Source: Escherichia phage vB_EcoP_C
DNA length: 44,970 bases
Strand: one strand, 5' to 3'
Sequence record: NC_047807.1
Part shown: positions 1 to 44,970 of the stretch, one piece after another
Layout: the number at the start of each line of letters is the position of its first letter
How positions within the stretch are numbered: the first letter of the stretch is position 1
Notes under the pieces: model-generated
Told to the model about the DNA's origin: nothing
The model's database searches: none
What the model saw: the letters and a program-made list of their open reading frames with translations, nothing else
Made by a program: the position numbers and the translations under genes

Positions 1-75
1 TTAAAAAGTCATAATAGTCACCTTATATAGTGTAAGTAAATATCACATAGCCCACACAGGCAGGCTATAGGCTAG

Positions 76-303
76 TTACTTGATGTAATGCCACGTTTCT
101 ATAAATGCATCTTTGTTAATGGCGCATTCCGTGCCGTTAGGTGCAATGTATTCGACTAAACCACCTCTTACACAGAGGTAGTTACCGCCTTCCTTTCTTA
201 GTTTGCGTTTAGCTTTATCGAATAAAAACTCACGGTAAAGGTGATAGGAGCACCAGCTTAAGCCAATAAGAGCAAATGCCATAATGATGCTATCTAAATC
301 CAT
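76..303 (-). CDS. Hypothetical early protein, N-terminal hydrophobic segment (75 aa)
   Basis: ORF track; ATG preceded by TAGGAG Shine-Dalgarno; lies downstream of phage-type promoter at 367-389. Confidence 0.6.
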   Translation of the reverse strand: MDLDSIIMAFALIGLSWCSYHLYREFLFDKAKRKLRKEGGNYLCVRGGLVEYIAPNGTECAINKDAFIETWHYIK

Positions 304-366
304 AGTCTTAACTCCTAGTAAGTGAAAGTTTAATCAGGCGCTACCGTAGCAACGCCTTGTTAAGCC

Positions 367-389
367 TTCTCTTATAGTGTCAGCTAAAT
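367..389 (-). promoter_or_regulatory. SP6-type phage RNAP promoter, variant (minus strand ATTTAGCTGACACTATAAGAGAA)
   Basis: Matches the 11-copy promoter family but has A instead of G at the expected +1 position. Confidence 0.45.
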
Positions 390-497
390 AGTTTGTATGT
401 AGTACCTAGCACTTCCTCACGAATCTGCGCAAATCGTAAGGAACATTTCAGGGTTACACCGTCTGAGAAGATGAAGTTATATTGCCTTTCCATCTTA

Positions 498-827
498 TTA
501 TTCCTCTTCTCCGCCTTCATACCAAACTACATCGCTGTCATTTGGTACATCATTATAAAGAGCTTCATAGATGCGAGCTTGTAGAATCTTGGTTACATCC
601 TTCGTATCAGGAATCAAACCAGCATCTTCAAAATCAACATCAATGCCATCAGCAGCCATCACAGTAAAGATTTCGCTGTAATAAACTGGCACCATGCTAT
701 CTACAACCTCATGCAGTGCATCAGAGTAATCATCATCTTCACGAATCTCATCGTACTTGATGCGCTCGTTGAATGCTTCAACAGTTGCAGCCAGAAGGTT
801 GTAGTAAGCGTTAGCGTTGCGTTCCAT
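498..827 (-). CDS. ocr: Ocr-like anti-restriction DNA-mimic protein (T7 gp0.3 homologue), 109 aa
   Basis: Highly acidic; recalled similarity to T7 Ocr (IRxDDD...VPxYYSxIFxVMAxxGIDxxFEDxGLxPDTKDVxxILQARIYE); GAGGA SD. Confidence 0.8.
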   Translation of the reverse strand: MERNANAYYNLLAATVEAFNERIKYDEIREDDDYSDALHEVVDSMVPVYYSEIFTVMAADGIDVDFEDAGLIPDTKDVTKILQARIYEALYNDVPNDSDVVWYEGGEEE

Positions 828-921
828 GATTTAATCCTCATTAGTTAGTTAGGTTACATTATAGGGCACTCAAAAGAATACCCTAGGTTTAACCTATCCA
901 GACTAAGAAGCGACTACCCAT

Positions 922-934
922 ATTGTTAAAGAGC
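922..934. repeat. Conserved early-region 13-mer ATTGTTAAAGAGC, copy 1 of 4
   Basis: Exact 13-mer recurs at 922, 1184, 1496 and 2255, each in an early intergenic spacer with a flanking imperfect long hairpin. Confidence 0.6.
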
Positions 935-1002
935 GTGGCTTGTGCCTTGATAGGCTGGCTAGTGCCAGCAACTATCTTATAAGATACTATTCACAAGTTT
1001 AT

Positions 1003-1140
1003 CTATTTAGCATTAATTGCAACCACTTTACTATAAAGTTTATCGTGTTTGCTCTTATCTGTGTTAGCTTGCCAAGCGGCATAAGCAACAGCAAGTTTCT
1101 CTTGCAATGCATCATAGCGTTTACGTTGTGCGTTAGTCAT
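1003..1140 (-). CDS. Small hypothetical protein, 45 aa (below ORF-track size cut-off)
   Basis: Hand translation MTNAQRKRYDALQEKLAVAYAAWQANTDKSKHDKLYSKVVAINAK; AAAGGTGA SD 6 nt upstream of ATG. Confidence 0.45.
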   Translation of the reverse strand: MTNAQRKRYDALQEKLAVAYAAWQANTDKSKHDKLYSKVVAINAK

Positions 1141-1183
1141 GATAGTTCACCTTTGTTAGTAAGCCTATCAAGACACAAACCAG

Positions 1184-1196
1184 ATTGTTAAAGAGC
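1184..1196. repeat. Conserved early-region 13-mer ATTGTTAAAGAGC, copy 2
   Basis: Exact repeat; flanked by CCTATCAAGGCAC / GTGTCTTGATAGG complementary arms (13 bp with one G-U) on the transcribed strand. Confidence 0.6.
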
Positions 1197-1239
1197 TAGG
1201 TTAGTGCCTTGATAGGCCAGCTATTAAGCTGGCTTATTG

Positions 1240-1452
1240 CTACAATTCTCCATCATTCAGTGCTTTAAGCCATCTGTAACCAGTGGCCTTACTCACATTA
1301 AGATACATGTTACAGAAGTCCACGAACTCATCATGTGTTGGCTGTTTGTCTGCCTTATAGTGTGCAAGCAGTACAGCCATCTTCTTGATAATCCGCTTCT
1401 CTTGTTTCTCACGTTCCATGCGTAATTCGTGAGCGATGTCGCAGTAGTTCAT
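1240..1452 (-). CDS. Hypothetical small early protein with HTH-like C-terminus (70 aa)
   Basis: ORF track; TAAGGTGA SD; C-terminal segment VSKATGYRWLKAL resembles a helix-turn-helix. Confidence 0.6.
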   Translation of the reverse strand: MNYCDIAHELRMEREKQEKRIIKKMAVLLAHYKADKQPTHDEFVDFCNMYLNVSKATGYRWLKALNDGEL

Positions 1453-1495
1453 AGTTCACCTTAGTAAGTAGTTAGCCTACCAAGGCACTAGCCAG

Positions 1496-1508
1496 ATTGT
1501 TAAAGAGC
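1496..1508. repeat. Conserved early-region 13-mer ATTGTTAAAGAGC, copy 3
   Basis: Exact repeat in intergenic spacer. Confidence 0.6.
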
Positions 1509-1541
1509 GGGATGTTTAAAGACGTCGCCGTCTTGATGCTT

Positions 1542-1570
1542 AATGTAGCCTTGTATGCCGTGGTTGTCAA
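1542..1570 (-). promoter_or_regulatory. Candidate host sigma70 promoter (TTGACA-17 nt-TACATT on minus strand)
   Basis: Perfect -35 hexamer, 17-nt spacer, -10 TACATT; intergenic; same arrangement as candidate at 2420-2448. Confidence 0.35.
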
Positions 1571-1578
1571 TAGTTAAT

Positions 1579-1803
1579 TTAGAGATTTGTCGTGATTACT
1601 TCATCGTAATCATAATCTTCACTACCTAGATACTCAGTAATGACTTGGTTGTCATACTCAGATACTAAGGTAACTCGGTGATATTCAGTGTCGTAATCTA
1701 TCAAATAGTGATACACATCAACACCTACGCCAGCTTGCATCATATCATCGTGGAAGCGAATAGCTTCGCTAGCTGATTCAAAGAATACCTCATGTTGATA
1801 CAT
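1579..1803 (-). CDS. Hypothetical acidic early protein (74 aa)
   Basis: ORF track; ATG overlaps upstream stop (TAATG); rich in D/E/Y. Confidence 0.6.
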   Translation of the reverse strand: MYQHEVFFESASEAIRFHDDMMQAGVGVDVYHYLIDYDTEYHRVTLVSEYDNQVITEYLGSEDYDYDEVITTNL

Positions 1804-1982
1804 TATTTACCCTCCCTCAACTCATCTATCATGTTACGGTATTGATTAACCGTATCGGTCCAACCTTCGTTAAGAAAGCGGTGATACAAGGCTAACTCAT
1901 CATCTGTAAGTAATTCGTTGTTACGAATCATGTAACATAACAGGGTGAAGAGAACGGACAGTTCACGGTTATTTAATGTCAT
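1803..1982 (-). CDS. Hypothetical early protein (about 59 aa)
   Basis: ORF track frame; track start is GTG, first ATG at 1982 has AGAGGG SD. Confidence 0.55.
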   Translation of the reverse strand: MTLNNRELSVLFTLLCYMIRNNELLTDDELALYHRFLNEGWTDTVNQYRNMIDELREGK

Positions 1983-2196
1983 GATTAGCACCCTCTTTAA
2001 GAGTTTTGATAATGCGGTTATATGCTGTACCAGTTATAACTAATTTATTACCCATCTTAAGATCAATATAGTGCAGATACTTAGGCGAATAATCATAGTT
2101 ATCTGGTGTGCGCATCTTACATAAGTCATAACCTTTATCGAGGACGTGCTGAATCTCATCAACTGGCATGTTGTACGCTTTTACTTGTACTTTCAT
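1969..2196 (-). CDS. Hypothetical early protein (about 75 aa)
   Basis: ORF track frame; start moved to ATG at 2196 preceded by GAGGGA SD. Confidence 0.55.
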   Translation of the reverse strand: MKVQVKAYNMPVDEIQHVLDKGYDLCKMRTPDNYDYSPKYLHYIDLKMGNKLVITGTAYNRIIKTLKEGANHDIK

Positions 2197-2254
2197 AGTT
2201 AATCCCTCATTCAATAAGTAATTAACCACGGCATACACAGGTTACACTAAGCAA

Positions 2255-2267
2255 ATTGTTAAAGAGC
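2255..2267. repeat. Conserved early-region 13-mer ATTGTTAAAGAGC, copy 4
   Basis: Exact repeat immediately upstream of the first early gene. Confidence 0.6.
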
Positions 2268-2419
2268 ATTGCGCTAACCTTGGTTTATCGTGGTAGGTTA
2301 TGCTTGCGCCATCTTCCACTATCTAACATTGTTTAACGGCTTCAGTAGCTAGGCCGGATAGTTAAGGACGCTCTCTATCATTCACCCTGAGTGTTTAATG
2401 TCGCTCCCGACTGATTGCT

Positions 2420-2448
2420 AATGTATACCTGTTAACTGCCTATGTCAA
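2420..2448 (-). promoter_or_regulatory. Candidate host sigma70 early promoter (TTGACA-17 nt-TACATT)
   Basis: Consensus -35, 17-nt spacer, -10 TACATT on minus strand in the non-coding region upstream of the early genes. Confidence 0.35.
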
Positions 2449-2675
2449 CACTAAATCGCACTAAGATAGATTATTTATGTGATACCTGTCACAACTGCTA
2501 AGGTAAACCTAGGTTGTCTAACGTGTGAGACTAAGGAAAGCAATAGATACAGAGCTAGGATAGGCTAGGACGGCTAGGTTTCTGGTGTTCCTCCTACTGC
2601 ATCTTATCACTATTACCTACTCTCAGCGGTCTACCGACCGCGACCTAATTGCATCTTATAGCTTTAGCTATGCAA

Positions 2676-3010
2676 TCACTAAGGTCTGGCACTAAGACTA
2701 ACTAAGGTACACTACTAAGTTGATACTAAGCTAAGCACTAAGGCTTTAACTAAGGCAGCCCACTAAGGCTAACCTAAGCCATCCATCAAGGAACAACCTA
2801 AGGTACACGTGAGCGAGTGAACGGAGCGCAAGCGGAGTGAACGAAACGAACAGATAGCCCACACCCTCACACCTTGTCAAACACTCAGGAATTGCCCTAA
2901 AACGGCCTGTGTAAGCCCTAAGCGGTTGCACTAAGGCAATCACCTTGTCCAACACTAAGGCGTGCCCTAGCGCTTCCTAGGCGTTCTACTTGTGCAGCCA
3001 CTAAGAGCAG
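2676..3010. repeat. Array of 12 or more dispersed copies of heptamer CACTAAG(G) in non-coding genome-end region
   Basis: Visible repeats of CACTAAG/ACTAAGG at irregular spacing; by analogy with T7-like short repeats near genome ends. Confidence 0.6.
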
Positions 3011-3204
3011 ACCTCGGCAAACCTCAGCCAACCCGTCGAGCTTCCTGCTGCCGCAGGTTGAAGACGGCCCAGCCTAGCCCAATTCCCAAGCCAACCGCAG
3101 CGCGGCCCCATATGGGGGAAATCCGGCGAGGGCGAGGGCGAGAGAGCTGACACACGCCTACATCAAAATTTTTTTGACTTTGGTTACTTTGTGACCACCT
3201 TTGG

Positions 3205-3360
3205 TTACACTAAGTCGAAACCTTGTGGCTTCTTCATGTAGCACTGGATAGTTCCACCAAGTACCTTCTGGCTGGCTAAGGCCGACTCCTCGGACTCATG
3301 AATCTTCCTGAGTACATTCTTCTGGAATGGACCTACACCATACGTATGAATCCAAATCAT
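3205..3360 (-). CDS. Small hypothetical protein (about 51 aa)
   Basis: Internal ATG of ORF-track frame with strong AAGGAGGT SD; lies in otherwise non-coding region. Confidence 0.3.
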   Translation of the reverse strand: MIWIHTYGVGPFQKNVLRKIHESEESALASQKVLGGTIQCYMKKPQGFDLV

Positions 3361-3430
3361 GTTACCTCCTTTGGAATACACTAAGAGCAGACCTAAGCCT
3401 GCCCTTGTGTACACTAAGATATTAACCTGC

Positions 3431-3580
3431 TTACGCAGAAGATGCAGAAGGTTTCTTCATGGTACGACGTTGAACATCCTTGGCAATGGCATAAGCCTGC
3501 TTAGGGTCACGTCCTGATTGAATAAGTTCTTCTGTGTTCTGGAGTACAGCAGCTTGCTTAACTGATTTTATTAGTGGCAT
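3431..3580 (-). CDS. Small basic hypothetical protein (49 aa) overlapping the 3' end of the endosialidase gene
   Basis: Hand translation MPLIKSVKQAAVLQNTEELIQSGRDPKQAYAIAKDVQRRTMKKPSASSA; GAGGA SD. Confidence 0.3.
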   Translation of the reverse strand: MPLIKSVKQAAVLQNTEELIQSGRDPKQAYAIAKDVQRRTMKKPSASSA

Positions 3581-5993
3581 ACATATCCTCTAACTTGTCT
3601 AAACGATAACGAGTATAAGCAGCCTCCAAGATTAAGATTTCACTATATCTAACACCAAACTGACCTTCTTCGAAGGAGACAATGCCGAAGTCGATTGCAT
3701 CTAACCCTTCGGATGCAAAAGCAGCTACAATGTCTTGTGCCAATACACCAAAGTGAGTGTGGTGCACACCACGAGACATCTCACCAATCAACTTGTACTG
3801 CTTGAAGCTAACCTTACCCCATGCCTTTAGTACACTCTCATCAATACCTTGTGATCCATACTTATGAGTGGCATCAGACGTAATAATAGGGTCACTTGTA
3901 AGATGGATAGTAGTGAATCTATTACGAGGGCCTCCAGCAGGATACACGTTATCATTGTATGGCATGATAGCCCCACTTTTGAACAAGTGCTCATTGGCAT
4001 TATATACTGCGCGTCTAGAAGTACTAGAACCTGCTCCATGTAAGGTAATTTGCGCACCGGTATCTGCTGCTGTACCCTCTCCCCCAGAGATGATAACACG
4101 TTGTGCGGTTGGGTTATCCGTTGGTATAGTCTTACCAATGAACCCATATTCACCTTCCATCAGCATCTCTGAGCGAATATTAGCACTTGTACTTGCCTTC
4201 AGGGTAAGGTGTTCGACAGTCATATCTGCGGCAACTACCTCTCCTGATAAGTGAAGTGGAGCAGGAATAGTACGAATACCATCAGTACCCATGAAGGTAG
4301 GTATAGCCTGACCCGGAGTTGCACCATATGTAAACTTACGAGATACACGATTGTCATTTGCAATCTGCATCTTATAGCAGTATATATCAGTGGGGTGTCC
4401 ATGACCTTTAAATGGGTCTTTATCTTTGTTGTCACCATAAGTCATTGGGTTGAAATGGTTTTCTCCACCAAAGATATAGTAAATGTAGCTGTCTTTAACT
4501 ACTACCGAACCTACACCTACACTAGAGTTCACAATGTCACCCTGATAGATTTGGTCTGTGATGTTAACCCATTCAATGTCATCTGCATTCCACTTGTTTA
4601 CATTCAATCGTGCATAGAAGGTACGAGGATAAGATGCCTTGTAACGATCATCTGGTGCACCTGCTTCCCATTCATTTTCTGCACGTTCTGAACCAAACAT
4701 AATAAGGTCATCTCCTACTTTAGCAAAAGGTAAGGTAGTATGATGAACATTATGTGGAAATCTTAGTGACTCCCAAGTTTGACCTATATCTCTACTACGA
4801 TGCAGAGAGCTTCCTAGTCGATCGCCACGAGTACCACGAGTGATAAGGTACAATACACCGTCATAGTACTTGATGCATGGCTCTGCCGCATCTGGTTCAT
4901 ACTCAGATGGTATCTGACGACGAACATAATTAGATGGGCTATTGAAAGCATCAGGGAAGTAGAAAAGCCCAACTTCTCGTGGAGCTACATCACCTTGATG
5001 ATAGCCCATAACAAAGCCATTGTTATCAATAGTAGCAAAGCTATGCACCTCTGTGACACGAGGGATTAGACCAAGATCTGTCTTACGCCAAGGAGATTTA
5101 TGGAAAGAAGTACCCATGTGCCAACTCTTTCCAGCGTTATTCAAATCTGAAGTCTGCTGGTTAGGTGTAAGAACCGTGAAGTTGTCCTTATCTATTACTG
5201 TTGCAACCTTCATATCACCAGATACACCTGTTACCGCAGAGTTAGAGAAGTTAACAAAATCACCAACGAAGAGTCCGTGATCAGGTACATGGATTGTTGC
5301 ATATCTCTGATTTGCAGCCTTAGTGATACCACCAGTAAGATGCAGACTACGAGACATAGGGCGATCCCACAATGCACAATTGGTTAGTGCGTTCTTGGCT
5401 AAAGTACGTGTTTCAATCATGGCAAACAGACGGTTGCGACATACACCCATACTCATACAATGATAGTTCACTGTAGGGTAATCTGGATGCAGATCAGTTA
5501 ACCACTCTGGAGTAGACCATGTTTGACCATCGTCACCAGACTTAACCCATGATACATGCAGACGACTAACACCATGACGGTCGCTACCCATGTAAGGTGC
5601 ATATATCACGTTCTCATATACAAACGCTTTGTCTTGAGGCCAAGCATTGTAATAAGGGTTATCCGTGATTTTATAGAGTTCACCATTGATAAAACCTTTA
5701 CTCACATAGTAAAGAGGTTGACCTGCTAAACGTTCCCATACGAAGCGGGTGTTATAGAATCGCTCCATATCAGGTAAAGATGATACTTTGTAAGTAGCAC
5801 CAGCACCGTCAATTCTCTTACCTGAAGCCATCGCTGCATTTACTGCATCTTGGTCGTTTGTCTTACCATCACCTTTGGCTCCAAAATCTTTAAGCGATAC
5901 AACCTCGGTGAGCTTGTCATCCAAGTTACGCCAGATTGCACCTGCTATTTTACTCTTGAATTTAACTAATGAAGAACCTAGTCTTTGAATCAT
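3558..5993 (-). CDS. Tailspike endosialidase (K1 capsule depolymerase) with C-terminal intramolecular chaperone domain, 811 aa
   Basis: Recalled similarity to phage endo-N-acetylneuraminidases; C-terminal chaperone-like block (...SDATHKYGSQGIDESVLKAWGKVSF...); strong AAGGAGG SD. Confidence 0.85.
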   Translation of the reverse strand: MIQRLGSSLVKFKSKIAGAIWRNLDDKLTEVVSLKDFGAKGDGKTNDQDAVNAAMASGKRIDGAGATYKVSSLPDMERFYNTRFVWERLAGQPLYYVSKGFINGELYKITDNPYYNAWPQDKAFVYENVIYAPYMGSDRHGVSRLHVSWVKSGDDGQTWSTPEWLTDLHPDYPTVNYHCMSMGVCRNRLFAMIETRTLAKNALTNCALWDRPMSRSLHLTGGITKAANQRYATIHVPDHGLFVGDFVNFSNSAVTGVSGDMKVATVIDKDNFTVLTPNQQTSDLNNAGKSWHMGTSFHKSPWRKTDLGLIPRVTEVHSFATIDNNGFVMGYHQGDVAPREVGLFYFPDAFNSPSNYVRRQIPSEYEPDAAEPCIKYYDGVLYLITRGTRGDRLGSSLHRSRDIGQTWESLRFPHNVHHTTLPFAKVGDDLIMFGSERAENEWEAGAPDDRYKASYPRTFYARLNVNKWNADDIEWVNITDQIYQGDIVNSSVGVGSVVVKDSYIYYIFGGENHFNPMTYGDNKDKDPFKGHGHPTDIYCYKMQIANDNRVSRKFTYGATPGQAIPTFMGTDGIRTIPAPLHLSGEVVAADMTVEHLTLKASTSANIRSEMLMEGEYGFIGKTIPTDNPTAQRVIISGGEGTAADTGAQITLHGAGSSTSRRAVYNANEHLFKSGAIMPYNDNVYPAGGPRNRFTTIHLTSDPIITSDATHKYGSQGIDESVLKAWGKVSFKQYKLIGEMSRGVHHTHFGVLAQDIVAAFASEGLDAIDFGIVSFEEGQFGVRYSEILILEAAYTRYRLDKLEDMYATNKIS

Positions 5994-6060
5994 GTAACCT
6001 CCTTTTCTGAAAGGCTACCATCATGATAACCTTTAAGAAAAGTTGCGCGAAAAGCAGTGC

Positions 6061-6396
6061 TTACGCACTGACAATGTGTTTACCTAGAATGTAAACATCT
6101 ACATCTATGTCTATTTCAACTTGTGCTGTATGGAATACATGTACTTCTAATCTAGTATCTGACACTTTAGTAATCCAAGCTGTACAAAGTGTAGGTGTAC
6201 TTAATGATACAAGTGATGCCCACGAAGAATCTAAATCTCCTGTTGCAGGTACTTCTATCTCAATTTTAGTATCTTCACTTGGGACTACACCTTCAAATGT
6301 AACACGCCTTTTAGATAGTAAATTATCCAATAATGTAGCTAGTACAGTATCTCTATGTAGTAAGCCAGTTGTCTTGGGTTTAGTTAACTTAGCCAT
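6061..6396 (-). CDS. Short tailspike-module protein (111 aa), possible vestigial second tailspike or adaptor
   Basis: ORF-track frame with start moved to ATG at 6396 (AGGAG SD); sits directly downstream of promoter 6475-6497 and upstream of endosialidase. Confidence 0.55.
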   Translation of the reverse strand: MAKLTKPKTTGLLHRDTVLATLLDNLLSKRRVTFEGVVPSEDTKIEIEVPATGDLDSSWASLVSLSTPTLCTAWITKVSDTRLEVHVFHTAQVEIDIDVDVYILGKHIVSA

Positions 6397-6474
6397 ATAC
6401 TCTCCTATTACTTCCCAACCCTCCCTATGAAGATTGGCTAGTAATAGGCCGCTCAAAAGAACGGCACTATCTTA

Positions 6475-6497
6475 TCTCTTCTATAGTGTCAGTAAAT
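6475..6497 (-). promoter_or_regulatory. SP6-type phage RNAP promoter (ATTTACTGACACTATAGAAGAGA)
   Basis: Member of 11-copy promoter family; intergenic between lysis genes and tailspike module. Confidence 0.7.
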
Positions 6498-6526
6498 CGT
6501 AAGACACTGATACATAAAACTATGTA

Positions 6527-6724
6527 TTAATTATACCCGTGTTCTAGCGAGAGAATGTACATACCTAATTTTGTAGCGTCAGGTTTACTGAAGCAGACTT
6601 TATCGTCCACCTCGTAGACTGCCGTAAGCGTCGGCTTCAGAGGCTTCACCTTTGGATTCTCTGGTAACGCCGTCTGACACCCTGAAGTGATCAGCGAACC
6701 AATCAGCAGGATTGTCGCTAGCAT
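6527..6724 (-). CDS. Putative o-spanin (Rz1-like outer-membrane lipoprotein), about 65 aa
   Basis: Internal ATG with GAGG SD; lipoprotein signal MLATILLIGSLITSGC then Pro-rich segment; overlaps the neighbouring membrane-protein frame. Confidence 0.55.
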   Translation of the reverse strand: MLATILLIGSLITSGCQTALPENPKVKPLKPTLTAVYEVDDKVCFSKPDATKLGMYILSLEHGYN

Positions 6725-6821
6725 GATTCGCCTCACTTTGTGCCTCCTTCTCTTCCTTCTTCTTCTTAGCGGCAAGCAGCAGGCCAATAAGACCTGCTAC
6801 CACCTCTAGCACCTTATTCAC
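6600..6821 (-). CDS. Putative i-spanin-like membrane protein (start uncertain, track start is GTG)
   Basis: N-terminal TM segment followed by charged KKKKEEKE region; o-spanin candidate overlaps out of frame. Confidence 0.4.
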   Translation of the reverse strand: MNKVLEVVAGLIGLLLAAKKKKEEKEAQSEANHASDNPADWFADHFRVSDGVTRESKGEASEADAYGSLRGGR

Positions 6822-6963
6822 AGGTGATTACTTGGCATACCACGTCAGTGACGGAACCTTCAGTACCTTCACCTAGGTCTACGCCAAGACCTACAGAAAC
6901 AAGAGCAATCACCAGTGCAACCAGTGCACCTACCACTTTCTTAGACTTAAACAGCTTTTTCAT
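6814..6963 (-). CDS. Small membrane protein (49 aa)
   Basis: Hand translation MKKLFKSKKVVGALVALVIALVSVGLGV...; single hydrophobic helix; in lysis cluster. Confidence 0.4.
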   Translation of the reverse strand: MKKLFKSKKVVGALVALVIALVSVGLGVDLGEGTEGSVTDVVCQVITCE

Positions 6964-7071
6964 TACATCTCCCTTTCCATTGAGCTAATAAGTCCGAGTA
7001 GTTCTTCCAGTCATCATAGTTGCCATCCTCGGCAGCTTGAGCAACCATGCGCTCGCACCATTCAATACATC

Positions 7072-7416
7072 TTACCATCGTGCACATCCCTCTCTTACAT
7101 CAATGTGGGTGAAATTAGGATAAGACCCAATGCCATATTTATTGGGGTAGCGTGCTGTTAGATAGGACCATACACGGTAAGGTGTAATACCTTGTACCTT
7201 AATGTCAGCAGCCTTACCAGTAAGATGCATGGAGTTCTTAGCACCTCCCACATTAGCATTGTGCTTAGCACAGCGGTGTCCAGAAGTAATAACTACAGGA
7301 GCACCAAAGTGCTCACGTACATCTGTGACTACCTGTAGTAACTCAGCATCTACTGTGGATGTACCGCACCCACAACGGCAAGCGAACTCACGGCGCTTGA
7401 AGTGTTTGTTAAGCAT
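7072..7416 (-). CDS. Endolysin, peptidase M15-like zinc peptidoglycan peptidase (about 114 aa)
   Basis: Motif SGHRCxxHNxxxGGxxxSxHxxGxAxDI typical of the M15/VanY-like fold; start moved to ATG at 7416 with GAGG SD. Confidence 0.7.
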   Translation of the reverse strand: MLNKHFKRREFACRCGCGTSTVDAELLQVVTDVREHFGAPVVITSGHRCAKHNANVGGAKNSMHLTGKAADIKVQGITPYRVWSYLTARYPNKYGIGSYPNFTHIDVREGCARW

Positions 7417-7436
7417 TATTGACCTCGTCTTTACAA

Positions 7437-7724
7437 TTAAGCCGCAGGTGTTACAGGGTCCGACTCCATAGTAGTTGCATCCCACTTGTCGGTGGGTTCA
7501 CTCCCACGTGCAATAGCGATGTACAAGGATTGGTTTGTTTTCTCTACAGCAACCATGGCGCCTTTCTGTTTACCAGAGAGGTGTTTAATGTTGATAGGAT
7601 GATCTTTCTTCTTAAGGTCTGCTTCAGCAACAATAGGCAAAGGGATTGCCGTTGCAGTGGTTTGTCCAGTTTTTACTCGAAAAGCCTGACCAGTAACAGT
7701 ACCTGCGGTTCCATATTTAGACAT
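7437..7724 (-). CDS. Hypothetical protein, paralogue B of tandem pair (95 aa)
   Basis: AGGAG SD; shares ...SGKQKGAMV...IAIA...W.A block with the adjacent gene. Confidence 0.6.
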   Translation of the reverse strand: MSKYGTAGTVTGQAFRVKTGQTTATAIPLPIVAEADLKKKDHPINIKHLSGKQKGAMVAVEKTNQSLYIAIARGSEPTDKWDATTMESDPVTPAA

Positions 7725-7736
7725 GTAACTCTCCTC

Positions 7737-8015
7737 TTAAGCTGGGTAAATAGTAGTGACCGCTTTATTAGCTGTCAACCAATTGGAATCTTCTTTGCCA
7801 TCAACTGCGATAGCAATAACCAGGTTATCATGTGTATCAAGACACACCATGGCCCCTTTCTGCTTACCTGATTTGGTGGCATCATTAATAACATCACCTT
7901 TCTTCTCAACAGTGTCCTCGTAAACTACAGGAAGCATCAGGGCTTCACTCACAGGTTGTATCTGCTTACGAGCAGACTTACCTGTAAGGGGTTGTGTACT
8001 ATAACTATTAGACAT
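7737..8015 (-). CDS. Hypothetical protein, paralogue A of tandem pair (about 92 aa)
   Basis: Start moved to ATG at 8015 with AGGAGAG SD; shares SGKQKGAMV...IAIA block with downstream gene. Confidence 0.6.
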   Translation of the reverse strand: MSNSYSTQPLTGKSARKQIQPVSEALMLPVVYEDTVEKKGDVINDATKSGKQKGAMVCLDTHDNLVIAIAVDGKEDSNWLTANKAVTTIYPA

Positions 8016-8147
8016 TCTCTCTCCTATTATGTAAGTATAGTAAGGAAGTAAGGAATAGGGTGTACAGGAGTACACCCATACTAAGGAATACCTATATAAC
8101 CTAGGTTAACCTATATTATCCTTGTTATTTCTCTTATTATCTGGGCC

Positions 8148-8172
8148 TTCCTTCTATAGTGTCCGGTAATTA
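8148..8172 (-). promoter_or_regulatory. SP6-type phage RNAP promoter variant (AATTACCGGACACTATAGAAGGAAGG)
   Basis: Promoter family member overlapping the terminase stop codon; drives the paralogue pair and lysis genes. Confidence 0.6.
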
Positions 8173-8901
8173 ATAAGTCCTTGAAATCCTTGCAGAAAGT
8201 GTATTTCTGCTTGCCGATTTACTCCTGTAATTCTGACCGTATACTCTTTGCTGCATAGCCACGGAAGTGTTGGTTACTCTTCGCTCAGTGCCATAATCTC
8301 CATAGAGCATTGCCCTACGGAGGTGAGGTGTGTTCATAGCTTGGATATAATCGCGCATCTCCTGCGCTCTGAGGCGATTAATCCGTGTAACCTCGTCATA
8401 GTCTATCTGAGAAGTTAATTGCCGTATAGCGCCATACAGCGCGTCTAAGCGGTCATCGTGCCGGAGGCTGTTCTTCTCAATCGTGATGTTCGACATTTGA
8501 TTGAAAAGGCTGTATGACATGCGTAGTTCAAGCGGATAGTGCTGTACCGACTCAAAATCAGACTTGACCATCTCTGCGTTGAAGATGAGCCTGTGGGCCG
8601 CCATTAGTGGCTCTAGTGTTTCAATGATACGCAACTCTTTCTGTCCGGTGGCGTAATCTTCCTCCAGAGTCACAGGCCACTCTCGTTCAAAGTATGGCTT
8701 TATAACGGCCTCAAACGCGCCATGACCAAAGTTCTTTTCAATGAATACCTCTTTAACACCTGCCTGCTTTGCGGCCTGCACAATGCGATTCAGGGACGAT
8801 TCGCGGTATCCTCCCGGCACACCAAAGCACTGATACACATAAATGAATGTGCCGTGCAGGAAGACGATAGCCACACCCGTTTCATCCCCATTCTTACCTC
8901 C
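8170..8901 (-). CDS. Terminase large subunit, exon 2 (nuclease domain; GGKNGDETGVAIV onward)
   Basis: ORF-track frame 8170-8952 carries the terminase nuclease motif; sequence upstream of 8901 is intron-derived. Confidence 0.8.
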   Translation of the reverse strand, partial: GGKNGDETGVAIVFLHGTFIYVYQCFGVPGGYRESSLNRIVQAAKQAGVKEVFIEKNFGHGAFEAVIKPYFEREWPVTLEEDYATGQKELRIIETLEPLMAAHRLIFNAEMVKSDFESVQHYPLELRMSYSLFNQMSNITIEKNSLRHDDRLDALYGAIRQLTSQIDYDEVTRINRLRAQEMRDYIQAMNTPHLRRAMLYGDYGTERRVTNTSVAMQQRVYGQNYRSKSASRNTLSARISRTY

Positions 8902-9427
8902 CGGTTTGAACGTGACGTGCGAGCCAACCCTTGTGGTGTTTACGTAAACCATGTGCCACCTTACGCATATTCTGAGGTGTTAGGTTGTGCTCTTTACAGA
9001 AGTCAGTAATGCAAGTTACAAGAAACTCTTCACCATCTGGAGAAGTGAATATGTAATCTTTGCCAGTACCTTTGTTGTAAGGTGTCATGCCTTTCTTGAA
9101 CTCAGTGGCAACAGACAAGTGCTGTCCTTTCTTGATTTCAGTGGCAATACTTATGCGTTCACCTTTCTCGATGTTACCTGCTTTGCGATAACCACCTTTA
9201 CCCTTATTCCAACCCATGTTGTCATGTGGGCGTAGCTTCTCTTCTAGTGCATAACACTCTTCTTTGCTACCAGTGAATAAGATAACGTACTCGCGGCCAT
9301 CACAAAGACGGCCTGCACACTTGTGCTCTCTCATACGCTTCTTAATATCGGAGGTTACACCAATATAACCTTGCATTACATCAGTTTCACCAACAACACG
9401 AATATGATAAACTTTATGCTCTGTCAT
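8894..9427 (-). CDS. GIY-YIG homing endonuclease (intron-encoded), 177 aa
   Basis: GIY-YIG-like motif (VYHI...11 aa...YIGVT), conserved R/E/N positions, C-terminal NUMOD-like repeats; own GGGAG SD; lies inside the terminase intervening sequence. Confidence 0.8.
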   Translation of the reverse strand: MTEHKVYHIRVVGETDVMQGYIGVTSDIKKRMREHKCAGRLCDGREYVILFTGSKEECYALEEKLRPHDNMGWNKGKGGYRKAGNIEKGERISIATEIKKGQHLSVATEFKKGMTPYNKGTGKDYIFTSPDGEEFLVTCITDFCKEHNLTPQNMRKVAHGLRKHHKGWLARHVQTGR

Positions 9428-9647
9428 ATTTAACTCCCTTCAATTGTTACGTTAATTCGCTACTTTAACTTCTACTAGTCACCTAGTAGGTCGGACTATA
9501 TCTTAGGCTTGCGCCTCCCTCTGTTTCAGACCGCTTGGCCTTACAGTTAGTCTCTACACGTTCCTGTTATTGCAACAGGCTTCGCTCGGTATTGTCTCAG
9601 TGAGAGTTCCACCGAATTAAGAGGGTTTTACGCTGGCAGAGGTGTTT
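8902..9647 (-). mobile_element. Group I self-splicing intron (about 746 nt) in terminase large-subunit gene
   Basis: Splits terminase within YIDPAG|GGKNGDETG; P1 (exon GCUGGU with intron GCCAGC 9632-9637); P10 (intron CCUCU with exon-2 GGAGG); P7 core elements GACUA (9546-9557) and AAGAUAUAGUCC (9493-9504); P9-like hairpin with GUGA tetraloop. Confidence 0.75.
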
Positions 9648-10814
9648 ACCAGCGGGGTCAATGTACATAATTTTACGGGTGACAGCGCCCCATTCATACG
9701 GTCGGGCCACAGGGCGATACATAAAGTCTGTAGGCTTATTGCCATACTTCGGTGCATCGCCAATGATGTTAATAGAGTCGTTGCTCCATGTAGGCATCAC
9801 AGGGACTTCCTCTGTACCGAATGAAGTGAAGATGAGGTTGTTCAGGCGTAGCGGATAGCGGTCAGCATCCATCATGCGAGTGTTAAGCATAAACTGAAGC
9901 TGGAACTTAGCCGCACCCTGCGAGATTTCCTTCTCAATCAGCACATCATCATCATACATTTCAGGTGCACAAGGGGCACCACTATTGCCATCCAAGCCAT
10001 ACCCTGAGCGAAGTGCTGGGTTGTCCTTCATATCCTGCACAATCATAGGTGCAAGGAAGTCGCCATAGCATTGCTCCTGCTCCACTGAGGGATAACGTGC
10101 AGTCCAGATACGAACAGAGTAACCACGAGCAGGTAGGTTATTGTAGATAGAGTTTACGTTCTGAGGAGTACCAAGGTAGATAATATCACCAAACTGGTTA
10201 ATAGATTCAAACTCCTTGGTCAGTTCCTCAAGCAAGGCACGTCCTGCCGCTGTACGAGCATTCTGCATTGACTCAACGTCATCTGCTAGGATGATATCTG
10301 CACGCGCACCCTGCATACCTGCTTCGATTGAGTAACAAGACACAGAAGGCGACTTGTCACTGCCACGTAGGGTGTAATGAATCTCAAATGCCTTAACTGA
10401 GGCACGGTCCCCTGCGTAGATGTCCGGTAGCATAAACTCAAGAAAGTCTAGGCCACGGAAGATTTTAACTACCCAACCTGCGATTTCCTCTGCTCGCTTG
10501 GCGTTTTGGGATACAACCATGATACGCTTATGCGGTTCATGAATGATACGGAATACTGTATAGATTGCTGATAGTGTTGTCTTAGCGATACCACGAGGCG
10601 CTTCGATGAGGCGATACTTGTGTCCGTAGAATAGGAACTTCAAGATATCAGCCTGCATACGAATCAGATGAGGGTTGCCTGCAATTAAGTTATGAATAAC
10701 TGTGTCTGCAAAGAGAAGCAAACCTTCCGCTGTGTAAGGAAAGGTCTGCTGTAACTCCTGTAGCATCTCCCATCTGGCAAGAGCCTCCGCTTGTGATTCT
10801 CTTGCCTTAGCCAT
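9648..10814 (-). CDS. Terminase large subunit, exon 1 (ATPase domain)
   Basis: T7 gp19-like sequence; ATG at 10814 overlaps terminase-small stop (TGATG) with AAGGAGG SD; reading frame runs into intron after ...YIDPAG. Confidence 0.85.
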
Positions 10815-11113
10815 CAATCCTCCTTAGTGAATTGAATAATCTTGCCACTTGATGCCTCTCGGATAGCCTTGAGGCGCTTAGATAGCTTGGACTCCTCCTG
10901 CTGTGCAGCGGGTGTAGCGGTAATACCATTATCAAGAACCCACTTACACATAGCTCCAATGTCTTTACCAGAGACTAAATGCAGTGCTGCATCTGGGTCT
11001 TCTTCTATAGTGTCCAGTATTGCCTGTGCTTTCTTATTAAAGATTTTGGTAATAGCACCATGTAGAATGCCAACCTCGTCTTCCGTAGCTGCATGTTTAT
11101 TGTGTACGCTCAT
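10814..11113 (-). CDS. Terminase small subunit (T7 gp18-like), about 99 aa
   Basis: Position between holin and terminase large subunit; start moved to ATG at 11113 with GGAGGAGG SD. Confidence 0.65.
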   Translation of the reverse strand: MSVHNKHAATEDEVGILHGAITKIFNKKAQAILDTIEEDPDAALHLVSGKDIGAMCKWVLDNGITATPAAQQEESKLSKRLKAIREASSGKIIQFTKED

Positions 11114-11291
11114 GGCTCCTCCTCCATAGTTTAATCTTGGTATAAAACCAGTCTCCAATTTGCAACACGGTATAAATGAATGTTGCTATTAACACCCAAT
11201 TATCCCAACTGATACCGAGGAAGTACCCACCTGATACTAATGCAGGTGGCGCCAGCTTCACACCACTATCTACCAGTTCGGAGTTAATCAT
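11097..11291 (-). CDS. Holin, class II-like (two TM segments), 64 aa
   Basis: Two hydrophobic helices plus charged C-terminus; AAGGAGG SD; T7 gp17.5-like position. Confidence 0.65.
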   Translation of the reverse strand: MINSELVDSGVKLAPPALVSGGYFLGISWDNWVLIATFIYTVLQIGDWFYTKIKLWRRSHERTQ

Positions 11292-11300
11292 CTCACCTCC

Positions 11301-12263
11301 TTACACTAGTTGTAGCTTCACACTTACGACACACTCAGGTAATGGCTCACTGAAAGTGATAGTAGACCCTACGATTTCATAAGCATTATTAGGTTGATAC
11401 AGGCCATCCAAGTATACATCAAGACGTTGGAAAGCCGTTACAATGTCGATAGATTGTGTACCTTCACTCACTGCTTGTGTAAAGAGGATAGTATCCGCAC
11501 TTGTAGGTGGGGTTAAGCGACTACCGATAAGCACATAAACTTCATCCCCAGCCTGTAATGGCTCGGACAGGGTTATAACATCATACCCCACTGATACTGC
11601 ACCTGCTAGTTCATGCTGGAATACACCGTTTATAAACACCATAGCATCATCAAATGAGTAAGGTGGTCGAATGATTTGCTCTCCACCGGAGGCGACCATA
11701 TACCAAGGAATCGTGCGATGAGATACACCAGACACCATTCCTCTCTTAATACCAGCAATCTCTATATCTTGTGCAGAGTTCCAATCAGTATGCTTCTTGT
11801 CGATAGCATCTAGCTGTGATTTATTTACTGCATCTTTTGGATTCTCACCATCAGCTAGGTCAGTAATCTTATTGCCGCCCCAGCTTACATTCTGCTTAAT
11901 GAAGTATCCTTCTGGATAAAACCCATCAAGTAACTCCTGTGTAATCTCCAGTATATGAATGAAAGAGCCATTTAAAGACTTCATATCCAAGGTAACACCA
12001 CGGTCAAACTCAGCGTATGGATATTCCTTTTGTACTTCCCTTCGAATACGGAACTTCAAACCTGCAACAGGTGCTACATCAAAAGTGATTTGATGCGTAC
12101 CAGTTAATTGCCAGCCAGATGTAACCTCAATCCAAGTGTTACCTTGAAGAGATTCCACTATCACATCTGAGGCACGAAGATAGCCTTTATCCCTGCCAGC
12201 AAAGCTAAAGGGATAGGTTACTTGCGTACCGTTGGCTATATGTTCTGTGAAAGTATAACTCAT
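11301..12263 (-). CDS. Tail fiber/tailspike adaptor protein (T7 gp17 N-terminal-domain-like), about 320 aa
   Basis: N-terminus MSYTFTEHIANGTQVTYPFSF resembles T7-like tail-fibre attachment domains; no long C-terminal receptor-binding region. Confidence 0.65.
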   Translation of the reverse strand: MSYTFTEHIANGTQVTYPFSFAGRDKGYLRASDVIVESLQGNTWIEVTSGWQLTGTHQITFDVAPVAGLKFRIRREVQKEYPYAEFDRGVTLDMKSLNGSFIHILEITQELLDGFYPEGYFIKQNVSWGGNKITDLADGENPKDAVNKSQLDAIDKKHTDWNSAQDIEIAGIKRGMVSGVSHRTIPWYMVASGGEQIIRPPYSFDDAMVFINGVFQHELAGAVSVGYDVITLSEPLQAGDEVYVLIGSRLTPPTSADTILFTQAVSEGTQSIDIVTAFQRLDVYLDGLYQPNNAYEIVGSTITFSEPLPECVVSVKLQLV

Positions 12264-15200
12264 CAATCCTCCAGTTCATCTAAGCCATAACGCAATGCGT
12301 TCTGGATTCCTATTACATTAGTTAGAGGCACTAAGCGTAAAGCCCTACGTGCCACATCTACACCTTCTGTATCACCCTCTGCATATTTAGTTATAGAATC
12401 TGCTAAACGATATGCATCTTGACCAACACCTACTAGTGGTATTTGGTCTATCAAACCTTTAGTCTGAAAGCCAGCCTCATAACGGGATTGTACTAACTCA
12501 GAAGGTAGAACACCTAGGCCACCTAAGAAATCTCCACCTAGACTAAATACAGCAGTTGTACTCATCATACCCATTGCACCAAAGGCCAACCCTTTAGGCG
12601 ATAACTTCTCTTCCAAATATTCATCTTGGTCTTCTCGCCCAATAGAGTTCACATAGGCTTTTGCCGCATACACTATTGAACCCAAAGCAAACCCGTAAGC
12701 TGTCTTCTTAGCAAGACCAATTTTATCGTGGCGAATCCCTCGACCAAATTGCTTCTCACCAGATACAAGAGAGAATGACTTAAGCTGTGCAAATGTCTTA
12801 CCTAGTGCTTTGTTCATCCAGATACCTTCATCACCAATGAAGTTACGTTGGATAATTAGACCTGACTTACGACGAATAGCATTAGCTAAAGTTTCACCCA
12901 TGGCATAAGGCATTGTATCAAAGCCAAGCAAGCCAGAACCTTTAGAGTTAGCATCATAGTGCTTCTGTAGGTTAGTCATGAACTCCTGAGTAAGACCAAG
13001 TTCCTCCAGTTTCTTCTGAGGAATAATCTTCTTGCCTTCAAGGTGGTCAATGAAAGACAAAGCTATTTGCCTATTGGTCATTCGCTCCAGAGAACCCTGT
13101 GCCATGCGGAAGAGTGATAGGTTGGTTTGAGCACGACGTATTGAGTTCATGGATTGGTCAAAGTGAGCCATCATTCCTTTTACTGTGGTTACATCACCAA
13201 ACTCATCTGGACGTGCACCCTTGGTTGTTAGCCAGTTATCCTCACCAATGTAACCTACCATCCTCTCTACTTCTGCCAAGTTCTTATCTCGGAAGAAGCC
13301 ATCACCGCTCCGCAAAGCCTTAGATGTAAAGCGGAATTGCTTACCTAAAGCTATAGTGGTTGCAGCAATACCAAACTCACCCATGAAGTTAGCAAGTTCA
13401 CCCAGCTGTGCGAAGCCCATCTGACCTAAGCGAAGTACACCTGTAATGTCACGACCACGACGCAGCATTTTAGTAGACAAAGCCTGTGGGTCTGCATCGA
13501 TAGATTTACCCATAATCAAGCGAAGCCCTTCTCGCATCTGACGGATTTCTTCATCAATAGCCAGACCTGCTGCTTCATCTTTCTCTTTCAATTTAAGTCG
13601 CTTCTTTAGCTCTTCAATCTTCTCTTGTGCCTTCTTGTAATCAGGCTCTGATTGACGAATCTTAGCAGACTCCGCTTCAAATTGTGCGTGTGCTTTTGTA
13701 TCTTTAGCTGCATTTCGTGCATTTCGCTCTACAAGGTCAATTGCATTAAGTGCAGCCTGATAGGTAGAGAAACCTTGACGAGCCAAGGCAGCACCACCTG
13801 CCGCTTCCTTCATGTAGTTATCTGTTAACTCTTCCACGTTAGTATTCATAAAGTCACGCATACGAATGCCATTGTACTCTTGAGTAACATCTAAGCCTAA
13901 ACTCATCTTAGCTCGGTTAGAGATATTATCTTTGGTTTCTTTATTATCCAGAGCTTCTACCATCTTTTCAATTTCTTCATCACTGAAGCCTGCCTTGCGC
14001 ATTATTGCTTCATACTCTGCTTTAGTCTGACCAGACATAGCCTTTTCGAAACTCATACGTCCTGTCAGAGTGGCATCCACAACACGGTTTACTTGTGCTC
14101 GTGCAATTTCATCCGCTACTTCTTTTGGAATTTTACGAGCGCCGTTCTGATAAGCACGAGAGAATAACTCAATGATATCTTCTTTATCGTGCATACCGAA
14201 TTGACGACGAGCCTTCATACTGTCAAAAATATCAGGCATGTACTTATCATCTGCTTTAACCTTTTCAAACCCAGCTTCACCAGAGCGTTGACGTAATGCT
14301 AATGCTTCACGATACATAGCTTGCTGCCCCTCTGCTGCCATACGGATAGACTTAGGCGTAGCCTCATCCATACCGATGCGTACAGCTTCCCATACCTTCT
14401 CATTATATTGCTGCACATAGTGAGAGTTAGTATGGCCTGCAACTGGATTGATATTATTTTCTTTGAGCCATAAGTCAAACCCGTCATTGAAACGGTTCAT
14501 ATCAGCAGACTTCAGTCGATTCAAGTTGGTATTCTGCATAAGACTGGCAGATGCCTTTTGCATACCTAAACCTTGCGGAGACTCAAACAGGCGAGCACCG
14601 AGGCCACGAACACTAGCATCCTGAGAGGAGTGCACGACAGTCCCAAGGGCAGACATAGTTCCGGCCCAGCGGCGAGGTGTCATATCAATTGCATTACCTT
14701 CCCGCTGTAGGGTTTTCAGCAAATCTTCACCTTTGCTAGAGATATCAAATGCACCCTCAGTGAGTACCTCTTCGCCCTTAACACGCATCGCACCGATACT
14801 GTCATCAGCAACAGCACGCACATAGCGGTCCCCTGCGTCTGCACTGCGCACAATGCTCGCAGCCCTGTCATCCCCTTGCTCACTGAGCTTAGTGGCCCTA
14901 CCACGCGCTACAGCTCCAATAACGCCACCCATAGCCATACCGGAACCTAGTGCTACCATAATGTCATCTAAATCACGAGTCATGTCACCTTGGACCAATA
15001 CGGATTCAATAGCGGCATTACTCACGCCAGCGGCGATAGCGCCACGCACAGCACGGCCTACGAGTCCAACTTTAGCTGCACCACCGGTTGGAATAGAGGC
15101 AACCCAACCCACTGGGTCAAGCACAGCAGCGCCAATCGTTGCCACAGAGCCGGCCCATCCAGCCTGAGCAATGCGCTTATTGCGCTCAAGGTCTTCATCA

Positions 15201-15571
15201 GCATTCTGAATACGGAAGTTCAATTCATCCTCAGAACGAACACCCTCAGTGATTGTCTGCATCATATCCGTACCATATTTGAAACGTAGTGCTTCACGTT
15301 GCTCTGGTTGGATTTCAAAGTCAGGTTGGGGTGTGAAATCAGCAGTGGCACGGTCATACCATCGCTTACCTCCGAATGCCAACCATTCATTCTGGAAGGC
15401 AGCACCTACAGCACCTAAGATGTCCGCATCAGCTTTGGCTTCAAGAACTTGCTCTTGTAACTCATTACGCTGGCGTATCGTAGGAGCCGATACCGGAGCC
15501 GCCTCAATAGAAAACGGCTCAGGAGTAGACTGGACATATCCAGCCCAATTAGTCTTAATATCTTGTTCCAT
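12263..15571 (-). CDS. Internal virion protein (T7 gp16-like ejection/core protein), 1102 aa
   Basis: Very large structural-module ORF following two other internal virion proteins; GGAGG SD. Confidence 0.75.
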   Translation of the reverse strand: MEQDIKTNWAGYVQSTPEPFSIEAAPVSAPTIRQRNELQEQVLEAKADADILGAVGAAFQNEWLAFGGKRWYDRATADFTPQPDFEIQPEQREALRFKYGTDMMQTITEGVRSEDELNFRIQNADEDLERNKRIAQAGWAGSVATIGAAVLDPVGWVASIPTGGAAKVGLVGRAVRGAIAAGVSNAAIESVLVQGDMTRDLDDIMVALGSGMAMGGVIGAVARGRATKLSEQGDDRAASIVRSADAGDRYVRAVADDSIGAMRVKGEEVLTEGAFDISSKGEDLLKTLQREGNAIDMTPRRWAGTMSALGTVVHSSQDASVRGLGARLFESPQGLGMQKASASLMQNTNLNRLKSADMNRFNDGFDLWLKENNINPVAGHTNSHYVQQYNEKVWEAVRIGMDEATPKSIRMAAEGQQAMYREALALRQRSGEAGFEKVKADDKYMPDIFDSMKARRQFGMHDKEDIIELFSRAYQNGARKIPKEVADEIARAQVNRVVDATLTGRMSFEKAMSGQTKAEYEAIMRKAGFSDEEIEKMVEALDNKETKDNISNRAKMSLGLDVTQEYNGIRMRDFMNTNVEELTDNYMKEAAGGAALARQGFSTYQAALNAIDLVERNARNAAKDTKAHAQFEAESAKIRQSEPDYKKAQEKIEELKKRLKLKEKDEAAGLAIDEEIRQMREGLRLIMGKSIDADPQALSTKMLRRGRDITGVLRLGQMGFAQLGELANFMGEFGIAATTIALGKQFRFTSKALRSGDGFFRDKNLAEVERMVGYIGEDNWLTTKGARPDEFGDVTTVKGMMAHFDQSMNSIRRAQTNLSLFRMAQGSLERMTNRQIALSFIDHLEGKKIIPQKKLEELGLTQEFMTNLQKHYDANSKGSGLLGFDTMPYAMGETLANAIRRKSGLIIQRNFIGDEGIWMNKALGKTFAQLKSFSLVSGEKQFGRGIRHDKIGLAKKTAYGFALGSIVYAAKAYVNSIGREDQDEYLEEKLSPKGLAFGAMGMMSTTAVFSLGGDFLGGLGVLPSELVQSRYEAGFQTKGLIDQIPLVGVGQDAYRLADSITKYAEGDTEGVDVARRALRLVPLTNVIGIQNALRYGLDELED

Positions 15572-15602
15572 AGTTCCTCCATAGTGCCTATCATAAAGAC
15601 CT

Positions 15603-15618
15603 GTCTCACATGTGAGAC
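15603..15618. repeat. Perfect 16-bp palindrome GTCTCACATGTGAGAC
   Basis: One of six perfect copies of GTCTCAC-NN-GTGAGAC; intergenic between internal virion protein genes. Confidence 0.8.
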
Positions 15619-15635
15619 AAGCCTTGAGTTAGGTA

Positions 15636-18584
15636 CTACAATTTAACTTTACCTACCTTAGAGTCTTTAGCTAACTTGGTAGGTGCAGCCTCATAAACCT
15701 GATACCAGCCATCGGCTCCAATACGTTTATGCGTCCACGCAGAAACAGAGCCTGCTGGCATAGGTCCACCAAACTTAACCCACATAGAGCCATCTTCCCT
15801 CGTCTCCACTTCTGTGATCTTAGGTACACCACCAGCAGCTGCCATATTGTATGCCTCAGCGCGTCGCTTCAGTAGGCCCGGAATACGTTTACCTTCACTT
15901 GATGCAGTACCCAGCATTTCGATAAAGCCTTCCGTAAGCTTACCAGCTTTGAATGCAGCAAGAGCACGCGGTGAGTTCTGGATTCCACCTTTACCTAAAT
16001 TGTAGGTTAAATCCATCAAGCCACGTTGCTGTGCAGGATGCATCTGGTCAAACGGAATCTTCCAGTCACGAGTAGGAGGCACATGCTTCTTAGCATCTTG
16101 CTCCATAAGAGCGCGAGCCTTACTCTCTGTAAGCTGAGACATAGACCCTCGATAGGGAACTAGTTCATCGCCAATCTTAATATACCCGTTTCGCTTCTCT
16201 TCTTCCGTTAAGAAATGACCGTAACCGATAGACTCACCGTGAGCGTCTTTATATGGAGTAAAGGTTCCAGTTGCCTTATTAAAGCCAACTTTATCTTTAT
16301 TCTCATCCATAGCTAGCTTGTCATAGAATTGTTGCATATTACCTCGATAGTTAATCTCGAAGTTAGAAGGCAGATTCTCACCAGAAGCAAAAGCAGAAGA
16401 CATGAGGAAGTTAGCTAGTCCAAATTTACCAATATCTTTGGCAGTTGGTTTAGCTGGCATAGGCTCTTGTGCACCAATATCTGTACGATACGGGTGAACA
16501 TACTCGCCTTTATCTCGTTCCTCTACTTTCTTCTGATAGGCAGAATCTAGTAGTGAAGTGGTATCTAAAGAGGTTACAGGGATTACTCCAGAAAGAGGGC
16601 GACCTGCTGCACCAGCACGAATCACAAAAGTTCCTTTCTGCTCATTGTAGTCAATGTACACATCATCCTTAGTTTCCCACTCTTGAAGCTCCTTTTTCAA
16701 TTCTGGCATCTGTGTTTCTACATACCTACCAAGCGCCAGAGGGACATCGGTAGGGTTTACACCTTTCCCAACTGACATAAGCATATCAGATGCAGAAGTG
16801 TAATCACCTTTAATGAAATAGCCACCGGAAGTCTTTGCATCCTCTGATTGAGTGTAGCGTTTATTGCCCCAAGTAATTAAAGCCTTCTTGATAGAATCCA
16901 TGTTACGCATACCGCTAGACCACAACATATTGGCCTTAGCTCGTAACTCTTCTTCCGCAATAGCTTTACCTAAGTCTGACACTTCGGTTTTACCATCAAA
17001 CCAGCCAGCACCAGATACCTCATCCAGTGCATCTCCAATAGCTGAGTTGAACTTCTTGTTTTCCTTCTCAGTACGAGAGAATTTCTGCTGTGCTTCACGC
17101 GCAAACCTTGCAGCCTGCAAAGGTGTCTCTCCCATTTGTAGTGCAGTGTTGTAGTTATCCATGTAGCCATTCACCGTGTCACCAAAGACACCTCGGCTCT
17201 CTTCTGGCAACTGTTCCCACAACTGACGAATAGTCATCAACTCCTGTGGTTCGCCCTTGGCAAAGTGCTCAGGCGATAGCATAGATTCCATGGCTTTGAT
17301 ACGAGACTCAAAGGTATCATCCACTAAGCCTTTGGAGTTCATGAATTGCAGGCGCTGCACTTCCACTGCACCACGAATAGCTTCAGCCTCTTGACTGTAA
17401 GGGTCCAAGCCACGTTGCTTGATTTGCTGGTCTGCATAAAGTTGGCTATCCTGTTTGATAACATCAATGTAAGCCTTCTTCTCTTTATCAGTCTTACCTT
17501 GGAAGCCAGTCAGGCGGTCGGAGTAAAGCTCACGTCGCATATCCTGCATTGCACCTAGCTCTGCATTCTGCTTAGCCCGTTGGCGCATCAGTGCCTCTAG
17601 CTCTGGATTAGAGAAGACATAGTTACCTGTCAGATTATTAATGTGCTGTGCTCGTTCCAACAATTCTTCATCAGTTAAATCACCTGCAAGGTATGATTCT
17701 TTAACTTCGAAAGACATACGAGTTACATCAGCTACATTATTCCTAGCCCAAACTGCATTACCACTAGTGATGGCTGTGATAAGCTGTGGATTCTTAGCAT
17801 AAACAGAAACACCCTTATCGTCCTTCACATACTTCAGGGCTTCAGCCATGCTAACATCACCGCCTTGTGCAAGTGAAATTGCTCGCTGGACTAACTTCTT
17901 GTGCATCTGTTCAGGTAGTAATCCTTGAGTAAGACCTTCGCGGATTCGTTCCTGTAAAGCATAGCCAGAAGCTTCAGGGTCAATATTAGAATCCCAAGTA
18001 GAAGCCACTCGCCCGTCAAAGGTATCCTCACGGTCTGCTTGTTCACGGTCAAGTTTATGCTGGGTCCGTGTAGCCCAAATCTGAGGCTGCTGTTCTTGGA
18101 AGACATTAGTGACCATACGCATAGTATCTTTGTCACCTTGCAACTCAGGGTATTGCTGGAACAGCTTATTCTGCATCTCATTACGAGAGTCAACCATAAG
18201 TTGTGTCCACTCGTCATCCGTCCCTTGGAAACGAGTAGCCATGTCTTTCATTCGTGCTGCTTCATCATTAGCTAGCAGTTGAGCTTTGACAAGCATGTTA
18301 GCACGAGCGCCACCACGAGTTGCATCCTCAGAAGGCATTAATCCGTTATATGCCCGTTCCATTTGAACAACCTTATCTTCCTCAATCTTCTGATTAAGGA
18401 TACCAGTGGTAACATCAGCCACGCTGCTTGCTGCACGAATAAGGTCTTCGATAAATCTACTACCGGAGGTAGAAGCCACGCCAGCCTCCACACCTCCCAC
18501 TTGTTGAGGTGCAAAGGTCATGACATTAGGAGAAGTGGCCTGCACTTGTGGCAGACCTTGTACTGCTTGTCGCTCAATTGCCAT
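15636..18584 (-). CDS. Internal virion protein with lysozyme-like (GH24-type) domain near C-terminus, 982 aa
   Basis: Segment YKDAHGESIGYGHFL resembles the T4-lysozyme YKDTEGYYTIGIGHLL block; T7 gp15/16-like position. Confidence 0.75.
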   Translation of the reverse strand: MAIERQAVQGLPQVQATSPNVMTFAPQQVGGVEAGVASTSGSRFIEDLIRAASSVADVTTGILNQKIEEDKVVQMERAYNGLMPSEDATRGGARANMLVKAQLLANDEAARMKDMATRFQGTDDEWTQLMVDSRNEMQNKLFQQYPELQGDKDTMRMVTNVFQEQQPQIWATRTQHKLDREQADREDTFDGRVASTWDSNIDPEASGYALQERIREGLTQGLLPEQMHKKLVQRAISLAQGGDVSMAEALKYVKDDKGVSVYAKNPQLITAITSGNAVWARNNVADVTRMSFEVKESYLAGDLTDEELLERAQHINNLTGNYVFSNPELEALMRQRAKQNAELGAMQDMRRELYSDRLTGFQGKTDKEKKAYIDVIKQDSQLYADQQIKQRGLDPYSQEAEAIRGAVEVQRLQFMNSKGLVDDTFESRIKAMESMLSPEHFAKGEPQELMTIRQLWEQLPEESRGVFGDTVNGYMDNYNTALQMGETPLQAARFAREAQQKFSRTEKENKKFNSAIGDALDEVSGAGWFDGKTEVSDLGKAIAEEELRAKANMLWSSGMRNMDSIKKALITWGNKRYTQSEDAKTSGGYFIKGDYTSASDMLMSVGKGVNPTDVPLALGRYVETQMPELKKELQEWETKDDVYIDYNEQKGTFVIRAGAAGRPLSGVIPVTSLDTTSLLDSAYQKKVEERDKGEYVHPYRTDIGAQEPMPAKPTAKDIGKFGLANFLMSSAFASGENLPSNFEINYRGNMQQFYDKLAMDENKDKVGFNKATGTFTPYKDAHGESIGYGHFLTEEEKRNGYIKIGDELVPYRGSMSQLTESKARALMEQDAKKHVPPTRDWKIPFDQMHPAQQRGLMDLTYNLGKGGIQNSPRALAAFKAGKLTEGFIEMLGTASSEGKRIPGLLKRRAEAYNMAAAGGVPKITEVETREDGSMWVKFGGPMPAGSVSAWTHKRIGADGWYQVYEAAPTKLAKDSKVGKVKL

Positions 18585-19306
18585 TAAATACCTCTTGTTC
18601 CAGATGAATATGTGCGAGAATCAGTTAAGGCTTTACCCAATGCCTTGCCAGACTTACTACCAGTTACATAGGCAGATGCCAGACTTGGAATACCTTTAAC
18701 CAAGGTATTCATAGCAGAAGGCTTCTTAAACTCACGCATCTGCATCTGACCACCACGTTGGATAGACTTAAGCTGGTTGGTGAAATTAATCTTCTGATTC
18801 TCATAGTTATCAATGATAGTACTCTGGTTTCTGCCGCCATCTGCTGCTAAGTCATTAAGCATAGAGGACACAGAATTACCACCAGTACCAGTAGCCCCAG
18901 CAAGTAATGCAACCTGTGCTCGCTGCTGTAGCAGTGAAGCCTGATTACTGATTGCATCTGCATGATATTGTTTAGCAGCAGAACGTTCTGCGTCTGCCAC
19001 TGTCTTGTACGCCTCTTGTGTAGCAATAAGCTGCTGCCGCCATTGCTCTTCTTGTGCTTTCTTCATCGCCTTGGCTTCATCACTTCCACCAAAGAGATCA
19101 CCAATCAAGCCTAACCCTTGAAGGCCAGCACCAAGAAGGCCAGCATTAGAGAAACCAGCAGTGGAGCCACTTAGGAATCCACCTAGTGAACCTAGCAAAC
19201 CTCCGCCACCTGCGGCAGCACCTCCAGCAGCGGCTGCTGCACCGCTGCCTGCAAACATACTACCAATAGAAGACATACCAGACATAACGGCTGAACCTAT
19301 AGCCAT
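18584..19306 (-). CDS. Internal virion protein, Gly/Ala-rich (about 240 aa)
   Basis: Start moved to ATG at 19306 (AAGGAGGG SD, TAATG overlap with upstream gene); low-complexity G/A-rich N-terminus. Confidence 0.65.
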   Translation of the reverse strand: MAIGSAVMSGMSSIGSMFAGSGAAAAAGGAAAGGGGLLGSLGGFLSGSTAGFSNAGLLGAGLQGLGLIGDLFGGSDEAKAMKKAQEEQWRQQLIATQEAYKTVADAERSAAKQYHADAISNQASLLQQRAQVALLAGATGTGGNSVSSMLNDLAADGGRNQSTIIDNYENQKINFTNQLKSIQRGGQMQMREFKKPSAMNTLVKGIPSLASAYVTGSKSGKALGKALTDSRTYSSGTRGI

Positions 19307-21708
19307 TAGACCCTCCTTTTGGTTGGATTGTAGCTCCCTTCCCACTCAATATCGCGGAGCTGGAATGTGTGAGGTGATTCTACAATAATACGATAAACAG
19401 CATCCGTACTCTTAGCTCTCAGTGGGAATCTGAAGACACCTTCTCTTGGTTCAACATAACCTACTGTATTGTTGAGAGCACCACCTATACGGTTTGACGC
19501 TAGCACCCTGCGTACTTTACCACTCTTCACATTCTTAACCTCCACGGAGAAATCAGGATACATATCAAGATTAAGGTGAACCAACCCCACAACAGGTACA
19601 TCAATATAGGATACACGGTCTTGCCTATCTCTGATAACTACAGGTGTTGGTTCAAACTCTTGAGGGTAAATCTGACCAACAATAACCTTCGCTTTTACGT
19701 GGCTATCATCATGCATATCAAAGGTTGTAGACAAGGTGTTATCACCGGGATTATATTTGAATAGGAAAGAACCACCAATATATGAATCCCACCCGTCTAT
19801 TAAGATGCAATCCAAAAGCTCTGGGTTAGTAGGAGTCCAAGGAAGCGGTTCAGACACCCATTCATCTTCTGCTTTAAAATGCTTGAAGACTAACTCTGCT
19901 TGCCTATCCATCCTAATGCGGTCATTCAAACCATAGGTTAATGCATCACCCATGTCCATCTTCTCCAGATATACGCCATCCCCTCGCTCAAGGAGTAGGT
20001 AAAGTAATTCACCAGAATAAAATAGACCTCGCACCTTTGTACCTACAGGCCACTTCCATACATGCCATGCTGATTGTACACGGTCTGTTCCTTGCCATAA
20101 CCAATCATAGCAGTAGATTATGTTACGGTACTTATCGGTAGTGACAAGTAACCTGTTGACATTGGTGCTTGCTGCCATGTTGGTAATGTTACCTTCGATG
20201 AGTTTATTCACATGACTTGTGATTGCTTGTGCCTTCTTAGTGTCACTATAAGAGTCTGTATAGAACTCTCGTACACCAGAGTAATAACCATCATTAGTGG
20301 CAAACATTACCGATTCACCAGTTACTACTGGCTTCACTTTATTGTTCACTTCAAATGTTGTAACAGGCTTAAGCAATGCATTTGACTTCTCTAAAGGCTT
20401 ATCGCCTGGCAGTATGAATTGTGACTTATCAGAGAACAATACGGTAGCTCCATCTAAGGTCACTGCATGTTTTAGCTGGTAAACTTCACTCGCATCTGAG
20501 AAAATATCAAATGGGTCAGTTGCCAATGCAGAGATAACCGTATAACGAAAGAAATCGAAGAAATATGATGTACGAGAAGCAATAACCGCTTCACCTGCTG
20601 TAAAGCATAGGCGGTTCTGCACCATGAACATTCCACCTATTGTCTGGGGTACTTCCTCATCAATAAAAGAGGGCATAGGGTTAGTCAAGTCATCCCCTAC
20701 TTTACGGTCTTCCCAATCACCTTGTCTTATCTTGAATTGAGCTATGCCGTCAATGATACCTGTACGTTCAATAATGTAAGGCATTGTGCCTTTATCAAAC
20801 CCAAGTAATACATCAGCAGCTATTGTTTCTTTCCAAGACACAAGGTTTCCCTCTTTAGGCTCAGCTTGCAGCCAGTAACGAGACTCAGGTTTGCTGCCAG
20901 TAGGCCACACTTGTACTTTATAACCAGCAGGCGCACGAGAAGGGAGTAGGTCAGTAGAGCTAACTTTATTCTTGATAGCCACTAAGTCCTTACCTTTTGC
21001 ACCATCGGTAGTTGTTACTGTGAAACTTTTACCATCGCGTCTCTCTATAAATATGCTCGTACCATCTCTTTGTATTTCATAGTCATTCACACCACTCCAT
21101 TGCTGCAACTTGGAGTACAATTCAGAAGTGATACGTTCCGTTCGTATTTGTTCAACATGTTCTGCACTTCCCCCATCTGGTGTTTTAAAACTAGCAGCTG
21201 TAGTTCCATTAATTATGATAGAATAAGATGTACCGTATTGACCATATGCACAAAACACAATGGCTTTATCTCCAACTTTAGGTGACTTCCTATTACTAAC
21301 TTTAACCACTTTCCTACGGTTAAGCATAAAAGTAACATCAGCTATAGTCATGAATTGCACATCTTCCCTAGGGTTAACAACTTCAGAAAGGTAGGTCATA
21401 GGTGCATCTTGAGAGGTGACATTGCACTTGCGTCCATGCTTATCAAATATCTCTGGCACTTGCCCCTTCTTTAAGGTGAAGAAATACTCTTCATCCCCCT
21501 CACCCCTGCGATAATGGTGCGTTGCCATATTATCTGTACCTTCATCCAAGAGCTTAGCAATGTGAGTTGTACCCATGCGGGATTGAGTCCCATTCACTAC
21601 ATCAGGGACCATGTTCACCATAGTCGTACATTGGCCATCAAGACGTACCGCTGGTGGTTGCTGGCTAATCCCTTGGATTTGCCTCCCTAATGAACCTTGT
21701 ACTTCCAT
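19306..21708 (-). CDS. Tail tubular protein B (T7 gp12-like), about 800 aa
   Basis: Size and position; start moved to ATG at 21708 with GGAGGA SD, overlapping upstream stop. Confidence 0.8.
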   Translation of the reverse strand: MEVQGSLGRQIQGISQQPPAVRLDGQCTTMVNMVPDVVNGTQSRMGTTHIAKLLDEGTDNMATHHYRRGEGDEEYFFTLKKGQVPEIFDKHGRKCNVTSQDAPMTYLSEVVNPREDVQFMTIADVTFMLNRRKVVKVSNRKSPKVGDKAIVFCAYGQYGTSYSIIINGTTAASFKTPDGGSAEHVEQIRTERITSELYSKLQQWSGVNDYEIQRDGTSIFIERRDGKSFTVTTTDGAKGKDLVAIKNKVSSTDLLPSRAPAGYKVQVWPTGSKPESRYWLQAEPKEGNLVSWKETIAADVLLGFDKGTMPYIIERTGIIDGIAQFKIRQGDWEDRKVGDDLTNPMPSFIDEEVPQTIGGMFMVQNRLCFTAGEAVIASRTSYFFDFFRYTVISALATDPFDIFSDASEVYQLKHAVTLDGATVLFSDKSQFILPGDKPLEKSNALLKPVTTFEVNNKVKPVVTGESVMFATNDGYYSGVREFYTDSYSDTKKAQAITSHVNKLIEGNITNMAASTNVNRLLVTTDKYRNIIYCYDWLWQGTDRVQSAWHVWKWPVGTKVRGLFYSGELLYLLLERGDGVYLEKMDMGDALTYGLNDRIRMDRQAELVFKHFKAEDEWVSEPLPWTPTNPELLDCILIDGWDSYIGGSFLFKYNPGDNTLSTTFDMHDDSHVKAKVIVGQIYPQEFEPTPVVIRDRQDRVSYIDVPVVGLVHLNLDMYPDFSVEVKNVKSGKVRRVLASNRIGGALNNTVGYVEPREGVFRFPLRAKSTDAVYRIIVESPHTFQLRDIEWEGSYNPTKRRV

Positions 21709-22445
21709 TAACGATCCTCCCACGGACGAAGTGCCCAACTGTCATATGGTGAATGAGAGTAAGCAGGTACATTCTGAGAACCACCTGCCATAATACCGAA
21801 CTGACGCTGCGTAGGATTATGCACAAGCATATTCAATCGCTTTTGTGACATTTGTTCTGATTGCACATCCATTAGAAGCTGAGTGGCAATCTGCTGTGCA
21901 GTGGCTAGCTTAGTCTGATCTGCATCCTTAGACACAATAAACTCTACAGCAGCTTGATAGGCAATAGCCTGCATTACACTAGTAGGTAGATGCTCATATG
22001 GAAGTAAGGTAAGTAAGGTAAGACGAATCATACCATTAGCATTCACATGCTTACGCATATCAAAGGTATGACTCCATGTAGAGTAGAGCTTACCTGCTCG
22101 CATAGTCATGGGTACTTTCTTCTCACCCAAAGCATAACACTGCAATACTGCTAGGCAGTTGTTAGGTAGATTGACTTCACCATTGGTATCAGGTGCAATC
22201 TGCCAGTTTGGTTCACGATTGAACCACCAGCCACCTCCTTTGTTGTACTGGAATCGCTGGGATACGATGTCGATCATCTTGCTTGCATCTTCTGCGTCCA
22301 AGTCACCTGAGTCGAGAGAATCCACACCCTCACGACCAATAGCTCGCATACACAAGTTTACCGCTTCCAGCTTACTATCAATAATCTGGAAGGCCACATC
22401 TTCCATCATATGACCTACTTTACTGGTTTGTCTAATTACAGGCAT
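21708..22445 (-). CDS. Tail tubular protein A (T7 gp11-like), about 245 aa
   Basis: Position after capsid gene and terminator; start moved to ATG at 22445 (GGAGGG SD); the track's longer N-terminus reads through the terminator. Confidence 0.75.
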   Translation of the reverse strand: MPVIRQTSKVGHMMEDVAFQIIDSKLEAVNLCMRAIGREGVDSLDSGDLDAEDASKMIDIVSQRFQYNKGGGWWFNREPNWQIAPDTNGEVNLPNNCLAVLQCYALGEKKVPMTMRAGKLYSTWSHTFDMRKHVNANGMIRLTLLTLLPYEHLPTSVMQAIAYQAAVEFIVSKDADQTKLATAQQIATQLLMDVQSEQMSQKRLNMLVHNPTQRQFGIMAGGSQNVPAYSHSPYDSWALRPWEDR

Positions 22446-22458
22446 GAACCCTCCTAAC

Positions 22459-22508
22459 AAAAAAAAAAAAAGAACCCTACGAACCCTACCTACGCAAGGT
22501 AGATAGGG
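22459..22508 (-). terminator. Transcription terminator downstream of major capsid gene (hairpin plus U13)
   Basis: Minus-strand RNA CCCUAUCUAC-CUUGC-GUAGGUAGGG (10-bp stem, 22484-22508), then a 13-nt U run (22459-22471); analogous to T7 T-phi. Confidence 0.6.
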
Positions 22509-22516
22509 CATAGGTA

Positions 22517-23722
22517 TTACTCAGTAGGTTTCATTGCAGTCGGCTTAATGTCATTAGCCATCACTGCACGAACAGCAGCAACCAAATCTTCAGCAGACAA
22601 GCTAGCAGCGGCAGCAGCACCTGCCGGGGCAGCATTCTTGACGTATACAGCTTTACGCTGTGCACGGTTCAGAACCTGAGTGTGCTGTGCTCCACCAGTA
22701 CCCTCAGCCTCCCCAGTAGATGTGCTACGCTTAGTTGTCACAACAGACACTGCTTCCCATCGATCAGGGATTGCACCTTCAGACATGAAAGTATCAATGT
22801 AGTAGGTCTTCTCTTTCTTCTCATAGAAGATATCACCGGTTACATCAATAGAACGACCCACAAGCAGAGCGTCAGATGTGAACAGTACAGCGATAGCACC
22901 ATTCATCTCTGCGGTCGGGTCATAACGATAACCGTTGTCTTCATTGGACAGCAGGTGATGTTTCTGACCCTGAGAGAATTTAGGGAAGCGGTTAGACGGG
23001 ATAACAGGACAGTTGTAAGAAGACAGAACAAAACCATGAATGGTTGCACCGGACTGGCTGATGGTGTAGCTCTTGTCAACGATACGGTCTGCATCACGCA
23101 GTACGTTGAAGTAGCGCCACGGCATCAGGATAGCTACATCAGAGATGTCTACTTCCTGCTCAAGCTGCTGCTCCAGAGCAAACTCTACAGCCGCCATTAC
23201 ATACTGCGGGTTAACCAGTGCTTCGCTTTCATTGACCTCCACGTTGACAGAGAAGCCATGACCTTTCACACGAGGGTTAGTACGCTTAGCCTGAGTGTTA
23301 GCAATACCACCCAGCAGCATCTGCTGAATCAGCATTTCATCTTCCATCTTCTTAAGCTGCTTAGCTTGGTTGGTAGCCAGCTTAGGTTTCAGGCTGTCAA
23401 TATCACCCTGTACATCATGCAGGTGTGCAACGGTGTTACGAGCAATAACAGTGGCATCAATTACCAGCTGGTTTTTATCGGCCTGAGTAGAGGTTGCAGC
23501 CGGAGACTGACCCGGTGCCAGAACCTGCAACTCTGTTTCACCCAAGTATTTGTTGCTTACCGTGTTAGTACCAGTAACAGTCTGAACATCGAAGTAGGAC
23601 ATGATGTTCTCACCTTTCAGGTACTGCTCATTTACCTTACCATTGAATTTCTCAATGAGCAGGCTGTCTACCTCACCGGAAGCGGAGACTGCAACGTTGG
23701 TCAGAGTATTCGGTGTAGACAT
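22517..23722 (-). CDS. Major capsid protein (T7 gp10-like), 401 aa
   Basis: Position after scaffold and promoter; AAGGAGG SD; followed by terminator. Confidence 0.85.
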   Translation of the reverse strand: MSTPNTLTNVAVSASGEVDSLLIEKFNGKVNEQYLKGENIMSYFDVQTVTGTNTVSNKYLGETELQVLAPGQSPAATSTQADKNQLVIDATVIARNTVAHLHDVQGDIDSLKPKLATNQAKQLKKMEDEMLIQQMLLGGIANTQAKRTNPRVKGHGFSVNVEVNESEALVNPQYVMAAVEFALEQQLEQEVDISDVAILMPWRYFNVLRDADRIVDKSYTISQSGATIHGFVLSSYNCPVIPSNRFPKFSQGQKHHLLSNEDNGYRYDPTAEMNGAIAVLFTSDALLVGRSIDVTGDIFYEKKEKTYYIDTFMSEGAIPDRWEAVSVVTTKRSTSTGEAEGTGGAQHTQVLNRAQRKAVYVKNAAPAGAAAAASLSAEDLVAAVRAVMANDIKPTAMKPTE

Positions 23723-23768
23723 TAATAAACCTCCTTATAAATCAAATTGATAATTTAGGGAGACATTT

Positions 23769-23792
23769 CTCCCTCTATAGTGTCCAGTAAAT
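23769..23792 (-). promoter_or_regulatory. SP6-type phage RNAP promoter (ATTTACTGGACACTATAGAGGGAG)
   Basis: Promoter family member immediately upstream of major capsid gene. Confidence 0.75.
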
Positions 23793-23797
23793 ACTGA

Positions 23798-24718
23798 TTA
23801 AAGTCCGCGAGCCATACCAGCGCGGCGGCGAGCATCCAGTCTAGCCTGATACTCAGCAGCAGCTTTCTTGTCTGTGCCGAAGCGAGAGCTAAGGGTCATC
23901 ATCTCACGCAGGTACTGCTCACGCGAGAGTGGGCCGTTGTCTTCTGATGCGGCAGCAGGTGCAGATGGTTCAATCAGGCTTGGCTTGTCATCACCTTGTG
24001 CAGCCTTACGGCGGCTCTCCAGTTCACGCACAGCGTATTGCTGAAGGTACTGGTTGCCAGATCCCATCACCGCATTGAATGCCATTAGTTCGTCATCAGA
24101 CAGCGCTTCAAGTGCCCACGCCTCAAGACGGGACCACCCTTCTTCACCACCAATTTCCTTAGAAACATCAGAGAAGCGTTGGGTATTAGCTGCTTCCAAC
24201 TCTTTAGCTGCGTTGGCTTCTTTTAGGAAGAAGGCTTCATTTTGAGCCTTAAGGCCTGACAGGTAAGCATCTACCGCAAACTTGCCAAAAGCATCATACA
24301 GTTTCTGCTTGGTTGCATCAGACAGCTCAAACTTGCCATCTTTGGCATAGAGTTCCTTGGCAACCTGCTTAGCATCAATACCTTTCTCTTTAAGGCTATC
24401 AGTAACATCCTGTGGTATATCTACTGTTACTTCATAGTCTCCGAAGAAGTATTGCACTTCCTCAGTGTCGGTCGTGGTATCATCTGGCTTAGATTCACCA
24501 TTCTCTCCGTCATTGTCTCTCGCTTCTGAAGGTTGTCCAGAAGTTTCTCCTCTGGTGTCTTCAGCAGATTGTGTACTAGCATTGTCATCTTGTACATTAG
24601 TGCTAGTATCAGCATGAACATCATTAGTAGTAGCATCAGTTGATACCTCCTTGGTTTCTACCGGATTGTCTTCAGCAATAGGATGAGTGGTTGACGGTTC
24701 AGTAAATGAGAAAGACAT
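23798..24718 (-). CDS. Scaffolding protein (T7 gp9-like), 306 aa
   Basis: Acidic, low-complexity N-terminal half; between portal and capsid; AAGGAGG SD. Confidence 0.75.
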   Translation of the reverse strand: MSFSFTEPSTTHPIAEDNPVETKEVSTDATTNDVHADTSTNVQDDNASTQSAEDTRGETSGQPSEARDNDGENGESKPDDTTTDTEEVQYFFGDYEVTVDIPQDVTDSLKEKGIDAKQVAKELYAKDGKFELSDATKQKLYDAFGKFAVDAYLSGLKAQNEAFFLKEANAAKELEAANTQRFSDVSKEIGGEEGWSRLEAWALEALSDDELMAFNAVMGSGNQYLQQYAVRELESRRKAAQGDDKPSLIEPSAPAAASEDNGPLSREQYLREMMTLSSRFGTDKKAAAEYQARLDARRRAGMARGL

Positions 24719-26268
24719 TACGCCTCCTTAAGTTCTTGTTGAATTACACCCGGAATGGCCTTAGCCACACCCTCTTCAAGCATCTGTGCTTGCTGTGCTT
24801 GCATCTGCGCTTCCTGTTCTTGCTCCATCTCTTCAGTCGATTTAAGGAATGGCAGTTCAGCAGAGATTTGACCACGTACCCAATCCATGTAATCAGGCCA
24901 CTTCACAGCAGCTAGGACAGGCTCAGGCCATTGCAAAGGCAGTGACATGTACTGAGCGAAGTTTGCCAGCTTATCCAGTTCAGCCATGCGCCCTAATGCT
25001 TCAATGCCTGTGATAATCACAGGGTCAACTAGGTCACTAGTGAATGAATCACCTGCCTCCAGCAGACCCCACATCGCTACTGGCGATTGCATAGTAGTAG
25101 CAAAGAGGGAATATACACCGCCCATGTTCTGCTCAATCTCTAACGCATCTCGCTGGATTTCTACAGCAGTAACACGTTCGGCATCACGGCGTGTCATCGT
25201 CTCCATCATGAATACGACACCGATACGGCGAGTGTACACCTCTAGAACCGCACTAATAGGTGTGAGGTCTGCATACTTACCTAACTGTACAATATGGATG
25301 TCTTCTTCTACACCAGTAACAACCTCACCAGTGCCAGAGTTAACAAAGTGGTCAACATCAGTCTGAGCACCCGGACGAATCAAGTACTTAATATCTGCCA
25401 TCAGTGCAGCACCACGGGCAACTGCTTCAGACAGGAATTGGATAACGAATAAATCACCGGAGTAATCCTCTGCTAAAGGACGACCCCAATCCTCACCATA
25501 GCTTCGCTTCCAAGTTAGCGGGATAAATGGTAGCTTTTCTGATTTGATTTTACTTACCTTACCAACAGGGATATCATCAGCAGATTGCTTGAGTTCCCAA
25601 AAACCCTCACCAAGATACTTAGCATGTGTGTACAGCTTAATGCTGTCATCTTCCTTGCATTTCTTACCTTTCAAGCCCACCTCTACCACAGCACGGGTAG
25701 CGGGGTCAAATGTACGCAAGGACTTTTCTTGCAGTAAGATAATGTCTAACAGGTCGCCATTGGTATCACGGTTAACTACGTAGTGATGCATTGGTATTGC
25801 ACTGATTGCACCTTTGCTCGGCTTGTATAGCATACAGCTGCCAGCAACAATAAGATGCTTGAATGCTTCTACTACAGCAGGCCGGAATTGACGTTGCTCT
25901 AACTCTTTCATTGCCCGTGTTTCCACTTGAGCAAAGATAGTAGCTAGCTCTGTCTTCTTCAGGCCACGCTGATTAAGAATCTTCTCACCTTGTGCAGTTA
26001 GGTCTACACGGAAGAAGGAGCGCTGTGCAGGGAATAGCACTTGCGCTAGCTTGTTGGCTAGGTGGTTAGTTGCCTGAGCACCTACACCTTGCCATCCGTT
26101 CTGCGAAGTCTCGTTATCACCTTTGTCATTCATCAGATAGGGCAAGGTTAATTTGGAGTAATGCTTCGCCCTATCAAGGAAAGAGCTACGTTTAGTGGAG
26201 AACTTCTCCCATAGCTTAGGTATCTTAGACCGCTTACCTCCATACTCCAAATCTGTGCTCTGTTTCAT
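24718..26268 (-). CDS. Portal (head-tail connector) protein (T7 gp8-like), 516 aa
   Basis: Size, position and acidic EQEQEAQMQAQQ C-terminal region typical of T7-like portals. Confidence 0.85.
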   Translation of the reverse strand: MKQSTDLEYGGKRSKIPKLWEKFSTKRSSFLDRAKHYSKLTLPYLMNDKGDNETSQNGWQGVGAQATNHLANKLAQVLFPAQRSFFRVDLTAQGEKILNQRGLKKTELATIFAQVETRAMKELEQRQFRPAVVEAFKHLIVAGSCMLYKPSKGAISAIPMHHYVVNRDTNGDLLDIILLQEKSLRTFDPATRAVVEVGLKGKKCKEDDSIKLYTHAKYLGEGFWELKQSADDIPVGKVSKIKSEKLPFIPLTWKRSYGEDWGRPLAEDYSGDLFVIQFLSEAVARGAALMADIKYLIRPGAQTDVDHFVNSGTGEVVTGVEEDIHIVQLGKYADLTPISAVLEVYTRRIGVVFMMETMTRRDAERVTAVEIQRDALEIEQNMGGVYSLFATTMQSPVAMWGLLEAGDSFTSDLVDPVIITGIEALGRMAELDKLANFAQYMSLPLQWPEPVLAAVKWPDYMDWVRGQISAELPFLKSTEEMEQEQEAQMQAQQAQMLEEGVAKAIPGVIQQELKEA

Positions 26269-26269
26269 A

Positions 26270-26479
26270 TTACACCTTCAAGCTAGAAGCTACCGGACGG
26301 ACAAGCCCGCGCTTACCTTTTGCAGATGCAGTCGCATCATCACCACCTGCACCAATCTGTATATCTTCAGCTTCAGTCTCAGGCTTACGCTCAAGCTGCT
26401 GAGCAGGAACCTTGGCTTCAATACGCGGTGCATCTTGAGCAAGACCGACAGCCTTAAATGCTTTCTTTACAATACCCAT
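26270..26479 (-). CDS. Hypothetical protein (69 aa), possibly a small virion protein
   Basis: Strong AAGGAG SD; immediately upstream of portal gene. Confidence 0.55.
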   Translation of the reverse strand: MGIVKKAFKAVGLAQDAPRIEAKVPAQQLERKPETEAEDIQIGAGGDDATASAKGKRGLVRPVASSLKV

Positions 26480-26488
26480 GTGATCTCC

Positions 26489-26950
26489 TTAGAACTTCAG
26501 GTTATACACAGTGCCAAACTGTTCAAAGCCAAGTCGCTTATACATACGTCCGACACGTTCTTCATTAATACCAGAAGCGATAGACAGGCGAACCTCGGAA
26601 CACCCACTATCGTTAGCCCATTGCTTCAAGGCTTTGATGAGGCGCATACCGAGCAGTGTCCCTCGCTTCTCTGGTACAATATAAAAGAGAATGTCAGATG
26701 CAACTCTTACAGGTGTCCAAGGGGCTAACTCGTGATAGCCAGCCCACAGAAAACCTACAATCTGCCCTTCATCTACAGCAACCCATAGGAATAAATCTTC
26801 TCTACTAAGAGATGCACAAAGGTTATGTGCGCTTTGTTCTGCATTCCATGAGGCTGAGTGGTGGGCTACAACCTTGACTTCCTCTTCCACATATTTATTC
26901 CCAAGGTTTATAATCTCAGGAATATCTAGGAATGAAGCTGGACGTATCAT
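26489..26950 (-). CDS. GNAT-family N-acetyltransferase, 153 aa
   Basis: Acetyl-CoA-binding motif-A-like block QIVGF...VRV...YIVPEKRGTLLGMRLIKALKQWA. Confidence 0.75.
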   Translation of the reverse strand: MIRPASFLDIPEIINLGNKYVEEEVKVVAHHSASWNAEQSAHNLCASLSREDLFLWVAVDEGQIVGFLWAGYHELAPWTPVRVASDILFYIVPEKRGTLLGMRLIKALKQWANDSGCSEVRLSIASGINEERVGRMYKRLGFEQFGTVYNLKF

Positions 26951-27069
26951 TGGACCACCAGTTGTGCTCTAACACAATCCATAATGTAACGCTTCACTTC
27001 ATCTACGATTAATTCTTCGTGAGTCTTAGTCACCTTCGGAGAAGAAGGCTTGAGAATCATCTCAAGCAT
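26947..27069 (-). CDS. Small hypothetical protein (start uncertain)
   Basis: ORF-track frame; track start is TTG; internal ATG with GAGGG SD chosen. Confidence 0.3.
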   Translation of the reverse strand: MLEMILKPSSPKVTKTHEELIVDEVKRYIMDCVRAQLVVQ

Positions 27070-27079
27070 CTCCATACCC

Positions 27080-27295
27080 TCAAATGAAATCGTCGGTTTC
27101 TTCTTCGTCTGTACCATAGAGTTCTTCAACCTTCTCTTGGATAGCTTCTACAGAAAGACCAAGCTCTTCTGCATCAGCTAGTAAGGTATATGGCACTTCC
27201 ATGCCACAGGATAAAGTTTCAAAGATAGCTTCTGCTACCTCAACTGCACGAGTTGCCTTCATGCTATCAAAAGAAATCTGGTTCATCTTTGTCAT
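27080..27295 (-). CDS. Small acidic protein (71 aa) with acidic C-terminus ...EEETDDFI
   Basis: ORF track; GGAG SD; strongly acidic. Confidence 0.5.
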   Translation of the reverse strand: MTKMNQISFDSMKATRAVEVAEAIFETLSCGMEVPYTLLADAEELGLSVEAIQEKVEELYGTDEEETDDFI

Positions 27296-28214
27296 GTCTT
27301 AATTCTCCAGCTTTGGGCAGACGAATGTTGCCCTTGCTTGAATCCTGAAGACCTTTTACTTCAAAGATTTTACCAATGACATTCAATCGTCCACCGTGTT
27401 TAATATCGTGGAACATCTGTTCTGCATCTGCATGAGTCCACCCTTTACCTAACATAGCTTTGATTGTCTTTCCTCCTTTCCATTTGAAAATGAGGTTAGC
27501 TACCTTACCTTTGTACTTACCTTTGCCTTCTTCAAAGCCAATACAAGTAAGGTCATAAGTTACCTTACGGACTTCTTTAGTCTGACGATAACCTTTGTGG
27601 CCTGCTTCATAATCACAGTCCAGTTTAAACACAGCACCCTCTCGGCCTGCGTCTATTTGCTCTTGCGCAAACGCTTCAACTTCTCGCTCATTATGGCAAG
27701 GAGTAATAGGAAGGATAGCGTTGTACCCGCTAAGATGAGCGCCGATGCGACGATGTAAAGCATCGTAACGTTTGAGATAAGAAACATCAGTGAATCCATC
27801 ATGGAATGCCTTAATAGTTAACATATCGAAGAAGTCAATATACAGGTTGTCTTTAATCTGCTGGCCTATGAAATCAAGTGGCTCTGTGCGATTAGGGTTA
27901 ACTACTCCAGAAAGTGCTTCAAGGTAGACATCAACAGCCATAGATTGCAACTCACCGAGATAAATGCCAGTAGGGAAAGCTGAATAAGATTCTTCCAAGG
28001 TTTCCGTGTTAGCCAGTTTCTTTCCAGTGCGTCCAAAGACACCAACGACACCATCGTTGCGAACAACCACAGCACTAAATATCCCATCTCGTTTTACCTG
28101 TGCATAACATGGAAAAGTTAATTTCTTCTCAGGTACTTCACCGCGATGTTTCACCAGCATGAATGGGTGATTGCGGTGGTCTTCTGGAAGACCTAGGAAT
28201 TGGAAGATATTCAT
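27267..28214 (-). CDS. ATP-dependent DNA ligase (T7 gp1.3-like), 315 aa
   Basis: Ligase motif I KxDG (CYAQVKRDGIF); AAGGAGG SD; C-terminus DKDEPDFF. Confidence 0.85.
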   Translation of the reverse strand: MNIFQFLGLPEDHRNHPFMLVKHRGEVPEKKLTFPCYAQVKRDGIFSAVVVRNDGVVGVFGRTGKKLANTETLEESYSAFPTGIYLGELQSMAVDVYLEALSGVVNPNRTEPLDFIGQQIKDNLYIDFFDMLTIKAFHDGFTDVSYLKRYDALHRRIGAHLSGYNAILPITPCHNEREVEAFAQEQIDAGREGAVFKLDCDYEAGHKGYRQTKEVRKVTYDLTCIGFEEGKGKYKGKVANLIFKWKGGKTIKAMLGKGWTHADAEQMFHDIKHGGRLNVIGKIFEVKGLQDSSKGNIRLPKAGELRHDKDEPDFF

Positions 28215-28384
28215 TTCACCTCCTTCATCACACCTTTAACTATTGCCTCTTTAAAGTATGCTAAGTCAGAACCATAGGCACTTAGGAACCACATTGCACC
28301 TTCATCATTGGAGGTCAATACAAAACCAAGAGGGCTTACTCTATATAAGTTACCGAAGTACCCTCTATATAGTTTACCTTCCAT
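28211..28384 (-). CDS. Small hypothetical protein (about 57 aa)
   Basis: ORF-track frame; start moved to ATG with GAGGA SD. Confidence 0.35.
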   Translation of the reverse strand: MEGKLYRGYFGNLYRVSPLGFVLTSNDEGAMWFLSAYGSDLAYFKEAIVKGVMKEVK

Positions 28385-28385
28385 A

Positions 28386-28856
28386 TTAAATATCCTCATC
28401 AATACATTCGTGACGATGCTTCTGGAATAGCTCTTTGTAGTAGTCTGCTTTCTTCAGATCTTCTTCCGTGTTGAATTTCTTCCCTGCACGCAGACGATAC
28501 TTCAAAGCATTACCCATGCAATATCCAGCAAATTGCTTCTCGGTCATACTACGAGCAATGATAGTGATTGCCTCTACCCCATCGAAGAACTCGTAGTGCT
28601 TAGGCTTAGTAACCATATTGTTGTCCAACGTGCTAGGATCTTCACCTTGCAATGAGTCAACAACCTTGAAGTAAGGTGCATACCATTCGCGCTTCTCAAC
28701 ACCTTCTAACATGATAGAGTTATAATTAGGTTCTGCACGGGATACTTTGAATACCCCATCTGGTTTCTTGTCTAGGCTTTCACACAGTTTATTCCAGATG
28801 GCATCTCGGTAAGCTGCACGGCGTACGACGTATTCGCCAATATAAATCTTTGACAT
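28386..28856 (-). CDS. Conserved hypothetical phage protein (about 156 aa)
   Basis: Start moved to ATG at 28856 (GGAGG SD); C-terminal block KPKHY...GNALKYRLRAGKK resembles a widespread small phage domain (recalled, unverified). Confidence 0.55.
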   Translation of the reverse strand: MSKIYIGEYVVRRAAYRDAIWNKLCESLDKKPDGVFKVSRAEPNYNSIMLEGVEKREWYAPYFKVVDSLQGEDPSTLDNNMVTKPKHYEFFDGVEAITIIARSMTEKQFAGYCMGNALKYRLRAGKKFNTEEDLKKADYYKELFQKHRHECIDEDI

Positions 28857-28907
28857 AATTAATTCCTCCATTCACTATACAATCAAGGGCAAGCTAATAC
28901 CTACCCT

Positions 28908-28930
28908 TTGTTCTATAGTGTCAACTAAAT
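28908..28930 (-). promoter_or_regulatory. SP6-type phage RNAP promoter (ATTTAGTTGACACTATAGAACAA)
   Basis: Promoter family member overlapping the phosphoesterase stop codon. Confidence 0.7.
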
Positions 28931-29932
28931 CTTACCAATCCAGCGATTGTCATTATTGGTCTGCATCGGGACAATGTGCGGCACACCCTCCAGAATAACC
29001 ACACAACCTAATGCTGGCTTGTATTTGGACTCACGACCATAGGCAAATGCACGAGATGACTCATCAATCAAACAGCCTCCCTGCACAGCCCAATACTGTT
29101 CATGGGTGTTACGTGCATACTCCACCGACATCTTCCCATGCAAGTGACCACACACTAAGTTCATGCGCTCATGTGCTGCATCTGCTAGGACAGCGCCAGC
29201 AGGTTGATGCTTGAACGCCACCTGCTCACCATTAGGTAGCTCAAGTACATGCGTATGCTGCCAGTCCCACTGGTCGCCACCTCCCTGCGGGAAGAAGACT
29301 TCACGGTATGTGCGCAGGTATTGCACAGGGATGCCATGAGCACTGGCCTTACGGAAATGTAAGGAGCCATGATTAGAGTGGCAGATGCGCATTACAGGGA
29401 ACATCTTATGTAATTTACGCATGAAGATACGAGCCTTCTCTAACTCCATACCAGCCGAATCCAGATTAGGATCTGACGTATGGAATGAAAGTGCGTGCTT
29501 GTCCGCCTCATCACCAAGATGAACTACAGTGTCTGGACGGTAACGTGCTGCCACCGCTGCCAGAAACTCTAATGTATCTGGATGCTCATAAGGTGCATGG
29601 GTGTCAGGTATTACCAGTACACTTCGATGAGGCGAGTCAGGCAATGGTACAATAGCCAAATCCTCGTAGCGGTCAGGAGTCCTGAGCTTACGTTCTTCTT
29701 TGATAGCACGGTTCGCAATAGCCAAGGTTTCATACGCCTCGCCATTCTTCTTCCGCTTTTCAAATTGTTTGGCCCAATACTTTGCAAGCTGCCTTGTAAC
29801 TGTAGTCCCGTGTGTGTTATCTGAGAGAATAGACGCCATTAGGCGATAGTTGATAGTGCCATCATCCCGCTTTGCACTTTCAACTGCTTCTTCTACCTCC
29901 TTATTAGTAAACAAGTTTCTAATCTTACCCAT
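28925..29932 (-). CDS. Calcineurin-like metallophosphoesterase, about 335 aa
   Basis: Motifs DTH, GDEAD, SNHG, GHLH in canonical order; ATG overlaps HNH endonuclease stop (TAATG). Confidence 0.7.
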   Translation of the reverse strand: MGKIRNLFTNKEVEEAVESAKRDDGTINYRLMASILSDNTHGTTVTRQLAKYWAKQFEKRKKNGEAYETLAIANRAIKEERKLRTPDRYEDLAIVPLPDSPHRSVLVIPDTHAPYEHPDTLEFLAAVAARYRPDTVVHLGDEADKHALSFHTSDPNLDSAGMELEKARIFMRKLHKMFPVMRICHSNHGSLHFRKASAHGIPVQYLRTYREVFFPQGGGDQWDWQHTHVLELPNGEQVAFKHQPAGAVLADAAHERMNLVCGHLHGKMSVEYARNTHEQYWAVQGGCLIDESSRAFAYGRESKYKPALGCVVILEGVPHIVPMQTNNDNRWIGKI

Positions 29933-30363
29933 TATTCTTTCCAAACCCTCCCGCTTACAATATCACTAATGGTAGCAGGTGAGACATTATATAGCTTAGC
30001 TAGTCGTAACCTCTCACCTTTCTTATTAGCAACATATGTTGCCCTGATAGCACGTACAACATCCCAAGTTAGTTTAGCACGATTATTATTTTCTCCTGCA
30101 AAGCTAGCACGTCTGCCTCGATCTATCATATCTTGTATGTTGTCCTGCTGTGTACCAGATATTAAGTGTGCAGGGTTTATACACCTTGCATTATCACAAG
30201 TGTGTCTAATCACTACATCCTTTATATCCTCTATAGAAAGGCCGTGGTGCTCTGCATAGACCACGCGATGAAGTAATTGTAACCTCTTACTAGGTTTATG
30301 CCACGACCTGTAGTAACCTAATTGATTTAAGCATTTATAATGCCCGTGGTCTATACAGTCCAT
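29932..30363 (-). CDS. HNH homing endonuclease, free-standing (about 143 aa)
   Basis: HNH block HHGLSIEDIKDVVIRHTCDNARCINPAHL plus C-terminal HTH-like tail; start moved to ATG at 30363 with AAGGAG SD. Confidence 0.8.
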   Translation of the reverse strand: MDCIDHGHYKCLNQLGYYRSWHKPSKRLQLLHRVVYAEHHGLSIEDIKDVVIRHTCDNARCINPAHLISGTQQDNIQDMIDRGRRASFAGENNNRAKLTWDVVRAIRATYVANKKGERLRLAKLYNVSPATISDIVSGRVWKE

Positions 30364-30364
30364 A

Positions 30365-30766
30365 TCATACTCCTTTCTTTCTTGCATAAGCAAGGCGTGC
30401 CTTACGGTTCTTAGCCTCGCGCTTCTCTGCCTCCGTTTGATGTTTGTGATATAACTTATCTGTCTGAGGCGTACTATGTAACTTCCAGTATTCATACAGT
30501 CGTTCTAACCATTGAAGCTGGAAGTAACGGTTATTACCTGCCTTGCCATAACCAGAGATAACACCCTTAATCTTCCCTTCCGCACCATTGCAGCCTCGGC
30601 ATACAACAGCGCGGCAGAATCCTGTCTCATGGTCATGGTCAAGTACACGGTTTACAGGTGTGACAGCTTTGAGACTGCCGCCACACAGAGGGCATTTCCA
30701 GCCTTGCTTATCCAGCAATTCCTTCTTATAAGCTGCCACCTCCGATGCTTTTAATTTGCTAACCAT
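30365..30766 (-). CDS. Endonuclease VII-like junction-resolving nuclease, 133 aa
   Basis: Cys-rich zinc site (CPLCGG...CRGCNG) and DHDH motif typical of the T4 endonuclease VII family. Confidence 0.7.
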   Translation of the reverse strand: MVSKLKASEVAAYKKELLDKQGWKCPLCGGSLKAVTPVNRVLDHDHETGFCRAVVCRGCNGAEGKIKGVISGYGKAGNNRYFQLQWLERLYEYWKLHSTPQTDKLYHKHQTEAEKREAKNRKARLAYARKKGV

Positions 30767-31779
30767 TCCGCATCATCTCCCCACAAGATTGGGTTCTTAT
30801 CGGCTCGCCATATATCACCTTTGAATCTAGCCATGTGAGCTAGGCGACCACATTCAAGCATCAGGTCAAAGGCTTTGCCGATACGATAACCACCTCGGTA
30901 ATTCTTAATCTTAACTTGTCCATGCCCGAACTTAGCCTTGTAAGCACCCAGCACTGCCATGTACAACTCTTTCTCTGTCTTACAATCTTTGAGAAGATCA
31001 TAGGCATATTTAGCACCACGACCTGGTATGCCAGCATAGTTATCAATATCATCACCGATAATCATCTGTGCATAGTGGAACATGAGGCCAGCACCTTTTA
31101 GATCTTTGACTTGCCCATTAGCCTTACGGCGTAGCTCAAGCCAGCCCATAGGCTCTACCCACTTCTTCTCTTGACCCGGCTGTAGATGCCAACCGGGAAC
31201 AATCATCAAATCCTTATCCAAGGAAACGATGCAAGTATCAGAGAATGCTTTATGCTCTGGACTACCGATAGGGAACTCGTTACCTGTATCTTGCTGGAAG
31301 CGGCGGTGGCTGTCCCATTGTGCGATACTCATGAGGTCGTCTGCTTCCTCTCCATCTGCCAAGATTGCACCGTGAACCTCTAAGAGATGCTCTCGCAATT
31401 CATAGAAGAATGGAGGCTTCTCGGTCTTACGTTGGCCTTTATAAGGCTTGGTGAATGCTAGGCGGACACGGAAGTTAGCTTCTGATTTCGTCATGAATAA
31501 CTTAGCTGCATCACATTCTGCTGCATACACCCAAGAGTTAAGCAAGGAGTTCACACGGTCACACGCTTGCTTACACTCAGGCGTATCTTTGATTGATGGG
31601 ACTTGTCCTGACTTAACACGAGTTGTGGCTCGTACATAAGTCATGTCGCTGATTGTATACGCGACGATGTAAGGCAACATATCGGCATCTATTAAAGCGA
31701 TTCGATTACCTTCAGTCGGCCACAGGATGAGATTATTGTCTTCCGATACTGTAGCTCCGAAGTCGAAGTTTGGTCGCAT
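30751..31779 (-). CDS. 5'-3' exonuclease (T7 gp6-like, FEN family), about 342 aa
   Basis: Recalled similarity to T7 gene 6 exonuclease; start moved to ATG at 31779 with AAGGAG SD. Confidence 0.8.
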   Translation of the reverse strand: MRPNFDFGATVSEDNNLILWPTEGNRIALIDADMLPYIVAYTISDMTYVRATTRVKSGQVPSIKDTPECKQACDRVNSLLNSWVYAAECDAAKLFMTKSEANFRVRLAFTKPYKGQRKTEKPPFFYELREHLLEVHGAILADGEEADDLMSIAQWDSHRRFQQDTGNEFPIGSPEHKAFSDTCIVSLDKDLMIVPGWHLQPGQEKKWVEPMGWLELRRKANGQVKDLKGAGLMFHYAQMIIGDDIDNYAGIPGRGAKYAYDLLKDCKTEKELYMAVLGAYKAKFGHGQVKIKNYRGGYRIGKAFDLMLECGRLAHMARFKGDIWRADKNPILWGDDAEWLAN

Positions 31780-31964
31780 GTAGGCCACTCCTTCAAGAAG
31801 GAGGACACCGCATCATGGAGGTTCTGTCTTAACCAATAGTCATCCCATTGTCTCACCTCCACTAGCTTCTCACCAGTTTTGTAATCATAGGCAACCCCAA
31901 TATACTGTCTGGTGATTGCATTGTAGCTAATGTCCAGTTCAATTCGAGATTCAATAGTCGGCAT
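31692..31964 (-). CDS. Hypothetical protein (90 aa) overlapping the exonuclease start by about 88 nt
   Basis: ORF track; GGAG SD; 3' third overlaps exonuclease out of frame. Confidence 0.45.
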   Translation of the reverse strand: MPTIESRIELDISYNAITRQYIGVAYDYKTGEKLVEVRQWDDYWLRQNLHDAVSSFLKEWPTCDQTSTSELQYRKTIISSCGRLKVIESL

Positions 31965-32081
31965 AATTCATTCTCCAATAACTATTACGCAAAAGACCCT
32001 GCCTACACTAAGGCAGACAGGGCATTAGATGAGGTGAGCGTGATAGTCAACTAGGACTAACAGAGGCTACACCTGCTATTA

Positions 32082-32453
32082 TCAAAACTCTTCCTCTTCG
32101 CTAACCGGAGCTTCCGGTGCAGACACTTCTACTGCCGGAGCTTCAGCTTCTTCAGCAGCTTTAACTTCTTTCACTGGTTTACCAGCAGCAATCCAATCCA
32201 GATATTCAGCTACGATGTTAGCCTTACCGATCTGGGCTTTGTCAGCCTGCTCAGGGAAGCAAGCACGAGCGAACTCCAGACCATCAGCGAAGTTACCCAT
32301 GCTGTCAATCTTAGCCTGAGCTTCTTCACGGGTATCGTAAGCCTTAGTACCAGCTACCAGTTGATCAGCTTCATCAACGATAATGAAAGACTCAACGGAT
32401 ACCAGAGCAGCACCTTTAACAACACGGTTTACGATAGTTTCAATCTTGAACAT
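32082..32453 (-). CDS. Hypothetical protein with acidic C-terminal tail ending ...SEEEEF (123 aa)
   Basis: AAAAGGAG SD; directly downstream of promoter 32504-32526. Confidence 0.6.
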   Translation of the reverse strand: MFKIETIVNRVVKGAALVSVESFIIVDEADQLVAGTKAYDTREEAQAKIDSMGNFADGLEFARACFPEQADKAQIGKANIVAEYLDWIAAGKPVKEVKAAEEAEAPAVEVSAPEAPVSEEEEF

Positions 32454-32503
32454 ATTAAATTCTCCTTTTGTTGGTTATGGCATTATCGCCGATTAAAATT
32501 CTT

Positions 32504-32526
32504 CTCTTCTATAGTGTCCAGTAAAT
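32504..32526 (-). promoter_or_regulatory. SP6-type phage RNAP promoter (ATTTACTGGACACTATAGAAGAG)
   Basis: Promoter family member; intergenic. Confidence 0.75.
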
Positions 32527-32541
32527 ACCGGACACCGATTT

Positions 32542-32557
32542 GTCTCACACGTGAGAC
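32542..32557. repeat. Perfect 16-bp palindrome GTCTCACACGTGAGAC
   Basis: Copy of GTCTCAC-NN-GTGAGAC; about 15 nt upstream of promoter 32504-32526. Confidence 0.8.
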
Positions 32558-32558
32558 T

Positions 32559-32777
32559 TTATAAAACTGTGTTCACCTGAGCAATGTCATGCGCCGGAAG
32601 CGATACGCCGTGGCGTTTCCCCGTAGCTGGGTCGCTGTAGTTCACCACGTGCTGTCCGTCGCGCCAGATGTAGTGCAGGTCGGCATATGTGTCCCCTTCA
32701 GAGAAGGAGTGAAAAGTGTTGCCGCCAAGAGTTGTAATTCCTTTCTTGCAGTGCAGGGTTACGATTTGTACTTTCAT
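32559..32777 (-). CDS. Hypothetical protein (72 aa)
   Basis: ORF track; strong TTAAGGAG SD. Confidence 0.55.
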   Translation of the reverse strand: MKVQIVTLHCKKGITTLGGNTFHSFSEGDTYADLHYIWRDGQHVVNYSDPATGKRHGVSLPAHDIAQVNTVL

Positions 32778-32786
32778 CCTTTCTCC

Positions 32787-33593
32787 TTAATATTCCGCGT
32801 CCTCATCCATCTCCGGTGCAGGAGTATCTTCTGCTTCAGGTACTTCCTGTGGAACAGACTCACCAGTATCCAGAGATTTACGATTAGCTGGGGTAGCATC
32901 TTCCTCGTCTTTCTTCTTAGCCTTCTTCCATTCAGGGTCTTCTTCACGAGCAGCTTTGATAATAGCTTCTACGTGAGAGCCAGCAACAGACAGGTTCTTA
33001 CCACGAGGTGTCTCGTTCAGGAAGTATTGACGTACCAAGTTAGCTGGGATGTCATCAAGGATTTCTTTGGTCAGCTTGTCGAAGGTGATATGACCTGTCA
33101 TAGACAGACCTTCCTCTTCTACCTGAGCCAGTACAAGCTTCTTCAACTTATCAGGCATACCGCCAAAGCCTTTCCAGTTAACATACTTGAAAGTACCATC
33201 ATCATTCTTGTCGCCAGAGCCAACCATAGTTGCAGTCAGACATTCACCGATAAAATCATCGAAGCCACCCAGCAACTCTTTAGGGTCAACTGCATTCAGG
33301 AACTTAGTCAGTGTTGCCTTATCACCAGACTTCAGAGGCACAGCCATCCATTGTTCCATGCGAGAATCATCTTCATTCTTATCGTCGTCACCCATCAGGA
33401 TAATCTTAACAAGAACAAAGTTTGCTGGCTTCTTAACTTCAGTGGTATTACCTTTCTTAAAGATATCTTGGAAGGAACCAACATGAATGATGCCAGAGAT
33501 TACTGCTTCATGATCACCAACTTCAGGGTTCTTAAATACTTTACCTTCAGCTTTAGTAACCTGAGCACCAAAATCAAAATCACCACGTGCCAT
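32787..33593 (-). CDS. Candidate ssDNA-binding protein (acidic C-terminal tail ...EMDEDAEY), 268 aa
   Basis: Position in replication module; acidic tail ending in an aromatic residue as in T7 gp2.5; primary sequence not obviously gp2.5-like. Confidence 0.5.
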   Translation of the reverse strand: MARGDFDFGAQVTKAEGKVFKNPEVGDHEAVISGIIHVGSFQDIFKKGNTTEVKKPANFVLVKIILMGDDDKNEDDSRMEQWMAVPLKSGDKATLTKFLNAVDPKELLGGFDDFIGECLTATMVGSGDKNDDGTFKYVNWKGFGGMPDKLKKLVLAQVEEEGLSMTGHITFDKLTKEILDDIPANLVRQYFLNETPRGKNLSVAGSHVEAIIKAAREEDPEWKKAKKKDEEDATPANRKSLDTGESVPQEVPEAEDTPAPEMDEDAEY

Positions 33594-33650
33594 TTATTTA
33601 GTCTCCTATTGTTACACTACACAATCATAGGCCGAACTAAGCCGACCTAT

Positions 33651-33673
33651 TGTTCTATAGTGTCCAGTAATTA
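33651..33673 (-). promoter_or_regulatory. SP6-type phage RNAP promoter variant (AATTACTGGACACTATAGAACAA)
   Basis: Promoter family member overlapping the stop of the upstream gene. Confidence 0.7.
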
Positions 33674-33970
33674 CTTATGAACTACCTTAATACGTGCAAT
33701 AGTATCGAGAGGGTAGACATAACTAACACATTCACCATCTTCAACCTCTTGTACATTTACACTAGCCATAGTGTCACAAAGTGAAAGGCTCAATTGATGA
33801 CAAGTTTCACCTTGAGTAAACTCTGGACCACGATAGGCATCTGCTTGTTCCACAGTAGTGATTGCTGTATCGTCTTCTTTAGCCAGACGAGTGTGACCTG
33901 CAACTTTACGCTGCTCTAGATCACGAAAGATGATACCTACATGTTTAGCTTGAATCACTTCTTCCATCAT
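33671..33970 (-). CDS. Hypothetical protein (99 aa)
   Basis: ORF track; AAGGAG SD. Confidence 0.55.
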   Translation of the reverse strand: MMEEVIQAKHVGIIFRDLEQRKVAGHTRLAKEDDTAITTVEQADAYRGPEFTQGETCHQLSLSLCDTMASVNVQEVEDGECVSYVYPLDTIARIKVVHK

Positions 33971-33976
33971 AACTCC

Positions 33977-34354
33977 TTATTTAGTCAAGTTGTCCAGTTC
34001 TATTTCCAGCATAACAATCTCTTTCTTCAGGCTGTCAGATGCAGCTTGATTTACAAGAGCAATTGATGCCTTGTTCTCTTCAAATTCAGCTTTCAGGCTG
34101 TCACGCTCTTGCTGGTGACGTGCCAGCATATCTTCTACCTCTTTGACTTGACGTGCATTTAGTTCATCACGAGATGCATAGTAGCGGTTATGACAGTCAA
34201 TCATTTGAGAACTACGATGTTCTTCAACTTTAACTTGCTCTGCCTGTACTGCTTCGATGCGAGCCTCAATAGCTTTGATAGCCTTGGACTTGAACTTATT
34301 AGCAAGACCACGAAAGTATTGAGCCACGAATACCAGAGTAGTTACCATAGACAT
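33977..34354 (-). CDS. Hypothetical coiled-coil protein (125 aa)
   Basis: ORF track; AGGAG SD; heptad-like charged/hydrophobic pattern. Confidence 0.6.
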   Translation of the reverse strand: MSMVTTLVFVAQYFRGLANKFKSKAIKAIEARIEAVQAEQVKVEEHRSSQMIDCHNRYYASRDELNARQVKEVEDMLARHQQERDSLKAEFEENKASIALVNQAASDSLKKEIVMLEIELDNLTK

Positions 34355-34418
34355 ATTTATATCTCCTATATTTATTTAATTACCTATACTACCTTATAAA
34401 CCTAGATTACCTAGGCTT

Positions 34419-34441
34419 TCCTTCTATAGTGTCCAGTAAAT
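34419..34441 (-). promoter_or_regulatory. SP6-type phage RNAP promoter (ATTTACTGGACACTATAGAAGGA)
   Basis: Promoter family member; intergenic downstream of DNA polymerase. Confidence 0.75.
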
Positions 34442-34509
34442 CATGTTAGACTAAATAAGTAGGAATAAGTTATTCATAAAGGCCACTCGTAAGTGACCTT
34501 GAGTATAAC

Positions 34510-34608
34510 TCAGTCGTAGTTACCATCACAATCTGGGTCAATGCCAGAGAAAGCCCAGAATACTACCATAAATAATATGACTCCAAGAATAATAAAAGAT
34601 GCCTGCAT
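34510..34608 (-). CDS. Tiny membrane protein (32 aa), translationally coupled
   Basis: Hand translation MQASFIILGVILFMVVFWAFSGIDPDCDGNYD; ATG overlaps preceding stop (TGATG). Confidence 0.3.
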   Translation of the reverse strand: MQASFIILGVILFMVVFWAFSGIDPDCDGNYD

Positions 34609-34724
34609 CAATCGTAACCCTCCTCTTCATCAGGTATATCTAATCGCATACTTCCATAGCAAGCAAGCATAAGGAATATAAGAAAGAAAGTGGAGAATAG
34701 GCAAACAATATCAAACCTGTCCAT
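34608..34724 (-). CDS. Tiny membrane protein (38 aa), translationally coupled to DNA polymerase
   Basis: Hand translation MDRFDIVCLFSTFFLIFLMLACYGSMRLDIPDEEEGYD; ATG overlaps DNA polymerase stop. Confidence 0.3.
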   Translation of the reverse strand: MDRFDIVCLFSTFFLIFLMLACYGSMRLDIPDEEEGYD

Positions 34725-37270
34725 CAGTGTGTTTCCTTCCAACTTGCACCAATCTTATACTCACCTGCCATCGGACAACGCATCTTCAGGTACTGACCCG
34801 CCCAAGTCATTGCGTCGGCAATGATATGCCCTGCACGGTGATAGCGACGCTGGCAATGAAGTACACCAGCATCAGCATCAACGCTAACGAGATTTGCAGC
34901 AGACCACATACGTCCTTCAGAATCCACATGAACACGTTTCTCCTCTGCATCGAACACTGCTTTCACAGCAGCCTTCTCTGTTTCGAACCCTTCTAAGGTG
35001 AAAGGCAAGTCGTAGTTGAGATACAAGACCTCATCTTCAGGGACTTCCATCTGGATTTCATCGTGCACGTTAGCTATACCGCAAGGGTTTCCCATGCTAT
35101 CTAAGGCCACACCTTCCTTGCGCATCACTGCAAACGCCCTGACCAATGCGTATTTCATACACAGAGAACCAGTCATCTGGAGTAGTACGTTAAGCATAGT
35201 GTGCTCTTTAAGTTCACCACCAGACATACGGATGCGACCCCAATGACCATCAGGTGCTTGTAGGTAGCCAAACTTGTTACCTTGTGCGATAACATTCTCA
35301 CGAAGACGTGCAAGAGATGGTAGTTCAACCTCAAATCTTGCCACAACTTCCTCCATTTCTTCCTCAGTAACACCACATACTGCTGCAAGGTTAGCTATAC
35401 CAGACCCATATAGGAAGGCATATATAAATGTCTTCGCCATGTCACGCTTAGGAAGACCAGCCTTCATTTGATTATGGGTGTGAATGTCACCATGCAGTAC
35501 AATATCTTGATATTCAGGGTCATTCATGAAGTGAGACAGTACACGTAGTTCAAGACCAGCACCATCACAACCAAGGATTAGCTTACCTTTACCGGCTATG
35601 AATAAATCACGTAAAGGATACAAACCACGGGCAGGAATATTAACCACGTTACGATGACGCATACGGAACGTAGAAGTTCCAATACTAATAGCAATAGCTG
35701 GCACACGCCATTCTCCGTCATCCTTGTCTGACGTAGGCCAGCATCCGTACCTTTCGTAGTATTGCTGCGCATTGATTCCTAACTCCTTGTTAAATGCTAC
35801 AGGTACAAGGCCGCGACACTTTCGTATACCAGCTTGCGAAGGCCACACCCCCTTCTGGTCGAAGGCTTCAACGTCACCACGGTTGAGGATCTGACCACGA
35901 CGGGATACGAGTATGTACCATGCAGCGATACCCAAGCACCAATCAGGGACTGTTTTACCTTCACGTGCGGCTCTCTCTTGCCATAAAGTAAGGGACTTTT
36001 CATTTATCTTCCCACTCCAAGGCTTGGGTAATACGCCATGCTCATCGAGATGCGCTTGCTCGGTATCGTTAAATTCAACACCTTTCCATCCATAATCATA
36101 GAGCACTTGCTTAACTGTATCCCTGTTACCCAAGGGAATCTCTTCGAAAGTAACAGGCGAGTAAGCGCCAATCCACTTGATGCTTGGCGTGTCATTACGG
36201 TTTCCTCTAAGGTGAGGAAAGTCTTTCTTGACGCTAGCCGACCAATCACCAGACTTAGTAGTGACACTCCATACTGTCTTGCGATCTCCTCGTCTCTCGG
36301 CATGAAGAAAGTGTGAGGGGTCAAGGACAGTAGGTATATTGTTGCTAGCTCCATACTCATTTGCGCGTTGGCATACTTCATTCTTTTCTTCCGGTTTAAA
36401 AGGTTTAGACTTGATACGCATAGGCATGTGCGGACGGAACGCTGCGACTGTCTCATCAATCTTAGCGTCCAATTCCTCGCATCGTGCTAATGCTTTATCT
36501 ATATCCAGACGGAATCCACGCTCGGCCTGACGGCTCATCTCCAGCGCCACAATGGACTCCATGTGGAAGGCTGTCTCAATACCTAGGCCAGTGCGTTTAT
36601 TCACGCCACGGCGTTTGTGCTCCGTCCATTCTCCGTTAAATAGCCAGAGGAATAGGTCACGGCCTATCGCCACGTCCTCGCGTACACGATGTACCATGTG
36701 GTCAGTTAGTTTAGACCAATCCTCGTTCTCCGGCTTATAACGGCCTATACGAATGCCGTGCGCCTCAATTGAGTGAGGGGCTACGTTACCCATGCCTTTG
36801 GCGTATGCTTGCGGAGGGAGGCGTCTATCGGGGTTTAACAGGCGACTCATGACCAGCGTATCCATGACGCGTACCGGACACAGGTCAGCGCGGAGTCTGC
36901 CCTTGCCGCGTCTCTCGGTATAGTTAAAGCCTTTCCAGATATCAGGGAATGCTTTCTCAAATAGAAGGCCGTCGTACCCTAGGAAGTTCTGTGAGACGAT
37001 GGCTTCGCAGTGCTTAAGGAAGTTAACACCGTCAACCAATGTTCCATCTTGATGGCCTTCCCATTCTTTTAGGCGTTCTCTTGCTTCAGGGTCACGCATC
37101 TCGTATGGGTCAAAGAAGAGGAACTCCTCTGTAGTAAGCAAATCCATGCAGCAAATGATGTGCACATCTTCGCGGTGGCCATATCGGATAGCATCCAGCA
37201 GGCCTTTAGCCTCAGAATCCATCACTAAGATGCGGCCTTCTGCTTCCTTCTTCCAATCAATTGATTTCAT
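34724..37270 (-). CDS. DNA polymerase (T7 gp5-like family A), about 848 aa
   Basis: Pol A motif B region (KTFIYAFLYGSG) and 3'-5' exonuclease N-terminal region; track start is TTG, first ATG at 37270 has GGAG SD. Confidence 0.9.
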   Translation of the reverse strand: MKSIDWKKEAEGRILVMDSEAKGLLDAIRYGHREDVHIICCMDLLTTEEFLFFDPYEMRDPEARERLKEWEGHQDGTLVDGVNFLKHCEAIVSQNFLGYDGLLFEKAFPDIWKGFNYTERRGKGRLRADLCPVRVMDTLVMSRLLNPDRRLPPQAYAKGMGNVAPHSIEAHGIRIGRYKPENEDWSKLTDHMVHRVREDVAIGRDLFLWLFNGEWTEHKRRGVNKRTGLGIETAFHMESIVALEMSRQAERGFRLDIDKALARCEELDAKIDETVAAFRPHMPMRIKSKPFKPEEKNEVCQRANEYGASNNIPTVLDPSHFLHAERRGDRKTVWSVTTKSGDWSASVKKDFPHLRGNRNDTPSIKWIGAYSPVTFEEIPLGNRDTVKQVLYDYGWKGVEFNDTEQAHLDEHGVLPKPWSGKINEKSLTLWQERAAREGKTVPDWCLGIAAWYILVSRRGQILNRGDVEAFDQKGVWPSQAGIRKCRGLVPVAFNKELGINAQQYYERYGCWPTSDKDDGEWRVPAIAISIGTSTFRMRHRNVVNIPARGLYPLRDLFIAGKGKLILGCDGAGLELRVLSHFMNDPEYQDIVLHGDIHTHNQMKAGLPKRDMAKTFIYAFLYGSGIANLAAVCGVTEEEMEEVVARFEVELPSLARLRENVIAQGNKFGYLQAPDGHWGRIRMSGGELKEHTMLNVLLQMTGSLCMKYALVRAFAVMRKEGVALDSMGNPCGIANVHDEIQMEVPEDEVLYLNYDLPFTLEGFETEKAAVKAVFDAEEKRVHVDSEGRMWSAANLVSVDADAGVLHCQRRYHRAGHIIADAMTWAGQYLKMRCPMAGEYKIGASWKETH

Positions 37271-37475
37271 AGATTGCTCCAAAGTATTTAACCCTATAAC
37301 CAAGTCCTAATAAAGAATTAGGTGTTAGATGAGGATAGTTATATGCTAATTCATTGTGGTACTTATCAAACAAAGCAGCCTCTTTCTTAGACCTGCAATG
37401 CCCACACTTACCATCAATACGACTGCGATAACCTTTACCGCAAGAGCAAACCTTACTGACTTTAATAGCTTTCAT
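37257..37475 (-). CDS. Small Cys-rich (zinc-finger-like) protein, about 72 aa
   Basis: CxC...CxxC pattern (VCSCGKG...CGHCR); start moved to second ATG with GAGG SD. Confidence 0.5.
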   Translation of the reverse strand: MKAIKVSKVCSCGKGYRSRIDGKCGHCRSKKEAALFDKYHNELAYNYPHLTPNSLLGLGYRVKYFGAIYEIN

Positions 37476-37569
37476 ACATTGCCTCTGTTTCGTAGTAGTC
37501 ATCTGAACGTTCAGGTTTTGAGTTCATTGAATCTTGGAAATCCCAATCAGAATCATAATCACGTGGCAT
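37462..37569 (-). CDS. Small acidic protein (35 aa)
   Basis: Hand translation MPRDYDSDWDFQDSMNSKPERSDDYYETEAMYESY; strong GGAGG SD. Confidence 0.35.
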   Translation of the reverse strand: MPRDYDSDWDFQDSMNSKPERSDDYYETEAMYESY

Positions 37570-37600
37570 AATGCACCTCCAATCAATATGATGAAAGGCT

Positions 37601-37616
37601 GTCTCACGTGTGAGAC
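37601..37616. repeat. Perfect 16-bp palindrome GTCTCACGTGTGAGAC
   Basis: Copy of GTCTCAC-NN-GTGAGAC; intergenic. Confidence 0.8.
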
Positions 37617-37626
37617 AACCCTTTAC

Positions 37627-37836
37627 TTATCGACTGCGTGTTACAGTTAATTTCTGGCCCATGTATTTGCCTTGGTGTGGCTCCCAAGTTGCCTCTTTGA
37701 TAACTTGCTCGCGCGTCAGGCTATTCTTCTTGGCCTCAGCCATAGTTAACTGTGCGAACAGGAAGGCTTGGTTAGTAATCTTGGCTTGCAGGTCTTCATG
37801 ACCATCGAACATTTTAAGACTATGTTTATTCTGCAT
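37627..37836 (-). CDS. Hypothetical protein (69 aa)
   Basis: ORF track; ATG start. Confidence 0.5.
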   Translation of the reverse strand: MQNKHSLKMFDGHEDLQAKITNQAFLFAQLTMAEAKKNSLTREQVIKEATWEPHQGKYMGQKLTVTRSR

Positions 37837-38044
37837 GTTTCACCATAAAGCTGCCGATTACATTAAACTCCTCACGGAACTCTTTTTCAGTCAAATGACC
37901 GAAAAGTTCCATCTGAAAACTTGCACTAAGACTGGCACCTATTAATGCAAACCCCTTTGAAGTACCATAGGGCTTAACACCATCTGGTGCTACAACTGCA
38001 TAGCATTTATGAGGTCCACGCATATAAATTAATACCTTAGTCAT
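37826..38044 (-). CDS. Hypothetical protein (72 aa)
   Basis: ORF track; strong TAAGGAG SD. Confidence 0.55.
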   Translation of the reverse strand: MTKVLIYMRGPHKCYAVVAPDGVKPYGTSKGFALIGASLSASFQMELFGHLTEKEFREEFNVIGSFMVKHAE

Positions 38045-38054
38045 GATTAACTCC

Positions 38055-38738
38055 TTAGATATTCACGTATGTTTCTTCAGTAACGATAGGTAGGTACAGT
38101 AATTCTTCACCATTTAAGATGTGAAGACCTTTCAACCCTTGCTTACGAATAATGCCTTCTATAGTGTCGGCAAAATGCTTATTAATTACACGTCGTTGCG
38201 TACCTTGTTCTGTGATTGCATGGTCAACATCCATGATTCGCACAGGTACATTTGGATGCATCATGGCTTCTCCAATCTTTACCATAGCTTGTCCTGTGGA
38301 TTTACCCAATGCACGAGTATTAAACTGTGTAACACCTAATGCAGTGCCACATTGCTTAATCATCTCACTTTGAGTCTTACCAGTGATTACATTGCGACGC
38401 TCTTTCTTGAGTGTGGTTTTCTTTTCTGCCATGTACTCTGCTAGTGTTTGAGGACCAGCACCATAATAAAGAGGAGCTAGGAAATTCTTAAGCATCTGGC
38501 GAGCACATTTATCGCAAACCTCATCATGTATGCACTTACATTGATTGTTTATCTCTACAATCTTTTCAAGATATTTATGTGCTGTCTTCTTGTGGTAATA
38601 TTGCTTAACACCACTGCGATATTCTACATAATACAGGTTCTCACCTACAAAGGTTACAACACCACGGCAAAGATAGCGACTTGAAACTTTCTTGATGTTG
38701 CGTACAAAGTCACCTACATTCAACACTAAGTTATACAT
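38055..38738 (-). CDS. Hypothetical protein with Cys cluster (about 227 aa)
   Basis: ORF-track frame, start moved to ATG at 38738 (GGAG SD); CKCIHDEVCDKC cluster. Confidence 0.6.
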   Translation of the reverse strand: MYNLVLNVGDFVRNIKKVSSRYLCRGVVTFVGENLYYVEYRSGVKQYYHKKTAHKYLEKIVEINNQCKCIHDEVCDKCARQMLKNFLAPLYYGAGPQTLAEYMAEKKTTLKKERRNVITGKTQSEMIKQCGTALGVTQFNTRALGKSTGQAMVKIGEAMMHPNVPVRIMDVDHAITEQGTQRRVINKHFADTIEGIIRKQGLKGLHILNGEELLYLPIVTEETYVNI

Positions 38739-38777
38739 AATCAATCTCCAGTTATTTAATGTACTTAATAAGAGCCT

Positions 38778-38793
38778 GTCTCACAGGTGAGAC
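38778..38793. repeat. Perfect 16-bp palindrome GTCTCACAGGTGAGAC
   Basis: Copy of GTCTCAC-NN-GTGAGAC; intergenic. Confidence 0.8.
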
Positions 38794-38810
38794 AAGCCCT
38801 GATAAATACA

Positions 38811-38972
38811 CTAGATAAGGCGTGTTACAATAAAGAACATTGACATAAGAAAACCAGATGCAACGATAAGTTTCACAGCTTTCTTGAATCCATATCGTGC
38901 AGCATAATCTGCGATCACAAGCATGAATAGGATCTCAATACCGATATTCAATACTGGTTTAATAATTTCCAT
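38811..38972 (-). CDS. Small membrane protein (53 aa), translationally coupled to primase/helicase
   Basis: Hand translation MEIIKPVLNIGIEILFMLVIADYAARYGFKKAVKLIVASGFLMSMFFIVTRLI; ATG overlaps helicase stop (TAATG). Confidence 0.45.
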   Translation of the reverse strand: MEIIKPVLNIGIEILFMLVIADYAARYGFKKAVKLIVASGFLMSMFFIVTRLI

Positions 38973-40960
38973 TAAAACTCCTGTTCATCGTCAAAGGTTG
39001 TCTCTTCTATAGTGTCCGGTAAATCAGGTACTTCTTGTTGCCTTGCTTCACCTGTATCAAATGACTTAGTACGGGCTTGTGGTTCTAGCAGTCGGCCCGT
39101 AGCGATGTCACCCTTAAGCATAATCTTAGTACCAGAGTAAATCCCTTGATCCCTATCTTTAACACAGGAAATATAGGTAGTAGTTCGCTCATCTAGTGTC
39201 TCTGCCCTCGTGTTCCTTTCGATGCCCAAGGCATATGATGCCCAAAAGCCGATAGCGCCTGAGCCTCGGAAGTCAGAAAGGATAACCTCGCCACCTTCTT
39301 CGTGTTGGGTACGGTTTGCCGGAGGACGTGTAAGGTGAGAGACAAGGAATATAGTAACTGGGTGTCGGTCTTTGATAGTACCAATCCGCTTGACGCATTC
39401 ATCAAGTGCACCAACCTTCCCACCAAAAGCACGCTCATCTAATTTAATCCCCGTTAAGTTATCAATGATGATATTAGAAATGCCCATAGCCTCAAACTCT
39501 AGGCAAGTTTGCTCTACCTTCTCCATAGAATAGTCGCCTTCTAGGTCAGCCACAAATAGCTTTCCTGTATCAGCCACATAATCAATGGCAGCGTTAGCTT
39601 CTTCCTCGGTGTAGTCGAACACCTCACGGTATCCGTCTTCTTTCGGGTCGTTGGTTGGCGGTAACTCAATACGCTTATCAATCCACTTGCCGATAAAAGC
39701 ACGGGACACCTTGACCATTGGGTCTTCTGTAGAAATGATGCCTACAGATTCACCGTGTTCTTCAATGAGGTGCTTAACCACTTCGCGAAGGAACTCAGTC
39801 TTACCTACACCAGAGCCTGCACCTACAATGATAAGCTGGTTCTTACGAATACCTAGCGTTACCTTGTTCAGCTTAGGCCAAGGCCATGATAACCCTTGCT
39901 CTGGACGTGCAGCCTTGAGCTTATCCCTTTGAGATGCGATAGATTTAATCTGGCTACCAAAGACTTCATCAGATGACTTGGCATTAAACCAAGCATCAAC
40001 AAACTCTTTAGCCTTGCCAGCCATCAATGCCTTGTTAGCATCTTTGCAACCAGAGGGATATTCGAGGATGTAGGATTTGCCAGGAAACAGGCGAGCAGCT
40101 TGTTGGTTCTGCTTCTGCCCTACCTCATCCCCATCAAAACCCCATATAATCTTCTTGAATTGGGCGATATGCTCACGGTTCTGCACTATCTCTTCAAGGC
40201 AAGACTCGCCTTTGTTGACAGACCATACATGGTATGGCTGGCCTTCCCACTTAGTACCCTTGGCAGAATCAAGGAGCATCTGCTGCGCTGCTAGTGCATC
40301 AAGTTCACCACCTACAATAAGCAAGCAATCCTTTCGTCTCCCCTTGTCTAACACGTGAGACAAAGTATTCATACCGAAAAGATCTTGCATACCAAAGAGT
40401 TTACCTAAATGACCAAACTTAAAATCTTTAGGTAATGTGCGACACTTAGCGCCTACTAGCTCACCTTTTTCGAAGCGTGGATAGTAATGCCGTGAGACTC
40501 TACCCTCTTCATCGTGCCCAACACGTACATCATACAATGCGCAAATGTCGCCGCGAATGTGTCTGGAAACAAGGTTCTTACGCTTAAGCGTGAGGAACCA
40601 TTCAACATCAAGTTTCCACTCTGCTTCTTGCTCTGCCCTTTCTTGTTCATTCATGACCTCCCAACGGTCTTTCATACGCATACCACCAAGTGCGATGGCG
40701 CGTAGCTTAGGGTCGCTAATCTTCCCTTCCTTCTCCATCTCTTTAAACTGAGAAGGTGTATATTTGATGTTTCCAGTGATAGGTAACTCTGTTATCTCGA
40801 TGCCACCTTCCGGCTTATGGTAGTAGGGTCTGCCATTATCATGGAAGTGACCACGGTTACAGTATCCTGCCCCGTCGTCAAAGATCATTAAATGATTGCC
40901 AGTAATATCATGTCCGTTCTTTTGGCAAGCAGGACACGGTACATTCTGAATAATAGCCAT
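38972..40960 (-). CDS. DNA primase/helicase (T7 gp4-like), 662 aa
   Basis: N-terminal Cys4 zinc motif (CPACQ...CNRGH), Walker A GAGSGVGKT; acidic C-terminus ...DDEQEF. Confidence 0.9.
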   Translation of the reverse strand: MAIIQNVPCPACQKNGHDITGNHLMIFDDGAGYCNRGHFHDNGRPYYHKPEGGIEITELPITGNIKYTPSQFKEMEKEGKISDPKLRAIALGGMRMKDRWEVMNEQERAEQEAEWKLDVEWFLTLKRKNLVSRHIRGDICALYDVRVGHDEEGRVSRHYYPRFEKGELVGAKCRTLPKDFKFGHLGKLFGMQDLFGMNTLSHVLDKGRRKDCLLIVGGELDALAAQQMLLDSAKGTKWEGQPYHVWSVNKGESCLEEIVQNREHIAQFKKIIWGFDGDEVGQKQNQQAARLFPGKSYILEYPSGCKDANKALMAGKAKEFVDAWFNAKSSDEVFGSQIKSIASQRDKLKAARPEQGLSWPWPKLNKVTLGIRKNQLIIVGAGSGVGKTEFLREVVKHLIEEHGESVGIISTEDPMVKVSRAFIGKWIDKRIELPPTNDPKEDGYREVFDYTEEEANAAIDYVADTGKLFVADLEGDYSMEKVEQTCLEFEAMGISNIIIDNLTGIKLDERAFGGKVGALDECVKRIGTIKDRHPVTIFLVSHLTRPPANRTQHEEGGEVILSDFRGSGAIGFWASYALGIERNTRAETLDERTTTYISCVKDRDQGIYSGTKIMLKGDIATGRLLEPQARTKSFDTGEARQQEVPDLPDTIEETTFDDEQEF
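39002..39024 (-). promoter_or_regulatory. SP6-type phage RNAP promoter (ATTTACCGGACACTATAGAAGAG) inside 3' end of helicase gene
   Basis: Promoter family member. Confidence 0.7.
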
Positions 40961-40963
40961 AAC

Positions 40964-41092
40964 TTAGAACTCCCACGCTGCGCGTTTAGATGCACGGTCA
41001 CGGACAGGTTTATTCAGCTTCTTGCCTTTCTTCTGCCCTTCTTCCATGTCAAAACGGTTAGCTTTACGGGTCATCTTCTCAAAGTTACGCAT
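40964..41092 (-). CDS. T7 gp1.1-like small basic protein (42 aa)
   Basis: Hand translation MRNFEKMTRKANRFDMEEGQKKGKKLNKPVRDRASKRAAWEF; recalled similarity to T7 gene 1.1; GGAG SD. Confidence 0.55.
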   Translation of the reverse strand: MRNFEKMTRKANRFDMEEGQKKGKKLNKPVRDRASKRAAWEF

Positions 41093-41117
41093 GGTTAAAT
41101 CTCCAAAGTGAGTTAAT

Positions 41118-41140
41118 CTTATCTATACTGTCCGGTAAAT
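41118..41140 (-). promoter_or_regulatory. SP6-type phage RNAP promoter variant (ATTTACCGGACAGTATAGATAAG)
   Basis: Promoter family member with C to G change in the core (ACAGTATAG); 5 nt downstream of a palindrome. Confidence 0.5.
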
Positions 41141-41145
41141 ACGAA

Positions 41146-41161
41146 GTCTCACATGTGAGAC
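41146..41161. repeat. Perfect 16-bp palindrome GTCTCACATGTGAGAC
   Basis: Copy of GTCTCAC-NN-GTGAGAC; immediately upstream of promoter 41118-41140. Confidence 0.8.
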
Positions 41162-41301
41162 AACCTAGGTCTGCCCTTCCTCTGAGTGGTAATAAGAGGA
41201 AGGAAGAAGGTAATAGGTATTCCTAGATAACCTATATAACCTTTAATACCTATTACTTCCTTTATATCCTTTATCTTCCCTTTCTTTCCCGTCTCCGACG
41301 G

Positions 41302-41324
41302 CTATCCTATAGTGTCCGGTAAAT
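41302..41324 (-). promoter_or_regulatory. SP6-type phage RNAP promoter (ATTTACCGGACACTATAGGATAG)
   Basis: Promoter family member just downstream of RNAP gene; 3 nt from a palindrome. Confidence 0.7.
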
Positions 41325-41327
41325 AAA

Positions 41328-41343
41328 GTCTCACATGTGAGAC
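41328..41343. repeat. Perfect 16-bp palindrome GTCTCACATGTGAGAC
   Basis: Copy of GTCTCAC-NN-GTGAGAC; immediately upstream of promoter 41302-41324. Confidence 0.8.
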
Positions 41344-41416
41344 ACGTTTATGTTAATGAAATGTTACAGGTAGTAGGTAAAAGAAAGGCCACTCCCGAAG
41401 GAATGGCCTATTAATA

Positions 41417-44044
41417 TTATGCGAAGCAATAGTCTGAAACTAAGATTTCGTTAAGGTCAAACTCCCCTTGCTCTGGTACTTGTATTCCGGTGTCTACTAA
41501 CCAACGCTCTTCGTGCACATCTAGCAGGTTTTGCAGGGCATTATGGTTTTGATACATCTTAACCATTTCTTCCCTTAAGCTATCCCGCAGGTCTGCGGTA
41601 CGTCCTGCATGAGTACCGAAAGAATCATGGATGACTGCAATGGATGTAATACCTTTATCCACTAGGTCACATACAGTCAGAATCAGGTGGCTAGCATCGT
41701 GACCATGGACGAAGTTAGGAGCAGCCGCACCCATCATTGCCGTTTCATCAACTACATCTGTTTCAATCTGGAGACTCATCTTGATTTCACCCATCAAGCA
41801 AGTGGATACGCGGAGCATATCGGTAGCCATTATCTTTTGTTGCAAGATGAAGCCAGTTGGTAAGGGATATTCTAAGCCTTCGTTTCTTTTAGCTGCGAAA
41901 CGTGCAAGCTGACGAATCATTTTCATTGCCACTATAGGAGCTTTAACCACTTCCGAAATAGAAGGCCAGATTAAAGCTGTCATATAGTTATAAGCTGCGC
42001 TAGGTGTCAGGCTGTCTTTGCGGTCATTATCAAAAGGATGTACAGGATTGGCGGTACGCCCTTCCGCAATAGCCCGTTGGGCCTCTTTTTCTTCCAAATC
42101 AACGATATAATCAATCACTGATTCACGGCAGGTTAGACGTGTGCTGCCATAAGGTAGTGTCATTACAGGCTTTTTGGTCAGGCCGCGAGTGATTCCTATC
42201 ATATCCCACGCACTAGCCATGCTACGAAGTTCTGCACCTGTTAAAGTCACGCTGCCAGAAGTGAAGGTTTCCGCATCCTCTGCATTCATGTATGCATAAT
42301 TCTTCTGAATTACTACCTGCGCAACGGCACCATAAATATCTTGAGGGGAGTCAGAGGGCTTAAGGTTTACCGCTTTCGCACCTACTGCATCGCGTAGCAT
42401 AGTACTGTAGTGCTGGATACCAGAACAACTACCATCTTGATGGACTGGGAGGTGCGTCATGAATTGGTCTTGCGTGCCTTCATCCAGTGCATCCAGATAA
42501 CGCGCATATTCAAAGCACCATGCAAGGAAGCCGTAAGGGGAGTCGGCATTTACCCATTGAGTGAAGGTCAGCGGATCCGCTGCAATGTCGCGGCACATGT
42601 CTTGAAATTCACTATCCAGCACGTTAGCGGTGCGCACGTCAAAAGTTTTCTTATCCCAACCCCAGTTATTAGCCCCGTTCACCAAAAACCACTTAAGCGC
42701 CTCAGCGCTATCAAGACGCTGCCCTTCGGTAAAACGGAGCAATGCCTTGCCTAAGTCGTTTGATTGCGGAGAGAGCGTGCTAGATTGCGCGTAGACGCGG
42801 CTGCGGCTGTCCAGAGCATACACGAAGTATATTGCGTCAAATTGGCTGTATTTACGGGCCTGCCCTACCATGCGGACGGTCGCCGCCGATTTGCTGCCGC
42901 GCTTAGTCTCAGCGGTATACAGCTTGGTGCATTCACCTTTCCAGTTGATGAAGGCTTGCCATTGTTCCGGTGTTAACATTTCTTTCAGTTCACGGCCTCG
43001 CAGGTGCTGGAACTCTAACGGCACCGGATTAGCTGGCTTGTTCTCACGGTCGATGAGTGGTTTAAAGGAAGGTACACCATAGCCGAGGTCTAGACGTATA
43101 ACGTCCTCCACAACCTGTAAAACCTCTTTATTAACCTGCCACTTAGTTGCCTGCAAAGCGTTAACAGCCTTATAAACGGCTGGCATTTGCTTTTTGGTCA
43201 GCTTGCGGACGTGCTCACGATTGCCTTTTACCAGACGAATACGGCTTGCTACTTTCTCAGTATGAAACCCACCGTTAAAAGGTGATACCCAAGGGCGGGG
43301 AGGTATAACGCAAGGTGCATAGGCAGGGCTGAGCTGCGCTACATGTTCCTTAAATGCAGTTATCCACTCGCCAACATGTTCACTGGTCTGTAAATAGTAA
43401 ACACCATGCTTTCCGCCGTTAGTGCGCAAGGTACGAAGGAAAACAGGTTGACCATTGAAGAATACACTATTCTCCAATATTTCGAGCAAGGTCATACCGA
43501 TTTGCAGCAAGGTGTCTTTAGGCCATGCCTCCCAACGGGAGAAATCCGCGTCACGGTCAGCAACAGATTTCTCAGCTACTACCGCTACGTTGTGCGCATG
43601 ACGATAAGATTTAGTCTTGCTAGCCTTAAGCGACTTCTTCACTTTCTCAAAGTACTTAGCTGCGTGACCTTCCAGCTTGCTAAAACGTACTTGGTCCTCG
43701 ATGCGGTCTGCTACATTCATAGCGATAGCTTGTAAGGTAACGTCTGTATTCAGCATATCCATAACGATTTTCATGGTGATATATGCTGCCACTTCGTTTC
43801 CTACGCAGTTAATGAAAGCTAATGCACGTGGTGCACGACCTCTCTTGCCTTCGTATTCTTCCTTGTAAGCCTGAATACCTTCCGCCATAGGTGTGATTAG
43901 TTCGGACAATAAGCGTCGATTCCATGCCGTGTCTGATTCATTACCGGATGCAATCTGGCGTTGTTGGTCCGCTTCAAAGCGACGGATACCGCCGTTAAAC
44001 ATTTCTTCTTCAAGTTGAAGTTGAATAGCGTGTAGGTCTTGCAT
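41417..44044 (-). CDS. Single-subunit DNA-dependent RNA polymerase (SP6-type), 875 aa
   Basis: N-terminus [32 protein letters not shown]... and overall sequence match recalled SP6 RNAP; T7-like catalytic motifs (HDSFGT) near C-terminus. Confidence 0.95.
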
Positions 44045-44107
44045 CTTGTTTACTCCTAGTGAAAGAAACCTTAATAGGTGACACCTAAGAAGATGCCACC
44101 GATAAGG

Positions 44108-44970
44108 TTACTTAGTCAACTCTTCTACTGCCTCAGAGATTAAGGGCCATGCTTCATGGCCTTCACCGTAGCCTAGCTTAACCAGTTCGCGGCGTGCCTT
44201 GTTAACTGCTGTTTTCTTCGTTGCCTCCTCAGCGCTTAAACCTAAGCGAGCATAGAAGCAGGAAGATTTGAATTGCGGCAGCATAGGCGCGGCTGCCTTC
44301 TTGCTTTCGCGTGCGCTACTTAAGGAGGCGATGCGGTCATTGGCTGCCTGTAATTGCTCAGTCAGTGCTTTAATTTGTGCCAGCAGACCAGCAATAGCGG
44401 CATTCTCAGTATTAGCCGTGTTATCCAGCGGCGCGGCCTTCGGTGCCTCCGGCTTGCTTTCCTCTTCCCATGGTGCTGATTCGTCGGCCTCCTGCTCGCT
44501 CGCGGGTGGCACTACCTGCGGCGCTTGCATTTCCTGTGATTCTGCGGCCTCAGTCGCGTTCTCCTGCGGTTTTACCGCCTCAGCCTTAGATTGTACCGTT
44601 TCAGTCTTTATCTCTTTCTTAGGTTCAATCAGGGCGTTTACGGCATTAGTGTCCAGCTTGCCAGCTGCGGCGAGTTCTGCGGCCTTCTCCATGATTATAT
44701 TTTCATCAGCGAAAGGAACAAGCGCCAGCATTACACGCATAGCCACACCTTTAAAGCGTTCGTCTCCTTCAAAGACACGGGCTACACTCATCAGCTTGTA
44801 GCATTGTGCCTTCTTGATGCCGAACTCTGATTCTACATAAGCTAAAAAGTCTTTTTGACCTTCGAAATCACCGCGTAATTCATTCAGACAAGCGCCAACT
44901 TTGATGTAAGAAGTGCCGATATTGTCTAAGTGCTGCTTGATTTCAGCGGTTGCAGCTTCACGAACAGACA
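44108..44970 (-). CDS. Hypothetical early protein, 5'-partial at window edge
   Basis: ORF track gives 227 aa from ATG at 44791, but the frame has no stop for the further 59 codons up to the window end. Confidence 0.55.
   Translation of the reverse strand, partial: SVREAATAEIKQHLDNIGTSYIKVGACLNELRGDFEGQKDFLAYVESEFGIKKAQCYKLMSVARVFEGDERFKGVAMRVMLALVPFADENIIMEKAAELAAAGKLDTNAVNALIEPKKEIKTETVQSKAEAVKPQENATEAAESQEMQAPQVVPPASEQEADESAPWEEESKPEAPKAAPLDNTANTENAAIAGLLAQIKALTEQLQAANDRIASLSSARESKKAAAPMLPQFKSSCFYARLGLSAEEATKKTAVNKARRELVKLGYGEGHEAWPLISEAVEELTK

Follow-up and report, generated by a model that had tools for sequence, protein, structure and literature searches.

The large terminase subunit gene (terL) of this phage, a K1E-like Vectrevirus, is almost certainly interrupted within its nuclease domain by a mobile group I intron, probably of IA2 type, which encodes a GIY-YIG homing endonuclease. 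The reading of the terL interruption as an intron is correct, but it is not new, because the same element was already annotated in phage K1E in 2006 and listed as a group I intron in 2008; it was discussed again in 2014. Throughout, the window denotes the whole stretch of DNA analysed (44,970 nucleotides). Its 2.8-kb terL region is 100% identical to that of phages vB_EcoP_D and R, the latter being the phage known from the classic therapy work of Smith & Huggins (PMC5582158). In the GenBank records one essential gene is split into two 'terminase' CDSs with the intron left unannotated, and therefore the exons should be joined in annotation pipelines as well as in terminase phylogenies. RNA splicing should be a requirement for making virions of this phage. 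What the comparative data contribute is modest, and the current view of phage group I introns is unchanged.

The interrupted terL gene

The limits of the two exons and of the insert (Table 1), first proposed in a preliminary description of the window, were all found to be correct by sequence. When the exons are joined between GCTGGT and GGAGGT, they encode a 632-aa protein which reads YIDPAG up to the junction and GGKNGDETGVAIV beyond it (junction-spanning peptide, YIDPAGGGKNGDETG), again as described. Removal of the insert leaves a 1899-nt terL. It aligns gap-free with the terL of vB_EcoP_K, which is uninterrupted and differs at 45 nt and 4 aa, and whose product is also 632 aa long. The exon boundary is unique, as a shift by one base in either direction gives an altered sequence or a stop codon, and alignment to the intronless allele places the G at 8902 as the last intron base, where it had been assigned. 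Comparison of the joined exons with an intact terminase, which had been suggested as a check, shows them to be colinear with vB_EcoP_K terL as well as with T7-family TerL structures, to which the protein aligns across the junction (8DGC, E = 1.9e-82; 4BIJ, E = 6.7e-75).

The gene is indeed split; however, the break does not fall between the ATPase and nuclease domains, as had been supposed. Since the T7-terminase RNase H-like nuclease domain (Pfam PF22530) spans residues 385-494 of the joined TerL, the junction after residue 389, three residues past the Asp of IDPAG, lies inside the nuclease domain. An intein or translational bypass was ruled out because the 746-nt insert contains stop codons in the terL frame. 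TerL is essential in tailed phages, and the fact that the isolates form plaques thus lends indirect support to splicing in vivo.

Table 1. Features of the terL region of the window; all coordinates count from the first base of the window.
Feature	Position	Strand	Remarks
Nearest phage-type promoter upstream of terL	11001..11015	-	promoter matches
terL exon 1	10814-9648	-	1167 nt, 389 codons, ATG at 10814 (ORF and sequence); ATPase domain and first strand (IDPAG, Asp386) of nuclease domain
UGA closing exon-1 reading frame	9597..9599	-	16 sense codons into intron, within P5; exon-1 ORF 9597..10817
Insert: group I intron, predicted IA2-type core without P2	9647-8902	-	746 nt, edges set by intronless allele; first base A9647, last base (omega G) G8902
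P1, exon GCUGGU 9653-9648 / internal guide GCCAGC 9637-9632	9632..9653	-	sequence
P10 guide ACCUCU	9638..9643	-	sequence; partner is first six exon-2 bases GGAGGU 8901-8896
Ribozyme core overall	9451..9625	-	hand-built fold, covariation
P3	9625-9620/9522-9517	-	manual helix
P4	9615-9610/9591-9586	-	manual helix
P5	9605-9595	-	manual helix
P6-P6a	9585-9558	-	manual helix
P7	9552-9548/9498-9494	-	manual helix
P7.1/7.2-type hairpin	9541-9528	-	manual helix
P8, GCAA loop	9516-9505	-	manual helix
P9, GUGA loop	9489-9472	-	manual helix
P9.1	9469-9451	-	manual helix
Shine-Dalgarno-like GAAGGGAG	9434..9441	-	6 nt upstream of endonuclease ATG; putative function
Homing endonuclease ORF	8894..9427	-	177 aa; 3' of ribozyme core, crosses 3' splice site
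Endonuclease TAA stop	8896-8894	-	within exon 2
terL exon 2	8901-8170	-	732 nt including stop (243 codons and stop); remaining RNase H-like nuclease domain and C-terminus (Pfam PF22530, E = 1e-32)

Ribozyme fold and splice-site pairings

A covariance-model scan, proposed earlier as a means of recognising a group I intron, recovers the fold: Rfam RF00028 matches the intron over the full model length at 61 bits (E = 3.5e-13; threshold, 50 bits) and the intron copies of phages phD2B, VEN and PA28 at 56-60 bits, and our own covariance model, R1, finds a single copy in the whole window at 285 bits. The first helix of the Rfam alignment, placed in exon 1 (9720-9683), is an alignment artefact, the true P1 being that of Table 1, which was present as first described with its terminal wobble pair (U9648-G9637) at the 5' splice site. 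The core elements GACUA and AAGAUAUAGUCC and the hairpin with a GUGA tetraloop (CUACUAG-GUGA-CUAGUAG) were likewise located. The P10 pairing also exists, but it comprises 6 bp (ACCUCU/GGAGGU), one more than the 5 bp originally counted. All core helices from P3 to P8 are present, with P3 and P7 crossing as a pseudoknot, and P2 is absent.

Covariation argues strongly for this hand-built fold. Paired cells amount to 100% in seven same-site copies, against 28-41% in slid controls and with 14 compensatory pairs; to 97.3% in 10 sequences; and to 95.8% in 82 distinct relatives, where slid controls give 37-45%. Across these 82 relatives compensatory changes occur in 48 of 52 pairs (none of 500 shuffles scored as high) and in each of the six pairs of P1, and P7 is uninformative in this respect because it is invariant. 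A hairpin between P7 and P3' (AGGCC/GGUCU), where the VEN intron carries 7 extra nt, is supported by covariation as well. P1 tracks the exon in Pseudomonas phage PA28, whose copy is inserted a few codons away (AACGGU/GCCGUU), and at two other terL sites (including GACGAU/GUCGUC); the PA28 P10, AUCACU/GGUGAU, shows two compensatory pairs. PA28 was misaligned by MAFFT and was aligned with the covariance model instead. A homologous core occurs in TMP-IVS1/2, classed as IA2 introns in PMC2504315, and the present intron is probably of IA2 type.

On the model of established group I chemistry, the terL precursor would fold such that the exon end GCUGGU and the guide GCCAGC form P1, with the U-G pair at the splice site, and an external guanosine held at P7 would attack after U9648. 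The guide ACCUCU would then pair with GGAGGU of exon 2 to form P10 while G8902 occupies the G-binding site, and ligation of the exons would give the mRNA for the 632-aa TerL. In a mixed infection the endonuclease presumably cleaves an intron-less terL, and repair would copy the intron in.

The 3' splice site lies approximately 550 nt downstream of P9.1, and a by-eye search for a long-range pairing (P9.0 or other) that would place it found none besides P10. In the window the ribosome-binding region could pair with the 3' end through UUGAA/UUCAA, a candidate that is unsupported in VEN and PA28. A literature search found no RNA or biochemical evidence of splicing or cleavage for this intron lineage. 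It is conceivable, but on balance unlikely, that the intron splices in vivo without being autocatalytic on its own, with folding that depends on a factor supplied by the host or the phage, or on the precursor being actively translated. Some introns of Bastillevirinae phages are spliced in vivo and not in vitro (PMC11878797), and here P2 is missing, a long coding sequence separates P9.1 from the 3' splice site and the exon-1 reading frame traverses P1-P5 before its stop. However, the core helices and GNRA loops are all intact and conserved, and the title of Bonocora & Shub 2004, cited in PMC11878797, describes a related intron in a T7-like DNA polymerase gene as self-splicing.

The endonuclease reading frame and its expression

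The assignment of the intron ORF to the GIY-YIG endonucleases, already made in the preliminary description, is upheld by the catalytic residues VYHI (Y7), GYIG (Y21), R31, H35, E62 and N74, which are invariant in 24 homologues and whose spacing resembles that of I-TevI. The catalytic domain (residues 1-80) is predicted to adopt an I-TevI-like GIY-YIG alpha/beta fold and is followed by a linker predicted with low confidence and an I-HmuI-like DNA-binding domain (residues ~120-175). The Pfam GIY-YIG family PF01541 scores 21.0 bits on this copy, just under its threshold of 22.6, and matches 17 of the 24 family members at E <= 0.01 (best 5.6e-6), while no other catalytic family appeared among the profile matches of the homologues. 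Foldseek and PDB sequence searches with the endonuclease recovered no GIY-YIG structure.

Phage-type promoters give 12 matches in the window where about one is expected, and with a weight matrix built from these 12 the true sites score 19-41 and the best position in the intron 4.5. No promoter is thus found inside the intron, and therefore the terL precursor transcript presumably serves as the endonuclease mRNA. The P9 hairpin, CTACTAGGTGACTAGTAGAAG, was considered as an SP6-type promoter and rejected, its weight-matrix score being strongly negative. The Shine-Dalgarno-like site ahead of the endonuclease is kept as GAAGG(G/A)AG or GAAAGGAG in closely related copies.

All copies at this site share an endonuclease ORF that spans the 3' splice site and is terminated by a stop codon in exon 2. 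Here it ends ACC GGG AGG TAA, with the splice site after the first base of GGG, and overlaps the terL codons GGA GGT AAG. As the TAA is formed by GGT-AAG of exon 2, a complete, stop-bearing ORF exists on unspliced RNA only, and on the excised intron the ORF runs without a stop. We tentatively suggest that this arrangement might form a built-in switch, in which endonuclease output is tied to unspliced terL RNA and splicing competes with endonuclease translation; together with the near-identical introns across Escherichia, Klebsiella and Salmonella phages, it would possibly describe a recently sweeping, unusually self-dose-limiting element.

Distribution, mobility and known relatives

Klebsiella and Salmonella phages have exons of 76-81% identity but carry the intron at 94.5-98.7% identity, which gives indirect support to the earlier reading of a mobile element. 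The intron is present in 12-14 of 126 related phage records and absent from vB_EcoP_K and vB_EcoP_B, which come from the same collection as phage R, and synonymous divergence peaks at the endonuclease target site (nt 1081-1200 of terL). These comparisons show one intron that has spread recently across phages of three host genera. That the endonuclease has ceased to act in homing, and is decaying or kept for some other function, for example as an aid to splicing, so that the intron now passes on only vertically, is rather improbable. The sub-threshold Pfam score of this copy and the low-confidence linker would suit such a loss, but the ORF is intact with its catalytic residues unchanged, and the excess of intron over exon similarity among phages of three host genera, the patchy presence among close relatives and the maximum of synonymous divergence at the target site all argue against it.

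The exon sequence GCTGGT followed by GGAGGT occurs in 8 of the 8 intron-bearing alleles checked, whose exons are 65-81% identical, and in none of 71 intron-minus alleles (Fisher p = 4e-11); exon position +3 is A in all eight of the former versus 3 of the latter. Homing with co-conversion, instead of selection on P1 and P10, might account for part of the constancy of these bases. That the endonuclease insertion simply split terL into genes in pieces, with a gp40A ATPase and a gp40B nuclease assembling without RNA splicing, accords with the two terminase CDSs in GenBank, with an ATG at 8952 near an AGGTGG that could begin a C-terminal fragment and with the precedent of Aeromonas phage Aeh1 nrdA (cited in PMC10448857), but is highly improbable, as a complete covarying ribozyme with P1 and P10 fitting the exact junction would be purposeless, the break cuts the strand with the IDPAG Asp off from the other parts of the RNase H fold and the guide-pairing exon bases are fixed in intron-bearing alleles only.

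Among known systems, the spliced, mobile intron favoured here is closest to the K1E genes 40A/40.5/40B (NC_007637), in which the element sits at the same terL position (intron 99.9%, whole region 99.1% identical), with few exon substitutions between the two phages. Gene 40.5 is annotated there as a putative homing endonuclease, and a 2008 survey lists 'K1E (large terminase)' among phage group I introns (PMC2504315). Neither the paper on vB_EcoP_D and R (PMC5582158) nor their sequence records mention the intron. Lelliottia phage phD2B carries the same ribozyme at the same terL site with a homologous endonuclease (76% aa identity), and its authors proposed that two ORFs are exons around an intron with a homing endonuclease gene (Nowicki et al. 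2014, PMC4246154). The phD2B intron shares 77% identity, and compensatory changes are numerous in P3, P6a, P9 and the P7.1/7.2-type hairpin.

The T4 td intron carries the I-TevI ORF as a loop extending from P6. That intron resides in a different host gene, whereas the present ORF lies 3' of P9.1 and runs over the 3' splice site, and the present intron lacks P2; I-TevI has a DNA-binding domain of its own, unlike the I-HmuI-like domain here. As cited in PMC11878797 and PMC10448857, another group I intron of the Autographiviridae likewise interrupts an essential gene, although a different one, and its endonuclease can stand free next to the intron (PMC10448857) rather than inside it, as here. Group I introns in large-terminase genes also occur in Bacillus phage SIOphi and Vibrio phage ICP1, where splicing has been shown or documented (PMC11878797, PMC10448857); these belong to unrelated phage families and other insertion sites and have experimental evidence, whereas the present case is computational.

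Homologous ribozyme cores are found in the tape-measure introns TMP-IVS1/2 of Bacillus cereus-group prophages, among whose relatives K1E is named (PMC2504315), and in Twort-like Staphylococcus phages, but with other host genes, guides and peripheral elements, and with endonucleases that are absent or of HNH type. BMBtp13 TMP, phiSA_BS1 terL and the phiKZ-like Churi align over their full length to our own model at 100-121 bits. The same intron family repeatedly hits catalytic motifs of T7-family terminases, namely the Walker-B-like ADD, IDPAG and HDD.

The interrupted terminase gene

In a sequence search, the 2.8-kb region of the window around terL, the large-terminase gene, proved 100% identical to the Escherichia phages vB_EcoP_D and vB_EcoP_R; its identity to phage K1E is 99.1%. 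All three are placed in Vectrevirus, a genus of the SP6-like branch of Autographiviridae. The minus strand codes for all genes. The D and R records carry the labels 'putative large terminase subunit', 'homing endonuclease' and 'terminase large subunit', and that of K1E the labels 40A, 40.5 (putative homing endonuclease) and 40B; in many close relatives, e.g. vB_EcoP_K and vB_EcoP_B, terL is a single gene of 1899 nt.

The exon and insert limits of the preliminary description hold, and the joined exons give the protein of roughly 632 residues that it had claimed (1899 nt, 632 codons). The joined exons match terL of vB_EcoP_K position for position, differing at 45 nucleotides and 4 amino acids. 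The boundary is unique, since with a shift of 1 base either way the junction no longer reads the same or a stop codon arises. The joined protein also aligns through the junction with the solved T7-family terminases 8DGC and 4BIJ (...IDPAGGGKNGDETG... in the query against ...IDPSGRGK--DETG...). The insertion had been placed between the ATPase and nuclease domains; however, the Pfam T7-terminase RNase H-like domain covers residues 385-494, and the break after residue 389, three residues past the Asp of IDPAG, therefore lies inside the nuclease domain. In other respects the preliminary description is accurate in observation and in interpretation, and splicing and cleavage are what we infer.

The literature already contains this intron: Tourasse & Kolsto 2008 (PMC2504315) list the K1E copy in their Table 3, among phage relatives of IA2 introns, and Nowicki et al. 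2014 (PMC4246154) report the same layout in phD2B and mention K1E too; the intron goes unmentioned in the paper on phages D and R (PMC5582158). Splicing has been shown for terminase-gene group I introns of other phages (PMC11878797, PMC10448857), and a self-splicing intron is likewise known from T7-like DNA polymerase genes. In the literature searched, no experiment that tests splicing or homing was found for the K1E-like lineage.

A different mobile element occupies this packaging locus in Escherichia phage mutPK1A2 (591-1021), where a small ORF and a gene for a putative HNH homing endonuclease separate terS from an uninterrupted terL. In the phage genome KY295893.1, a free-standing HNH endonuclease gene (6131-6562) adjoins the gene for endonuclease VII.

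Features of the terL region and SP6-type promoters in the window; all helices are hand assignments
Feature	Coordinates	Strand	Detail
terL exon 1	10814-9648	minus	
Insert	9647-8902	minus	746 nt
terL exon 2	8901-8170	minus	
Endonuclease ORF	9427-8894	minus	177 aa
P1			GCUGGU/GCCAGC, with the pair U9648-G9637
P3			CCCUCU/AGAGGG
P4			UCGGUG/UACCGA
P5			UCUC/GAGA
P6			GCG/CGU
P6a			CCUGUU/AACAGG
P7			GACUA/UAGUC, crosses P3
P7.1/7.2-type hairpin (one)			AGGCC/GGUCU
P8			GCAA loop
P9			7-bp stem, GUGA loop
P9.1			GUUAA/UUAAC
SP6-type promoters (higher coordinate of each 15-nt match)	6491, 8164, 11015, 23785, 28923, 32519, 33665, 34434, 38169, 39017, 41317, 35	minus	

Ribozyme fold and guide pairings

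The covariance-model scan suggested in the preliminary description recovered a group I intron with the Rfam model (9720-9472, minus strand, 61 bits against a threshold of 50). The first helix as placed by Rfam falls in the exon and was rejected, the helices being assigned by hand instead; P2 is absent from this fold, in which the GACUA element and GUGA-loop hairpin noted earlier take their places as P7 and P9.

The fold was tested on three alignments. The first, of 7 copies at the same terL site from Escherichia, Klebsiella, Salmonella, Lelliottia and Vibrio phages, has 100% of cells in standard pairs against 28-41% in slid controls, with compensatory changes in 14 of 57 pairs, and is free of the bias of the other two, which were fitted to our covariance model and thus lean towards it: a model-based set of 10 sequences, to which were added Pseudomonas phage PA28, one intron each from a Staphylococcus terL and a Bacillus tape-measure gene, and two from one phiKZ-like phage (97.3% against 32-44%; 42/52 pairs), and 82 distinct sequences among 94 matches from viral contigs searched with an invariant core 18-mer (95.8% against 37-45%; 48/52 pairs). 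Shuffles reached the observed value in 0/500 trials for each alignment. Run on the window, a covariance model made from the first alignment gives a single match.

The proposed P1, with its terminal U, and P10, between the guide and the start of exon 2, are both supported by PA28, whose record, without annotation, holds a related terL intron with a homologous GIY-YIG ORF (1992-2785), inserted a few codons downstream (IDPAGNG|GDE, against after IDPAG in the window). There the exon end AACGGU pairs with guide GCCGUU and the exon-2 start GGUGAU with AUCACU; these pairs differ from those of the window yet match, and therefore P1 and P10 vary in step with the exons. Other relatives, with their insertions after 'LLIADD' and 'RHDD', show exon GACGAU and guide GUCGUC. 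The 12-mer GCTGGT|GGAGGT is present in 8/8 same-site alleles examined, with exons only 65-81% identical, and in 0/71 uninterrupted alleles from viral contigs (Fisher p = 4e-11), only three of which have A at exon-2 position +3 (Fisher p = 6e-9). Such fixed junction bases in intron-bearing alleles fit selection for P1 and P10, though short co-conversion tracts could also play a part in the pattern.

The endonuclease and its probable expression

The endonuclease matches Pfam GIY-YIG weakly (21.0 bits, threshold 22.6), as it does the Pfam I-HmuI NUMOD-like domain. Its family is small (23 database homologues); 17 of the 24 members match GIY-YIG and 19 the I-HmuI domain, and no other catalytic family in Pfam was matched among them. 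The invariant residues V6-Y7-H8-I9, G20-Y21-G23, R31, H35, E62 and N74 constitute, as judged from sequence, the GIY-YIG catalytic pattern, in agreement with the homing endonuclease recognised earlier in the insert. Modelled with AlphaFold (mean pLDDT 79.5; above 90 in the N-terminal domain), the protein shows a beta-beta-alpha-beta-alpha topology.

The ORF spans the 3' splice site (8894-8902, minus strand), taking its TAA from the exon-2 codons GGT-AAG, as also in three relatives (L002, L009 and L010). Since exon 2 supplies the stop, the excised intron would hold a non-stop ORF. A C-terminal ...TGR in most database homologues suggests that they share this overlap; in PA28 the ORF ends 22 nt short of the 3' splice site. 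The exon-1 reading frame ends at UGA in P5 (9599-9597). On the minus (gene) strand of the window there are 12 SP6-type phage promoters (consensus ATTTACCGGACACTATAGAAGA), where chance would give about 1; one directly follows terL (8164-8150), and another precedes it, lying within terS (11015-11001). Because the scan placed none of these inside the intron, we infer that the endonuclease is most likely translated from the terL precursor via its own GAAGGGAG ribosome-binding site.

Mobility and related insertions

The intron of Klebsiella phage cp4 is 98.7% identical to that of the window, and those of VR702, K1-ULIP33 and Salmonella phage PST_H2 are 94.5-95.8% identical; the exons of these four are 76-81% identical. 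Only 12-14 of 126 related phage records contain the intron. Synonymous differences of the window from close relatives that lack the intron cluster at the insertion site, with a sharp peak at about 9600-9700 and 8850-8900 (nt 1081-1200 of the joined gene): 10 of the 45 differences from vB_EcoP_K lie in 64 nt around the junction (p = 2e-6), and 32 of the 148 from L050, the K1E-like contig IMGVR_UViG_3300000288_000022, in 120 nt (p = 4e-8). This peak could reflect co-conversion during homing or target-site recoding, either of which would leave the same pattern.

The terL of L050, 92% identical to that of the window and without the IDPAG intron, has a related intron after 'LRHDD' (window TerL residue 539; model match 415-648, minus strand), with guide GUCGUC pairing with exon GACGAU and a different internal ORF. 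The same intron family occurs at other catalytic motifs of terminase genes in loci L049, L085, L086 and L057, after the Walker-B-like 'RADLLIADD' of T7-family terL and, in a terminase of another type, after 'GHDD'; the L049 intron is without an ORF, and those of L085 and L086 contain internal ORFs.

Follow-up and report, generated by a model that had tools for sequence, protein, structure and literature searches.

An endonuclease reading frame that passes the 3′ splice site of a putative mobile group I intron in the terminase gene of SP6-like coliphages

The terminase large-subunit gene of Escherichia phage vB_EcoP_C very probably holds a mobile, sunY-like group I intron with an endonuclease ORF that has ‘crept’ beyond the intron's 3′ end, a reading drawn from the comparison of related alleles. 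The element is already known and annotated in phage K1E, and what seems undescribed is the crossing ORF as a trait of the family. The splice-site crossing is beyond chance, since it recurs in phD2B, in Vibrio phage VEN and in 10 metagenomic lineages, and the crossing state is old, stable and common to a whole clade of these introns.

The window is the whole 44,970-nt stretch of sequence record NC_047807.1. Its region 8100..10900, with genes on the minus strand, matches Escherichia phages vB_EcoP_D and vB_EcoP_R at 100% identity and K1E, a Vectrevirus (SP6-like Autographiviridae), at 99.1%. The K1E annotation divides the region into three genes: 40A and 40B, each called terminase large subunit, and between them 40.5, a putative homing endonuclease. 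Close relatives such as vB_EcoP_K encode the terminase as one continuous 632-aa ORF. The proposed intron falls in the codons for the conserved DPAG/GG motif (here and below a slash marks a splice site), where the Pfam RNase H-like nuclease domain starts. The features are as follows.

9648..10814, minus strand: terminase large subunit exon 1, with ATG at 10814; equals K1E CDS 40A; border by alignment with intronless vB_EcoP_K; 3′ end ..TAC ATT GAC CCC GCT GGT, encoding YIDPAG
9597..9599, minus strand: in-frame stop TGA, met by ribosomes that enter the intron from exon 1 after 16 codons of intron (ORF 9597..10817)
8902..9647, minus strand: group I intron, 746 nt, with a sunY-like layout of ribozyme and then endonuclease ORF as 3′ tail; placed by Rfam, intronless-allele alignment and covariation
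9451..9647, minus strand: ribozyme part, intron nt 1–197, with guide sequence and P1(3′ strand)-P3-P4-P5-P6/6a-P7-P7.1-P8-P9-P9.1
9631..9643, minus strand: internal guide sequence, ACCUCU at intron nt 5–10 (P10) and GCCAGCG at nt 11–17 (P1)
9434..9440, minus strand: AAGGGAG, Shine-Dalgarno sequence for the endonuclease, ending 6 nt before the ATG
8894..9427, minus strand: homing endonuclease ORF, ATG start, 177 codons plus stop; equals K1E gp40.5, 99.4% identical
8902..8902, minus strand: terminal G of the intron; 3′ splice site between 8902 and 8901
8896..8901, minus strand: P10 exon strand GGAGGU
8894..8896, minus strand: endonuclease stop TAA, exon 2 nt 6–8
8170..8901, minus strand: terminase large subunit exon 2, with the RNase H-like nuclease domain (Pfam PF22530, E 3e-33); border by alignment; 5′ end GGA GGT AAG AAT GGG GAT GAA.., encoding GGKNGDE..

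The intron borders come from an ungapped BLAST comparison with the intronless vB_EcoP_K allele, in which window positions 10900..9648 and 8901..8100 match contiguous vB_EcoP_K positions and leave an insertion of exactly 9647..8902, 746 nt. Exon 1 ends at 9648 (..GCTGGT) and exon 2 begins at 8901 (GGAGGTAAG..); the junction cannot be slid, because exon 1 ends in T and the intron in G, and the intron starts with A and exon 2 with G. Across the intron the sense strand reads ..GAC CCC GCT GGT / AAACACCUCUGCCAGCG ... GUUCAAACCG / GGA GGT AAG AAT GGG GAT GAA.., and removal of the intron yields an uninterrupted terminase ORF in the register of the intronless alleles, as judged against vB_EcoP_K. The junction peptide expected from the sequence for the spliced terminase is ..IDPAGGGKNGDE... 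The Rfam group I intron model RF00028 scores 61 bits in the window, against a gathering score of 50, and 55–89 bits in the homologous introns. The alignment to this model misplaces P1 into exon 1, and its coordinates (9472..9720) exceed the true 5′ splice site by 73 nt.

Helices P1, P3–P9, P7.1, P9.1 and P10 were placed by hand on the window, and were projected onto an alignment of 18 ORF-deleted homologous introns. Over the 62 modelled pairs, 95.6% of cells hold a standard pair, versus 37–42% when the partners are slid by 1–3 columns; changes on both sides occur in 36 of the 62 pairs, and 0 of 500 shuffles reached the observed values. The helix set, including the P3/P7 pseudoknot, is thus backed by compensatory changes across the 18 introns. 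In P1, the intron sequence GCCAGCG pairs with CGCUGGU of exon 1, with a U-G wobble at the 5′ splice site in 18/18, and exon position −4, third in an Ala codon, changes in step with the guide base it pairs with (U-A in 14 introns, G-C in 4). In P10, intron ACCUCU pairs with exon 2 nt 1–6, GGAGGU; over the 18 introns it is 94% paired and has one compensatory change, position 3 being U-A in 16, A-U in 1 and U-G in 1. One metagenomic contig (L062) matches an exon GGUGGU with a guide ACCACU, and by inspection a second (L063) sets UCCUCU opposite an exon GGAGGA. The terminal G is present in 18/18 aligned introns. We infer from these patterns a self-splicing group I intron.

Hand inspection and a column-by-column pairing scan identified no P9.0 or 3′ terminal domain partner for the last intron nucleotides. 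A candidate pairing between the base before the terminal G and the first J4/5 base is compatible in 17/18 introns; we do not claim it, because K1E-like introns are set apart from the others in the same way at several unrelated columns and the signal is possibly phylogenetic.

The endonuclease ORF begins 3′ of P9 and P9.1, the ribozyme taking up the first ~200 nt of the intron and the Shine-Dalgarno sequence and ORF the remaining ~525 nt. A sequence-only reading of this DNA had proposed that the ORF has a Shine-Dalgarno sequence of its own, which the AAGGGAG 6 nt before the ATG bears out; homologs keep AAGGAG or GGAGG at this place. No stop falls within the intron part of the ORF, and the frame closes at the first stop that exon 2 offers out of the terminase frame. 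Its 3′ end reads GTT CAA ACC G/GG AGG TAA, so that the codon after Thr ACC is GGG with G8902 as its first base, and the TAA is the out-of-frame product of the terminase codons GGT AAG (Gly-Lys). The same reading had placed the stop inside exon 2, within GGTAAG, and had let the ORF run 8 nt past the 3′ splice site; the TAA does lie there (8896..8894), and the figure is correct to the nucleotide with the TAA included. The terminal G and the P10 exon strand (read in the endonuclease frame as ..G/GG AGG U..) are inside the ORF, and the first base of the stop codon is shared with P10. The claim of the sequence-only reading that coding sequence and 3′ structural elements are superimposed is supported for these two elements. 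A larger 3′ structural domain was not found, and the overlap comprises only the terminal G, P10 and the final few nucleotides of the intron.

At the other end of the ORF, a hairpin between the start codon and the KVYHIR His codon, predicted for 5 of 6 homologs, was rejected: its fold does not exceed shuffled sequences in stability (z −0.9 to +0.7). At this putative hairpin phD2B has AUG changed to GUG alongside CAU to CAC. An internal phage promoter ahead of the ORF was likewise rejected: the phage promoter (TACYGGACACTATAGAAG; 9 minus-strand copies) has no match in the intron within 3 mismatches, and a resemblance of P9 to the SP6 promoter was discarded, being without counterpart in the homologs.

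We checked 12 further lineages at the DNA level, with endonucleases 54–76% identical to that of the window. In all 12 the ORF crosses the splice site, with its stop 8, 11, 19 or 38 nt into exon 2. The annotated coding sequences of phD2B (endonuclease 76% identical) and Vibrio phage VEN (54%) end at the same exon TAA, and the ORFs of all ten metagenomic contigs (L062–L071) pass the terminal G and stop in exon 2: at nt 6–8 (TAA or TAG) in six, at nt 9–11 in one, at nt 17–19 (the TGA of GAT GAA) in two and, in a different register, at nt 36–38 in one. Every intron-bearing copy examined has the intron after ..DPAG (GGT) and an exon 2 that begins GGNGG, and the homolog tails in most clusters are ..TGR, ..TGW, ..TGG, ..GRA, ..GRKERR, ..GRPECR or ..EGATVTRQLTQ. 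In a K1E-like IMG/VR allele, otherwise 99% identical, the second Gly codon is GGC for GGT; the TAA is gone and the frame stays open for another three codons, as far as a TGA 11 nt on. As this allele loses the TAA, that stop is no conserved signal. The codon usage of the exon therefore dictates the position of the stop, and splice-site and exon sequence dictate the tail residues. In sister lineages or more remote relatives the stop lies inside the intron, very near its 3′ end. One such lineage (L020) has UAG and then UACUG/GGAGGU, a stop 5 nt before the splice site, and differs from the crossing state by 4 nt including the stop; Pseudomonas phage PA28 has a TAA 18 nt before the splice site and Klebsiella phage Henu2_3 a TAG 3–6 nt before it.

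That endonuclease ORFs overlap ribozyme core elements is well described (PMC3984707, PMC3073962). Under the name ‘core creep’, Edgell, Chalamcharla and Belfort (2011) predicted variable, non-essential extensions, arising by stop-codon loss and varying in length among relatives (PMC3073962); the examples in Table 1 of that paper include none that crosses a splice site. An incomplete search of the literature turned up no account of intron ORFs that routinely extend over the 3′ splice site and end in the exon. We propose that the ORF lost its own stop, or never gained one, through a small indel or stop-codon loss near its 3′ end, and that ‘core creep’ carried it past the splice site, where it would borrow a stop from the exon. 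The crossing may be tolerated because the 2–12 exon-dictated tail residues would be dispensable; in an alignment of 23 sequences these residues show no conservation and follow the codon choice of the exon. A stop-terminated endonuclease message would exist only while exon 2 is attached, as in the precursor or an intron-exon 2 intermediate, and a ribosome finishing the ORF would cover the terminal G and P10; for both reasons endonuclease translation and exon ligation would be mutually exclusive on any one RNA.

Such exclusion could instead be the point of the arrangement. In this unlikely, but not negligible, case the crossing ORF would be a selected switch, in which splicing yields a non-stop endonuclease message whose product is tagged and degraded, and the ribosome blocks ligation; each late transcript would then be committed to either endonuclease synthesis or terminase mRNA. 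Persistence of the crossing across at least 13 lineages, with endonuclease identity down to about 54%, would suit a switch, as would the overlap of the stop and the last two sense codons with the terminal G and P10, and mistimed translation of I-TevI impairs splicing in T4 (cited in PMC3073962). Against it, the stop position and tail vary freely, the K1E-like allele lacks the TAA and is otherwise unchanged, sister lineages with an intronic stop 3–21 nt upstream also persist, and no paper linking intron-encoded ORFs with non-stop rescue was found in an incomplete literature search. On sequence alone, neutral creep and a selected arrangement cannot be separated, and an old, stable crossing fits either; the variable stop position and the persistent sister lineages with intronic stops argue for tolerance over design.

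Splicing itself is what a truly split gene would do without, and this we regard as highly improbable. Two terminase polypeptides, gp40A and gp40B, would then be made beside a free-standing endonuclease. GenBank does give two CDS; for the second, an ATG or GTG within the proposed intron is taken as the start, and the window has AAGGTGG just ahead of this ATG, at 8952. However, every copy exceeds the RF00028 threshold, exon bases covary with their P1 and P10 partners, and the insertion is exact to the nucleotide, its removal restoring the 632-aa ORF; moreover, the 40B start is not conserved, and in phD2B that frame is closed by a stop 24 nt before the 3′ splice site.

The endonuclease of this intron belongs to a group of 23 protein clusters found by database search, and the window protein was aligned with the 22 closest. 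Its Pfam GIY-YIG match (PF01541) reaches 21.0 bits, below the cut-off of 22.6, and a match to the NUMOD-like I-HmuI domain is also sub-threshold; 5 of 5 diverged members match both Pfam domains, below the GIY-YIG threshold and with a best E of 3.4e-5. Membership of the GIY-YIG family rests on the fold. An AlphaFold model built on the homolog alignment has the beta-beta-alpha-beta-alpha arrangement of the GIY-YIG fold and consists of two confident domains (pLDDT about 90) with a disordered linker between them. The residues Y7, Y21, G23, R31, H35, E62 and N74 are invariant in the 23 sequences; we take them to be the counterparts of the I-TevI catalytic residues, which in this family are the Tyr of GIY, the Tyr-x-Gly of YIG, Arg, Glu and Asn. 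In its fold the protein is thus an N-terminal GIY-YIG nuclease joined by a linker to a C-terminal, I-HmuI-type NUMOD-like DNA-binding module. A motif in the C-terminal helix gives repeated weak matches to TAL-effector repeats, each individually non-significant. Codon differences in the ORF are 24 synonymous and 8 nonsynonymous against Salmonella phage SE29, and 19 and 8 against Klebsiella phage Kpp-61, a pattern that indicates purifying selection on the endonuclease.

Among Vectrevirus with terminase exons 97–98% identical, the intron is present or absent at one exact site. Compared with SE29, Kpp-61 and an IMG/VR contig (L015), the ribozyme is 98–99.5% and the ORF 94–99% identical, yet the 600 nt of flanking exon on each side are only 75–78% identical. 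The window differs from vB_EcoP_K, its closest intronless relative, at 23 positions over 1200 nt of exon, and 10 of these are no more than 60 nt from the junction (binomial P 3e-5). Two further pairs, K1E and another, have 12/30 and 10/24 mismatches within this distance, and P over the three comparisons ranges from 1.5e-5 to 5e-5. The near-junction mismatches lie at −51, −45, −39, −33, −27, −24, −15, −3, +3 and +12, the eight upstream ones being multiples of 3 and at third codon positions. All intron-bearing alleles read GCT GGT/GGA, the bases that complete P1 and P10, whereas intronless alleles mostly have GCA or GCG and GGC or GGT. This clustering is consistent with, though not proof of, co-conversion around the junction, and the overall pattern is as would be expected for homing with short co-conversion tracts.

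The differences reach −51 on the upstream side against +12 on the downstream side, and the longer upstream tract would be in keeping with cleavage ahead of the insertion site. I-TevI, a characterised enzyme of this class, cuts 23 and 25 nt upstream of its insertion site (PMC2988022). The sequence-only reading had named the highly conserved coding sequence of intronless terminase alleles as the likely cleavage target; this is a candidate target, and the homing site must include the insertion site, while the cut itself may lie upstream of it. The endonuclease would bind the intronless DPAG/GGKNGDE-coding site through its I-HmuI-like module and cut nearby, perhaps upstream; double-strand-break repair would then copy in the intron together with exon tracts of about 50 nt on its upstream side and about 12 nt on its downstream side. 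That the element is instead a decaying remnant, immobile and only vertically inherited, its stop lost by degeneration, is very unlikely: stop loss is a typical early step of decay and the Pfam GIY-YIG score is below gathering, but the ORF is intact in all copies with synonymous to nonsynonymous changes at about 3:1 and invariant catalytic residues, the intron is nearly identical across genera whose exons are 75–78% identical, and divergence clusters round the junction as co-conversion predicts.

The K1E terminase intron (gp40A/gp40.5/gp40B; AM084415, NC_007637) is the same element at the same site, 99.9% identical over the intron. The database records give two terminase CDS with the 40B start inside the intron. 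A genome note on phD2B, with reference to K1E, describes an intron that carries a gene for a homing endonuclease (PMC4246154), and a survey of Bacillus introns has the K1E large-terminase intron among its group I matches (PMC2504315). In the literature on K1E and phD2B, searched incompletely, we found no mention of the endonuclease ORF crossing the 3′ splice site.

Three other phage introns resemble parts of this one. The T4 nrdD (sunY) intron with I-TevII shares the whole layout: a compact ribozyme, P9, a P9.1 hairpin, a Shine-Dalgarno sequence, a GIY-YIG ORF as 3′ tail and a remote 3′ splice site. Its core sequence is visibly similar to that of the window intron, but the host genes differ, and the I-TevII stop lies 21 nt before the 3′ splice site, with the T4 sites taken from intron length and a reading of P1. 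A homology of the endonuclease to I-TevII was considered and dropped, none being detectable (hhalign probability 0.5%). In the T4 td intron the 3′ end of the I-TevI ORF, also GIY-YIG, likewise lies over splicing elements; I-TevI overlaps P6a, P6.0 and P7 (20 nt) and stops inside the intron, whereas the window ORF exits the intron and uses an exon stop. I-HmuI, from the DNA polymerase intron of Bacillus phage SPO1 (PDB 1u3e), has an HNH nuclease that nicks one strand, in contrast to the GIY-YIG nuclease here. The GIY-YIG catalytic domain on an I-HmuI-type module is a case of domain shuffling.

The terminase of these phages is entered in databases as two ‘genes’, of which one has a false start within the intron, a split that gene callers can be expected to repeat. 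Taken together, the relatives form a natural series: in some the endonuclease stop precedes the splice site, by 21, 18 or 5 nt, and in others it follows, by 8, 11, 19 or 38 nt. The series allows ‘core creep’ and the interference between translation and splicing to be tested in a easily handled type of coliphage, SP6/K1E-like and with natural intronless partners. It bears on two standing questions about mobile introns: how a protein gene and a ribozyme share nucleotides, and how translation and self-splicing keep out of each other's way in bacteria.

In database records, the CDS '40B / terminase large subunit' opens inside the DPAG intron, the group I intron (9647..8902) of the large terminase gene, with an ATG in the window and a GTG in the near-identical phage K1E. 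Because this start codon is intronic, 17 false residues are added to the terminase annotation, and the correct annotation should be a single joined CDS, 10814..9648 + 8901..8170. At the 5' end of the same gene, which is elsewhere 97-99% identical to the intronless allele of the close relative vB_EcoP_K, a second patch holds 24 mismatches; on sequence comparison, this suggests an unrelated recombination mosaic. The window features considered here are as follows.

8902-8952, minus strand: start of the '40B' CDS, within the intron
9609 and 8903: candidate contact pair (columns 52 and 277 in A4, the alignment of 18 homologous introns), assessed for pair-compatibility
8990-9040: helix motif FCKEHNLTPQNMRKVA, endonuclease residues ~130-146
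369-386, 6478-6495 and 8151-8168, minus strand: SP6-type promoter-like sites 1-3
11002-11019, 28910-28927 and 32506-32523, minus strand: SP6-type promoter-like sites 4-6
34421-34438, 38156-38173 and 39004-39021, minus strand: SP6-type promoter-like sites 7-9

In 17 of the 18 introns, the first J4/5 base, a G or A, could pair with the C or U that precedes the intron's terminal G; the combinations are G-C, A-U and G-U. Such compatibility may mark a contact, either tertiary or P9.0-like, or may be a phylogenetic coincidence.

The helix motif of the intron-encoded GIY-YIG endonuclease is similar to the TAL-effector repeat LCQAHGLTPQQVVAIA, and against TALE structures the endonuclease-family profile reaches a summed E of about 1e-12. 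This likeness was set aside as a curiosity, given that the single repeats are each non-significant. The true structural match of the module is I-HmuI.

The nine SP6-type promoter-like sites in the window compare with about 0.08 expected by chance. All share the core GACACTATA, and in most the sequence is TACYGGACACTATAGAAG. None of the nine lies inside the terminase intron, and one is located immediately downstream of the terminase gene.

Further insertions are found in the terminase regions of related phages.

mutPK1A2 (L008), 391-821: free-standing HNH endonuclease gene and small ORF
Klebsiella phage Henu2_3, 1226-1471 and 2180-3010: terminase intron regions
Pseudomonas phage PA28, 2173-3013: terminase intron region
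L044 (IMGVR_UViG_3300000288_000022), 1905-2662: group I intron other than the DPAG one, 57.9 bits in Rfam

In some K1E-like phages, the genes for the small and large terminase subunits are separated by an inserted HNH endonuclease gene and a small ORF. The aligned region of PhiNW-E1 holds ~430 nt extra on top of the intron, and this phage may carry both intron and HNH-gene insert together.

Henu2_3 and PA28, from other Autographiviridae subfamilies, have a terminase intron after DPAGxG and before GDE, two codons 3' of the window site, with endonucleases 36% identical to that of the window. The Henu2_3 terminase contains an additional group I intron upstream, without an ORF, and is therefore annotated in three pieces.

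The K1E-like terminase gene of L044 (protein 98% identical) lacks the DPAG intron. Its own intron lies directly after codons ..SLRHDD, ~450 nt 3' of the DPAG site, and encodes an unrelated 172-aa ORF that stops ~10 nt short of the 3' border. Two distinct introns thus target separate conserved motifs within one nuclease domain.

Follow-up and report, generated by a model that had tools for sequence, protein, structure and literature searches.

A 16-bp palindrome, GTCTCAC-NN-GTGAGAC, is genuinely repeated in the window (the whole 44,970-nt stretch of DNA that was analyzed), and it was found to be one allele among genome-specific palindromes located at syntenic places in SP6-like phages and in more distant Autographiviridae. 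The ParB/KorB-like early protein gp6 is probably the protein that docks on it, as judged from a co-variation of protein and palindrome, which is correlative. Moreover, three copies formed the tips of larger predicted RNase III-type hairpins. Each of the two readings given in an earlier note on this DNA, a symmetric protein-binding site and an RNA hairpin, was partly right.

Palindrome copies and their alleles in related phages

Exact search of the window returned six perfect copies (15603, 32542, 37601, 38778, 41146, and 41328), reproducing all six coordinates listed previously, and none of 100 dinucleotide-preserving shuffles contained a match. When up to two mismatches were allowed, 8 sites were found vs 0.11 expected. 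As had been claimed, all six perfect copies lay between ORFs. Half-sites isolated from palindromes were at chance level (5 in the window vs approximately 5.5 expected); thus, the full palindrome was regarded as the unit. The window itself is a reverse-complemented K1E-like Vectrevirus, with its genes on the minus strand.

Three perfect copies were stand-alone and adjacent to promoters. On the minus strand, they stopped 4, 6, and 16 nt ahead of TTTACYGGACAsTATAG, or 3, 5, and 15 nt when counted to the promoter A at -17, in agreement with the range of 3–15 nt stated in the earlier note. The copy at 41328..41343 (GTCTCACATGTGAGAC) was located past the RNA polymerase gene with its terminator hairpin and 4 nt ahead of promoter 41323-41307(-), and extended RNA structure was absent (z -0.4). 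The copy at 41146..41161 was located 6 nt upstream of promoter 41139-41123(-), with two tandem promoters, on either side of it, a position equivalent to that of T7 R1.1 between phi1.1A and phi1.1B. The third copy, at 32542..32557, began 1 nt past the gp17 stop codon and was located 16 nt upstream of promoter 32525-32509(-), ahead of gene 18.

Two further copies carried one mismatch each. The degenerate copy described at 2515-2530 in the genome-left-end region was confirmed, but its coordinates had been off by one base; it occupies 2516..2531 (GTCTAACGTGTGAGAC on the plus strand), and the first sigma-70-like early promoters (2492-2463 and 2448-2420, minus strand) follow 25–70 nt downstream. The other, overlooked in the earlier note, was intragenic, at 40346..40361 in the primase/helicase gene (codons ~200–205, translated S-H-V-L-D), and its mismatch avoids an in-frame TGA.

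When the palindrome was looked for in related genomes, its positions were conserved across genera and its sequence switched between alleles, including GTCTCAC, GTCCAAC, GTCTAAC, GTTTCAC, and GTCCCAC. Syntenic palindromes, the same or allelic, were present in SP6, K1-5, and phages of Klebsiella, Proteus, Pectobacterium, Erwinia, Pantoea, Pseudomonas, and Vibrio, as well as in metagenomic relatives with primase/helicase identity down to approximately 42%. The allele of the window was common to phages of E. coli, Erwinia, Pantoea, and Pseudomonas. Edwardsiella phage DT115P1 carried GTACTAG-N4-CTAGTAC, and T7 had neither a recurrent palindrome nor gp6. Within one genome, all copies had a single allele in common, whereas flanks and promoters varied; mosaic genomes with a foreign allele at one site were also found (K1-5, at 9570, and L012). 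The spacer was 2 or 3 bp, sometimes both in one genome (Pm5460, L162, and L177), and arm-to-arm transitions were tolerated in some genomes. The distance between palindrome and promoter ranged from 0 to 16 nt, with no fixed geometry relative to the polymerase. In a horizontal-transfer test, no K1E protein was nearer to Era103 than to SP6.

The genes for RNA polymerase, primase/helicase, and ligase carried intragenic copies, located at conserved codons. In other genera, the primase/helicase gene carried its copy at an equal offset (599 nt), each in its own allele. Such copies matched the allele of their genome and altered the protein sequence (SHVLD, SNVLD, and VSRCET), departing from the allele only where a perfect arm would give TGA. 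This allele-following with protein change indicates that selection acts on the nucleotide sequence itself, a finding not easily squared with a role in cleavage or termination.

gp6 as the candidate palindrome-binding protein

The early gene gp6 is located at 44108..44970 on the minus strand, with the RNA polymerase gene just downstream of it, and the window end cuts off its first ~8 codons. Its N-terminal domain appeared to be a divergent DUF3102-like domain with a ParB/KorB-fold helix-turn-helix (HTH) starting at residue ~10, a fold assignment based on weak Foldseek E-values. The putative recognition helix (FGIKKAQCYKLMSVARVF) is encoded at 44771-44824, with the codon of the specificity-linked Lys66 at 44795-44797. 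With the DUF3102 profile (PF11300), the gp6 homolog L163 scored 28.5 bits (cut-off 24.4), six other homologs matched in the same region with E of 7e-4 to 0.1, and the window protein gave no match; the Vibrio-phage homologs are named 'DUF3102 domain-containing' in UniRef. A profile query of a large protein database gave 3 matches only.

A Pfam scan of gp6 gave no ParBc (ParB/Srx CTPase) match, and since the HTH starts at residue ~10, there is no room for an N-terminal domain of this type. No ParA/IncC-type ATPase was annotated in K1E, SP6, Era103, or the other relatives examined, nor was one among the Pfam matches of the gene neighbourhoods. The lack of a CTPase domain and of an annotated ParA partner, unlike in ParB systems, counts against gp6 as the binding protein, as do the arm-to-arm transitions, the foreign alleles of mosaic genomes, and the varying distance to promoters.

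In its favor, gp6 was found in every palindrome-bearing lineage examined, and the residue after its conserved Tyr (K66 in K1E) tracked palindrome position 5. This residue was K or R with C5 alleles (GTCTCAC, GTTTCAC, GTAACAC, and GTCCCAC) and N or H with A5 alleles (GTCCAAC and GTCTAAC), and a Y-to-S change accompanied the change from C3 to T3 in the palindrome. In a blind test on new contigs picked by the gp6 motif alone, the allele was as predicted in 8 of 8. One pair from this test, L199 (K, GTCTCAC) and L200 (N, GTCCAAC), had near-identical flanks and gp6 proteins that were 69% identical. The GTTTCAC half-site of the Vibrio-phage allele is identical to the parS half-site. As the specificity contacts of KorB lie partly outside its HTH, a residue-to-base code for gp6 is something we infer. 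The co-variation nevertheless supports the protein-binding DNA site that the earlier note had preferred.

Accepting gp6 as the binding protein, the palindrome would be an operator or docking site for dimers of early gp6, contacted through the N-terminal ParB/KorB-type HTH. The phage carries approximately 8 sites, which cluster among the early and DNA-metabolism genes, namely, ahead of the first early promoters of host type, immediately before three phage promoters, in the primase/helicase gene, and at three RNase III hairpin tips. Because a hairpin tip is already palindromic, placing a DNA palindrome there costs a compact genome nothing. KorB has 12 OB operators scattered over plasmid RK2, and by this analogy bound gp6 would most likely modulate or insulate early and middle transcription, its own operon included. 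A rigid dimer would not ordinarily accommodate spacers of both 2 and 3 bp; a flexible linker together with a distal coiled coil could permit the variation. A wider proposal is that SP6/K1E-type and many related Autographiviridae encode a minimal ParB/KorB-like regulator (gp6, DUF3102) with private genome-wide operators, and that changes at one or two positions of its recognition helix (K/R for C:G and N/H for A:T at position 5) switch its specificity; the prospects of this proposal being correct appear evenly balanced.

Other candidate proteins were set aside. The first column-discrimination test pointed solely to gp35/gp36, now regarded as a cassette replacement, and missed gp6, which was entered as ORF o180_863 (227 aa) with an internal ATG start and without the N-terminal HTH. 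For gp17 and gp25, candidates by presence/absence, no supporting evidence was found, and gp16 and gp18, with acidic tails ending in Y or F, seemed replisome-like rather than site-specific binders. PDB sequence searches gave no matches.

RNase III-type hairpins and other explanations

A bipartite hairpin of approximately two helical turns with an asymmetric internal loop was present at copies 38778, 37601, and 15603, with the T7 RNase III-site consensus and compensatory changes. All three are predicted on the minus strand. The hairpin at 38757..38813 (apical stem 38778-38793; dG -29.5, z -7.1) lies past the primase/helicase region (gp9.5) and ahead of gene 10, and covariation was seen in its alignment (A4). 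The hairpin at 37580..37636 (apical stem 37601-37616; dG -26.6, z -6.1) precedes genes 11.5/12 and the gene for DNA polymerase. In its alignment (A3), 10 of the 24 pairs had compensatory double changes and pairing reached 98.8%; none of 500 shuffles was as high as observed, and slid controls were 31–46% paired. The hairpin at 15581..15639 (apical stem 15603-15618), between gp35 and gp36, had flanks ACUCAAGG...UCUUUAUGAU that fit the consensus. The T7 consensus CUCAAGG...CCUUUAUGAU around the upper stem was fully matched at 15591-15628(-) and more weakly at 38778 and 37601.

At 34474..34510(-), approximately 34 nt upstream of promoter 34440-34424, a canonical T7-like RNase III site (ACTCAAGGTCACTTACGAGTGGCCTTTATGA) was found that lacks the palindrome, which shows that hairpin and palindrome are separable modules. 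Judged by structure and consensus, SP6-group phages carry T7-type RNase III sites. The three promoter-proximal copies had no bipartite hairpin. Accordingly, the RNA alternative of the earlier note held for three copies, as apical stems of larger hairpins of ~56 nt. The note's reasoning that a spacer of 2 nt rules out an RNA hairpin was oversimplified. The flanking stems contained many G-U pairs, whereas the 7-bp core was almost always perfectly Watson–Crick, which suggests that the core is under an extra, sequence-specific constraint. In a simple terminator scan, 41343-41328 and 41161-41146 gave only 6-bp stems with T-rich tails from the promoter; the extended hairpins had interrupted U tracts downstream. 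An Rfam search matched a group I intron only. 'Seven SP6 terminators' have been counted, and the characterized terminator t5 differs in sequence and is not a palindrome copy (Song et al. 2024).

A purely RNA element, serving RNase III or phage endoribonuclease processing, 3' end protection, or polymerase attenuation without any DNA-binding protein, is an unlikely explanation. It would account for the three consensus-bearing hairpins with strong covariation, for G-U pairs that function only on the sense strand, and for copies that often begin at the upstream gene's stop codon and end at a promoter or Shine-Dalgarno sequence; the canonical RNase III site holds an equivalent position at another promoter, and a variable spacer of 2–3 nt suits a loop. 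However, the stand-alone copies are 6–7 bp stems, which RNase III could not use at that length and which are no more stable than expected (z about 0), and structure alone explains neither the sharing of one sequence per genome nor the avoidance of G-U pairs in the core. Moreover, copies lie inside essential genes (RNA polymerase, primase, and ligase), ahead of the first early promoters, and just past the early terminator, where sense transcripts should be scarce, and the co-variation with gp6 would be a coincidence.

It is quite improbable that the palindrome is a single-stranded DNA hairpin or cruciform acting as an origin, priming, or fork signal in replication, possibly recognized by gp6 or the primase/helicase. 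Two copies flank a promoter and a purine-rich non-coding stretch past the RNA polymerase gene, the position of the T7 primary origin, copies cluster around replication genes, and intragenic placement fits a DNA-level role. However, SP6 primase recognizes GCA, which is missing from the motif, and the flanks gave no consistent primer; the primase-site idea was rejected. A role in fork polarity was also rejected, as asymmetric copies had no consistent orientation around any putative origin. Lamassu DdmABC senses hairpin-forming palindromes of T7-like phages at the DNA level (PMC11707656), which fits a DNA hairpin, but at 16 bp the palindrome is short to be extruded as a cruciform.

A selfish or structural repeat (REP/MITE-like or a module-boundary recombination hotspot), homogenized by turnover or gene conversion, is highly improbable. 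Genome-specific palindromic repeats at gene boundaries beside variable gene cassettes, and mixed alleles in mosaic genomes, would be expected of it, but the sequence switches in place at syntenic positions, 16 bp cannot support its own gene conversion, intragenic copies are retained at identical codons, and no RAYT/HUH or transposase-like gene was seen among the genes examined. A site for a conserved host factor (transcription factor, nucleoid protein, or gyrase) would suit the GTCTCAC allele recurring across four host genera, but is scarcely credible, since alleles vary among phages of closely related hosts, tracking the phage protein rather than the host, and we know of no E. coli regulator site that resembles the palindrome in the right arrangement.

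Significance and comparison with known systems

No description was found in the searchable literature (palindrome sequences, SP6-like hairpins, and Molineuxvirinae), and an earlier mention in the 2004 SP6/K1-5 genome papers is possible. The sequence comparisons point to a new arrangement, a KorB-like operator network without a ParB CTPase domain or ParA in virulent SP6/K1E-type phages. Textbook gene control in the T7 supergroup consists of two RNA polymerases, RNase III, and lysozyme and, to our knowledge, includes no sequence-specific DNA-binding regulator with dispersed operators. If true, gp6 would add a phage-encoded, polymerase-independent layer of control or genome organization. The T7 lysozyme brake is, as far as we know, absent from SP6-like phages, and the gp6–operator network could replace it. 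The co-variation also yields a testable recognition rule, in which a single K-to-N swap should retarget gp6. A natural series of orthogonal HTH–operator pairs would be usable beside SP6/K1E polymerase expression systems, and a first function would be suggested for DUF3102. K1E, K1-5, SP6-like phages, and their Klebsiella relatives are therapy candidates, and defences that sense hairpins, Lamassu DdmABC among them (PMC11707656), could be triggered by conserved palindromes.

Enterobacterial REP elements are likewise species-specific palindromic repeats in intercistronic regions, and by this likeness both may stabilize mRNA 3' ends and bind proteins. However, REPs are longer, imperfect, present in hundreds of copies, and mobilized by RAYT transposases, whereas the phage palindromes number about 8–10 at fixed syntenic positions, with no transposase. 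The T7 RNase III sites (R0.3, R0.5, R1.1, R1.3, R4.7, and R18.5) share with the three palindrome hairpins the architecture of upper stem, asymmetric internal loop, and lower stem, the consensus ACUCAAGG...CCUUUAUGAU, and the promoter-adjacent and between-gene placement. Their apical stems are imperfect, with G-U pairs, and are not DNA palindromes, whereas the three palindrome hairpins are tipped by a perfect palindrome repeated across the genome, which also occurs alone and inside genes.

ParB–parS, Noc–NBS, SopB–sopC (with the centromere repeats scattered over phage N15), and VirB differ from gp6, which lacks both a CTPase/spreading module and a ParA; partition is of no use to a lytic phage, and the palindrome arms are set 2–3 central bp further apart than in parS. 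Compared with KorB and its OB operators on the IncP plasmid RK2, gp6 has its HTH at the very N-terminus, with neither a ParB/Srx CTPase domain nor an IncC/ParA partner. Its candidate sites are 16–17 bp with 7-bp arms, its genome is that of a virulent T7-supergroup phage with its own single-subunit polymerase, and KorB-like repression by gp6 is suggested by analogy.

Palindrome copies and their counterparts in related phages

The window phage is a member of the genus Vectrevirus (Molineuxvirinae). Escherichia phage vB_EcoP_R shared 100% identity with the window across 12 kb, and K1E and K1-5 shared approximately 96%. Relative to the conventional map, the window is permuted and reverse-complemented; every long ORF runs on the minus strand, and the plus-strand GC skew is negative throughout. 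Genes were named after the K1E annotation. The window ends (1 and 44970) showed neither an overlap nor a seamless join, and the gp6 ORF runs past the window end, with about eight first codons missing. The large-terminase gene is split (40A/40B in K1E) and contains, at 9472–9720 (minus strand), a group I catalytic intron matched by Rfam (61 bits, E 3.5e-13); the adjoining ORF at 8894–9427 (minus strand) is annotated in K1E as a homing endonuclease (gp40.5).

Exact matches to the 16-bp palindrome GTCTCACNNGTGAGAC were found at 15603, 32542, 37601, 38778, 41146, and 41328, which confirmed the six perfect copies of the earlier note, and none of 100 dinucleotide-preserving shuffles contained one. 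When mismatches were permitted, two further copies were obtained at 2516–2531 and 40346–40361. The former is the degenerate genome-end copy claimed previously, which is present but was misplaced by one nucleotide at 2515–2530. Half-sites in isolation occurred at a chance-level frequency. On the coding strand, the copies at 41328, 41146, and 32542 finish 4, 6, and 16 nt, respectively, ahead of TTTACYGGACAsTATAG phage promoters, so the claim that three copies lie close upstream of a promoter also held. At 38778, 37601, and 15603, complementarity continues into the flanks. Another inverted repeat, GTGTCC-N10-GGACAC, at 32509–32540 (minus strand), overlaps the upstream half of the pre-gene 18 promoter and recurs in K1E, K1-5, Koku, and SP6-like genomes.

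The palindrome is conserved in relatives at the same map positions, either as the same 16-mer or as another allele, i.e., a different genome-specific arm sequence. The shared positions are the left end, two copies downstream of the RNA polymerase gene, a copy within the primase/helicase gene (nt offset 599), and copies downstream of that gene, upstream of the DNA polymerase gene, upstream of gene 18, and in the gp35–gp36 gap. At these positions, GTCCAAC-N2/3-GTTGGAC replaces the window palindrome in SP6 (where the form is mainly GTCTAAC..GTTGGAC), Klebsiella phage Koku, Proteus phage Pm5460, and Pectobacterium phage PP1. Beside a different promoter, ATTAACCACCCAGTATAGAAG, the 16-mer of the window is found unchanged in two further phages, Era103 of Erwinia and Nifs112 of Pantoea. 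Pseudomonas phage Alpheus and its relatives, whose primase/helicase shares only ~45% identity with the K1E protein, have at least eight copies of a GTCTCAC palindrome with a 3-nt center. Further alleles in a 60-locus sample were GTCTAAC/GTTAGAC, GTCTGAC/GTCAGAC, GTTTCAC/GTGAAAC, GTTCACCGCGGTGAAC, GTAACAC/GTGTTAC, and GTACTAG-N4-CTAGTAC. T7 contains no recurrent palindrome.

Each genome uses one allele across all copies, apart from rare mosaics: K1-5 (L004, 9570) has a GTCCAAC-type copy at the pre-DNA-polymerase hairpin and GTCTCAC at the other sites, and a Citrobacter-phage-like contig (L012, 3222) has a foreign allele at the post-helicase hairpin. The center is 2 or 3 bp, at times both in one genome; some copies tolerate an arm-to-arm transition, and the spacing between palindrome and promoter is variable. 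In Eracentumvirus, a palindrome pair (7022–7072 in Era103, L006; 6736–6786 in Nifs112, L032) brackets ATTAACCACCCAGG, which resembles a promoter from −17 to −5 but has no TATAG initiation region; this segment may act as a decoy for polymerase binding or as an origin element. The internal virion proteins gp35 and gp36 (12263–18584, minus strand) share only 37–42% identity with the corresponding proteins of SP6 and of the Klebsiella and Proteus phages, against 80–90% for neighboring genes; this difference suggests that the two genes are a replaced cassette in Vectrevirus.

RNA hairpins and intragenic copies

The earlier note had offered an RNA hairpin as an alternative to a protein-binding site, and this found support at three copies. 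Those at 38778, 37601, and 15603 sit at the tips of ~56-nt bipartite hairpins in which an asymmetric internal loop separates a 13-bp upper stem from a lower stem of 9–11 bp (folding energies of −26 to −29.5 kcal/mol; z scores of −5 to −7), but folding revealed no excess structure at the left-end copy or at the three copies close to promoters (z about 0). In cross-genus alignments, compensatory changes preserve both helices. In the case of the pre-polymerase hairpin, 98.8% of cells were paired and 10 of 24 pairs had double changes, values attained by 0 of 500 shuffles; slid controls gave 31–46% pairing. Because many pairs take the G-U form solely on the sense strand, the transcript is the folded species.

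Folded T7 RNase III sites have the same architecture, with the consensus ACUCAAGGUC...GGCCUUUAUGAU, and the copy at 15603 reads ACUCAAGG-cuuGUCUCACauGUGAGACagg-UCUUUAUGAU. Because of this shared architecture and consensus and the compensatory changes, the three copies are considered to cap predicted T7-type RNase III processing signals. At 34474–34510 (minus strand), ~34 nt upstream of the promoter at 34440–34424, there is a canonical T7-like site, ACTCAAGGTCACTTACGAGTGGCCTTTATGA, that contains no palindrome; thus, SP6-group phages carry T7-type RNase III signals. Hairpin and palindrome are separable modules. G-U pairs abound in the flanking stems, whereas pairing in the 7-bp core is perfectly Watson–Crick, which points to an extra sequence-specific constraint on the core. 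The Pm5460 record labels the post-helicase hairpin a terminator, and seven SP6 terminators are cited by Song et al. (2024). Repeats of TATCAAGGCAC...GCTCTTTAACAAT around 952, 1214, and 1556 (~950–1560, minus strand) may serve in processing or termination of early transcripts.

Copies matching the allele of the genome are also held by conserved codons of the RNA polymerase, primase/helicase, and ligase genes. In GTCTCAC genomes the intragenic copy is G TCT CAC GTG TTA GAC (SHVLD), and its sole arm deviation, TTA for TGA, is exactly the one that prevents an in-frame stop. The corresponding copy encodes SNVLD in GTCCAAC genomes, and the polymerase-gene copy of GTTTCAC genomes encodes VSRCET. The pattern is indicative of selection at the nucleotide level. 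An element that cuts or terminates the mRNAs of these essential genes is unlikely, and a DNA-level site fits better.

Co-variation of the gp6 recognition helix with the palindrome

The candidate palindrome-binding protein is gp6, whose gene (44108–44970, minus strand) is an early gene directly upstream of the polymerase gene. It was found in all palindrome-bearing lineages examined and is absent from T7. The motif F-G-I-K-K-A-Q-C-Y-K-L-M-S-V-A-R-V-F (44771–44824) lies within the N-terminal ~115 residues. Pfam DUF3102 matched one gp6 homolog above the gathering score and six below it in the same profile region, and UniRef names the Vibrio-phage members DUF3102. AlphaFold2, given a 64-sequence alignment, predicted a confident six-helix domain (pLDDT 92, pTM 0.81) with a helix-turn-helix at residues 38–49 and 53–66, and Foldseek was in agreement (TM ~0.6, weak E-values). 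The modeled fold is of the ParB/KorB DNA-binding type. The remainder consists of an acidic linker, a predicted long helix, and a small helical domain, and contains no ParB CTPase domain.

At the position following the conserved Tyr (K66 in K1E gp6), every genome with GTCTCAC or GTTTCAC has K; this group comprises Vectrevirus, Era103/Nifs112, the Alpheus group, L068, L084, L174/175/181, and L177/186. GTCCAAC genomes and the GTCTAAC genomes L162/L164/L180 have N, SP6 has H, and the GTAACAC, GTACTAG, and GTTCAC lineages have R. A change of the Tyr to Ser accompanies C-to-T at the third arm position. By all other proteins Vectrevirus is nested among N/H-bearing relatives, and therefore its pairing of K with C at the fifth position is not simple shared ancestry.

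Eight further gp6 homologs were picked by the motif alone, and their contigs were retrieved afterwards. The contigs of P0166, P0180, P0171, and P0149 (K) carry GTCTCAC, that of P0165 (N) GTCCAAC, that of P0189 (H) GTCTAAC..GTTAGAC, that of P0142 (R) GT(T/C)CCAC..GTGGGAC, and that of P0145 from Vibrio phage 15E36.1 (S-K) GTTTCAC. All eight obeyed the rule that K or R goes with C, and N or H with A, at the fifth arm position. The loci L199 and L200 have nearly identical flanks but differ in allele, and their gp6 proteins, 69% identical, differ by K/N after the Tyr and S/N three positions further; the same double change separates K1E from Klebsiella phages. The recognition helix thus co-varies with the palindromes across the genomes compared, and this comparative evidence supports the earlier proposal of a symmetric protein-binding site on DNA.

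Proposed function and comparison with known systems

Dimers of gp6 probably bind the palindromes (such as GTCTCACATGTGAGAC) on duplex DNA, and such binding would, by analogy, modulate or insulate early and middle transcription. KorB at its OB sites on RK2 is the model for a transcriptional role of bound sites. This role is suggested by where the palindromes are found, namely upstream of the first sigma-70 early promoters, immediately before three phage promoters, and otherwise within the region of early and DNA-metabolism genes. In a compact genome, DNA-level palindromes would be placed in hairpin tips, short spacers, and compatible reading frames.

Conceivably, the palindromes have a role in organizing replication around the post-polymerase locus, where two palindrome-promoter units bracket a purine-rich non-coding stretch at the position of the T7 primary origin. 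The ~145 nt between these tandem units after the RNA polymerase gene (41162–41306, minus strand) have no obvious ORF. This stretch opens with a 5′ hairpin, CCGUCGGAGACGG, that SP6, Pm5460, Koku, and PP1 have conserved; the purine-rich tract comes next. Because its position matches that of the T7 primary origin (phi1.1A/1.1B), this stretch may be an origin or primer RNA. Elsewhere, gp16 (32787–33593, minus strand) ends in ...EMDEDAEY, gp18 (32082–32453, minus strand) in ...SEEEEF, and the primase/helicase in an acidic tail whose last residue is Phe (consensus ...DEEQEF). As T7 gp2.5 and gp4 have similar acidic tails that finish in an aromatic residue, gp16 and gp18 are probably an SSB-like protein and a partner in the replisome, both contacting the DNA polymerase.

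The gp6/palindrome system departs from the ParB family in two features: gp6 has no CTPase domain, and no ParA partner appears among the annotated genes of K1E, SP6, Era103, and other relatives. At the RNA level, its nearest known counterparts are T7 RNase III sites; at the DNA level, they are KorB-OB and ParB-parS.

Follow-up and report, generated by a model that had tools for sequence, protein, structure and literature searches.

An intact GNAT acetyltransferase beside the ejection-protein and portal genes of a K1E-like coliphage: candidate roles in assembly and host modification

Rac, the GNAT-type product of gene 28 in the Pseudomonas phage LUZ19, raises global lysine acetylation when it is expressed alone and causes the removal of the C-terminal domain of the host RNA polymerase alpha subunit, and a mutation in its acetyl-CoA pocket abolishes the effect (PMC7552054). 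The phenotype is specific to one genus, and the GNAT found at the same location in phage LKA1 does not cause alpha cleavage (PMC7552054). In SIO1- and phiRIO-1-like phages, the IVP-A slot, which is that of T7 gp13, is occupied by the gene of a small non-structural acetyltransferase; gp13 itself matches acetyltransferases by HHpred, is needed for morphogenesis and is not retained in virions (Hardies et al., PMC4819975), and the link between gp13 and acetyltransferases has likewise been drawn elsewhere (PMC6775973). Neither gp7 nor gp13 is listed among the proteins detected in the virion proteome of phiPsa17 (PMC4517105). T7 gp7.3 has been described as a small ejected ‘wedge’ protein at the junction of adaptor and nozzle (PMC11784390; bioRxiv 10.64898/2026.05.18.726046).

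Acetyltransferase genes have also been labelled in phages of the K1E/SP6 type, where K1E gp27 is annotated as a ‘hypothetical acetyltransferase’, D_4 of Escherichia phage vB_EcoP_D as a ‘putative acetyltransferase’, and SP6 gp27 is labelled as well. Our literature searches found no functional study of SP6 or K1E gp27. Hundreds of short-tailed phages, whose hosts are enteric, plant-associated or marine, retain an intact enzyme of this kind next to the genes of ejected proteins, and we ask here why, starting from the genome of Escherichia phage vB_EcoP_C. The window, i.e. the whole stretch of 44,970 nucleotides that was analysed (NC_047807.1), is a complete K1E-like podovirus genome of about 45 kb; all of its genes lie on the minus strand, and it was read as its reverse complement.

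Gene 27 and its transcription unit

The 1.1 kb around the GNAT gene are 100% identical to vB_EcoP_D, a Vectrevirus (Molineuxvirinae) with E. coli K1 as its host, and 96–99% identical to K1E-type phages. The encoded protein is identical to K1E gp27 and to D_4 of vB_EcoP_D and shares 75% identity with SP6 gp27; length, position and neighbours all agree, and it is the same gene. Gene 27 is thus an already known, annotated acetyltransferase gene of K1E/SP6-type coliphages and, as a feature, an ordinary one. Its product exceeds the gathering thresholds of three Pfam GNAT models (PF00583, 41.1 bits vs 20.7; PF13508, 39 vs 27; PF13673, 26.4 vs 23.6), and the PHROG 1249 profile matches residues 1–151 at E=2.5e-54, with the orthologous position also in agreement. 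These matches and the gene map (Table 1) uphold the initial annotation, in which a complete GNAT had been placed between the ligase cluster and the portal gene. Structure prediction, named there as a check, yielded an AlphaFold2 model (42-sequence alignment) with a pLDDT of 88.9 and the canonical order of elements, b1-a1-a2-b2-b3-b4-a3-b5-a4-b6-b7. A 177-aa open reading frame (ORF) on the plus strand (26195–26728) overlaps gene 27 and was rejected as unsupported, since homologues and annotations are all on the minus strand and the family HMM matches the minus-strand frame only.

The acetyl-CoA site is well preserved across the family. Among 141 diverse members, the conserved residues of this site are D86, Y90, V91, P93, R96, G97, A/G101, W111, G127, Y137, G141 and G146. 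Motif A of gp27 reads D86..F89-Y90-I-V-P93-E-K-R96-G97-T-L-L-G101-M-R-L104, and its D86, Y90, P93, R96 and G97 are conserved at 75–98% in this set; motif B reads G127-I-N-E-E-R-V-G-R-M-Y137-K-R-L-G141-F, with G127 conserved at 82%, G141 at 98%, and position 137 occupied by Tyr in 74% and by Phe in 11%. The loop R96-G-T-L-L-G101 aligns with R-G-Q-G-I-G of human SSAT2 (PDB 2bei), i.e. with its R-G-x-G-x-G loop, and Y137 aligns with the Tyr of the ‘LYKALG’ motif of the same enzyme. A tyrosine at this position is the usual general acid of GNATs. Against the textbook Q/R-x-x-G-x-G/A motif, positions 1, 2 and 6 of R96-G97-T-L-L-G101 fit, whereas position 4 is Leu instead of Gly, which is the sole departure of gp27 from the textbook motif. 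The family consensus of this pyrophosphate loop is R-G-[GST]-x-x-[AG], and the Leu is probably tolerated because the loop binds through its backbone amides. That gp27 is an intact GNAT, an already annotated core gene product of SP6-like phages, is certain; it is very probably catalytically active with acetyl-CoA.

Table 1. Features of the vB_EcoP_C genome at and around gene 27
Feature	Position	Strand	Details
GNAT N-acetyltransferase CDS (gene 27)	26489..26950	-	153 aa + stop, ATG start; PHROG 1249 member
Motif A of gp27	26639..26695	-	residues 86–104: strand beta4 and beta4-alpha3 pyrophosphate loop
Motif B of gp27	26525..26572	-	residues 127–142: helix alpha4
gp28 (K1E gp28), T7 gp7.3 homologue	26270..26479	-	69 aa; phrog_9033 + phrog_1320
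Portal (head-tail connector) gene	24718..26268	-	PF12236 E=3.7e-87; phrog_449
Scaffolding protein gene	23798..24718	-	last in transcription unit; K1E gp30 annotation
Small ORF (K1E gp26)	26947..27129	-	phrog_6507
Small ORF (K1E gp25)	27080..27295	-	phrog_5860
ATP-dependent DNA ligase gene	27267..28214	-	PF01068 + PF14743; phrog_114
SP6-type promoter, nearest upstream of GNAT	28913..28930	-	ATTTAGTTGACACTATAG; 1 mismatch to SP6 consensus
Next SP6-type promoter downstream	23775..23792	-	ahead of capsid gene
Internal virion protein B-like gene (T7 gp14 class)	18584..19345	-	phrog_805 + phrog_457

Gene 27 is tightly embedded in a late operon. The stop codon of gp26 and the start codon of the GNAT overlap (ATGA), an arrangement that implies coupled translation; gp28 starts 9 nt past the GNAT stop TAA, its Shine–Dalgarno sequence AAGGAG overlaps this stop, and a spacer of 1 nt separates the gp28 stop from the portal start. 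Because gp28 is the first virion gene, the placement of the GNAT immediately upstream of the virion structural module, as originally described, holds as well. The C-terminal motif of gp28, GKRxLVRPxxSSLxV, is common to T7 (GGKKSLSVARSSGGGINI), K1F, Era103, phi-A318, Njord and LUZ19 gp29. Transcription proceeds in the order DUF3310 gene, 63-aa ORF, ligase, gp25, gp26, GNAT, gp28, portal and scaffold. A search of the whole genome with the SP6 promoter consensus returned 10 matches where 0.02 would be expected by chance; nine are on the minus strand. No further promoter and no convincing terminator was found between the promoters at 28930 and 23792, so that the GNAT gene shares its transcript with the ligase, gp28, portal and scaffold genes. 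Scans for sigma-70 promoters and terminators near gene 27 showed no enrichment over shuffled sequence. Two of the 10 promoter-like matches have three mismatches and an odd placement, one at 847–864 (+), on the non-coding strand near the genome end, and the other at 14956–14973 (-), within the gene of a 1102-aa internal virion protein.

Relatives, distribution and synteny

The family is large. A word-based search gave 43 clusters with at least 53% identity to gp27, many of them on contigs of about 44–46 kb, and a profile search of 1.84 billion representative proteins gave 5,797 relatives at E≤1e-3, of which 1,225 reached E≤1e-10; nearly all of the 150 matches listed are about 150 aa long. By tblastn, the gene is present in 248 phage records, including Molineuxvirinae, Colwellvirinae and the Zobellviridae phage SIO1, as assigned from the taxonomy lines of the individual records. 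Within the SP6-like clade, the GNAT is found at 60% identity or more in 135 phage records and the portal, at the same cutoff, in 140, i.e. gene 27 is essentially universal in these phages. The dN/dS of gene 27 against 27 IMG/VR relatives is 0.03–0.16, and the gene is under strong purifying selection. Its GC content is 0.448, compared with 0.450 for the genome. The matching GC content, the low dN/dS and the 135 vs 140 records led us to reject a recent acquisition, whether as an accessory gene (moron) or as a resistance gene; gene 27 belongs to the core genes that the SP6-like clade has inherited vertically.

Gene order is conserved well beyond this clade. The order ligase, small ORFs, GNAT, gp7.3-like gene, portal, scaffold and capsid is kept in Era103, phi-A318 and Njord, and the shorter order GNAT, gp7.3-like gene and portal is seen in these three phages as well as in LUZ19, T7 and K1F; GNAT, gp7.3-like ejection protein and portal recur in this order in four Autographiviridae subfamilies. 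Two metagenomic podovirus contigs carry the GNAT one or two genes upstream of the portal. PHROG 1249 is a phage-specific GNAT family that podoviruses keep inside late morphogenetic operons. Two metagenomic members have unusual lengths: P0193 (321 aa) was called as a GNAT with a 170-aa low-complexity C-terminal extension, and P0082 (277 aa; L049:3-836) as one extended by 150 aa at its N-terminus, with a gp7.3-like gene and a portal gene coming next after it. Both may be either true fusions or gene-calling artefacts.

Rac, likewise a GNAT, occupies the slot of gene 27. LUZ19 has the order RNA polymerase, gp27, gp28 (Rac), gp29 (a gp7.3-like particle protein) and portal, and Rac shares with the coliphage gp27 the GNAT fold signature, the place directly ahead of a gp7.3-like gene and the portal, and a motif A (Y-V-x-P-x-x-R) that aligns with that of K1E-type gp27. 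It is, however, a member of PHROG 3986 from a phage of another host, Pseudomonas, with about 14% identity to gp27 of PHROG 1249. BLASTP of gp27 against Rac was not significant (E=4.7), and gp27 had no match to phrog_3986. The deep profile of the gp27 family aligned with Rac by hhalign at E=3e-5 over 93 columns, 1249 is the second-best PHROG of Rac, and Rac was the sole ORF matched by the gp27-family HMM in the 17–43.5 kb of LUZ19 (E=5.4e-4). By these comparisons, the relationship is remote, and gp27 falls outside the Rac sequence family.

T7 has the order 6.7, 7, 7.3, (7.7, an HNH gene), 8, and K1F is alike, so that T7 gene 7 (‘host range’, phrog_2746) shares the slot of gp27 and Rac. Its product has no Pfam or NCBIfam match, and it models as a GNAT fold. 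T7 gp7 nevertheless differs from gp27 in lacking helix alpha4 and in having a variable, unconserved ‘EADSKG’ in place of the R-G-x-G-x-G loop; it is probably a degenerate GNAT and not a working acetyl-CoA enzyme. Comparison of the gp27 family with T7 gp7 by hhalign was not significant (E=0.023–0.07), which leaves the fold comparison as the only informative one. Our literature searches returned no published statement of T7 gp7 as a GNAT or acetyltransferase. In T3-like phages, gp7.3 is present while the GNAT of the gene 7 slot is absent.

A second slot for such proteins lies behind tail tubular B. Roseophage SIO1 gp26.2 (L007:2974-3435) matches phrog_1249 at E=2e-36 and the gp27 family by hhalign with 99.8% probability (E=2e-30), by which it classifies unambiguously as a gp27-family member, and its gene is flanked by tail tubular B and the internal virion proteins, i.e. 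in the slot of T7 gp13 (‘IVP-A’). T7 gp13 and the SIO1-type genes thus follow tail tubular B, whereas gene 27 precedes the gp7.3-like gene and the portal; gp27 matches the gp13/IVP-A class in its small size, its acetyltransferase fold and its adjacency to a gene for an ejection protein (gp7.3). T7 gp13 (PF11090, phrog_308) lacks acetyl-CoA motifs and has no detectable sequence similarity to the gp27 family: hhalign between gp13 and the family was not significant (E=0.045–0.17), a PDB profile search returned nothing, and the link between T7 gp7 and gp13 was likewise not significant. A relation of T7 gp13 to the gp27 family is suggested by the HHpred results in the literature together with synteny. 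The beginning of T7 gp13, ‘MMTIRPTKSTDF’, resembles ‘MIRPAxxxDI’ of the family without a significant alignment.

The gp13 HMM found no homologue in the six frames of the vB_EcoP_C genome (best E=0.34). The IVP-B-like gene of this phage overlaps the tail tubular B gene (19306–21738) at the 3' end of the latter, and neither gp13 nor any other ORF lies between the two; in LUZ19 and phi-A318, too, a gp13 homologue is missing, and tubular B is followed by IVP-B with no ORF in between. Genomes of the SP6, phiKMV and phi-A318 types lack gp13, with a GNAT upstream of gp7.3 in vB_EcoP_C, LUZ19 and phi-A318, whereas T7 has gp13. The distribution of gp13 and of the slot-7 GNAT is complementary in this comparison (vB_EcoP_C, LUZ19 and phi-A318 vs T7).

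Cellular relatives were also recovered. Four proteins with tandem GNAT domains (P0065, P0068, P0075 and P0088) are among the best matches of the gp27 family (E=3e-26 to 1e-20). In all four loci the gene immediately ahead of the tandem GNAT encodes a giant repeat protein (1,400 to >2,400 aa), which carries cadherin/Big_9 repeats in three of them. A C39-ABC transporter and an HlyD-type membrane fusion protein (type I secretion) are encoded downstream in three loci, with HlyC nearby in two; the contig of the fourth ends before the secretion-gene region. This setting fits enzymes that modify a protein before its export. Literature searches found no description of tandem GNATs in type I secretion loci.

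Candidate substrates of gp27

Comparison with characterized GNATs did not single out a substrate. Neighbour lists based on the structure of the gp27 model were flat, so the fold by itself cannot reveal the substrate. The best AAC(6') model of NCBIfam scored 29.7 bits against a cutoff of 140 and the others 16–21 against 225–325, the ArsN1/phosphinothricin N-acetyltransferase models scored 30.4 against 170 and 26.9 against 210, RimI (TIGR01575) 25.6 against 86.4, and PRK03624 32.9 against 124. With all scores far under their cutoffs, membership in the AAC(6'), ArsN1/PAT, RimI and MshD groups was rejected, and no characterized GNAT subfamily can be assigned to gp27; compared with SSAT2, PA4866 and the phosphinothricin acetyltransferases, AAC(6')-Iy, Hpa2 and Ard1, gp27 has no subfamily-level membership. 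The label ‘aminoglycoside acetyltransferase’ on the Njord homologue is unsupported. The PADLOC models of anti-phage defence had no match to gp27 at E≤0.01, and a defence-related assignment was dropped on that ground. O-acetylation of the K1 capsule was likewise set aside, since the family is equally present in phages of Salmonella, Klebsiella, Proteus, Erwinia, Vibrio and Pseudomonas. The three kinds of substrate proposed initially, namely host proteins, structural proteins of the phage and small molecules, all remain plausible, except that aminoglycosides are disfavoured by the AAC(6') scores (at most 30 bits vs 140–325). With the neighbours and relatives of gp27 taken into account, the plausible choice is reduced to two classes of target, ejected virion proteins and host proteins.

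We tentatively favour gp27 as a non-structural protein acetyltransferase of the assembly phase that acts on ejection proteins, because of the tight coupling to the gp7.3-like gene, the IVP-A placement in SIO1-type phages, the complementary absence of gp13 and the cellular relatives. The enzyme would use acetyl-CoA during assembly and acetylate an amino group, at an N-terminus or on the side chain of a Lys, in at least one small ejected phage protein, with the adjacent gp7.3-like gp28 and the gp14–16-like internal virion proteins as candidate targets. Acetylation would precede the loading of these proteins into the particle, and gp27 itself would not be packaged. It may thereby be the enzymatically active counterpart of T7 ‘IVP-A’ (gp13), encoded ahead of gp7.3 and the portal instead of IVP-B, and additional acetylation of host proteins would be compatible with this role. 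On the other side, no acetylated T7-like virion protein was found in the literature examined, and the cryo-EM papers on gp7.3 and gp6.7 are silent on acetylation (PMC11784390; bioRxiv 10.64898/2026.05.18.726046). The T3-like phages, with gp7.3 and without a slot-7 GNAT, indicate that gp7.3 does not need such an enzyme, the conserved gene order within Autographiviridae may reflect common descent and not a functional link, and the only experiment on a protein of this slot, that on Rac, points to host targets.

Takeover of the host in the manner of Rac is nearly as likely as assembly acetylation of ejection proteins, if by itself somewhat unlikely, and has the only experimentally grounded precedent; the two are not exclusive. 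Here, gp27 would acetylate host proteins in mid-infection and so shut down or redirect host functions, possibly including a host defence protein as an anti-defence measure. The effects of Rac expressed alone and their loss in the pocket mutant, the shared slot, and the profile-level matches that single out Rac in LUZ19 all speak for such a role, while the remoteness of the relationship, the genus-specific cleavage of alpha and the LKA1 GNAT that does not cause it weaken the analogy. The family also sits in late structural operons and, in SIO1-type phages, in the middle of the virion gene block, which is unusual for a takeover gene, and the lack of a PADLOC match also counts against this role. 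Less likely than either, and improbable overall, is a small-molecule acetyltransferase that detoxifies or modifies a metabolite, for instance a polyamine, an amino-acid analogue or an anti-phage natural product such as an aminoglycoside. The best PDB and NCBIfam matches do include SSAT2 (thialysine/diamine), phosphinothricin/ArsN-type and AAC(6') enzymes, the conserved acidic residues E23, D36 and D86 would fit an amine substrate, and the Njord relative bears its aminoglycoside label, but the family scores given above are far under cutoff, and one environmental toxin is hard to invoke for a gene fixed in virion blocks across enteric, marine and plant-associated hosts. An N-terminal acetyltransferase of the RimI/Naa type, capping a phage or ribosomal protein such as the Met-Gly/Ser/Ala start of the gp7.3-like protein, is very unlikely: gp7.3-like proteins begin with MG, MS or MA and RimI is a weak match, yet such starts are common and uninformative, the RimI score is far under cutoff, and capping would be a special case of assembly acetylation and not a distinct explanation.

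A broader extension of assembly acetylation, which we regard as doubtful, is that podoviruses share an ancient assembly factor of acetyltransferase fold for their ejection proteins, which would still be catalytic in SP6/K1E gp27, Colwellvirinae and SIO1-type phages, would have diverged in Rac with host targets gained or additional, and would have degenerated in T7 gp7 and gp13. In such a scheme, gp27 would acetylate the gp7.3-like wedge and/or the gp14–16-like proteins before packaging, and the bacterial tandem GNATs beside type I secretion cargo would do the equivalent for exported giant proteins. If true, this would show for the first time that an enzymatic post-translational step is necessary for building a podovirus ejectosome. 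The cross-family picture that joins the slot common to gp27, Rac and the GNAT-fold T7 gp7, the link from SIO1 to IVP-A and the complementary absence of gp13 is a useful, unproven synthesis. If ejection proteins are modified, the long-obscure T7 genes 7 and 13 would be explained and a chemical step would be added to ejectosome assembly; if host proteins are targeted as by Rac, phage-driven acetylation would extend to therapeutic phages of E. coli, Salmonella and Klebsiella.

Other features of the genome

A 95-aa ORF (7437–7724) matches phrog_2725, ‘acetyl-CoA acetyltransferase’ (K1E gp42). It is without a Pfam match, and a thiolase would have to be very much longer, so that the label looks like an annotation artefact copied from one phage record to the next.

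HNH endonuclease ORFs occur at two further places. One, of the HNH_3 type (29932–30495), lies between the endonuclease VII gene (30365–30766) and the metallophosphoesterase gene (28925–29944) and overlaps both as listed. It is probably a mobile insertion in vB_EcoP_C, because the K1E record AM084415 has no separate gene between gp21 and gp22. The other, an HNH homing-endonuclease ORF (8894–9427), lies between the two ORFs into which the large terminase gene is split (9597–10817, phrog_17672; 8170–8952, phrog_15524), and K1E annotates the same arrangement as 40A, 40.5 and 40B. This 2.8-kb stretch (8170–10817) is covered to at least 80% in only 12 of 126 related records, which indicates that the HNH insertion in the terminase is sporadic.

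Follow-up and report, generated by a model that had tools for sequence, protein, structure and literature searches.

Acidic, aromatic-ended tails on three proteins of a K1E-type phage DNA-metabolism module look like a variant of the T7 docking mechanism

What could it mean that several proteins of one phage DNA-metabolism module end in the same way, with a run of acidic residues closed by an aromatic one? The question is raised by NC_047807.1, a complete Vectrevirus genome of the K1E/K1-5/SP6 group, which we analysed over its whole length (44,970 nt, hereafter the window) and in which every gene is encoded on the minus strand. A sequence-only reading had picked out five such C-termini, those of gp9, gp16, gp18, the ligase gp24 and gp25 (Table 1), and had proposed, by analogy with T7, that they share a docking mechanism at the replisome. 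All five are indeed the ends of minus-strand ORFs and had been quoted exactly; unlike the other four, the ending of gp25, ...TDDFI, has its Phe in the penultimate position and Ile as last residue. The precedent is likewise sound: in T7, gp2.5 and gp4 touch basic patches of the DNA polymerase with their acidic tails (PMC12339929, PMC8472574, PMC10359462).

Table 1. Positions in the window of the proteins and protein segments discussed in the text
Feature	Coordinates	Strand	Description
gp25	27080..27295	-	71 aa, very acidic (pI 4.05); PHROG 5860; end ELYGTDEEETDDFI
gp24	27267..28214	-	ATP-dependent DNA ligase, 315 aa; Pfam DNA_ligase_A_M + DNA_ligase_OB_2
gp24 end	27270-27287	-	DEPDFF
gp18	32082..32453	-	123 aa, acidic; PHROG 4429
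gp18 linker and tip	32085-32183	-	residues 91-123
gp16	32787..33593	-	268 aa, OB-fold candidate phage SSB; PHROG 862
gp16 tail	32790-32912	-	residues 228-268
gp13	34724..37303	-	family-A DNA polymerase, 859 aa; Pfam DNA_pol_A
gp13 thumb insertion	36119-36418	-	~residues 296-395
gp11.5	37462..37569	-	35-aa ORF, end EAMYESY, annotated in K1E
gp9	38972..40960	-	primase-helicase, 662 aa; Pfam DnaB_C + Toprim_2
gp9 tip codons	38975-38998	-	

Such endings are more frequent than chance would have them. Our sample was the 66 non-overlapping minus-strand ORFs, among which a strict motif (last residue F, Y or W, with at least 3 D/E and zero K/R within the last 8) was observed 3 times, where the frequency in internal 8-mers predicts 0.21 (P = 0.0012). 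Shuffling the residues of each protein gave a mean of 0.25 matches, and never four or more. When the aromatic residue was accepted at either of the last two positions (the loose motif), 6 of the 66 ORFs matched against 0.39 expected (P = 3e-6). The ligase misses the strict motif because of K310. Matches are confined to the DNA-metabolism module at 27-41 kb, where they make up 6/25 ORFs against 0/41 elsewhere (Fisher P = 0.002).

Conservation divides the five proteins into a strong group, gp9, gp16 and gp18, and a weak one, the ligase and gp25. What the strong group has in common is a disordered acidic linker that ends in [DE][DE]xE[F/Y]-COOH. These linkers are flexible, contain proline and lack basic residues: the last 20 positions hold 9, 9 and 7 D/E in gp9, gp16 and gp18 respectively, with no K/R, and in AF2 models the three tails fall in disordered segments of low confidence or coil. 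Tail logos built from 20 unique tails per protein show Glu at position -2 in 17 (gp9), 19 (gp16) and 17 (gp18) of them, and F or Y at position -1 in 18, 20 and 20. Counted over homologues, the terminal aromatic is present in 44/46 for gp16 and, for gp18, in 120/120 as well as in 17/25 distant representatives. The aromatic tip of gp9, which closes an acidic linker spanning the final ~30 residues (...TFDDEQEF), persists to 47% identity among its unique tails, the exceptions being SP6 (EFNG, two residues beyond the Phe) and the relative L036 (EELI).

The expectation that homologues would keep these tails was thus borne out for gp9, gp16 and gp18, down to approximately 30-50% identity. The motif is still there in a phage of a different genus, ECBP5 (ends GEF, EEF and ETF), and in relatives from metagenomes whose gp16 is 31-36% identical; the tip stays constant while the linker sequence upstream of it drifts freely. 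In the codons of the tips, GAA/GAG, TTT/TTC and TAT/TAC replace one another synonymously, and downstream contexts vary among relatives. Synonymous turnover of this kind means that selection acts on the protein, and the strong tails are under no ribosome-binding-site constraint. All three proteins end together in Tyr in the Klebsiella-type loci (L026-L028); we dropped F/Y covariation as an argument for a common reader, as it comes down to this one lineage switch.

The extension of the motif beyond proteins of the gp4 and gp2.5 type is supported for gp18, which has a conserved tip, weakly so for the ligase, whose aromatic end is kept in part of its relatives, and unsupported for gp25. In the ligase, the adenylation and OB domains (PF01068 and PF14743) exceed their gathering thresholds and the DNA_ligase_OB_2 match stops at residue 306. 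Motif VI (ELRHDK) is followed directly by six residues, DEPDFF, with no linker between. With 4 basic residues among its last 20, this end does not qualify as a disordered acidic tail. Close relatives end in PDFF, PDVF or PDVY and some distant ones in ADF, PDY or PDF; others lack the terminal aromatic (LPDV, ADVE, PDVQ, DADA, EADL), which is lost in Proteus, PP1-type and Klebsiella-type relatives. PD[FV][FY] is perhaps a weak form of the motif, specific to certain lineages. Homologues of gp25 end in DDFI, DYQY, ETDD, ETDY, EAYY, DEDSE or EDEDD: acidity is kept, the terminal aromatic is not, and judged by these sequences gp25 appears to be simply a very acidic protein.

The loose motif also brought up endings that had not been listed before, on gp11.5 (...EAMYESY), gp13.5 (...EEEGYD) and gp14 (...DGNYD). 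Homologues of gp11.5 retain MYE[DNS]Y, and this putative ORF is possibly an additional tail-bearing peptide.

What are the bodies to which the two uncharacterised tails are attached? The model of gp16 is a five-stranded OB barrel akin to known ssDNA binders, followed by a disordered acidic tail that ends in PEMDEDAEY (consensus P-x-M-D-x-x-x-E-Y). Its closest structural neighbour in the PDB is the ssDNA binder PrgE of plasmid pCF10 (8S4S), then come RPA, Cdc13 and LEF-3. PrgE is an atypical OB-fold protein that binds ssDNA and dsDNA with one monomer per site and, like gp16, has additional helices around the barrel and an N-terminal extension. However, the two share 15% identity, PrgE lacks a long acidic aromatic-tipped tail, and gp16 is twice as long and located in the replication module of a lytic phage. 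The fold is the sole link between gp16 and SSBs: hhalign, Pfam and PDB sequence searches were negative and detected no relationship of gp16 to T7 gp2.5; a weak, sub-threshold NCBIfam match points to a replication-initiator family. A search of the window for a second SSB candidate returned none. On the strength of its model, gp16 is thus a candidate for the missing SSB of the phage.

In gp18, residues 1-90 form a domain made of a beta-hairpin and three helices, for which we looked for a recognisable fold relative and found none. The remainder is an Ala/Glu/Pro linker ending in SEEEEF. The protein is missing in the relatives L033 and L036, and is therefore not an obligatory component; when the distant gp18-like protein of L034 was used as a query, only 3 relatives were recovered.

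Which partner might read these tips? We rather favour the reading, on balance a probable one, that the tips of gp9, gp16 and gp18 are the K1E/SP6-clade counterpart of the T7 docking tails, and the partner that we infer is the DNA polymerase. The docking residues cannot simply be carried over from T7. Over palm and fingers gp13 is 34% identical to T7 gp5, but it does not conserve the front basic patch of T7 (K587/K589/R590/R591): BLAST places K589/R590/R591 opposite gp13 G689/R690/I691, and in the MAFFT alignment the front-patch loop is deleted in gp13. The receptor site is therefore not transferable by homology, and we dropped the transfer of docking residues by alignment. In place of the thioredoxin-binding loop of T7, gp13 has a thumb insertion with conserved basic residues (R296, K300, K350, K360 and R366), and we regard this insertion as a candidate docking site for the tails.

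The mechanism that we envision is as follows. The aromatic side chain and the carboxylate of each tip would fit into a pocket with basic residues at its sides, on a partner that all three proteins share. This partner is most likely the polymerase, whose basic thumb insertion would offer the site; a second one may be the ssDNA-binding cleft of the SSB, as it is for T7 gp2.5. Sharing one pocket, helicase, SSB and gp18 would exchange or compete there at the fork. As a folded module of ~90 residues on a leash of ~30, gp18 could be an accessory or regulatory client, tethered at the site or competing for it.

A more ambitious version, which we hold only tentatively, is that the K1E/SP6 clade and its relatives have a replisome of many clients and one reader, in which one basic pocket, sited either on the thumb insertion of the polymerase or on the SSB, would read ExE[F/Y]-COOH on at least three proteins. 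There, gp18 would be a new accessory or regulatory subunit, for example a phage stand-in for a processivity or accessory factor of the host, or alternatively a competitor that times the access of helicase and SSB, and a degenerate tip would recruit the ligase, bringing it to the ends of Okazaki fragments.

The tails could instead act at home, as intramolecular or homotypic DNA mimics that lie on the nucleic-acid surface of their own protein, or of a sister subunit, and tune its DNA affinity or oligomerisation, with no shared site on the polymerase. We consider this unlikely, even though the tails are acidic enough for the role, gp13 lacks the front patch of T7, and the T7 gp2.5 tail does behave in this manner, competing with ssDNA for the OB cleft and stabilising dimers (cited in PMC10359462). 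The folded domain of gp18 is acidic too (net charge -6, pI 4.5) and offers no obvious DNA-binding surface to shield, and a single reader accounts more simply for the same ExE[F/Y] tip recurring on three folds that are unrelated to one another. Moreover, such a role does not exclude docking, since both coexist in T7, and the docking of gp9, gp16 and gp18 tips on a common partner remains our preferred reading.

Less probable still is that the tips mimic the C-terminus of the host SSB and thereby recruit or sequester its partners, for instance nucleases, helicases, RNase HI or primosome proteins. The bacterial SSB C-terminal tip (SSB-Ct, ...DDDIPF) is an interaction hub, and in E. coli the protein ends in ...MDFDDDIPF, an acidic, aromatic-ended sequence that the gp16 consensus resembles; the ligase end DEPDFF is of similar composition. 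However, where the host IPF has Pro at position -2, Glu is found in 53 of the 60 unique gp9, gp16 and gp18 tails, and the motif is equally well kept in Vibrio, Proteus, Pectobacterium and Klebsiella phages and in metagenomic relatives. In T7, the nearest precedent, such tips are used from phage protein to phage protein (PMC12339929, PMC8472574).

Finally, it is hardly credible that the endings are a functionless by-product, either of acidic early proteins or of a purine-rich ribosome-binding site for the next gene falling in the last codons (GAG and GAA both encode Glu): several module proteins are acidic overall, and in gp9 the last codons, CAG GAG TTT TAA TG, do place AGGAG just upstream of the overlapping gp9.5 ATG, but non-coding DNA extends for over 100 nt downstream of gp18, the ribosome-binding site downstream of gp16 is positioned past the gp16 stop codon, E-F/E-Y is retained in relatives with other downstream contexts and through synonymous codon changes, the shuffles average 0.25 matches where 3 are observed, and a ribosome-binding site leaves the terminal aromatic unexplained, so that an artefact of this type is largely refuted.

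The motif is real, and looks like a variant of the known T7 mechanism with gp18 as a new third client. It provides a functional handle on two families that are still called hypothetical, those of gp16 and gp18, which are conserved across the large Autographiviridae group used in K1-capsule phage therapy; PHROG 4429 becomes a candidate tail-bearing client of the replisome. Given that the tip is a motif of 4-5 residues, the proposal is directly testable by peptide binding and point mutants. In the literature that we searched, we found no work on the SSB or the acidic tails of SP6/K1E-type phages and no biochemistry for this clade.

How do these tails compare with known ones? The bacterial SSB-Ct has the same architecture, a folded domain, a disordered linker and an acidic tip with Phe and a free carboxylate. 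In bacteria, a single tail serves many partners, whereas in this phage the same tip is found on several proteins, a distribution that points to one reader with many clients.

T7 is the closer parallel. There as here, the bearers of the tips in an Autographiviridae phage include its replicative helicase-primase and its SSB (here the candidate gp16), and gp2.5 and gp4, like gp16 and gp9, end in a disordered acidic stretch whose last residue is an invariant aromatic. Within each phage the tips resemble each other, DGDF and DTDF in T7, EQEF and DAEY here, the consensus being DxDF in T7 and ExE[F/Y] in the K1E/SP6 clade. In T7, aromatic acidic tips are present on gp2.5 and gp4 only, and the ligase ends in NPQEKM; unlike T7, the K1E-type phage has a third, unrelated tail bearer in gp18, and perhaps another in the ligase. 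Its SSB candidate is not a detectable homologue of gp2.5, and its polymerase differs from that of T7 both at the front patch and in the thumb insertion. The comparison suggests that the electrostatic tail exchange of T7 is both more ancient and more flexible than the model drawn from T7 reveals, and that it would work with a non-homologous SSB, another polymerase surface and an extra client.

Three proteins of the replication module, the gp9 primase-helicase, the OB-fold SSB candidate gp16 and the small acidic protein gp18 (K1E names), end in a common logo, [D/E][D/E]-x-E-[F/Y]-COOH, with Glu as the penultimate residue in 17/20 (gp9), 19/20 (gp16) and 17/20 (gp18) unique tails and with freely variable linkers ahead of the tip. 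The sequence-only reading had counted the gp24 ligase and gp25 as further carriers of such a tail, and the five C-termini that it quoted match the ORFs of the window to the letter. All window genes lie on the minus strand; the 27000-41000 region matches Escherichia phages vB_EcoP_D and vB_EcoP_R at 100% identity, and K1E and K1-5 (Autographiviridae, Molineuxvirinae, Vectrevirus) at ~95%. The HNH homing-endonuclease ORF, which K1E lacks at this position, is flanked by the metallophosphoesterase gene and by the endonuclease VII gene, whose end it overlaps.

Genes and ORFs discussed in the text, with their encoded C-termini
Feature	Position	Strand	C-terminus	Remark
gp9 primase-helicase	38972-40960	-	...FDDEQEF	DnaB_C and Toprim domains
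gp10	38055-38744	-		229 aa, basic, pI 9.3
gp11.5	37462-37569	-	...EAMYESY	35-aa putative ORF
DNA polymerase	34724-37303	-
gp13.5	34608-34742	-	...PDEEEGYD	tiny ORF
gp14	34510-34611	-	...PDCDGNYD	tiny ORF
gp16	32787-33593	-	...MDEDAEY	SSB candidate
gp18	32082-32453	-	...SEEEEF
5'-3' exonuclease	30751-31788	-	...WGDDAEWLAN
HNH homing-endonuclease ORF	29932-30495	-		187 aa; Pfam HNH_3, E = 7e-8
gp24 ligase	27267-28214	-	...DKDEPDFF
gp25	27080-27295	-	...TDDFI

Such endings are more frequent than chance would give. Across 66 non-overlapping minus-strand ORFs, a strict motif (last residue aromatic, at least three D/E and no K/R within the final eight residues) is seen 3 times where internal 8-mers predict 0.21 (P = 0.0012; mean of 0.25 after per-protein shuffles), and a loose form, with the aromatic residue at either of the last two positions, 6 times against 0.39 (P = 3e-6). 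The cases are confined to the DNA-metabolism module at 27-41 kb (6/25 inside, 0/41 outside, Fisher P = 0.002). The ligase misses the strict motif owing to one Lys, and gp25 ends in Ile. The loose motif adds gp13.5 and gp14, encoded immediately downstream of the DNA polymerase gene, whose endings are kept in close relatives. A near-case, gp11.5, may on its sequence be another acidic aromatic-tipped peptide, and its homologues retain a C-terminal MYE[D/N/S]Y.

The Glu codons could have been imposed by purine-rich ribosome-binding sites that serve downstream genes, an artefact that we rejected on downstream context and codon variation. In fact, gp18 is followed by >100 nt without a gene, the site after gp16 lies past its stop codon, relatives with differing downstream contexts retain the E-F or E-Y ending, and the tip codons alternate freely between GAA and GAG, TTT and TTC, or TAT and TAC.

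We followed the tails through 46 database homologues of gp16, through 120 close homologues of gp18 plus 25 representatives at 50% clustering and, for the whole module, through 35 IMG/VR loci, K1E and ECBP5, a phage of another genus. The gp16 tail (consensus P-x-M/L-D-x-x-x-E-[Y/F]) closes with [E/V][Y/F] in 44/46 homologues and 36/36 loci, at identities down to 31%. All 120 close gp18 homologues and all 31 loci end E-x-F or E-x-Y, as do 17 of the 25 distant representatives; where gp16 identity is only ~33%, small proteins at the gp18 position show a weak alignment to gp18 and terminate in ...SENF or ...AETF, and that of ECBP5 ends ...EDETF. For gp9, E-[F/Y] is terminal in 18/20 unique tails, at identities down to 47%, the exceptions being one distant locus (...EELI) and SP6 (...QEFNG). 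The SP6 protein (L011, ...TQEFNG) runs two codons beyond the usually terminal Phe; its near relative L014 reads ...TQEF-stop, with a 2-nt length difference at the stop, and the SP6 ending may be either a genuine exception or a sequence difference.

The ligase is borderline. Just DEPDFF lies beyond its motif VI (ELRHDK), and its Pfam OB domain stops at residue 306 of 315; Vectrevirus and SP6-like phages keep PD[FV][FY], some distant loci again have xD[FY], and the ends are LPDV, ADVE, PDVQ or DADA in Proteus, PP1-type and Klebsiella-type relatives. In gp25 the acidic end is kept (ELYG-DEEE...) and the final residues vary (DDFI, DYQY, ETDD, DEDSE). Judged by conservation among homologues, the yardstick that the sequence-only reading set, the tails of gp9, gp16 and gp18 hold up, that of the ligase is borderline and that of gp25 fails.

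Near its C-terminus, gp10 keeps PIVTEETYV in relatives down to ~35% identity, and the 5'-3' exonuclease keeps there a W-G-D-D-x-x-W element down to ~66%. A 228-aa ECBP5 protein immediately upstream of the polymerase ends ...DEDLDEIAW.

All annotations examined call gp16 'hypothetical', and it has no Pfam, above-threshold NCBIfam or PDB sequence match; residues 20-106 weakly match NF046043 (E = 0.0015), the 'phage replication initiation protein, NGO0469 family', at 18 bits where the cutoff is 75. Its AlphaFold2 model (mean pLDDT 77, core 80-94) predicts a beta-barrel flanked by helices, with residues 1-18 and 228-268 disordered. Residues 1-18 nonetheless hold invariant M1, F6, G9 and A10 (MAR-FDFGA); in PrgE, the closest structural neighbour of gp16, an N-terminal tail joins adjacent monomers on ssDNA (PMC11137577). 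The gp16 N-terminus may hold a cooperativity motif. The gp18 model (pLDDT 87) has a beta-hairpin and three helices (residues 1-90), then a low-confidence Ala/Glu/Pro linker, and has no informative relative by structure or sequence; because the domain is acidic (net charge -6), gp18 probably does not bind DNA.

The acidic tails of T7 gp2.5 and gp4 touch basic patches of the T7 polymerase, the front patch K587/K589/R590/R591 among them; that of gp2.5 also fills its own ssDNA cleft, touches the helicase and apparently has to be present for the gene 6 exonuclease to be stimulated (PMC12339929, PMC8472574, PMC10359462, PMC4124056). We lean towards the view that gp9, gp16 and gp18 use their tips as a common motif for docking on replisome partners, the polymerase first and the SSB cleft second. 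The polymerase here is 34% identical to T7 gp5 over palm and fingers, with a deletion that removes the front-basic-patch loop. In place of the thioredoxin-binding loop of T7, a thumb insertion (residues ~296-395), unlike T7's in sequence, carries clade-conserved R296, K300, K350, K360 and R366, and we infer that it is a candidate receptor. That the tails act mainly as auto-regulatory DNA mimics is a lesser possibility, compatible with shared docking. Mimicry of the host SSB tip is improbable: the penultimate residue is Glu, whereas the host tip has Pro, and phages of many different hosts conserve the tips. That the tips are a by-product without function is hardly credible.

We found no account of these tails in the literature searched. 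The class of mechanism is the well-studied one of T7, where the strict rule picks only gp2.5 (...DEDGDF) and gp4 (...SNDTDF) among 52 proteins and the ligase ends ...NPQEKM; the helicase and SSB tails described here join that known kind. In each phage the tips are mutually alike, DxDF in T7 and ExE[F/Y] here, and one common reader site per phage would be the simplest reading of this likeness. Unlike in T7, the same tip is also borne by a third protein, the small, unrelated and widely conserved gp18, the SSB candidate is not recognisable as a gp2.5 homologue (profile comparison null, probability 0.04), the ligase may carry a degenerate form of the tip, and the polymerase presents a different surface.

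Follow-up and report, generated by a model that had tools for sequence, protein, structure and literature searches.

A gene on the minus strand of Escherichia phage vB_EcoP_C (NC_047807.1; the window analyzed here is the whole 44,970-nucleotide stretch) is read as a calcineurin-like metallophosphoesterase (MPE), a reading that raises the question of which substrate such an enzyme would act upon during infection. The initial annotation had offered a broad choice of nuclease, protein phosphatase and cyclic-nucleotide phosphodiesterase activities. Coordinates of the gene, its domains and its surroundings are collected in Table 1.

Table 1. The MPE gene, its predicted domains and motifs, and neighboring elements in the window.
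Feature	Position	Strand	Remarks
MPE gene (K1E gene 22 homologue)	28925..29932	-	ORF, 335 codons plus TAG stop; ATG at 29932, TAG at 28925-28927; 335 aa
Predicted N-terminal three-helix HTH-like (Myb/GcrA-like) domain, residues 1-82	29687..29932	-	
Linker, residues 83-103	29624..29686	-	No secondary structure in model; length varies in alignment
MPE catalytic domain, residues 104-335	28928..29623	-	
Motif I, D110-T-H112	29597..29605	-	Invariant, 35-sequence alignment
Motif II, G140-D-E-A-D-K-H146	29495..29515	-	Intein after GDE in some homologues
Motif III, S186-N-H-G189, variant of GNH[D/E]	29366..29377	-	N187 and H188 invariant in both alignments
Motif IV, H242	29207..29209	-	Invariant in both alignments
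Motif V, G262-H-L-H265	29138..29149	-	Invariant; coordinates checked against sequence
HNH homing-type endonuclease gene, mobile insertion	29932..30363	-	Pfam HNH_3 6.8e-08; PADLOC 'homing endonuclease'
SP6-type phage promoter ATTTAGTTGACACTATAGAACAA	28908..28930	-	Overlaps MPE stop; drives kinase and ligase genes
Nearest upstream phage promoter-like site	32507..32523	-	Pattern search

The gene itself, carried by an SP6/K1E-like coliphage, is real and strongly conserved. Its ATG was chosen over an alternative TTG lying upstream at 29944 because the N-termini of 34 aligned homologues fit the ATG. The encoded protein is 100% identical to D_10 of KY295893, and a profile search with the window protein matches PHROG 221 'metallo-phosphoesterase' over its full length (E 8.6e-105). 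The Pfam Metallophos model (PF00149) is passed marginally, at 21.8 bits against a cut-off of 21.5, and is matched by 44 of the 81 family members at E<=0.01. Comparison with K1E across codons 77-335 yields a dN/dS of 0.044, a sign of strong purifying selection. At >=60% identity, 144 phage records contain the gene, versus 150 for the cognate DNA polymerase; this describes a near-core gene with a fixed place in the replication module, unlike a sporadic accessory gene. The gene is already catalogued in public records as a homologue of K1E gp22, annotated "metallo-phosphoesterase". Both this existing annotation and the N-terminal domain had been overlooked in the earlier reading. Literature searches on the SP6, K1E, K1-5 or KP34 enzyme returned annotation-level mentions and no functional work, and a transposon essentiality preprint mentions neither these phages nor any phosphoesterase. 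An annotated gene is not surprising by itself; its value lies in the links and the narrowed function described below.

Inspection of the catalytic domain bears out the initial claim of a calcineurin-like MPE with a full, ordered set of motifs. All five occur in sequence (D110-x-H112, G140-D141-E-x-D144-x-H146, S186-N187-H188-G189, H242 and G262-H263-x-H265) and are invariant across a 35-sequence alignment at 49-87% identity, while D141, N187, H188, H242, H263 and H265 are still invariant among 81 sequences at 32-55% identity. Motif III departs from GNH[D/E] by G to S and D/E to G substitutions, with the metal-binding asparagine and catalytic histidine retained. Residues D110, H112, D141, N187, H242, H263 and H265, together with the catalytic H188, make up a complete binuclear-metal site of the calcineurin-like fold. 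In the structure model, confidence is low for two invariant loops (residues 144-159 and 189-195). Motif order, the Pfam threshold and a beta-sandwich MPE fold all agree with the calcineurin-like superfamily. Inteins are found exactly within motif I and motif II of some homologues, and this placement and the low dN/dS suggest that the catalytic site is important.

The N-terminal region presents a second, separate domain. Its structure model resembles the HTH domains of GcrA, Myb, small terminases and Tc3, and Pfam searches with this domain of the SP6/K1E clade gave sub-threshold matches only (HrpB_C, DUF2280 and DUF7841; E 0.06-0.13). N-terminal extensions are carried by 58 of 150 family representatives. 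A Pfam scan of 57 such extensions identified HTH_23 (14), HTH_28 (8), HTH_29 (8), HTH_SB (6) and HTH_psq (4), as well as a homing-endonuclease-associated repeat in three. In other clades, classical HTH domains take the position of the three-helix domain.

New to this work is the placement of the coliphage MPE in the same family as Bxb1 gp47 and D29 gp54 of mycobacteriophages. PHROG 221 holds K1E gp22, the KP34 gp23 homologue, Bxb1 gp47, L5 gp54 and D29 gp54; the matches of Bxb1 gp47 and D29 gp54 have E values of 4.5e-116 and 2.6e-113, respectively. When an 81-sequence family profile was aligned using hhalign, gp47 scored 97.4% (E 1e-11, 204 columns) and D29 gp54 97.8% (E 7e-13, 210 columns), although the MPE and gp47 share negligible pairwise identity (29% over 42 aa). 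Control proteins aligned weakly with this profile, at 10.9% over 43 columns for E. coli SbcD, 50.5% for lambda NinI, confined to motifs I-III, 3.7% for T5 A1 and 1.1% for D29 gp66. This widespread family counts about 3,000 representative clusters and is found in 645 sequenced phage genomes.

Homologue activity data are thin and partly contradictory. The gp47 gene lies between the polymerase and primase genes of Bxb1, and its product is an excision cofactor that sets integrase directionality via protein contacts and is reported not to bind DNA (PMC1470463). PMC11795197 cites Savinov 2012 for a requirement for gp47 in phage DNA replication. Exonuclease activity measured for gp47 was weak, and contamination could not be ruled out in that study (PMC11795197); gp47 is also cited, in PMC12287305, as lacking phosphoesterase activity. 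[quoted passage not shown]

Neither the single protein nor either of two family profiles retrieved a meaningful match from the PDB by sequence, so the family has no solved relative that sequence comparison can detect. At the level of the structure model, the closest folds to the MPE are the PolD DP1 exonuclease, YfcE/MJ0936 and Mre11/SbcD, with cyclic-nucleotide phosphodiesterases ranking below the nuclease-type MPEs.

The gene had been assigned to a DNA-metabolism module, and its neighbors confirm this, with endonuclease VII and HNH genes on one side and a DUF3310 nucleotide kinase and an ATP-dependent DNA ligase on the other. In the window, in KP34 and Bxb1 and on four metagenomic phage contigs, the MPE gene belongs to a replication or nucleotide-metabolism module and has a DNA polymerase gene at a distance of 0.6-6 kb. 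The proposed translational coupling to the HNH gene fares less well. The HNH stop and the MPE ATG do overlap in the window (TAATG, one base in common), but the arrangement is incidental because the HNH gene is a mobile insertion: K1E lacks it, and gene 21 (endonuclease VII) there overlaps gene 22 directly, while in phage vB_EcoP_B (99.9% identical) the HNH gene is truncated, stopping 54 nt short of the MPE gene.

At its other end, the gene was said to finish at a phage promoter, and the stop codon indeed lies inside ATTTAGTTGACACTATAGAACAA (28930-28908 on the minus strand), which resembles the SP6 consensus ATTTAGGTGACACTATAGAAGAG. The promoter core GACACTATAGAA is found at about 10-12 coding-strand sites. 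Overall, 15 matches occur at <=3 mismatches versus 0.64 expected by chance; the 28908..28930 site itself matches exactly by construction since the pattern was taken from it. The transcript carrying the MPE gene likely originates at the nearest upstream promoter-like site. The gene is probably read by the phage RNA polymerase in the middle (DNA-metabolism) class, along with the genes for the 5'-3' exonuclease and endonuclease VII.

We think it probable, with moderate confidence, that the MPE is a DNA-directed phosphodiesterase of the phage replication module. This role is favored by membership in the gp47/gp54 family, the DP1, Mre11 and SbcD folds, the fused HTH-type domains and the recurrent closeness to DNA polymerase genes. 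Most likely, the C-terminal domain would hydrolyze DNA phosphodiester bonds with exo- or endonuclease activity of the Mre11/PolD-DP1 type, and the N-terminal three-helix domain would most likely anchor the enzyme to DNA or to a partner in the replisome. Its targets may be replication or recombination intermediates, host DNA, or both. Among the functions listed in the initial annotation, the DNA-directed one thus comes forward, while protein-phosphatase and cyclic-nucleotide roles are not supported and keep only a low probability.

Gene context cannot tell a nuclease from a nucleotide-metabolizing enzyme, with NT5C, ThyX, RNR and nucleotide kinase genes all found nearby. An unlikely alternative, but the one that survives best, is a small-molecule nucleotide hydrolase that would work with the kinase in salvage, channeling host nucleotides into phage DNA and acting on a dinucleoside polyphosphate, a nucleoside di- or triphosphate, or a 2',3'-cyclic or 3'-nucleotide. 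Among NCBIfam models, that of the YfcE subfamily is matched most often, if weakly (7 of 81 members). The DUF3310 kinase gene is a neighbor here, and distant members have NT5C, ThyX and RNR or dGTP diphosphohydrolase-like genes nearby. However, the kinase is not a conserved neighbor, being absent beside the MPE gene in KP34, Bxb1 and D29; a soluble nucleotide hydrolase would have little obvious need for the HTH-type domains fused to the catalytic domain in many clades; and the assayed homologue degrades DNA (PMC12287305).

Slightly less probable still is an anti-defense phosphodiesterase that would destroy the cyclic (oligo)nucleotide or nucleotide signals of CBASS, Pycsar, Thoeris or type III CRISPR. 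The precedent is D29 gp66, an unrelated mycobacteriophage MPE, which PMC12287305 cites as hydrolyzing cAMP and phosphoesters. The MPE shows no specific similarity to it, as seen in the hhalign control and in the different PHROG of gp66, nor any specific sequence or fold similarity to gp66-type or class III cyclic-nucleotide phosphodiesterases in general. The fold ranking, the near-core status of the gene at a fixed replication-module site under strong purifying selection, and the HTH fusions common in the family also speak against this role, and PADLOC returned no match for the MPE.

We regard as doubtful, and less probable again, an end-healing enzyme (a 3'-phosphatase or 2',3'-cyclic phosphodiesterase) that would join the neighboring kinase and ligase in a repair cassette, comparable to the MPE domain of bacterial Pnkp or to the ligase-associated PdeM. 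The gene order of MPE, nucleotide kinase, small ORF and ATP-dependent ligase would suit such a cassette, and the protein matches the PdeM model TIGR04123 weakly (E 1.4e-4), a model hit by six of the 81 members. Membership in PdeM was nevertheless rejected, the score being 21.4 bits against a cut-off of 150 and limited to 33 residues around motif II. The mechanism is further weakened because the linkage to kinase and ligase is not conserved, being absent from KP34, Bxb1 and D29 as well as from the metagenomic contigs. Moreover, a phage promoter lies between the MPE gene and the kinase and ligase genes here, and DUF3310/T7 gp1.7-type kinases are mononucleotide, not polynucleotide, kinases.

A lambda NinI-like protein Ser/Thr/Tyr phosphatase with host or phage proteins as its substrates is very improbable: NinI belongs to the same superfamily and some records name homologues 'phosphatase 2a-like' or 'kinase phosphatase', but the PPP signatures are absent (GDEADKH in place of GDxVDRG, SNHG in place of GNHE), and NinI falls in a different PHROG and aligns only through motifs I-III. 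Just as little weight can be given to a mainly non-catalytic protein-protein cofactor or DNA-binding regulator with the MPE fold as scaffold, for which the excision role of gp47 (PMC1470463) and a possibly regulatory HTH-like domain could be cited, against metal ligands and a catalytic histidine invariant over large distances and inteins that target the catalytic motifs.

Returning to the DNA-directed reading, we offer a broader interpretation only tentatively. PHROG 221 may represent a single class of replisome-associated Mre11/DP1-like nucleases, spanning podophages of the SP6/K1E-like and KP34-like groups, mycobacteriophages and numerous uncultured phages, in which swappable N-terminal modules for DNA binding (Myb-like here; in other members HTH_23, psq or homing-endonuclease-type repeats) would bring the nuclease to its DNA. 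K1E-type gp22 would then be an essential replication/recombination nuclease and not an accessory protein. If this is true, a canonical active site and an E. coli host would make K1E-type gp22 the tractable model for explaining the replication requirement of gp47, reported in 2012. More generally, the canonical active site, the DNA-binding-like domain and the easy host would make the coliphage MPE a good system for establishing the substrate and role of the family. The gene is near-core in SP6/K1E-like and KP34-like podophages, which are widely isolated as candidate therapeutic phages, and our results steer assays to DNA substrates first, ahead of cyclic nucleotides or phosphoproteins.

PolD DP1, the Mre11-like 3'-5' proofreading exonuclease of archaea, gives the best fold match, confined to the MPE domain and at 14% identity, and its NCBIfam model is matched weakly by one of the 81 family members. 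The OB-fold plus MPE architecture of DP1 and the eukaryotic polymerase B-subunits is not shared: the MPE lacks an OB-fold domain and a DP2 partner, and its N-terminal domain is all-helical, unlike that of DP1. The phage replicates with a DNA polymerase of the T7 family A type, a kind of enzyme with a built-in proofreading domain, so that a DP1-like editing role is not obviously needed. Neither does the MPE belong to Mre11/SbcD, given the weak SbcD alignment; we identified no capping domain in the protein and no Rad50/SbcC-like ATPase gene adjacent to it. YfcE/MJ0936 proteins are much smaller (165-184 aa) and carry GNCD-type motifs, and likeness to them does not indicate a function.

T5 A1 offers a functional analogy. 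This 556-aa pre-early phage MPE, a predicted metallophosphatase, is essential and sufficient for host DNA degradation and operates with a separate DNA-binding partner, A2 (10.64898/2026.04.02.716235), whereas here the HTH-like domain is fused to the MPE. As a homologue A1 was rejected, on hhalign values of 0.8% and 3.7% and a different PHROG.

The relationship with gp47 and gp54, which are recombination directionality factors and replication-associated MPEs, is closer and shows both differences and likeness. The MPE has a canonical D-x-H in motif I, whereas gp47 and gp54 have D-T-Q, and because glutamine replaces their motif I histidine, their chemistry may not carry over to the MPE. Motif III reads SNHG in the MPE and GNHD in gp47 and gp54, and the extra HTH-like domain of ~100 aa is absent from the 255-aa mycobacteriophage proteins. 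SP6/K1E-like phages are virulent, and no integrase is found among the 20 annotated genes neighboring the MPE, so the excision-cofactor role of gp47 probably does not apply to this podophage. In contrast, PHROG 221 membership and the profile match along the whole catalytic domain are common to all three proteins, and the Bxb1 and D29 homologues likewise occupy a replication module near DNA polymerase and endonuclease VII. Inteins adjoin catalytic motifs in both the coliphage-type and the mycobacteriophage branches (PMC5050341 for the latter). The MPE and gp47 also share their top fold relative, PolD DP1 (5IHE), which was reported with Mre11 as the leading match for the predicted gp47 structure (PMC11795197).

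The 1008-bp metallophosphoesterase (MPE) gene, on the minus strand like all the genes, runs from an ATG at 29932 to a TAG at 28925-28927 (335 aa) and is the counterpart of phage K1E gene 22. It shares 100% identity with D_10 of Escherichia phage vB_EcoP_D (KY295893) and with the gene in vB_EcoP_R, both K1-specific Vectrevirus (Autographiviridae, Molineuxvirinae). The N-termini of 34 homologues favor this ATG over an upstream TTG. Inspection of the protein reveals five MPE motifs in order (D110xH112, G140D141ExD144xH146, S186N187H188G189, H242 and G262H263xH265), all unchanged across an alignment of 35 sequences at 49-87% identity; D141, N187, H188, H242, H263 and H265 are fixed also across 81 sequences (32-55% identity). 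Codons 77-335 have a dN/dS of 0.044 versus K1E. Pfam recognizes the protein only marginally (21.8 bits versus a cut-off of 21.5); strong evidence comes from this dN/dS and from the phage family PHROG 221 ('metallo-phosphoesterase'), matched over the full length at E 8.6e-105. The complete, ordered motif set described in the initial annotation is thereby borne out. At the annotation level the MPE call is correct, yet ordinary, and RefSeq copies of relatives 99.8-99.9% identical already carry the product name "metallo-phosphoesterase". What is added here is a family link to Bxb1 gp47 and D29 gp54, a DNA-binding-like N-terminal domain, and the accidental nature of the linkage to an HNH endonuclease gene.

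Homologues number 1815 clusters in a word-indexed search (E<=0.001) and 2967 representatives in an exhaustive one, and were found in 645 sequenced phage genomes, spanning SP6/K1E-like, KP34-like and Pectobacterium Phimunavirus-type phages and podophages of Aeromonas, Vibrio, Proteus and Pseudomonas. Because phage records at >=60% identity are about as numerous for the MPE as for the cognate DNA polymerase (144 versus 150), the counts indicate a near-core gene. Inteins usually occupy conserved motifs in important proteins, and those of some MPE homologues (~250-300 aa) lie exactly inside catalytic motifs: after GDE of motif II in P0121, P0131 and P0153 (GDE/C...N/CD.H), and after the motif I histidine in P0157 (IPDLH/C...GN/CPYHH), the latter with a LAGLIDADG domain. 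Pfam gave no match in the three motif II inteins, which suggests divergent or unclassified intein/homing modules. Inteins at the active site further support the functional importance of the MPE. In the mycobacteriophage branch, inteins in MPE-type excision cofactors likewise lie in conserved motifs (PMC5050341). Beside motifs II and III, two invariant loops (residues 144-159 and 189-195), modeled with low confidence, may form a mobile substrate-binding lid.

The initial annotation also described translational coupling to the HNH gene. The overlap stands, with the HNH stop and MPE start sharing TAATG; the linkage itself does not, as the HNH gene is missing in K1E, where gene 22 and the gene for endonuclease VII overlap one another directly, and in vB_EcoP_B (99.9% identical) the HNH ORF is shortened and ends 54 nt ahead of the MPE gene. 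The 'coupling' is incidental. Judged from the sequence comparison, the mosaic patch versus K1E around the HNH gene is the pattern expected near a mobile homing-type endonuclease gene. A second mosaic boundary falls directly after the promoter, at the DUF3310 kinase gene, whose 5' part differs strongly from that of K1E gene 23 and whose product has 156-161 aa versus 179 aa.

Placement in a DNA-metabolism module agrees with the neighbors (endonuclease VII, HNH endonuclease, DUF3310 nucleotide kinase and ATP-dependent ligase), and the gene does end at a phage promoter, as had been proposed. Its stop codon sits within ATTTAGTTGACACTATAGAACAA (28930-28908, minus strand), an SP6-type promoter. The core is repeated at about 10-12 coding-strand sites, with 15 matches in total at <=3 mismatches versus 0.64 expected by chance. 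The majority of promoter-like sites in the window read TAC(T/C)GGACACTATAGAA; the site following the MPE gene, TAGTTGACACTATAGAA, is nearer the SP6 consensus. Upstream of the MPE transcription unit, a terminator-like hairpin separates the gene at 32082-32453 from the gene 19/exonuclease block.

Features of the MPE region and promoter-like sites of the window
Feature	Position	Strand	Details
SP6-type promoter-like sites	370, 6479, 8152, 11003, 23773, 28911, 32507, 33653, 34422, 38157, 39005, 41305	-	common core GACACTATAGAA
Terminator-like hairpin	31996-32023	-	11 pairs, 6 G-C, then T-rich tail
HNH homing-type endonuclease gene, insertion	29932-30363	-	mosaic flanks about 30769-28653
DUF3310 nucleotide-kinase gene	28386-28871	-	T7 gp1.7-like by PHROG
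Endonuclease VII, 5' half			71% nt identity to K1E
MPE codons 1-76			50% nt, about 50% aa identity to K1E
MPE codons 77-335			88.7% nt, 96% aa identity to K1E
Flanking genes			96-97% nt identity to K1E

About half of 150 family representatives consist of a lone catalytic domain of about 235 aa, and 58 carry N-terminal extensions. Among 57 extensions scanned, Pfam identified HTH_23 (14), HTH_28 (8), HTH_29 (8), HTH_SB (6), HTH_psq (4) and a homing-endonuclease-associated repeat (3). By these matches, extensions of other clades at the corresponding position are recognizably DNA-binding; for the K1E-type clade's own domain we infer a DNA-related role. Repeated fusion of the catalytic domain to different DNA-binding heads is most simply explained by an enzyme working on DNA. 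By eye, some of the aligned extensions also include AP2-like and zinc-ribbon-like segments, modules typical of homing endonucleases, and the question is raised whether some MPE branches are site-specific DNA-targeting nucleases. Two BFVD entries labeled phage K1E present the parts separately, A0A2I4Q1Z7 (104 aa) matching the N-terminal domain at 97% identity and A0A2I4Q1Y4 (237 aa) comprising the catalytic domain alone; either some relatives have a split or frameshifted gene, or annotation divided one gene into two ORFs.

No solved structure was detectable by sequence, whether the search used the single protein or profiles. The intein literature (PMC5050341) prompted a test of Bxb1 gp47 and D29 gp54 alongside four control proteins. 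Against the family profile, hhalign gave probabilities of 97.4% for gp47 (E 1e-11, 204 columns) and 97.8% for gp54 (E 7e-13, 210 columns), versus 50.5% for lambda NinI (E 1.6e-4, 73 columns, motifs I-III only), 10.9% for E. coli SbcD (E 0.0028, 43 columns) and 3.7% for T5 A1 (E 0.011, 78 columns). As an independent check, gp47 and gp54 fall in PHROG 221 (E 4.5e-116 and 2.6e-113) and the controls in other PHROGs. Since profile and PHROG both match, yet pairwise similarity of gp47 to the MPE protein is negligible, the kinship is remote but specific.

We propose that the MPE would most likely be a binuclear-metal DNA phosphodiesterase, an exo- or endonuclease, tethered to DNA or the replisome by its N-terminal domain and putatively expressed from the upstream phage promoter at 32507-32523, together with the genes for the exonuclease and endonuclease VII. 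Its targets would be replication/recombination intermediates, host DNA, or both. Such a head-tethered enzyme, acting on phage intermediates and/or host DNA, is moderately probable. A DNA polymerase gene is found 0.6-6 kb away from the MPE gene in the window, KP34 (where the MPE follows the polymerase after two small ORFs), Bxb1, D29 and four metagenomic phage contigs. In these contigs the genes nearby encode Pol A or Pol B, helicase, NT5C, ThyX or RNR. A small-molecule nucleotide hydrolase for nucleotide salvage is an unlikely alternative. An anti-defense cyclic-nucleotide phosphodiesterase is quite unlikely; the control of that activity, D29 gp66, gave hhalign 1.1% (E 0.051, 77 columns). We consider an end-healing enzyme partnered with the kinase and ligase improbable, and these neighbors are not kept in other genomes. 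A protein phosphatase and a non-catalytic cofactor are each very improbable. Against the DNA phosphodiesterase itself, nuclease-type MPEs are set apart from others only moderately by the fold scores, and a proofreading domain is already expected in the phage polymerase.

Data on homologues are sparse and partly contradictory, a further weakness of the DNA-phosphodiesterase reading. Bxb1 gp47 is an excision cofactor encoded between the polymerase and primase genes (PMC1470463), and is reported, as cited in PMC11795197, to be necessary for phage DNA replication (Savinov 2012). Its predicted structure is nearest Mre11 and PolD DP1 (5IHE), and its exonuclease activity is weak (PMC11795197). A stand-alone member at 7001-7714 of a metagenomic contig (ERZ23498520 scaffold_104), in a prophage-like region one gene from a tyrosine-integrase-like gene, may be relevant to the excision role. 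The absence of the motif I histidine from gp47 and gp54 is another weakness; in contrast, the window MPE retains it (H112). The cluster-A homologue A10ZJ24 Gp48 is a phosphodiesterase that breaks down DNA both in vitro and in vivo, and its motif I mutant D10G loses both the phosphodiesterase and the DNA-degrading activities (PMC12287305).

Follow-up and report, generated by a model that had tools for sequence, protein, structure and literature searches.

A probable free-standing homing endonuclease gene at the start of the phosphoesterase gene in K1-5-like coliphages

Free-standing homing endonucleases are a well-known class, and a short open reading frame (ORF) lodged between two conserved genes of a coliphage raises the question of whether it belongs among them, as a mobile gene that homes into relatives lacking it, or is a resident nuclease gene that most of its relatives have lost. 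We addressed this question in a stretch of DNA of 44,970 nt (NC_047807.1), analysed as a whole and referred to here as the window. From 28900 to 31800 it shares 100% identity with both Escherichia phage vB_EcoP_D (KY295893.1; D below) and vB_EcoP_R, two Vectrevirus phages (Autographiviridae, Molineuxvirinae; K1-5/K1E/SP6-like) from the K1 collection of Smith and Huggins (PMC5582158). The gene already carries the name 'HNH endonuclease' in the public vB_EcoP_D record, and the published account names only 'a homing endonuclease' among the genes that set phages R and K apart, with no analysis of it (PMC5582158). Our literature search found no paper on the HNH locus or on its linkage to the gene for the metallophosphoesterase (PE) that follows it.

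The ORF, its product and its neighbours

The ORF is read on the minus strand from an ATG at 30363..30361 to a TAA at 29934..29932 (Table 1). The ORF is real, as a first, sequence-only reading had it, and its product has Pfam and PHROG matches to HNH proteins; that reading had also described an HNH core followed by an HTH-like tail. The Pfam model HNH_3 matched the protein at E = 4e-8, its 33.1 bits exceeding the cut-off of 24.8, the zinc-binding His-Me model zf-His_Me_endon fell just below its own Pfam cut-off, and HNH endonuclease families of PHROG matched over the full length (E = 9e-27 and 2e-25). Residues 86-138 resemble phrog_517, 'HTH DNA binding protein' (E = 2e-7), and Pfam HTH_3 gave a weak match (E = 0.03-0.06). 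When the protein was aligned with 14 homologues taken from a large protein collection, R33, H54, C56, D57, C61, N63, P64, H66, L67, G70, T71 and N75 were invariant in all 15 sequences. The HNH motif reads IRHTCDNxRCINPxHLxxGTxxDN, and the catalytic motif is intact.

An AlphaFold model computed from the 15-sequence alignment has a mean pLDDT of 84 and consists of short strands and a beta-beta-alpha core, followed by helices at residues 100-109, 117-125 and 129-137. Its best matches among solved structures include the homing endonucleases I-HmuI and I-PpoI, and the best fold matches of its C-terminus are to the homeodomain/Tc3-type HTH. Taken together, the Pfam and PHROG matches, phrog_517 among them, and the modelled fold with its three C-terminal helices uphold the description of an HNH core plus an HTH-like tail. 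With its beta-beta-alpha core, catalytic His and Asn/His ligands, the protein belongs to the HNH (His-Me finger) nuclease superfamily, and it carries a DNA-binding module beside the nuclease, as a homing endonuclease needs for a long target. Kinship to characterised enzymes is at the level of fold only: a Foldseek search of the PDB with the model returned nothing at E <= 0.001, and a PDB sequence search with the protein returned no match at E <= 1. The top Foldseek match, weak at E = 0.036, was I-HmuI (PDB 1U3E), an HNH nicking enzyme encoded in an intron of Bacillus phage SPO1. I-HmuI lies inside a group I intron, whereas the HNH gene of D is free-standing, and the HNH protein of D is set apart by a Cys/His-rich N-terminal segment (C3, H6, H8, C11) and a C56/C61 pair. 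These residues suggest a zinc site.

Table 1. Features of the window at the HNH locus and at the split terminase gene.
Feature	Position	Strand	Remarks
HNH endonuclease ORF	29932..30363	minus	143 aa + stop; HNH/His-Me core at about residues 30-77, three-helix DNA-binding module at about residues 98-138
Endonuclease VII gene, upstream neighbour	30365..30766	minus	133 aa; PF02945, E = 1.6e-12; 98-100% identical to K1-5 as far as 30375
PE gene, downstream neighbour	28925..29932	minus	335 aa; PF00149; phrog_221, E = 9e-105
Shine-Dalgarno sequence AAGGAG	30370..30375	minus	6 nt before the HNH ATG, within the 3' end of the endonuclease VII gene; read from sequence and alignments
HNH-linked variant PE 5' segment	29704..29931	minus	76 codons, 228 bp; about 48% nt and 46% aa identity to K1-5; about 77% nt and 86% aa identity to an HNH-carrying Klebsiella phage
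Rest of the PE gene, K1-5-like	28925..29703	minus	252/259 aa identical to K1-5 (97%)
Group I intron	9472..9720	minus	Rfam, 61 bits; inside the split large-terminase gene
Large-terminase N-terminal ORF	9597..10817		flanks the intron
Large-terminase C-terminal ORF	8170..8952		PF22530

The whole gene neighbourhood of the ORF lies on the minus strand and forms a cluster of DNA-metabolism genes, in which the endonuclease VII and PE genes are both full-length. Only one nucleotide lies between the endonuclease VII stop (TGA, 30367..30365) and the HNH ATG, and the HNH stop and the PE start share 1 nt in the sequence TAATG. Translational coupling on both sides had been proposed, with a strong Shine-Dalgarno sequence just after the endonuclease VII stop and an overlap with the PE start. 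The TAATG overlap stands, whereas the Shine-Dalgarno sequence precedes the endonuclease VII TGA and lies inside the last codons of that gene; its placement is the sole error in what the sequence-only reading had observed. A scan of the cluster for promoters, other than phage-type ones, and for terminators yielded sites at a level not above shuffled expectation.

Distribution and borders of the insertion

The comparison across SP6-like genomes that the sequence-only reading had called for was carried out with a 2.9-kb region holding the locus. This region was matched by 99 phage records and was covered to at least 80% in only 10 of them, which hold the HNH ORF and represent 8 phages; the remaining 89 records, whose alignments are split in two, are shorter by about 430 bp at the HNH point. 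A translated search with the HNH protein at an identity of at least 70% returned the same 10 records. The carriers are vB_EcoP_D, R, K and B, vB_Ec-G9, Vectrevirus PDP21P6 and the Klebsiella phages K44PH129C1 and Koku, and all 8 have the gene between endonuclease VII and PE. It is missing from K1-5, K1E, SP6 and most Vectrevirus genomes; endonuclease VII abuts PE in K1-5, K1E and SP6, and in K1-5 the two genes overlap by 8 nt. The ORF is polymorphic for presence at a fixed site among close relatives, and with a downstream flank that is not conserved, the contrary possibility of a universal ORF between conserved flanks is refuted.

Comparison with K1-5 defined the borders. Identity of 98-100% runs through the exonuclease and endonuclease VII genes to 30375, where similarity ends. 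At this border D reads AAAGGAGTATGAT-ATG, with the ATG as the HNH start, and K1-5 reads AAGGAGGTTAAAG-TTG, with the TTG as the PE start; the K1-5 equivalent of the HNH Shine-Dalgarno sequence (GGAGG) serves this TTG start of PE. The border is plainer still in PDP21P6, which has GGAGGTTAAcGTGG against GGAGGTTAAaGTTGG in K1-5. The HNH start codon therefore occupies the position of the K1-5 PE start codon, with the same ribosome-binding site ahead of it. Past the border, D has the 432-bp ORF and then 228 bp at about 48% nucleotide identity, before identity to K1-5 resumes at 98% from 29703. The insertion is precise, leaves its neighbours intact and lies outside any intron or intein.

Several other kinds of element were considered. 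Direct or inverted repeats and target-site duplications, sought at the borders of the ORF, gave short chance matches only, and a transposon or insertion sequence is ruled out by the lack of terminal repeats or target duplications flanking the ORF. An intron-encoded HNH gene is likewise ruled out, as Rfam shows no intron here and the only Rfam match of the window lies elsewhere. Local tblastn found no second HNH copy or paralogue in the window. HNH proteins of the HK97 gp74 type are encoded next to the terminase genes and are required for cos cleavage; such a packaging nuclease was rejected, as the terminase genes (8170..10817) lie about 20 kb away from the ORF and most relatives lack it. The possibilities of a chance frame, a calling error or a decayed pseudogene can be set aside with near certainty on the strength of the Pfam and PHROG matches, the conservation of the ORF in more than 1000 phage records, its low dN/dS and its confidently predicted fold.

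The GC content of the ORF is 40.3%, against 45.0% for the genome. Because 12% of the 432-bp windows of the genome have a GC content equal to or below that of the ORF, base composition is uninformative on a foreign origin.

The linked phosphoesterase allele and its recurrence

The PE protein of D is chimeric. Its first 76 residues match K1-5 at 35/76 positions and the Klebsiella phage at 65/76, and the remainder matches K1-5 at 252/259. At the DNA level, the 228-bp segment of the D type was found only in the 10 HNH-carrying records, save for two weak partial matches in Aeromonas phages, and a PE N-terminus of the K1-5 type (at least 80% amino acid identity) was found in 104 records, among them those of SP6, Proteus phages and Klebsiella phage cp4. 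The flank is co-inherited with the HNH gene and the presumed target region is altered in the carriers, with the nuclease as the putative cause.

The closest HNH-less kin of the D-type N-terminus, at 56-62% amino acid identity, occur in Vibrio, Aeromonas, Marinomonas and Pseudomonas phages. Gene order was inspected in three HNH-less relatives with a D-type-like PE: in Vibrio phage VP505 and Klebsiella phage K13PH07C1L endonuclease VII is followed directly by PE, and in Aeromonas phage Tola only a 47-aa ORF lies between them. Because D-type-like N-termini occur in phages without HNH, the D-type N-terminus is not a form that depends on the HNH gene. Nor is it simply a target-immunity variant, since the linked segment differs from that of K1-5 in protein (46% identity) and not just at silent sites; it could be an older domain allele merely travelling with HNH. 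A Drulisvirus-like donor of the D-type N-terminus was ruled out, with 13/65 residues identical.

Exchange at the locus was followed among the carriers. The HNH allele of PDP21P6 is 71.5% identical to that of D in amino acids, with silent sites saturated (dS about 2), and yet its surroundings are close to those of D, with 100% identity over the final 75 bp of endonuclease VII and 95% over the PE 5' segment; the breakpoints coincide with the ends of the HNH ORF. One HNH allele has here been swapped for another within near-identical flanks. D and G9 have in common an HNH-linked haplotype from about 30450 to about 29263, outside of which G9 is K1-5-like and D is T145P2-like; within PE, the stretch from about 29703 to 29263 is a haplotype common to the carriers D, G9 and PDP21P6. 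We dropped the view of D as a clean HNH-less T145P2 background with a single converted patch, as both genomes are mosaic, at 87-99% identity throughout. Vectrevirus genomes are mosaic everywhere, and breakpoints beside HNH are therefore partly expected by chance.

The dN/dS of the HNH gene is 0.066 between D and the Klebsiella phage and 0.11 between D and PDP21P6, which indicates that the protein is under purifying selection. In vB_EcoP_B, 2 bp are deleted from a TATATA run, and the resulting protein stops at residue 124 without its last helix; unless the deletion is a sequencing error, this copy indicates that HNH is dispensable.

The next-closest homologues of the HNH protein, 52-56% identical, are encoded in Drulisvirus (Slopekvirinae; for example KpV71 and Minorna). 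There the homologue lies directly upstream of the PE gene and overlaps it, and has been inserted between the Shine-Dalgarno sequence and the PE start. It was found in 17 of the 259 records of this locus (at least 80% covered), most of the others being about 400 bp shorter. KpV71 is about 95% identical to the HNH-less KpV41, F19 and phi1_066009 up to the ribosome-binding site, where its HNH ORF begins; after the ORF, the PE gene of KpV71 shows 55-80% identity over about 270-470 bp and, farther on, 96-100% identity to KpV41. A PE N-terminus of the KpV71 type (at least 95% amino acid identity) is present in exactly 17 records, the same 17 that carry HNH, and the next best match is at 69%. Drulisvirus repeats the HNH/PE arrangement independently.

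The homologues KpV71 gp21, Minorna gp37 and those of the Klebsiella phages K44PH129C1 and Koku are members of the same protein family as the HNH protein of D (52-56% identity in Drulisvirus, 89.5% in amino acids in the Klebsiella phages), and all share with it a position directly upstream of and overlapping PE, a sporadic occurrence and a tie to a specific PE 5' allele. Drulisvirus differs from D in the left neighbour of the gene: in place of endonuclease VII there is an intergenic region, preceded by a small gene that comes after DNA polymerase. A further lineage is represented by metagenomic phiKMV-like contigs of about 44 kb, in which exonuclease and endonuclease VII genes are followed by an HNH gene (product 59-61% identical) and a PE homologue (46% identical).

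Homing, its alternatives and an independent intron

We consider it probable, at roughly 0.75, that the HNH gene is a free-standing homing endonuclease gene sited at the PE start, from where it would home into HNH-less relatives. The sequence-only reading had favoured a free-standing homing endonuclease, and the occurrence in 10 of 99 records, the linked PE 5' segment, the recurrence in Drulisvirus, the intact motif and the purifying selection support it. The steps of such a mechanism are modelled on T4-type free-standing endonucleases (PMC2988022, PMC2790892) and on nuclease genes that stand at segment boundaries in other phages (PMC10448857). HNH would be expressed together with the DNA-metabolism genes through the ribosome-binding site taken from PE, and would pass translation on to PE through the TAATG overlap. 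In a co-infection, the enzyme would nick or cut the HNH-less genome either at the endonuclease VII/PE junction or close to it, or else within the opening ~230 bp of PE, and repair from the carrier genome would bring in HNH along with the PE 5' sequence beside it. On the simplest reading, the divergent PE 5' allele would be a co-converted, cleavage-resistant version of the target region. The biased inheritance of markers next to such genes, which had been ascribed to T7-like phages, is known from T4-type phages instead (PMC2988022, PMC2790892); our search of the literature found no marker-inheritance or homing experiment in SP6/K1-5-like phages.

The same observations can be arranged differently if HNH is an accessory, non-mobile nuclease that works with PE, for example in the breakdown of host DNA or the processing of DNA ends, and that has been inherited vertically and lost often, so that the PE allele would reflect co-adaptation between the two proteins and not immunity of the target. 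Strong purifying selection (dN/dS 0.07-0.11) is in keeping with such an enzyme, HNH adjoins and is translationally coupled to PE in three lineages with PE proteins only 46% identical, and the linked PE segment differs in amino acids and not at silent sites alone. Yet about 90% of the relatives, otherwise 92-98% identical, are without the gene, which argues that it is not needed, and each loss would have to excise the ORF precisely and, in addition, exchange 228 bp of PE. The swap of HNH alleles within near-identical flanks in PDP21P6, the D-type-like PE N-termini of Vibrio and Aeromonas phages that lack HNH, and the frameshifted copy tolerated in vB_EcoP_B further weigh against this view, and we hold an accessory role to be unlikely.

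The frameshifted copy is what one might expect if the gene were instead a former homing endonuclease, now immobile and fixed in a small clade, kept only because PE translation depends on it and distributed by ordinary mosaic recombination, not by conversion through the nuclease. PE has lost the position of its ribosome-binding site to HNH and starts at the TAATG overlap, and Vectrevirus genomes are mosaic throughout, both in keeping with such a relic. What makes it quite unlikely in our judgement is that the catalytic residues do not vary and dN/dS stays low among alleles saturated at silent sites, which translational coupling alone would not preserve, and that the same cassette is found in different backgrounds (D, G9, PDP21P6 and the Klebsiella phages) and in a second subfamily. 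A homing endonuclease gene remains the preferred reading. Beyond it, we put forward tentatively, and with more doubt than belief, that the mobile unit is a two-part cassette of HNH plus the first ~76 codons of PE, that the nuclease family is specialised on the PE start in at least three Autographiviridae lineages, and that each move swaps the N-terminal domain of PE. If so, a selfish nuclease would drive the domain-level evolution of a conserved phage protein, and the swapped PE domain could double as an immunity allele.

Known systems offer close parallels to a homing endonuclease at this site. T4-type free-standing HNH endonucleases such as MobE (PMC2988022; mobE, PMC2790892) are, as here, encoded by small genes between conserved DNA-metabolism genes, occur sporadically in close relatives, show apparent co-conversion of their flanks and accompany a divergent neighbour-gene region in the carrier. 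In contrast to them, similarity is here confined to the HNH motif and the C-terminal DNA-binding module is another one, the phage is an Autographiviridae podovirus, the neighbour's ribosome-binding site and start position have been taken over, and the system is known from sequence comparison. HNH genes at recombination boundaries have been described in vibriophage ICP1 and other phage lineages (Barth, Dunham and Seed 2023, PMC10448857) and in lactococcal phages (Skunavirus HNH study, PMC12724721). In those systems too the nuclease gene stands, in related phages, where a highly similar segment gives way to a divergent one, beside a conserved gene; the lineages are other than those compared here.

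As far as we found in the literature, the recurring tie of one HNH family to the PE gene start has not been described, and it would not surprise a specialist. The locus offers a clean natural example in K1 coliphages of the therapeutic type, with the same family at the same spot in different podovirus subfamilies, and a convenient system for studying homing and marker exclusion in SP6/K1-5-like phages. In phage cocktails, co-infecting Vectrevirus phages may preferentially exchange the HNH/PE region.

The sequence-only reading had counted the HNH gene and the terminase intron as two independent mobile nuclease elements. The intron is real, matching Rfam with 61 bits within the split large-terminase gene, and ORF 8894..9427 weakly resembles GIY-YIG and an I-HmuI NUMOD-like domain, in both cases below threshold. 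The terminase insert of about 747 bp occurs in D and R, in the K1E records AM084415/NC_007637 and in a few others, and is absent from vB_EcoP_K, vB_EcoP_B and most relatives. D and R carry both elements, K and B the HNH gene only, K1E the intron only and K1-5 neither; from these mixed combinations, the intron is distributed independently of the HNH gene, and the count of two independent elements holds.

The HNH copy of vB_EcoP_B and the endonuclease VII gene of PDP21P6

In Escherichia phage vB_EcoP_B (KY295891.1), the gene for the free-standing HNH endonuclease has a 2-bp (TA) deletion within a TATATA run, matching window position ~29990. As a result of this deletion the HNH protein ends early, at residue 124, and its stop is no longer coupled to the start of the phosphoesterase gene; the deletion is either a sequencing error or the mark of a decaying HNH copy. 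In the Vectrevirus PDP21P6, the endonuclease VII gene is just ~55–80% identical to both vB_EcoP_D and K1-5 in its middle and 5' portion, and 100% identical over the last 75 bp. The diverged part is a second mosaic block, directly beside HNH.

ORFs and inserts near the endonuclease VII and phosphoesterase genes in other phages

Aeromonas phage Tola, a distant relative, has an ORF with no known function at this same junction of endonuclease VII and phosphoesterase, and the junction may be a hotspot for insertions in general. Drulisvirus genomes have further inserts, which vary, in the stretch separating the phosphoesterase gene from the DNA polymerase region: nucleotidyltransferase genes as well as other HNH genes (for example in PP889493.1, OY978782.1, PQ657834.1 and NC_025418.1). 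Their presence suggests an insertion hotspot. In a metagenomic phiKMV-like contig (L016), the exonuclease gene is separated from the endonuclease VII gene by an ORF that is missing there in its relative L014.

The terminase intron and a small ORF at the exonuclease start

The ~747-bp insert in the large-terminase gene was found in vB_EcoP_D, vB_EcoP_R and the K1E records AM084415/NC_007637, as well as in a small number of phages of Klebsiella and Salmonella, and is missing in vB_EcoP_K, vB_EcoP_B, K1-5 and most Vectrevirus genomes. The 90-aa ORF at the exonuclease start is labeled ‘DNA repair protein’ in RefSeq relatives and carries no annotation in KY295893.1 (vB_EcoP_D).

Coordinates of features in the window and in compared loci
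Feature	Location	Strand	Remarks
Split large-terminase gene	window 8170..10817	-	interrupted by group I intron
Intron ORF, 177 aa	window 8894..9427	-	GIY-YIG and NUMOD-like matches, weak, below threshold
Group I intron core	window 9472..9720	-	Rfam RF00028, 61 bits
Diverged endonuclease VII part, PDP21P6 (L004)	equivalent to window 30451..30800		
90-aa ORF	window 31692..31964	-	overlaps exonuclease gene start; K1-5 counterpart gp22
216-aa ORF	L016 1882..2532		Gad2 (PF26128) match, weak
47-aa ORF, Aeromonas phage Tola	L007 2361..2504
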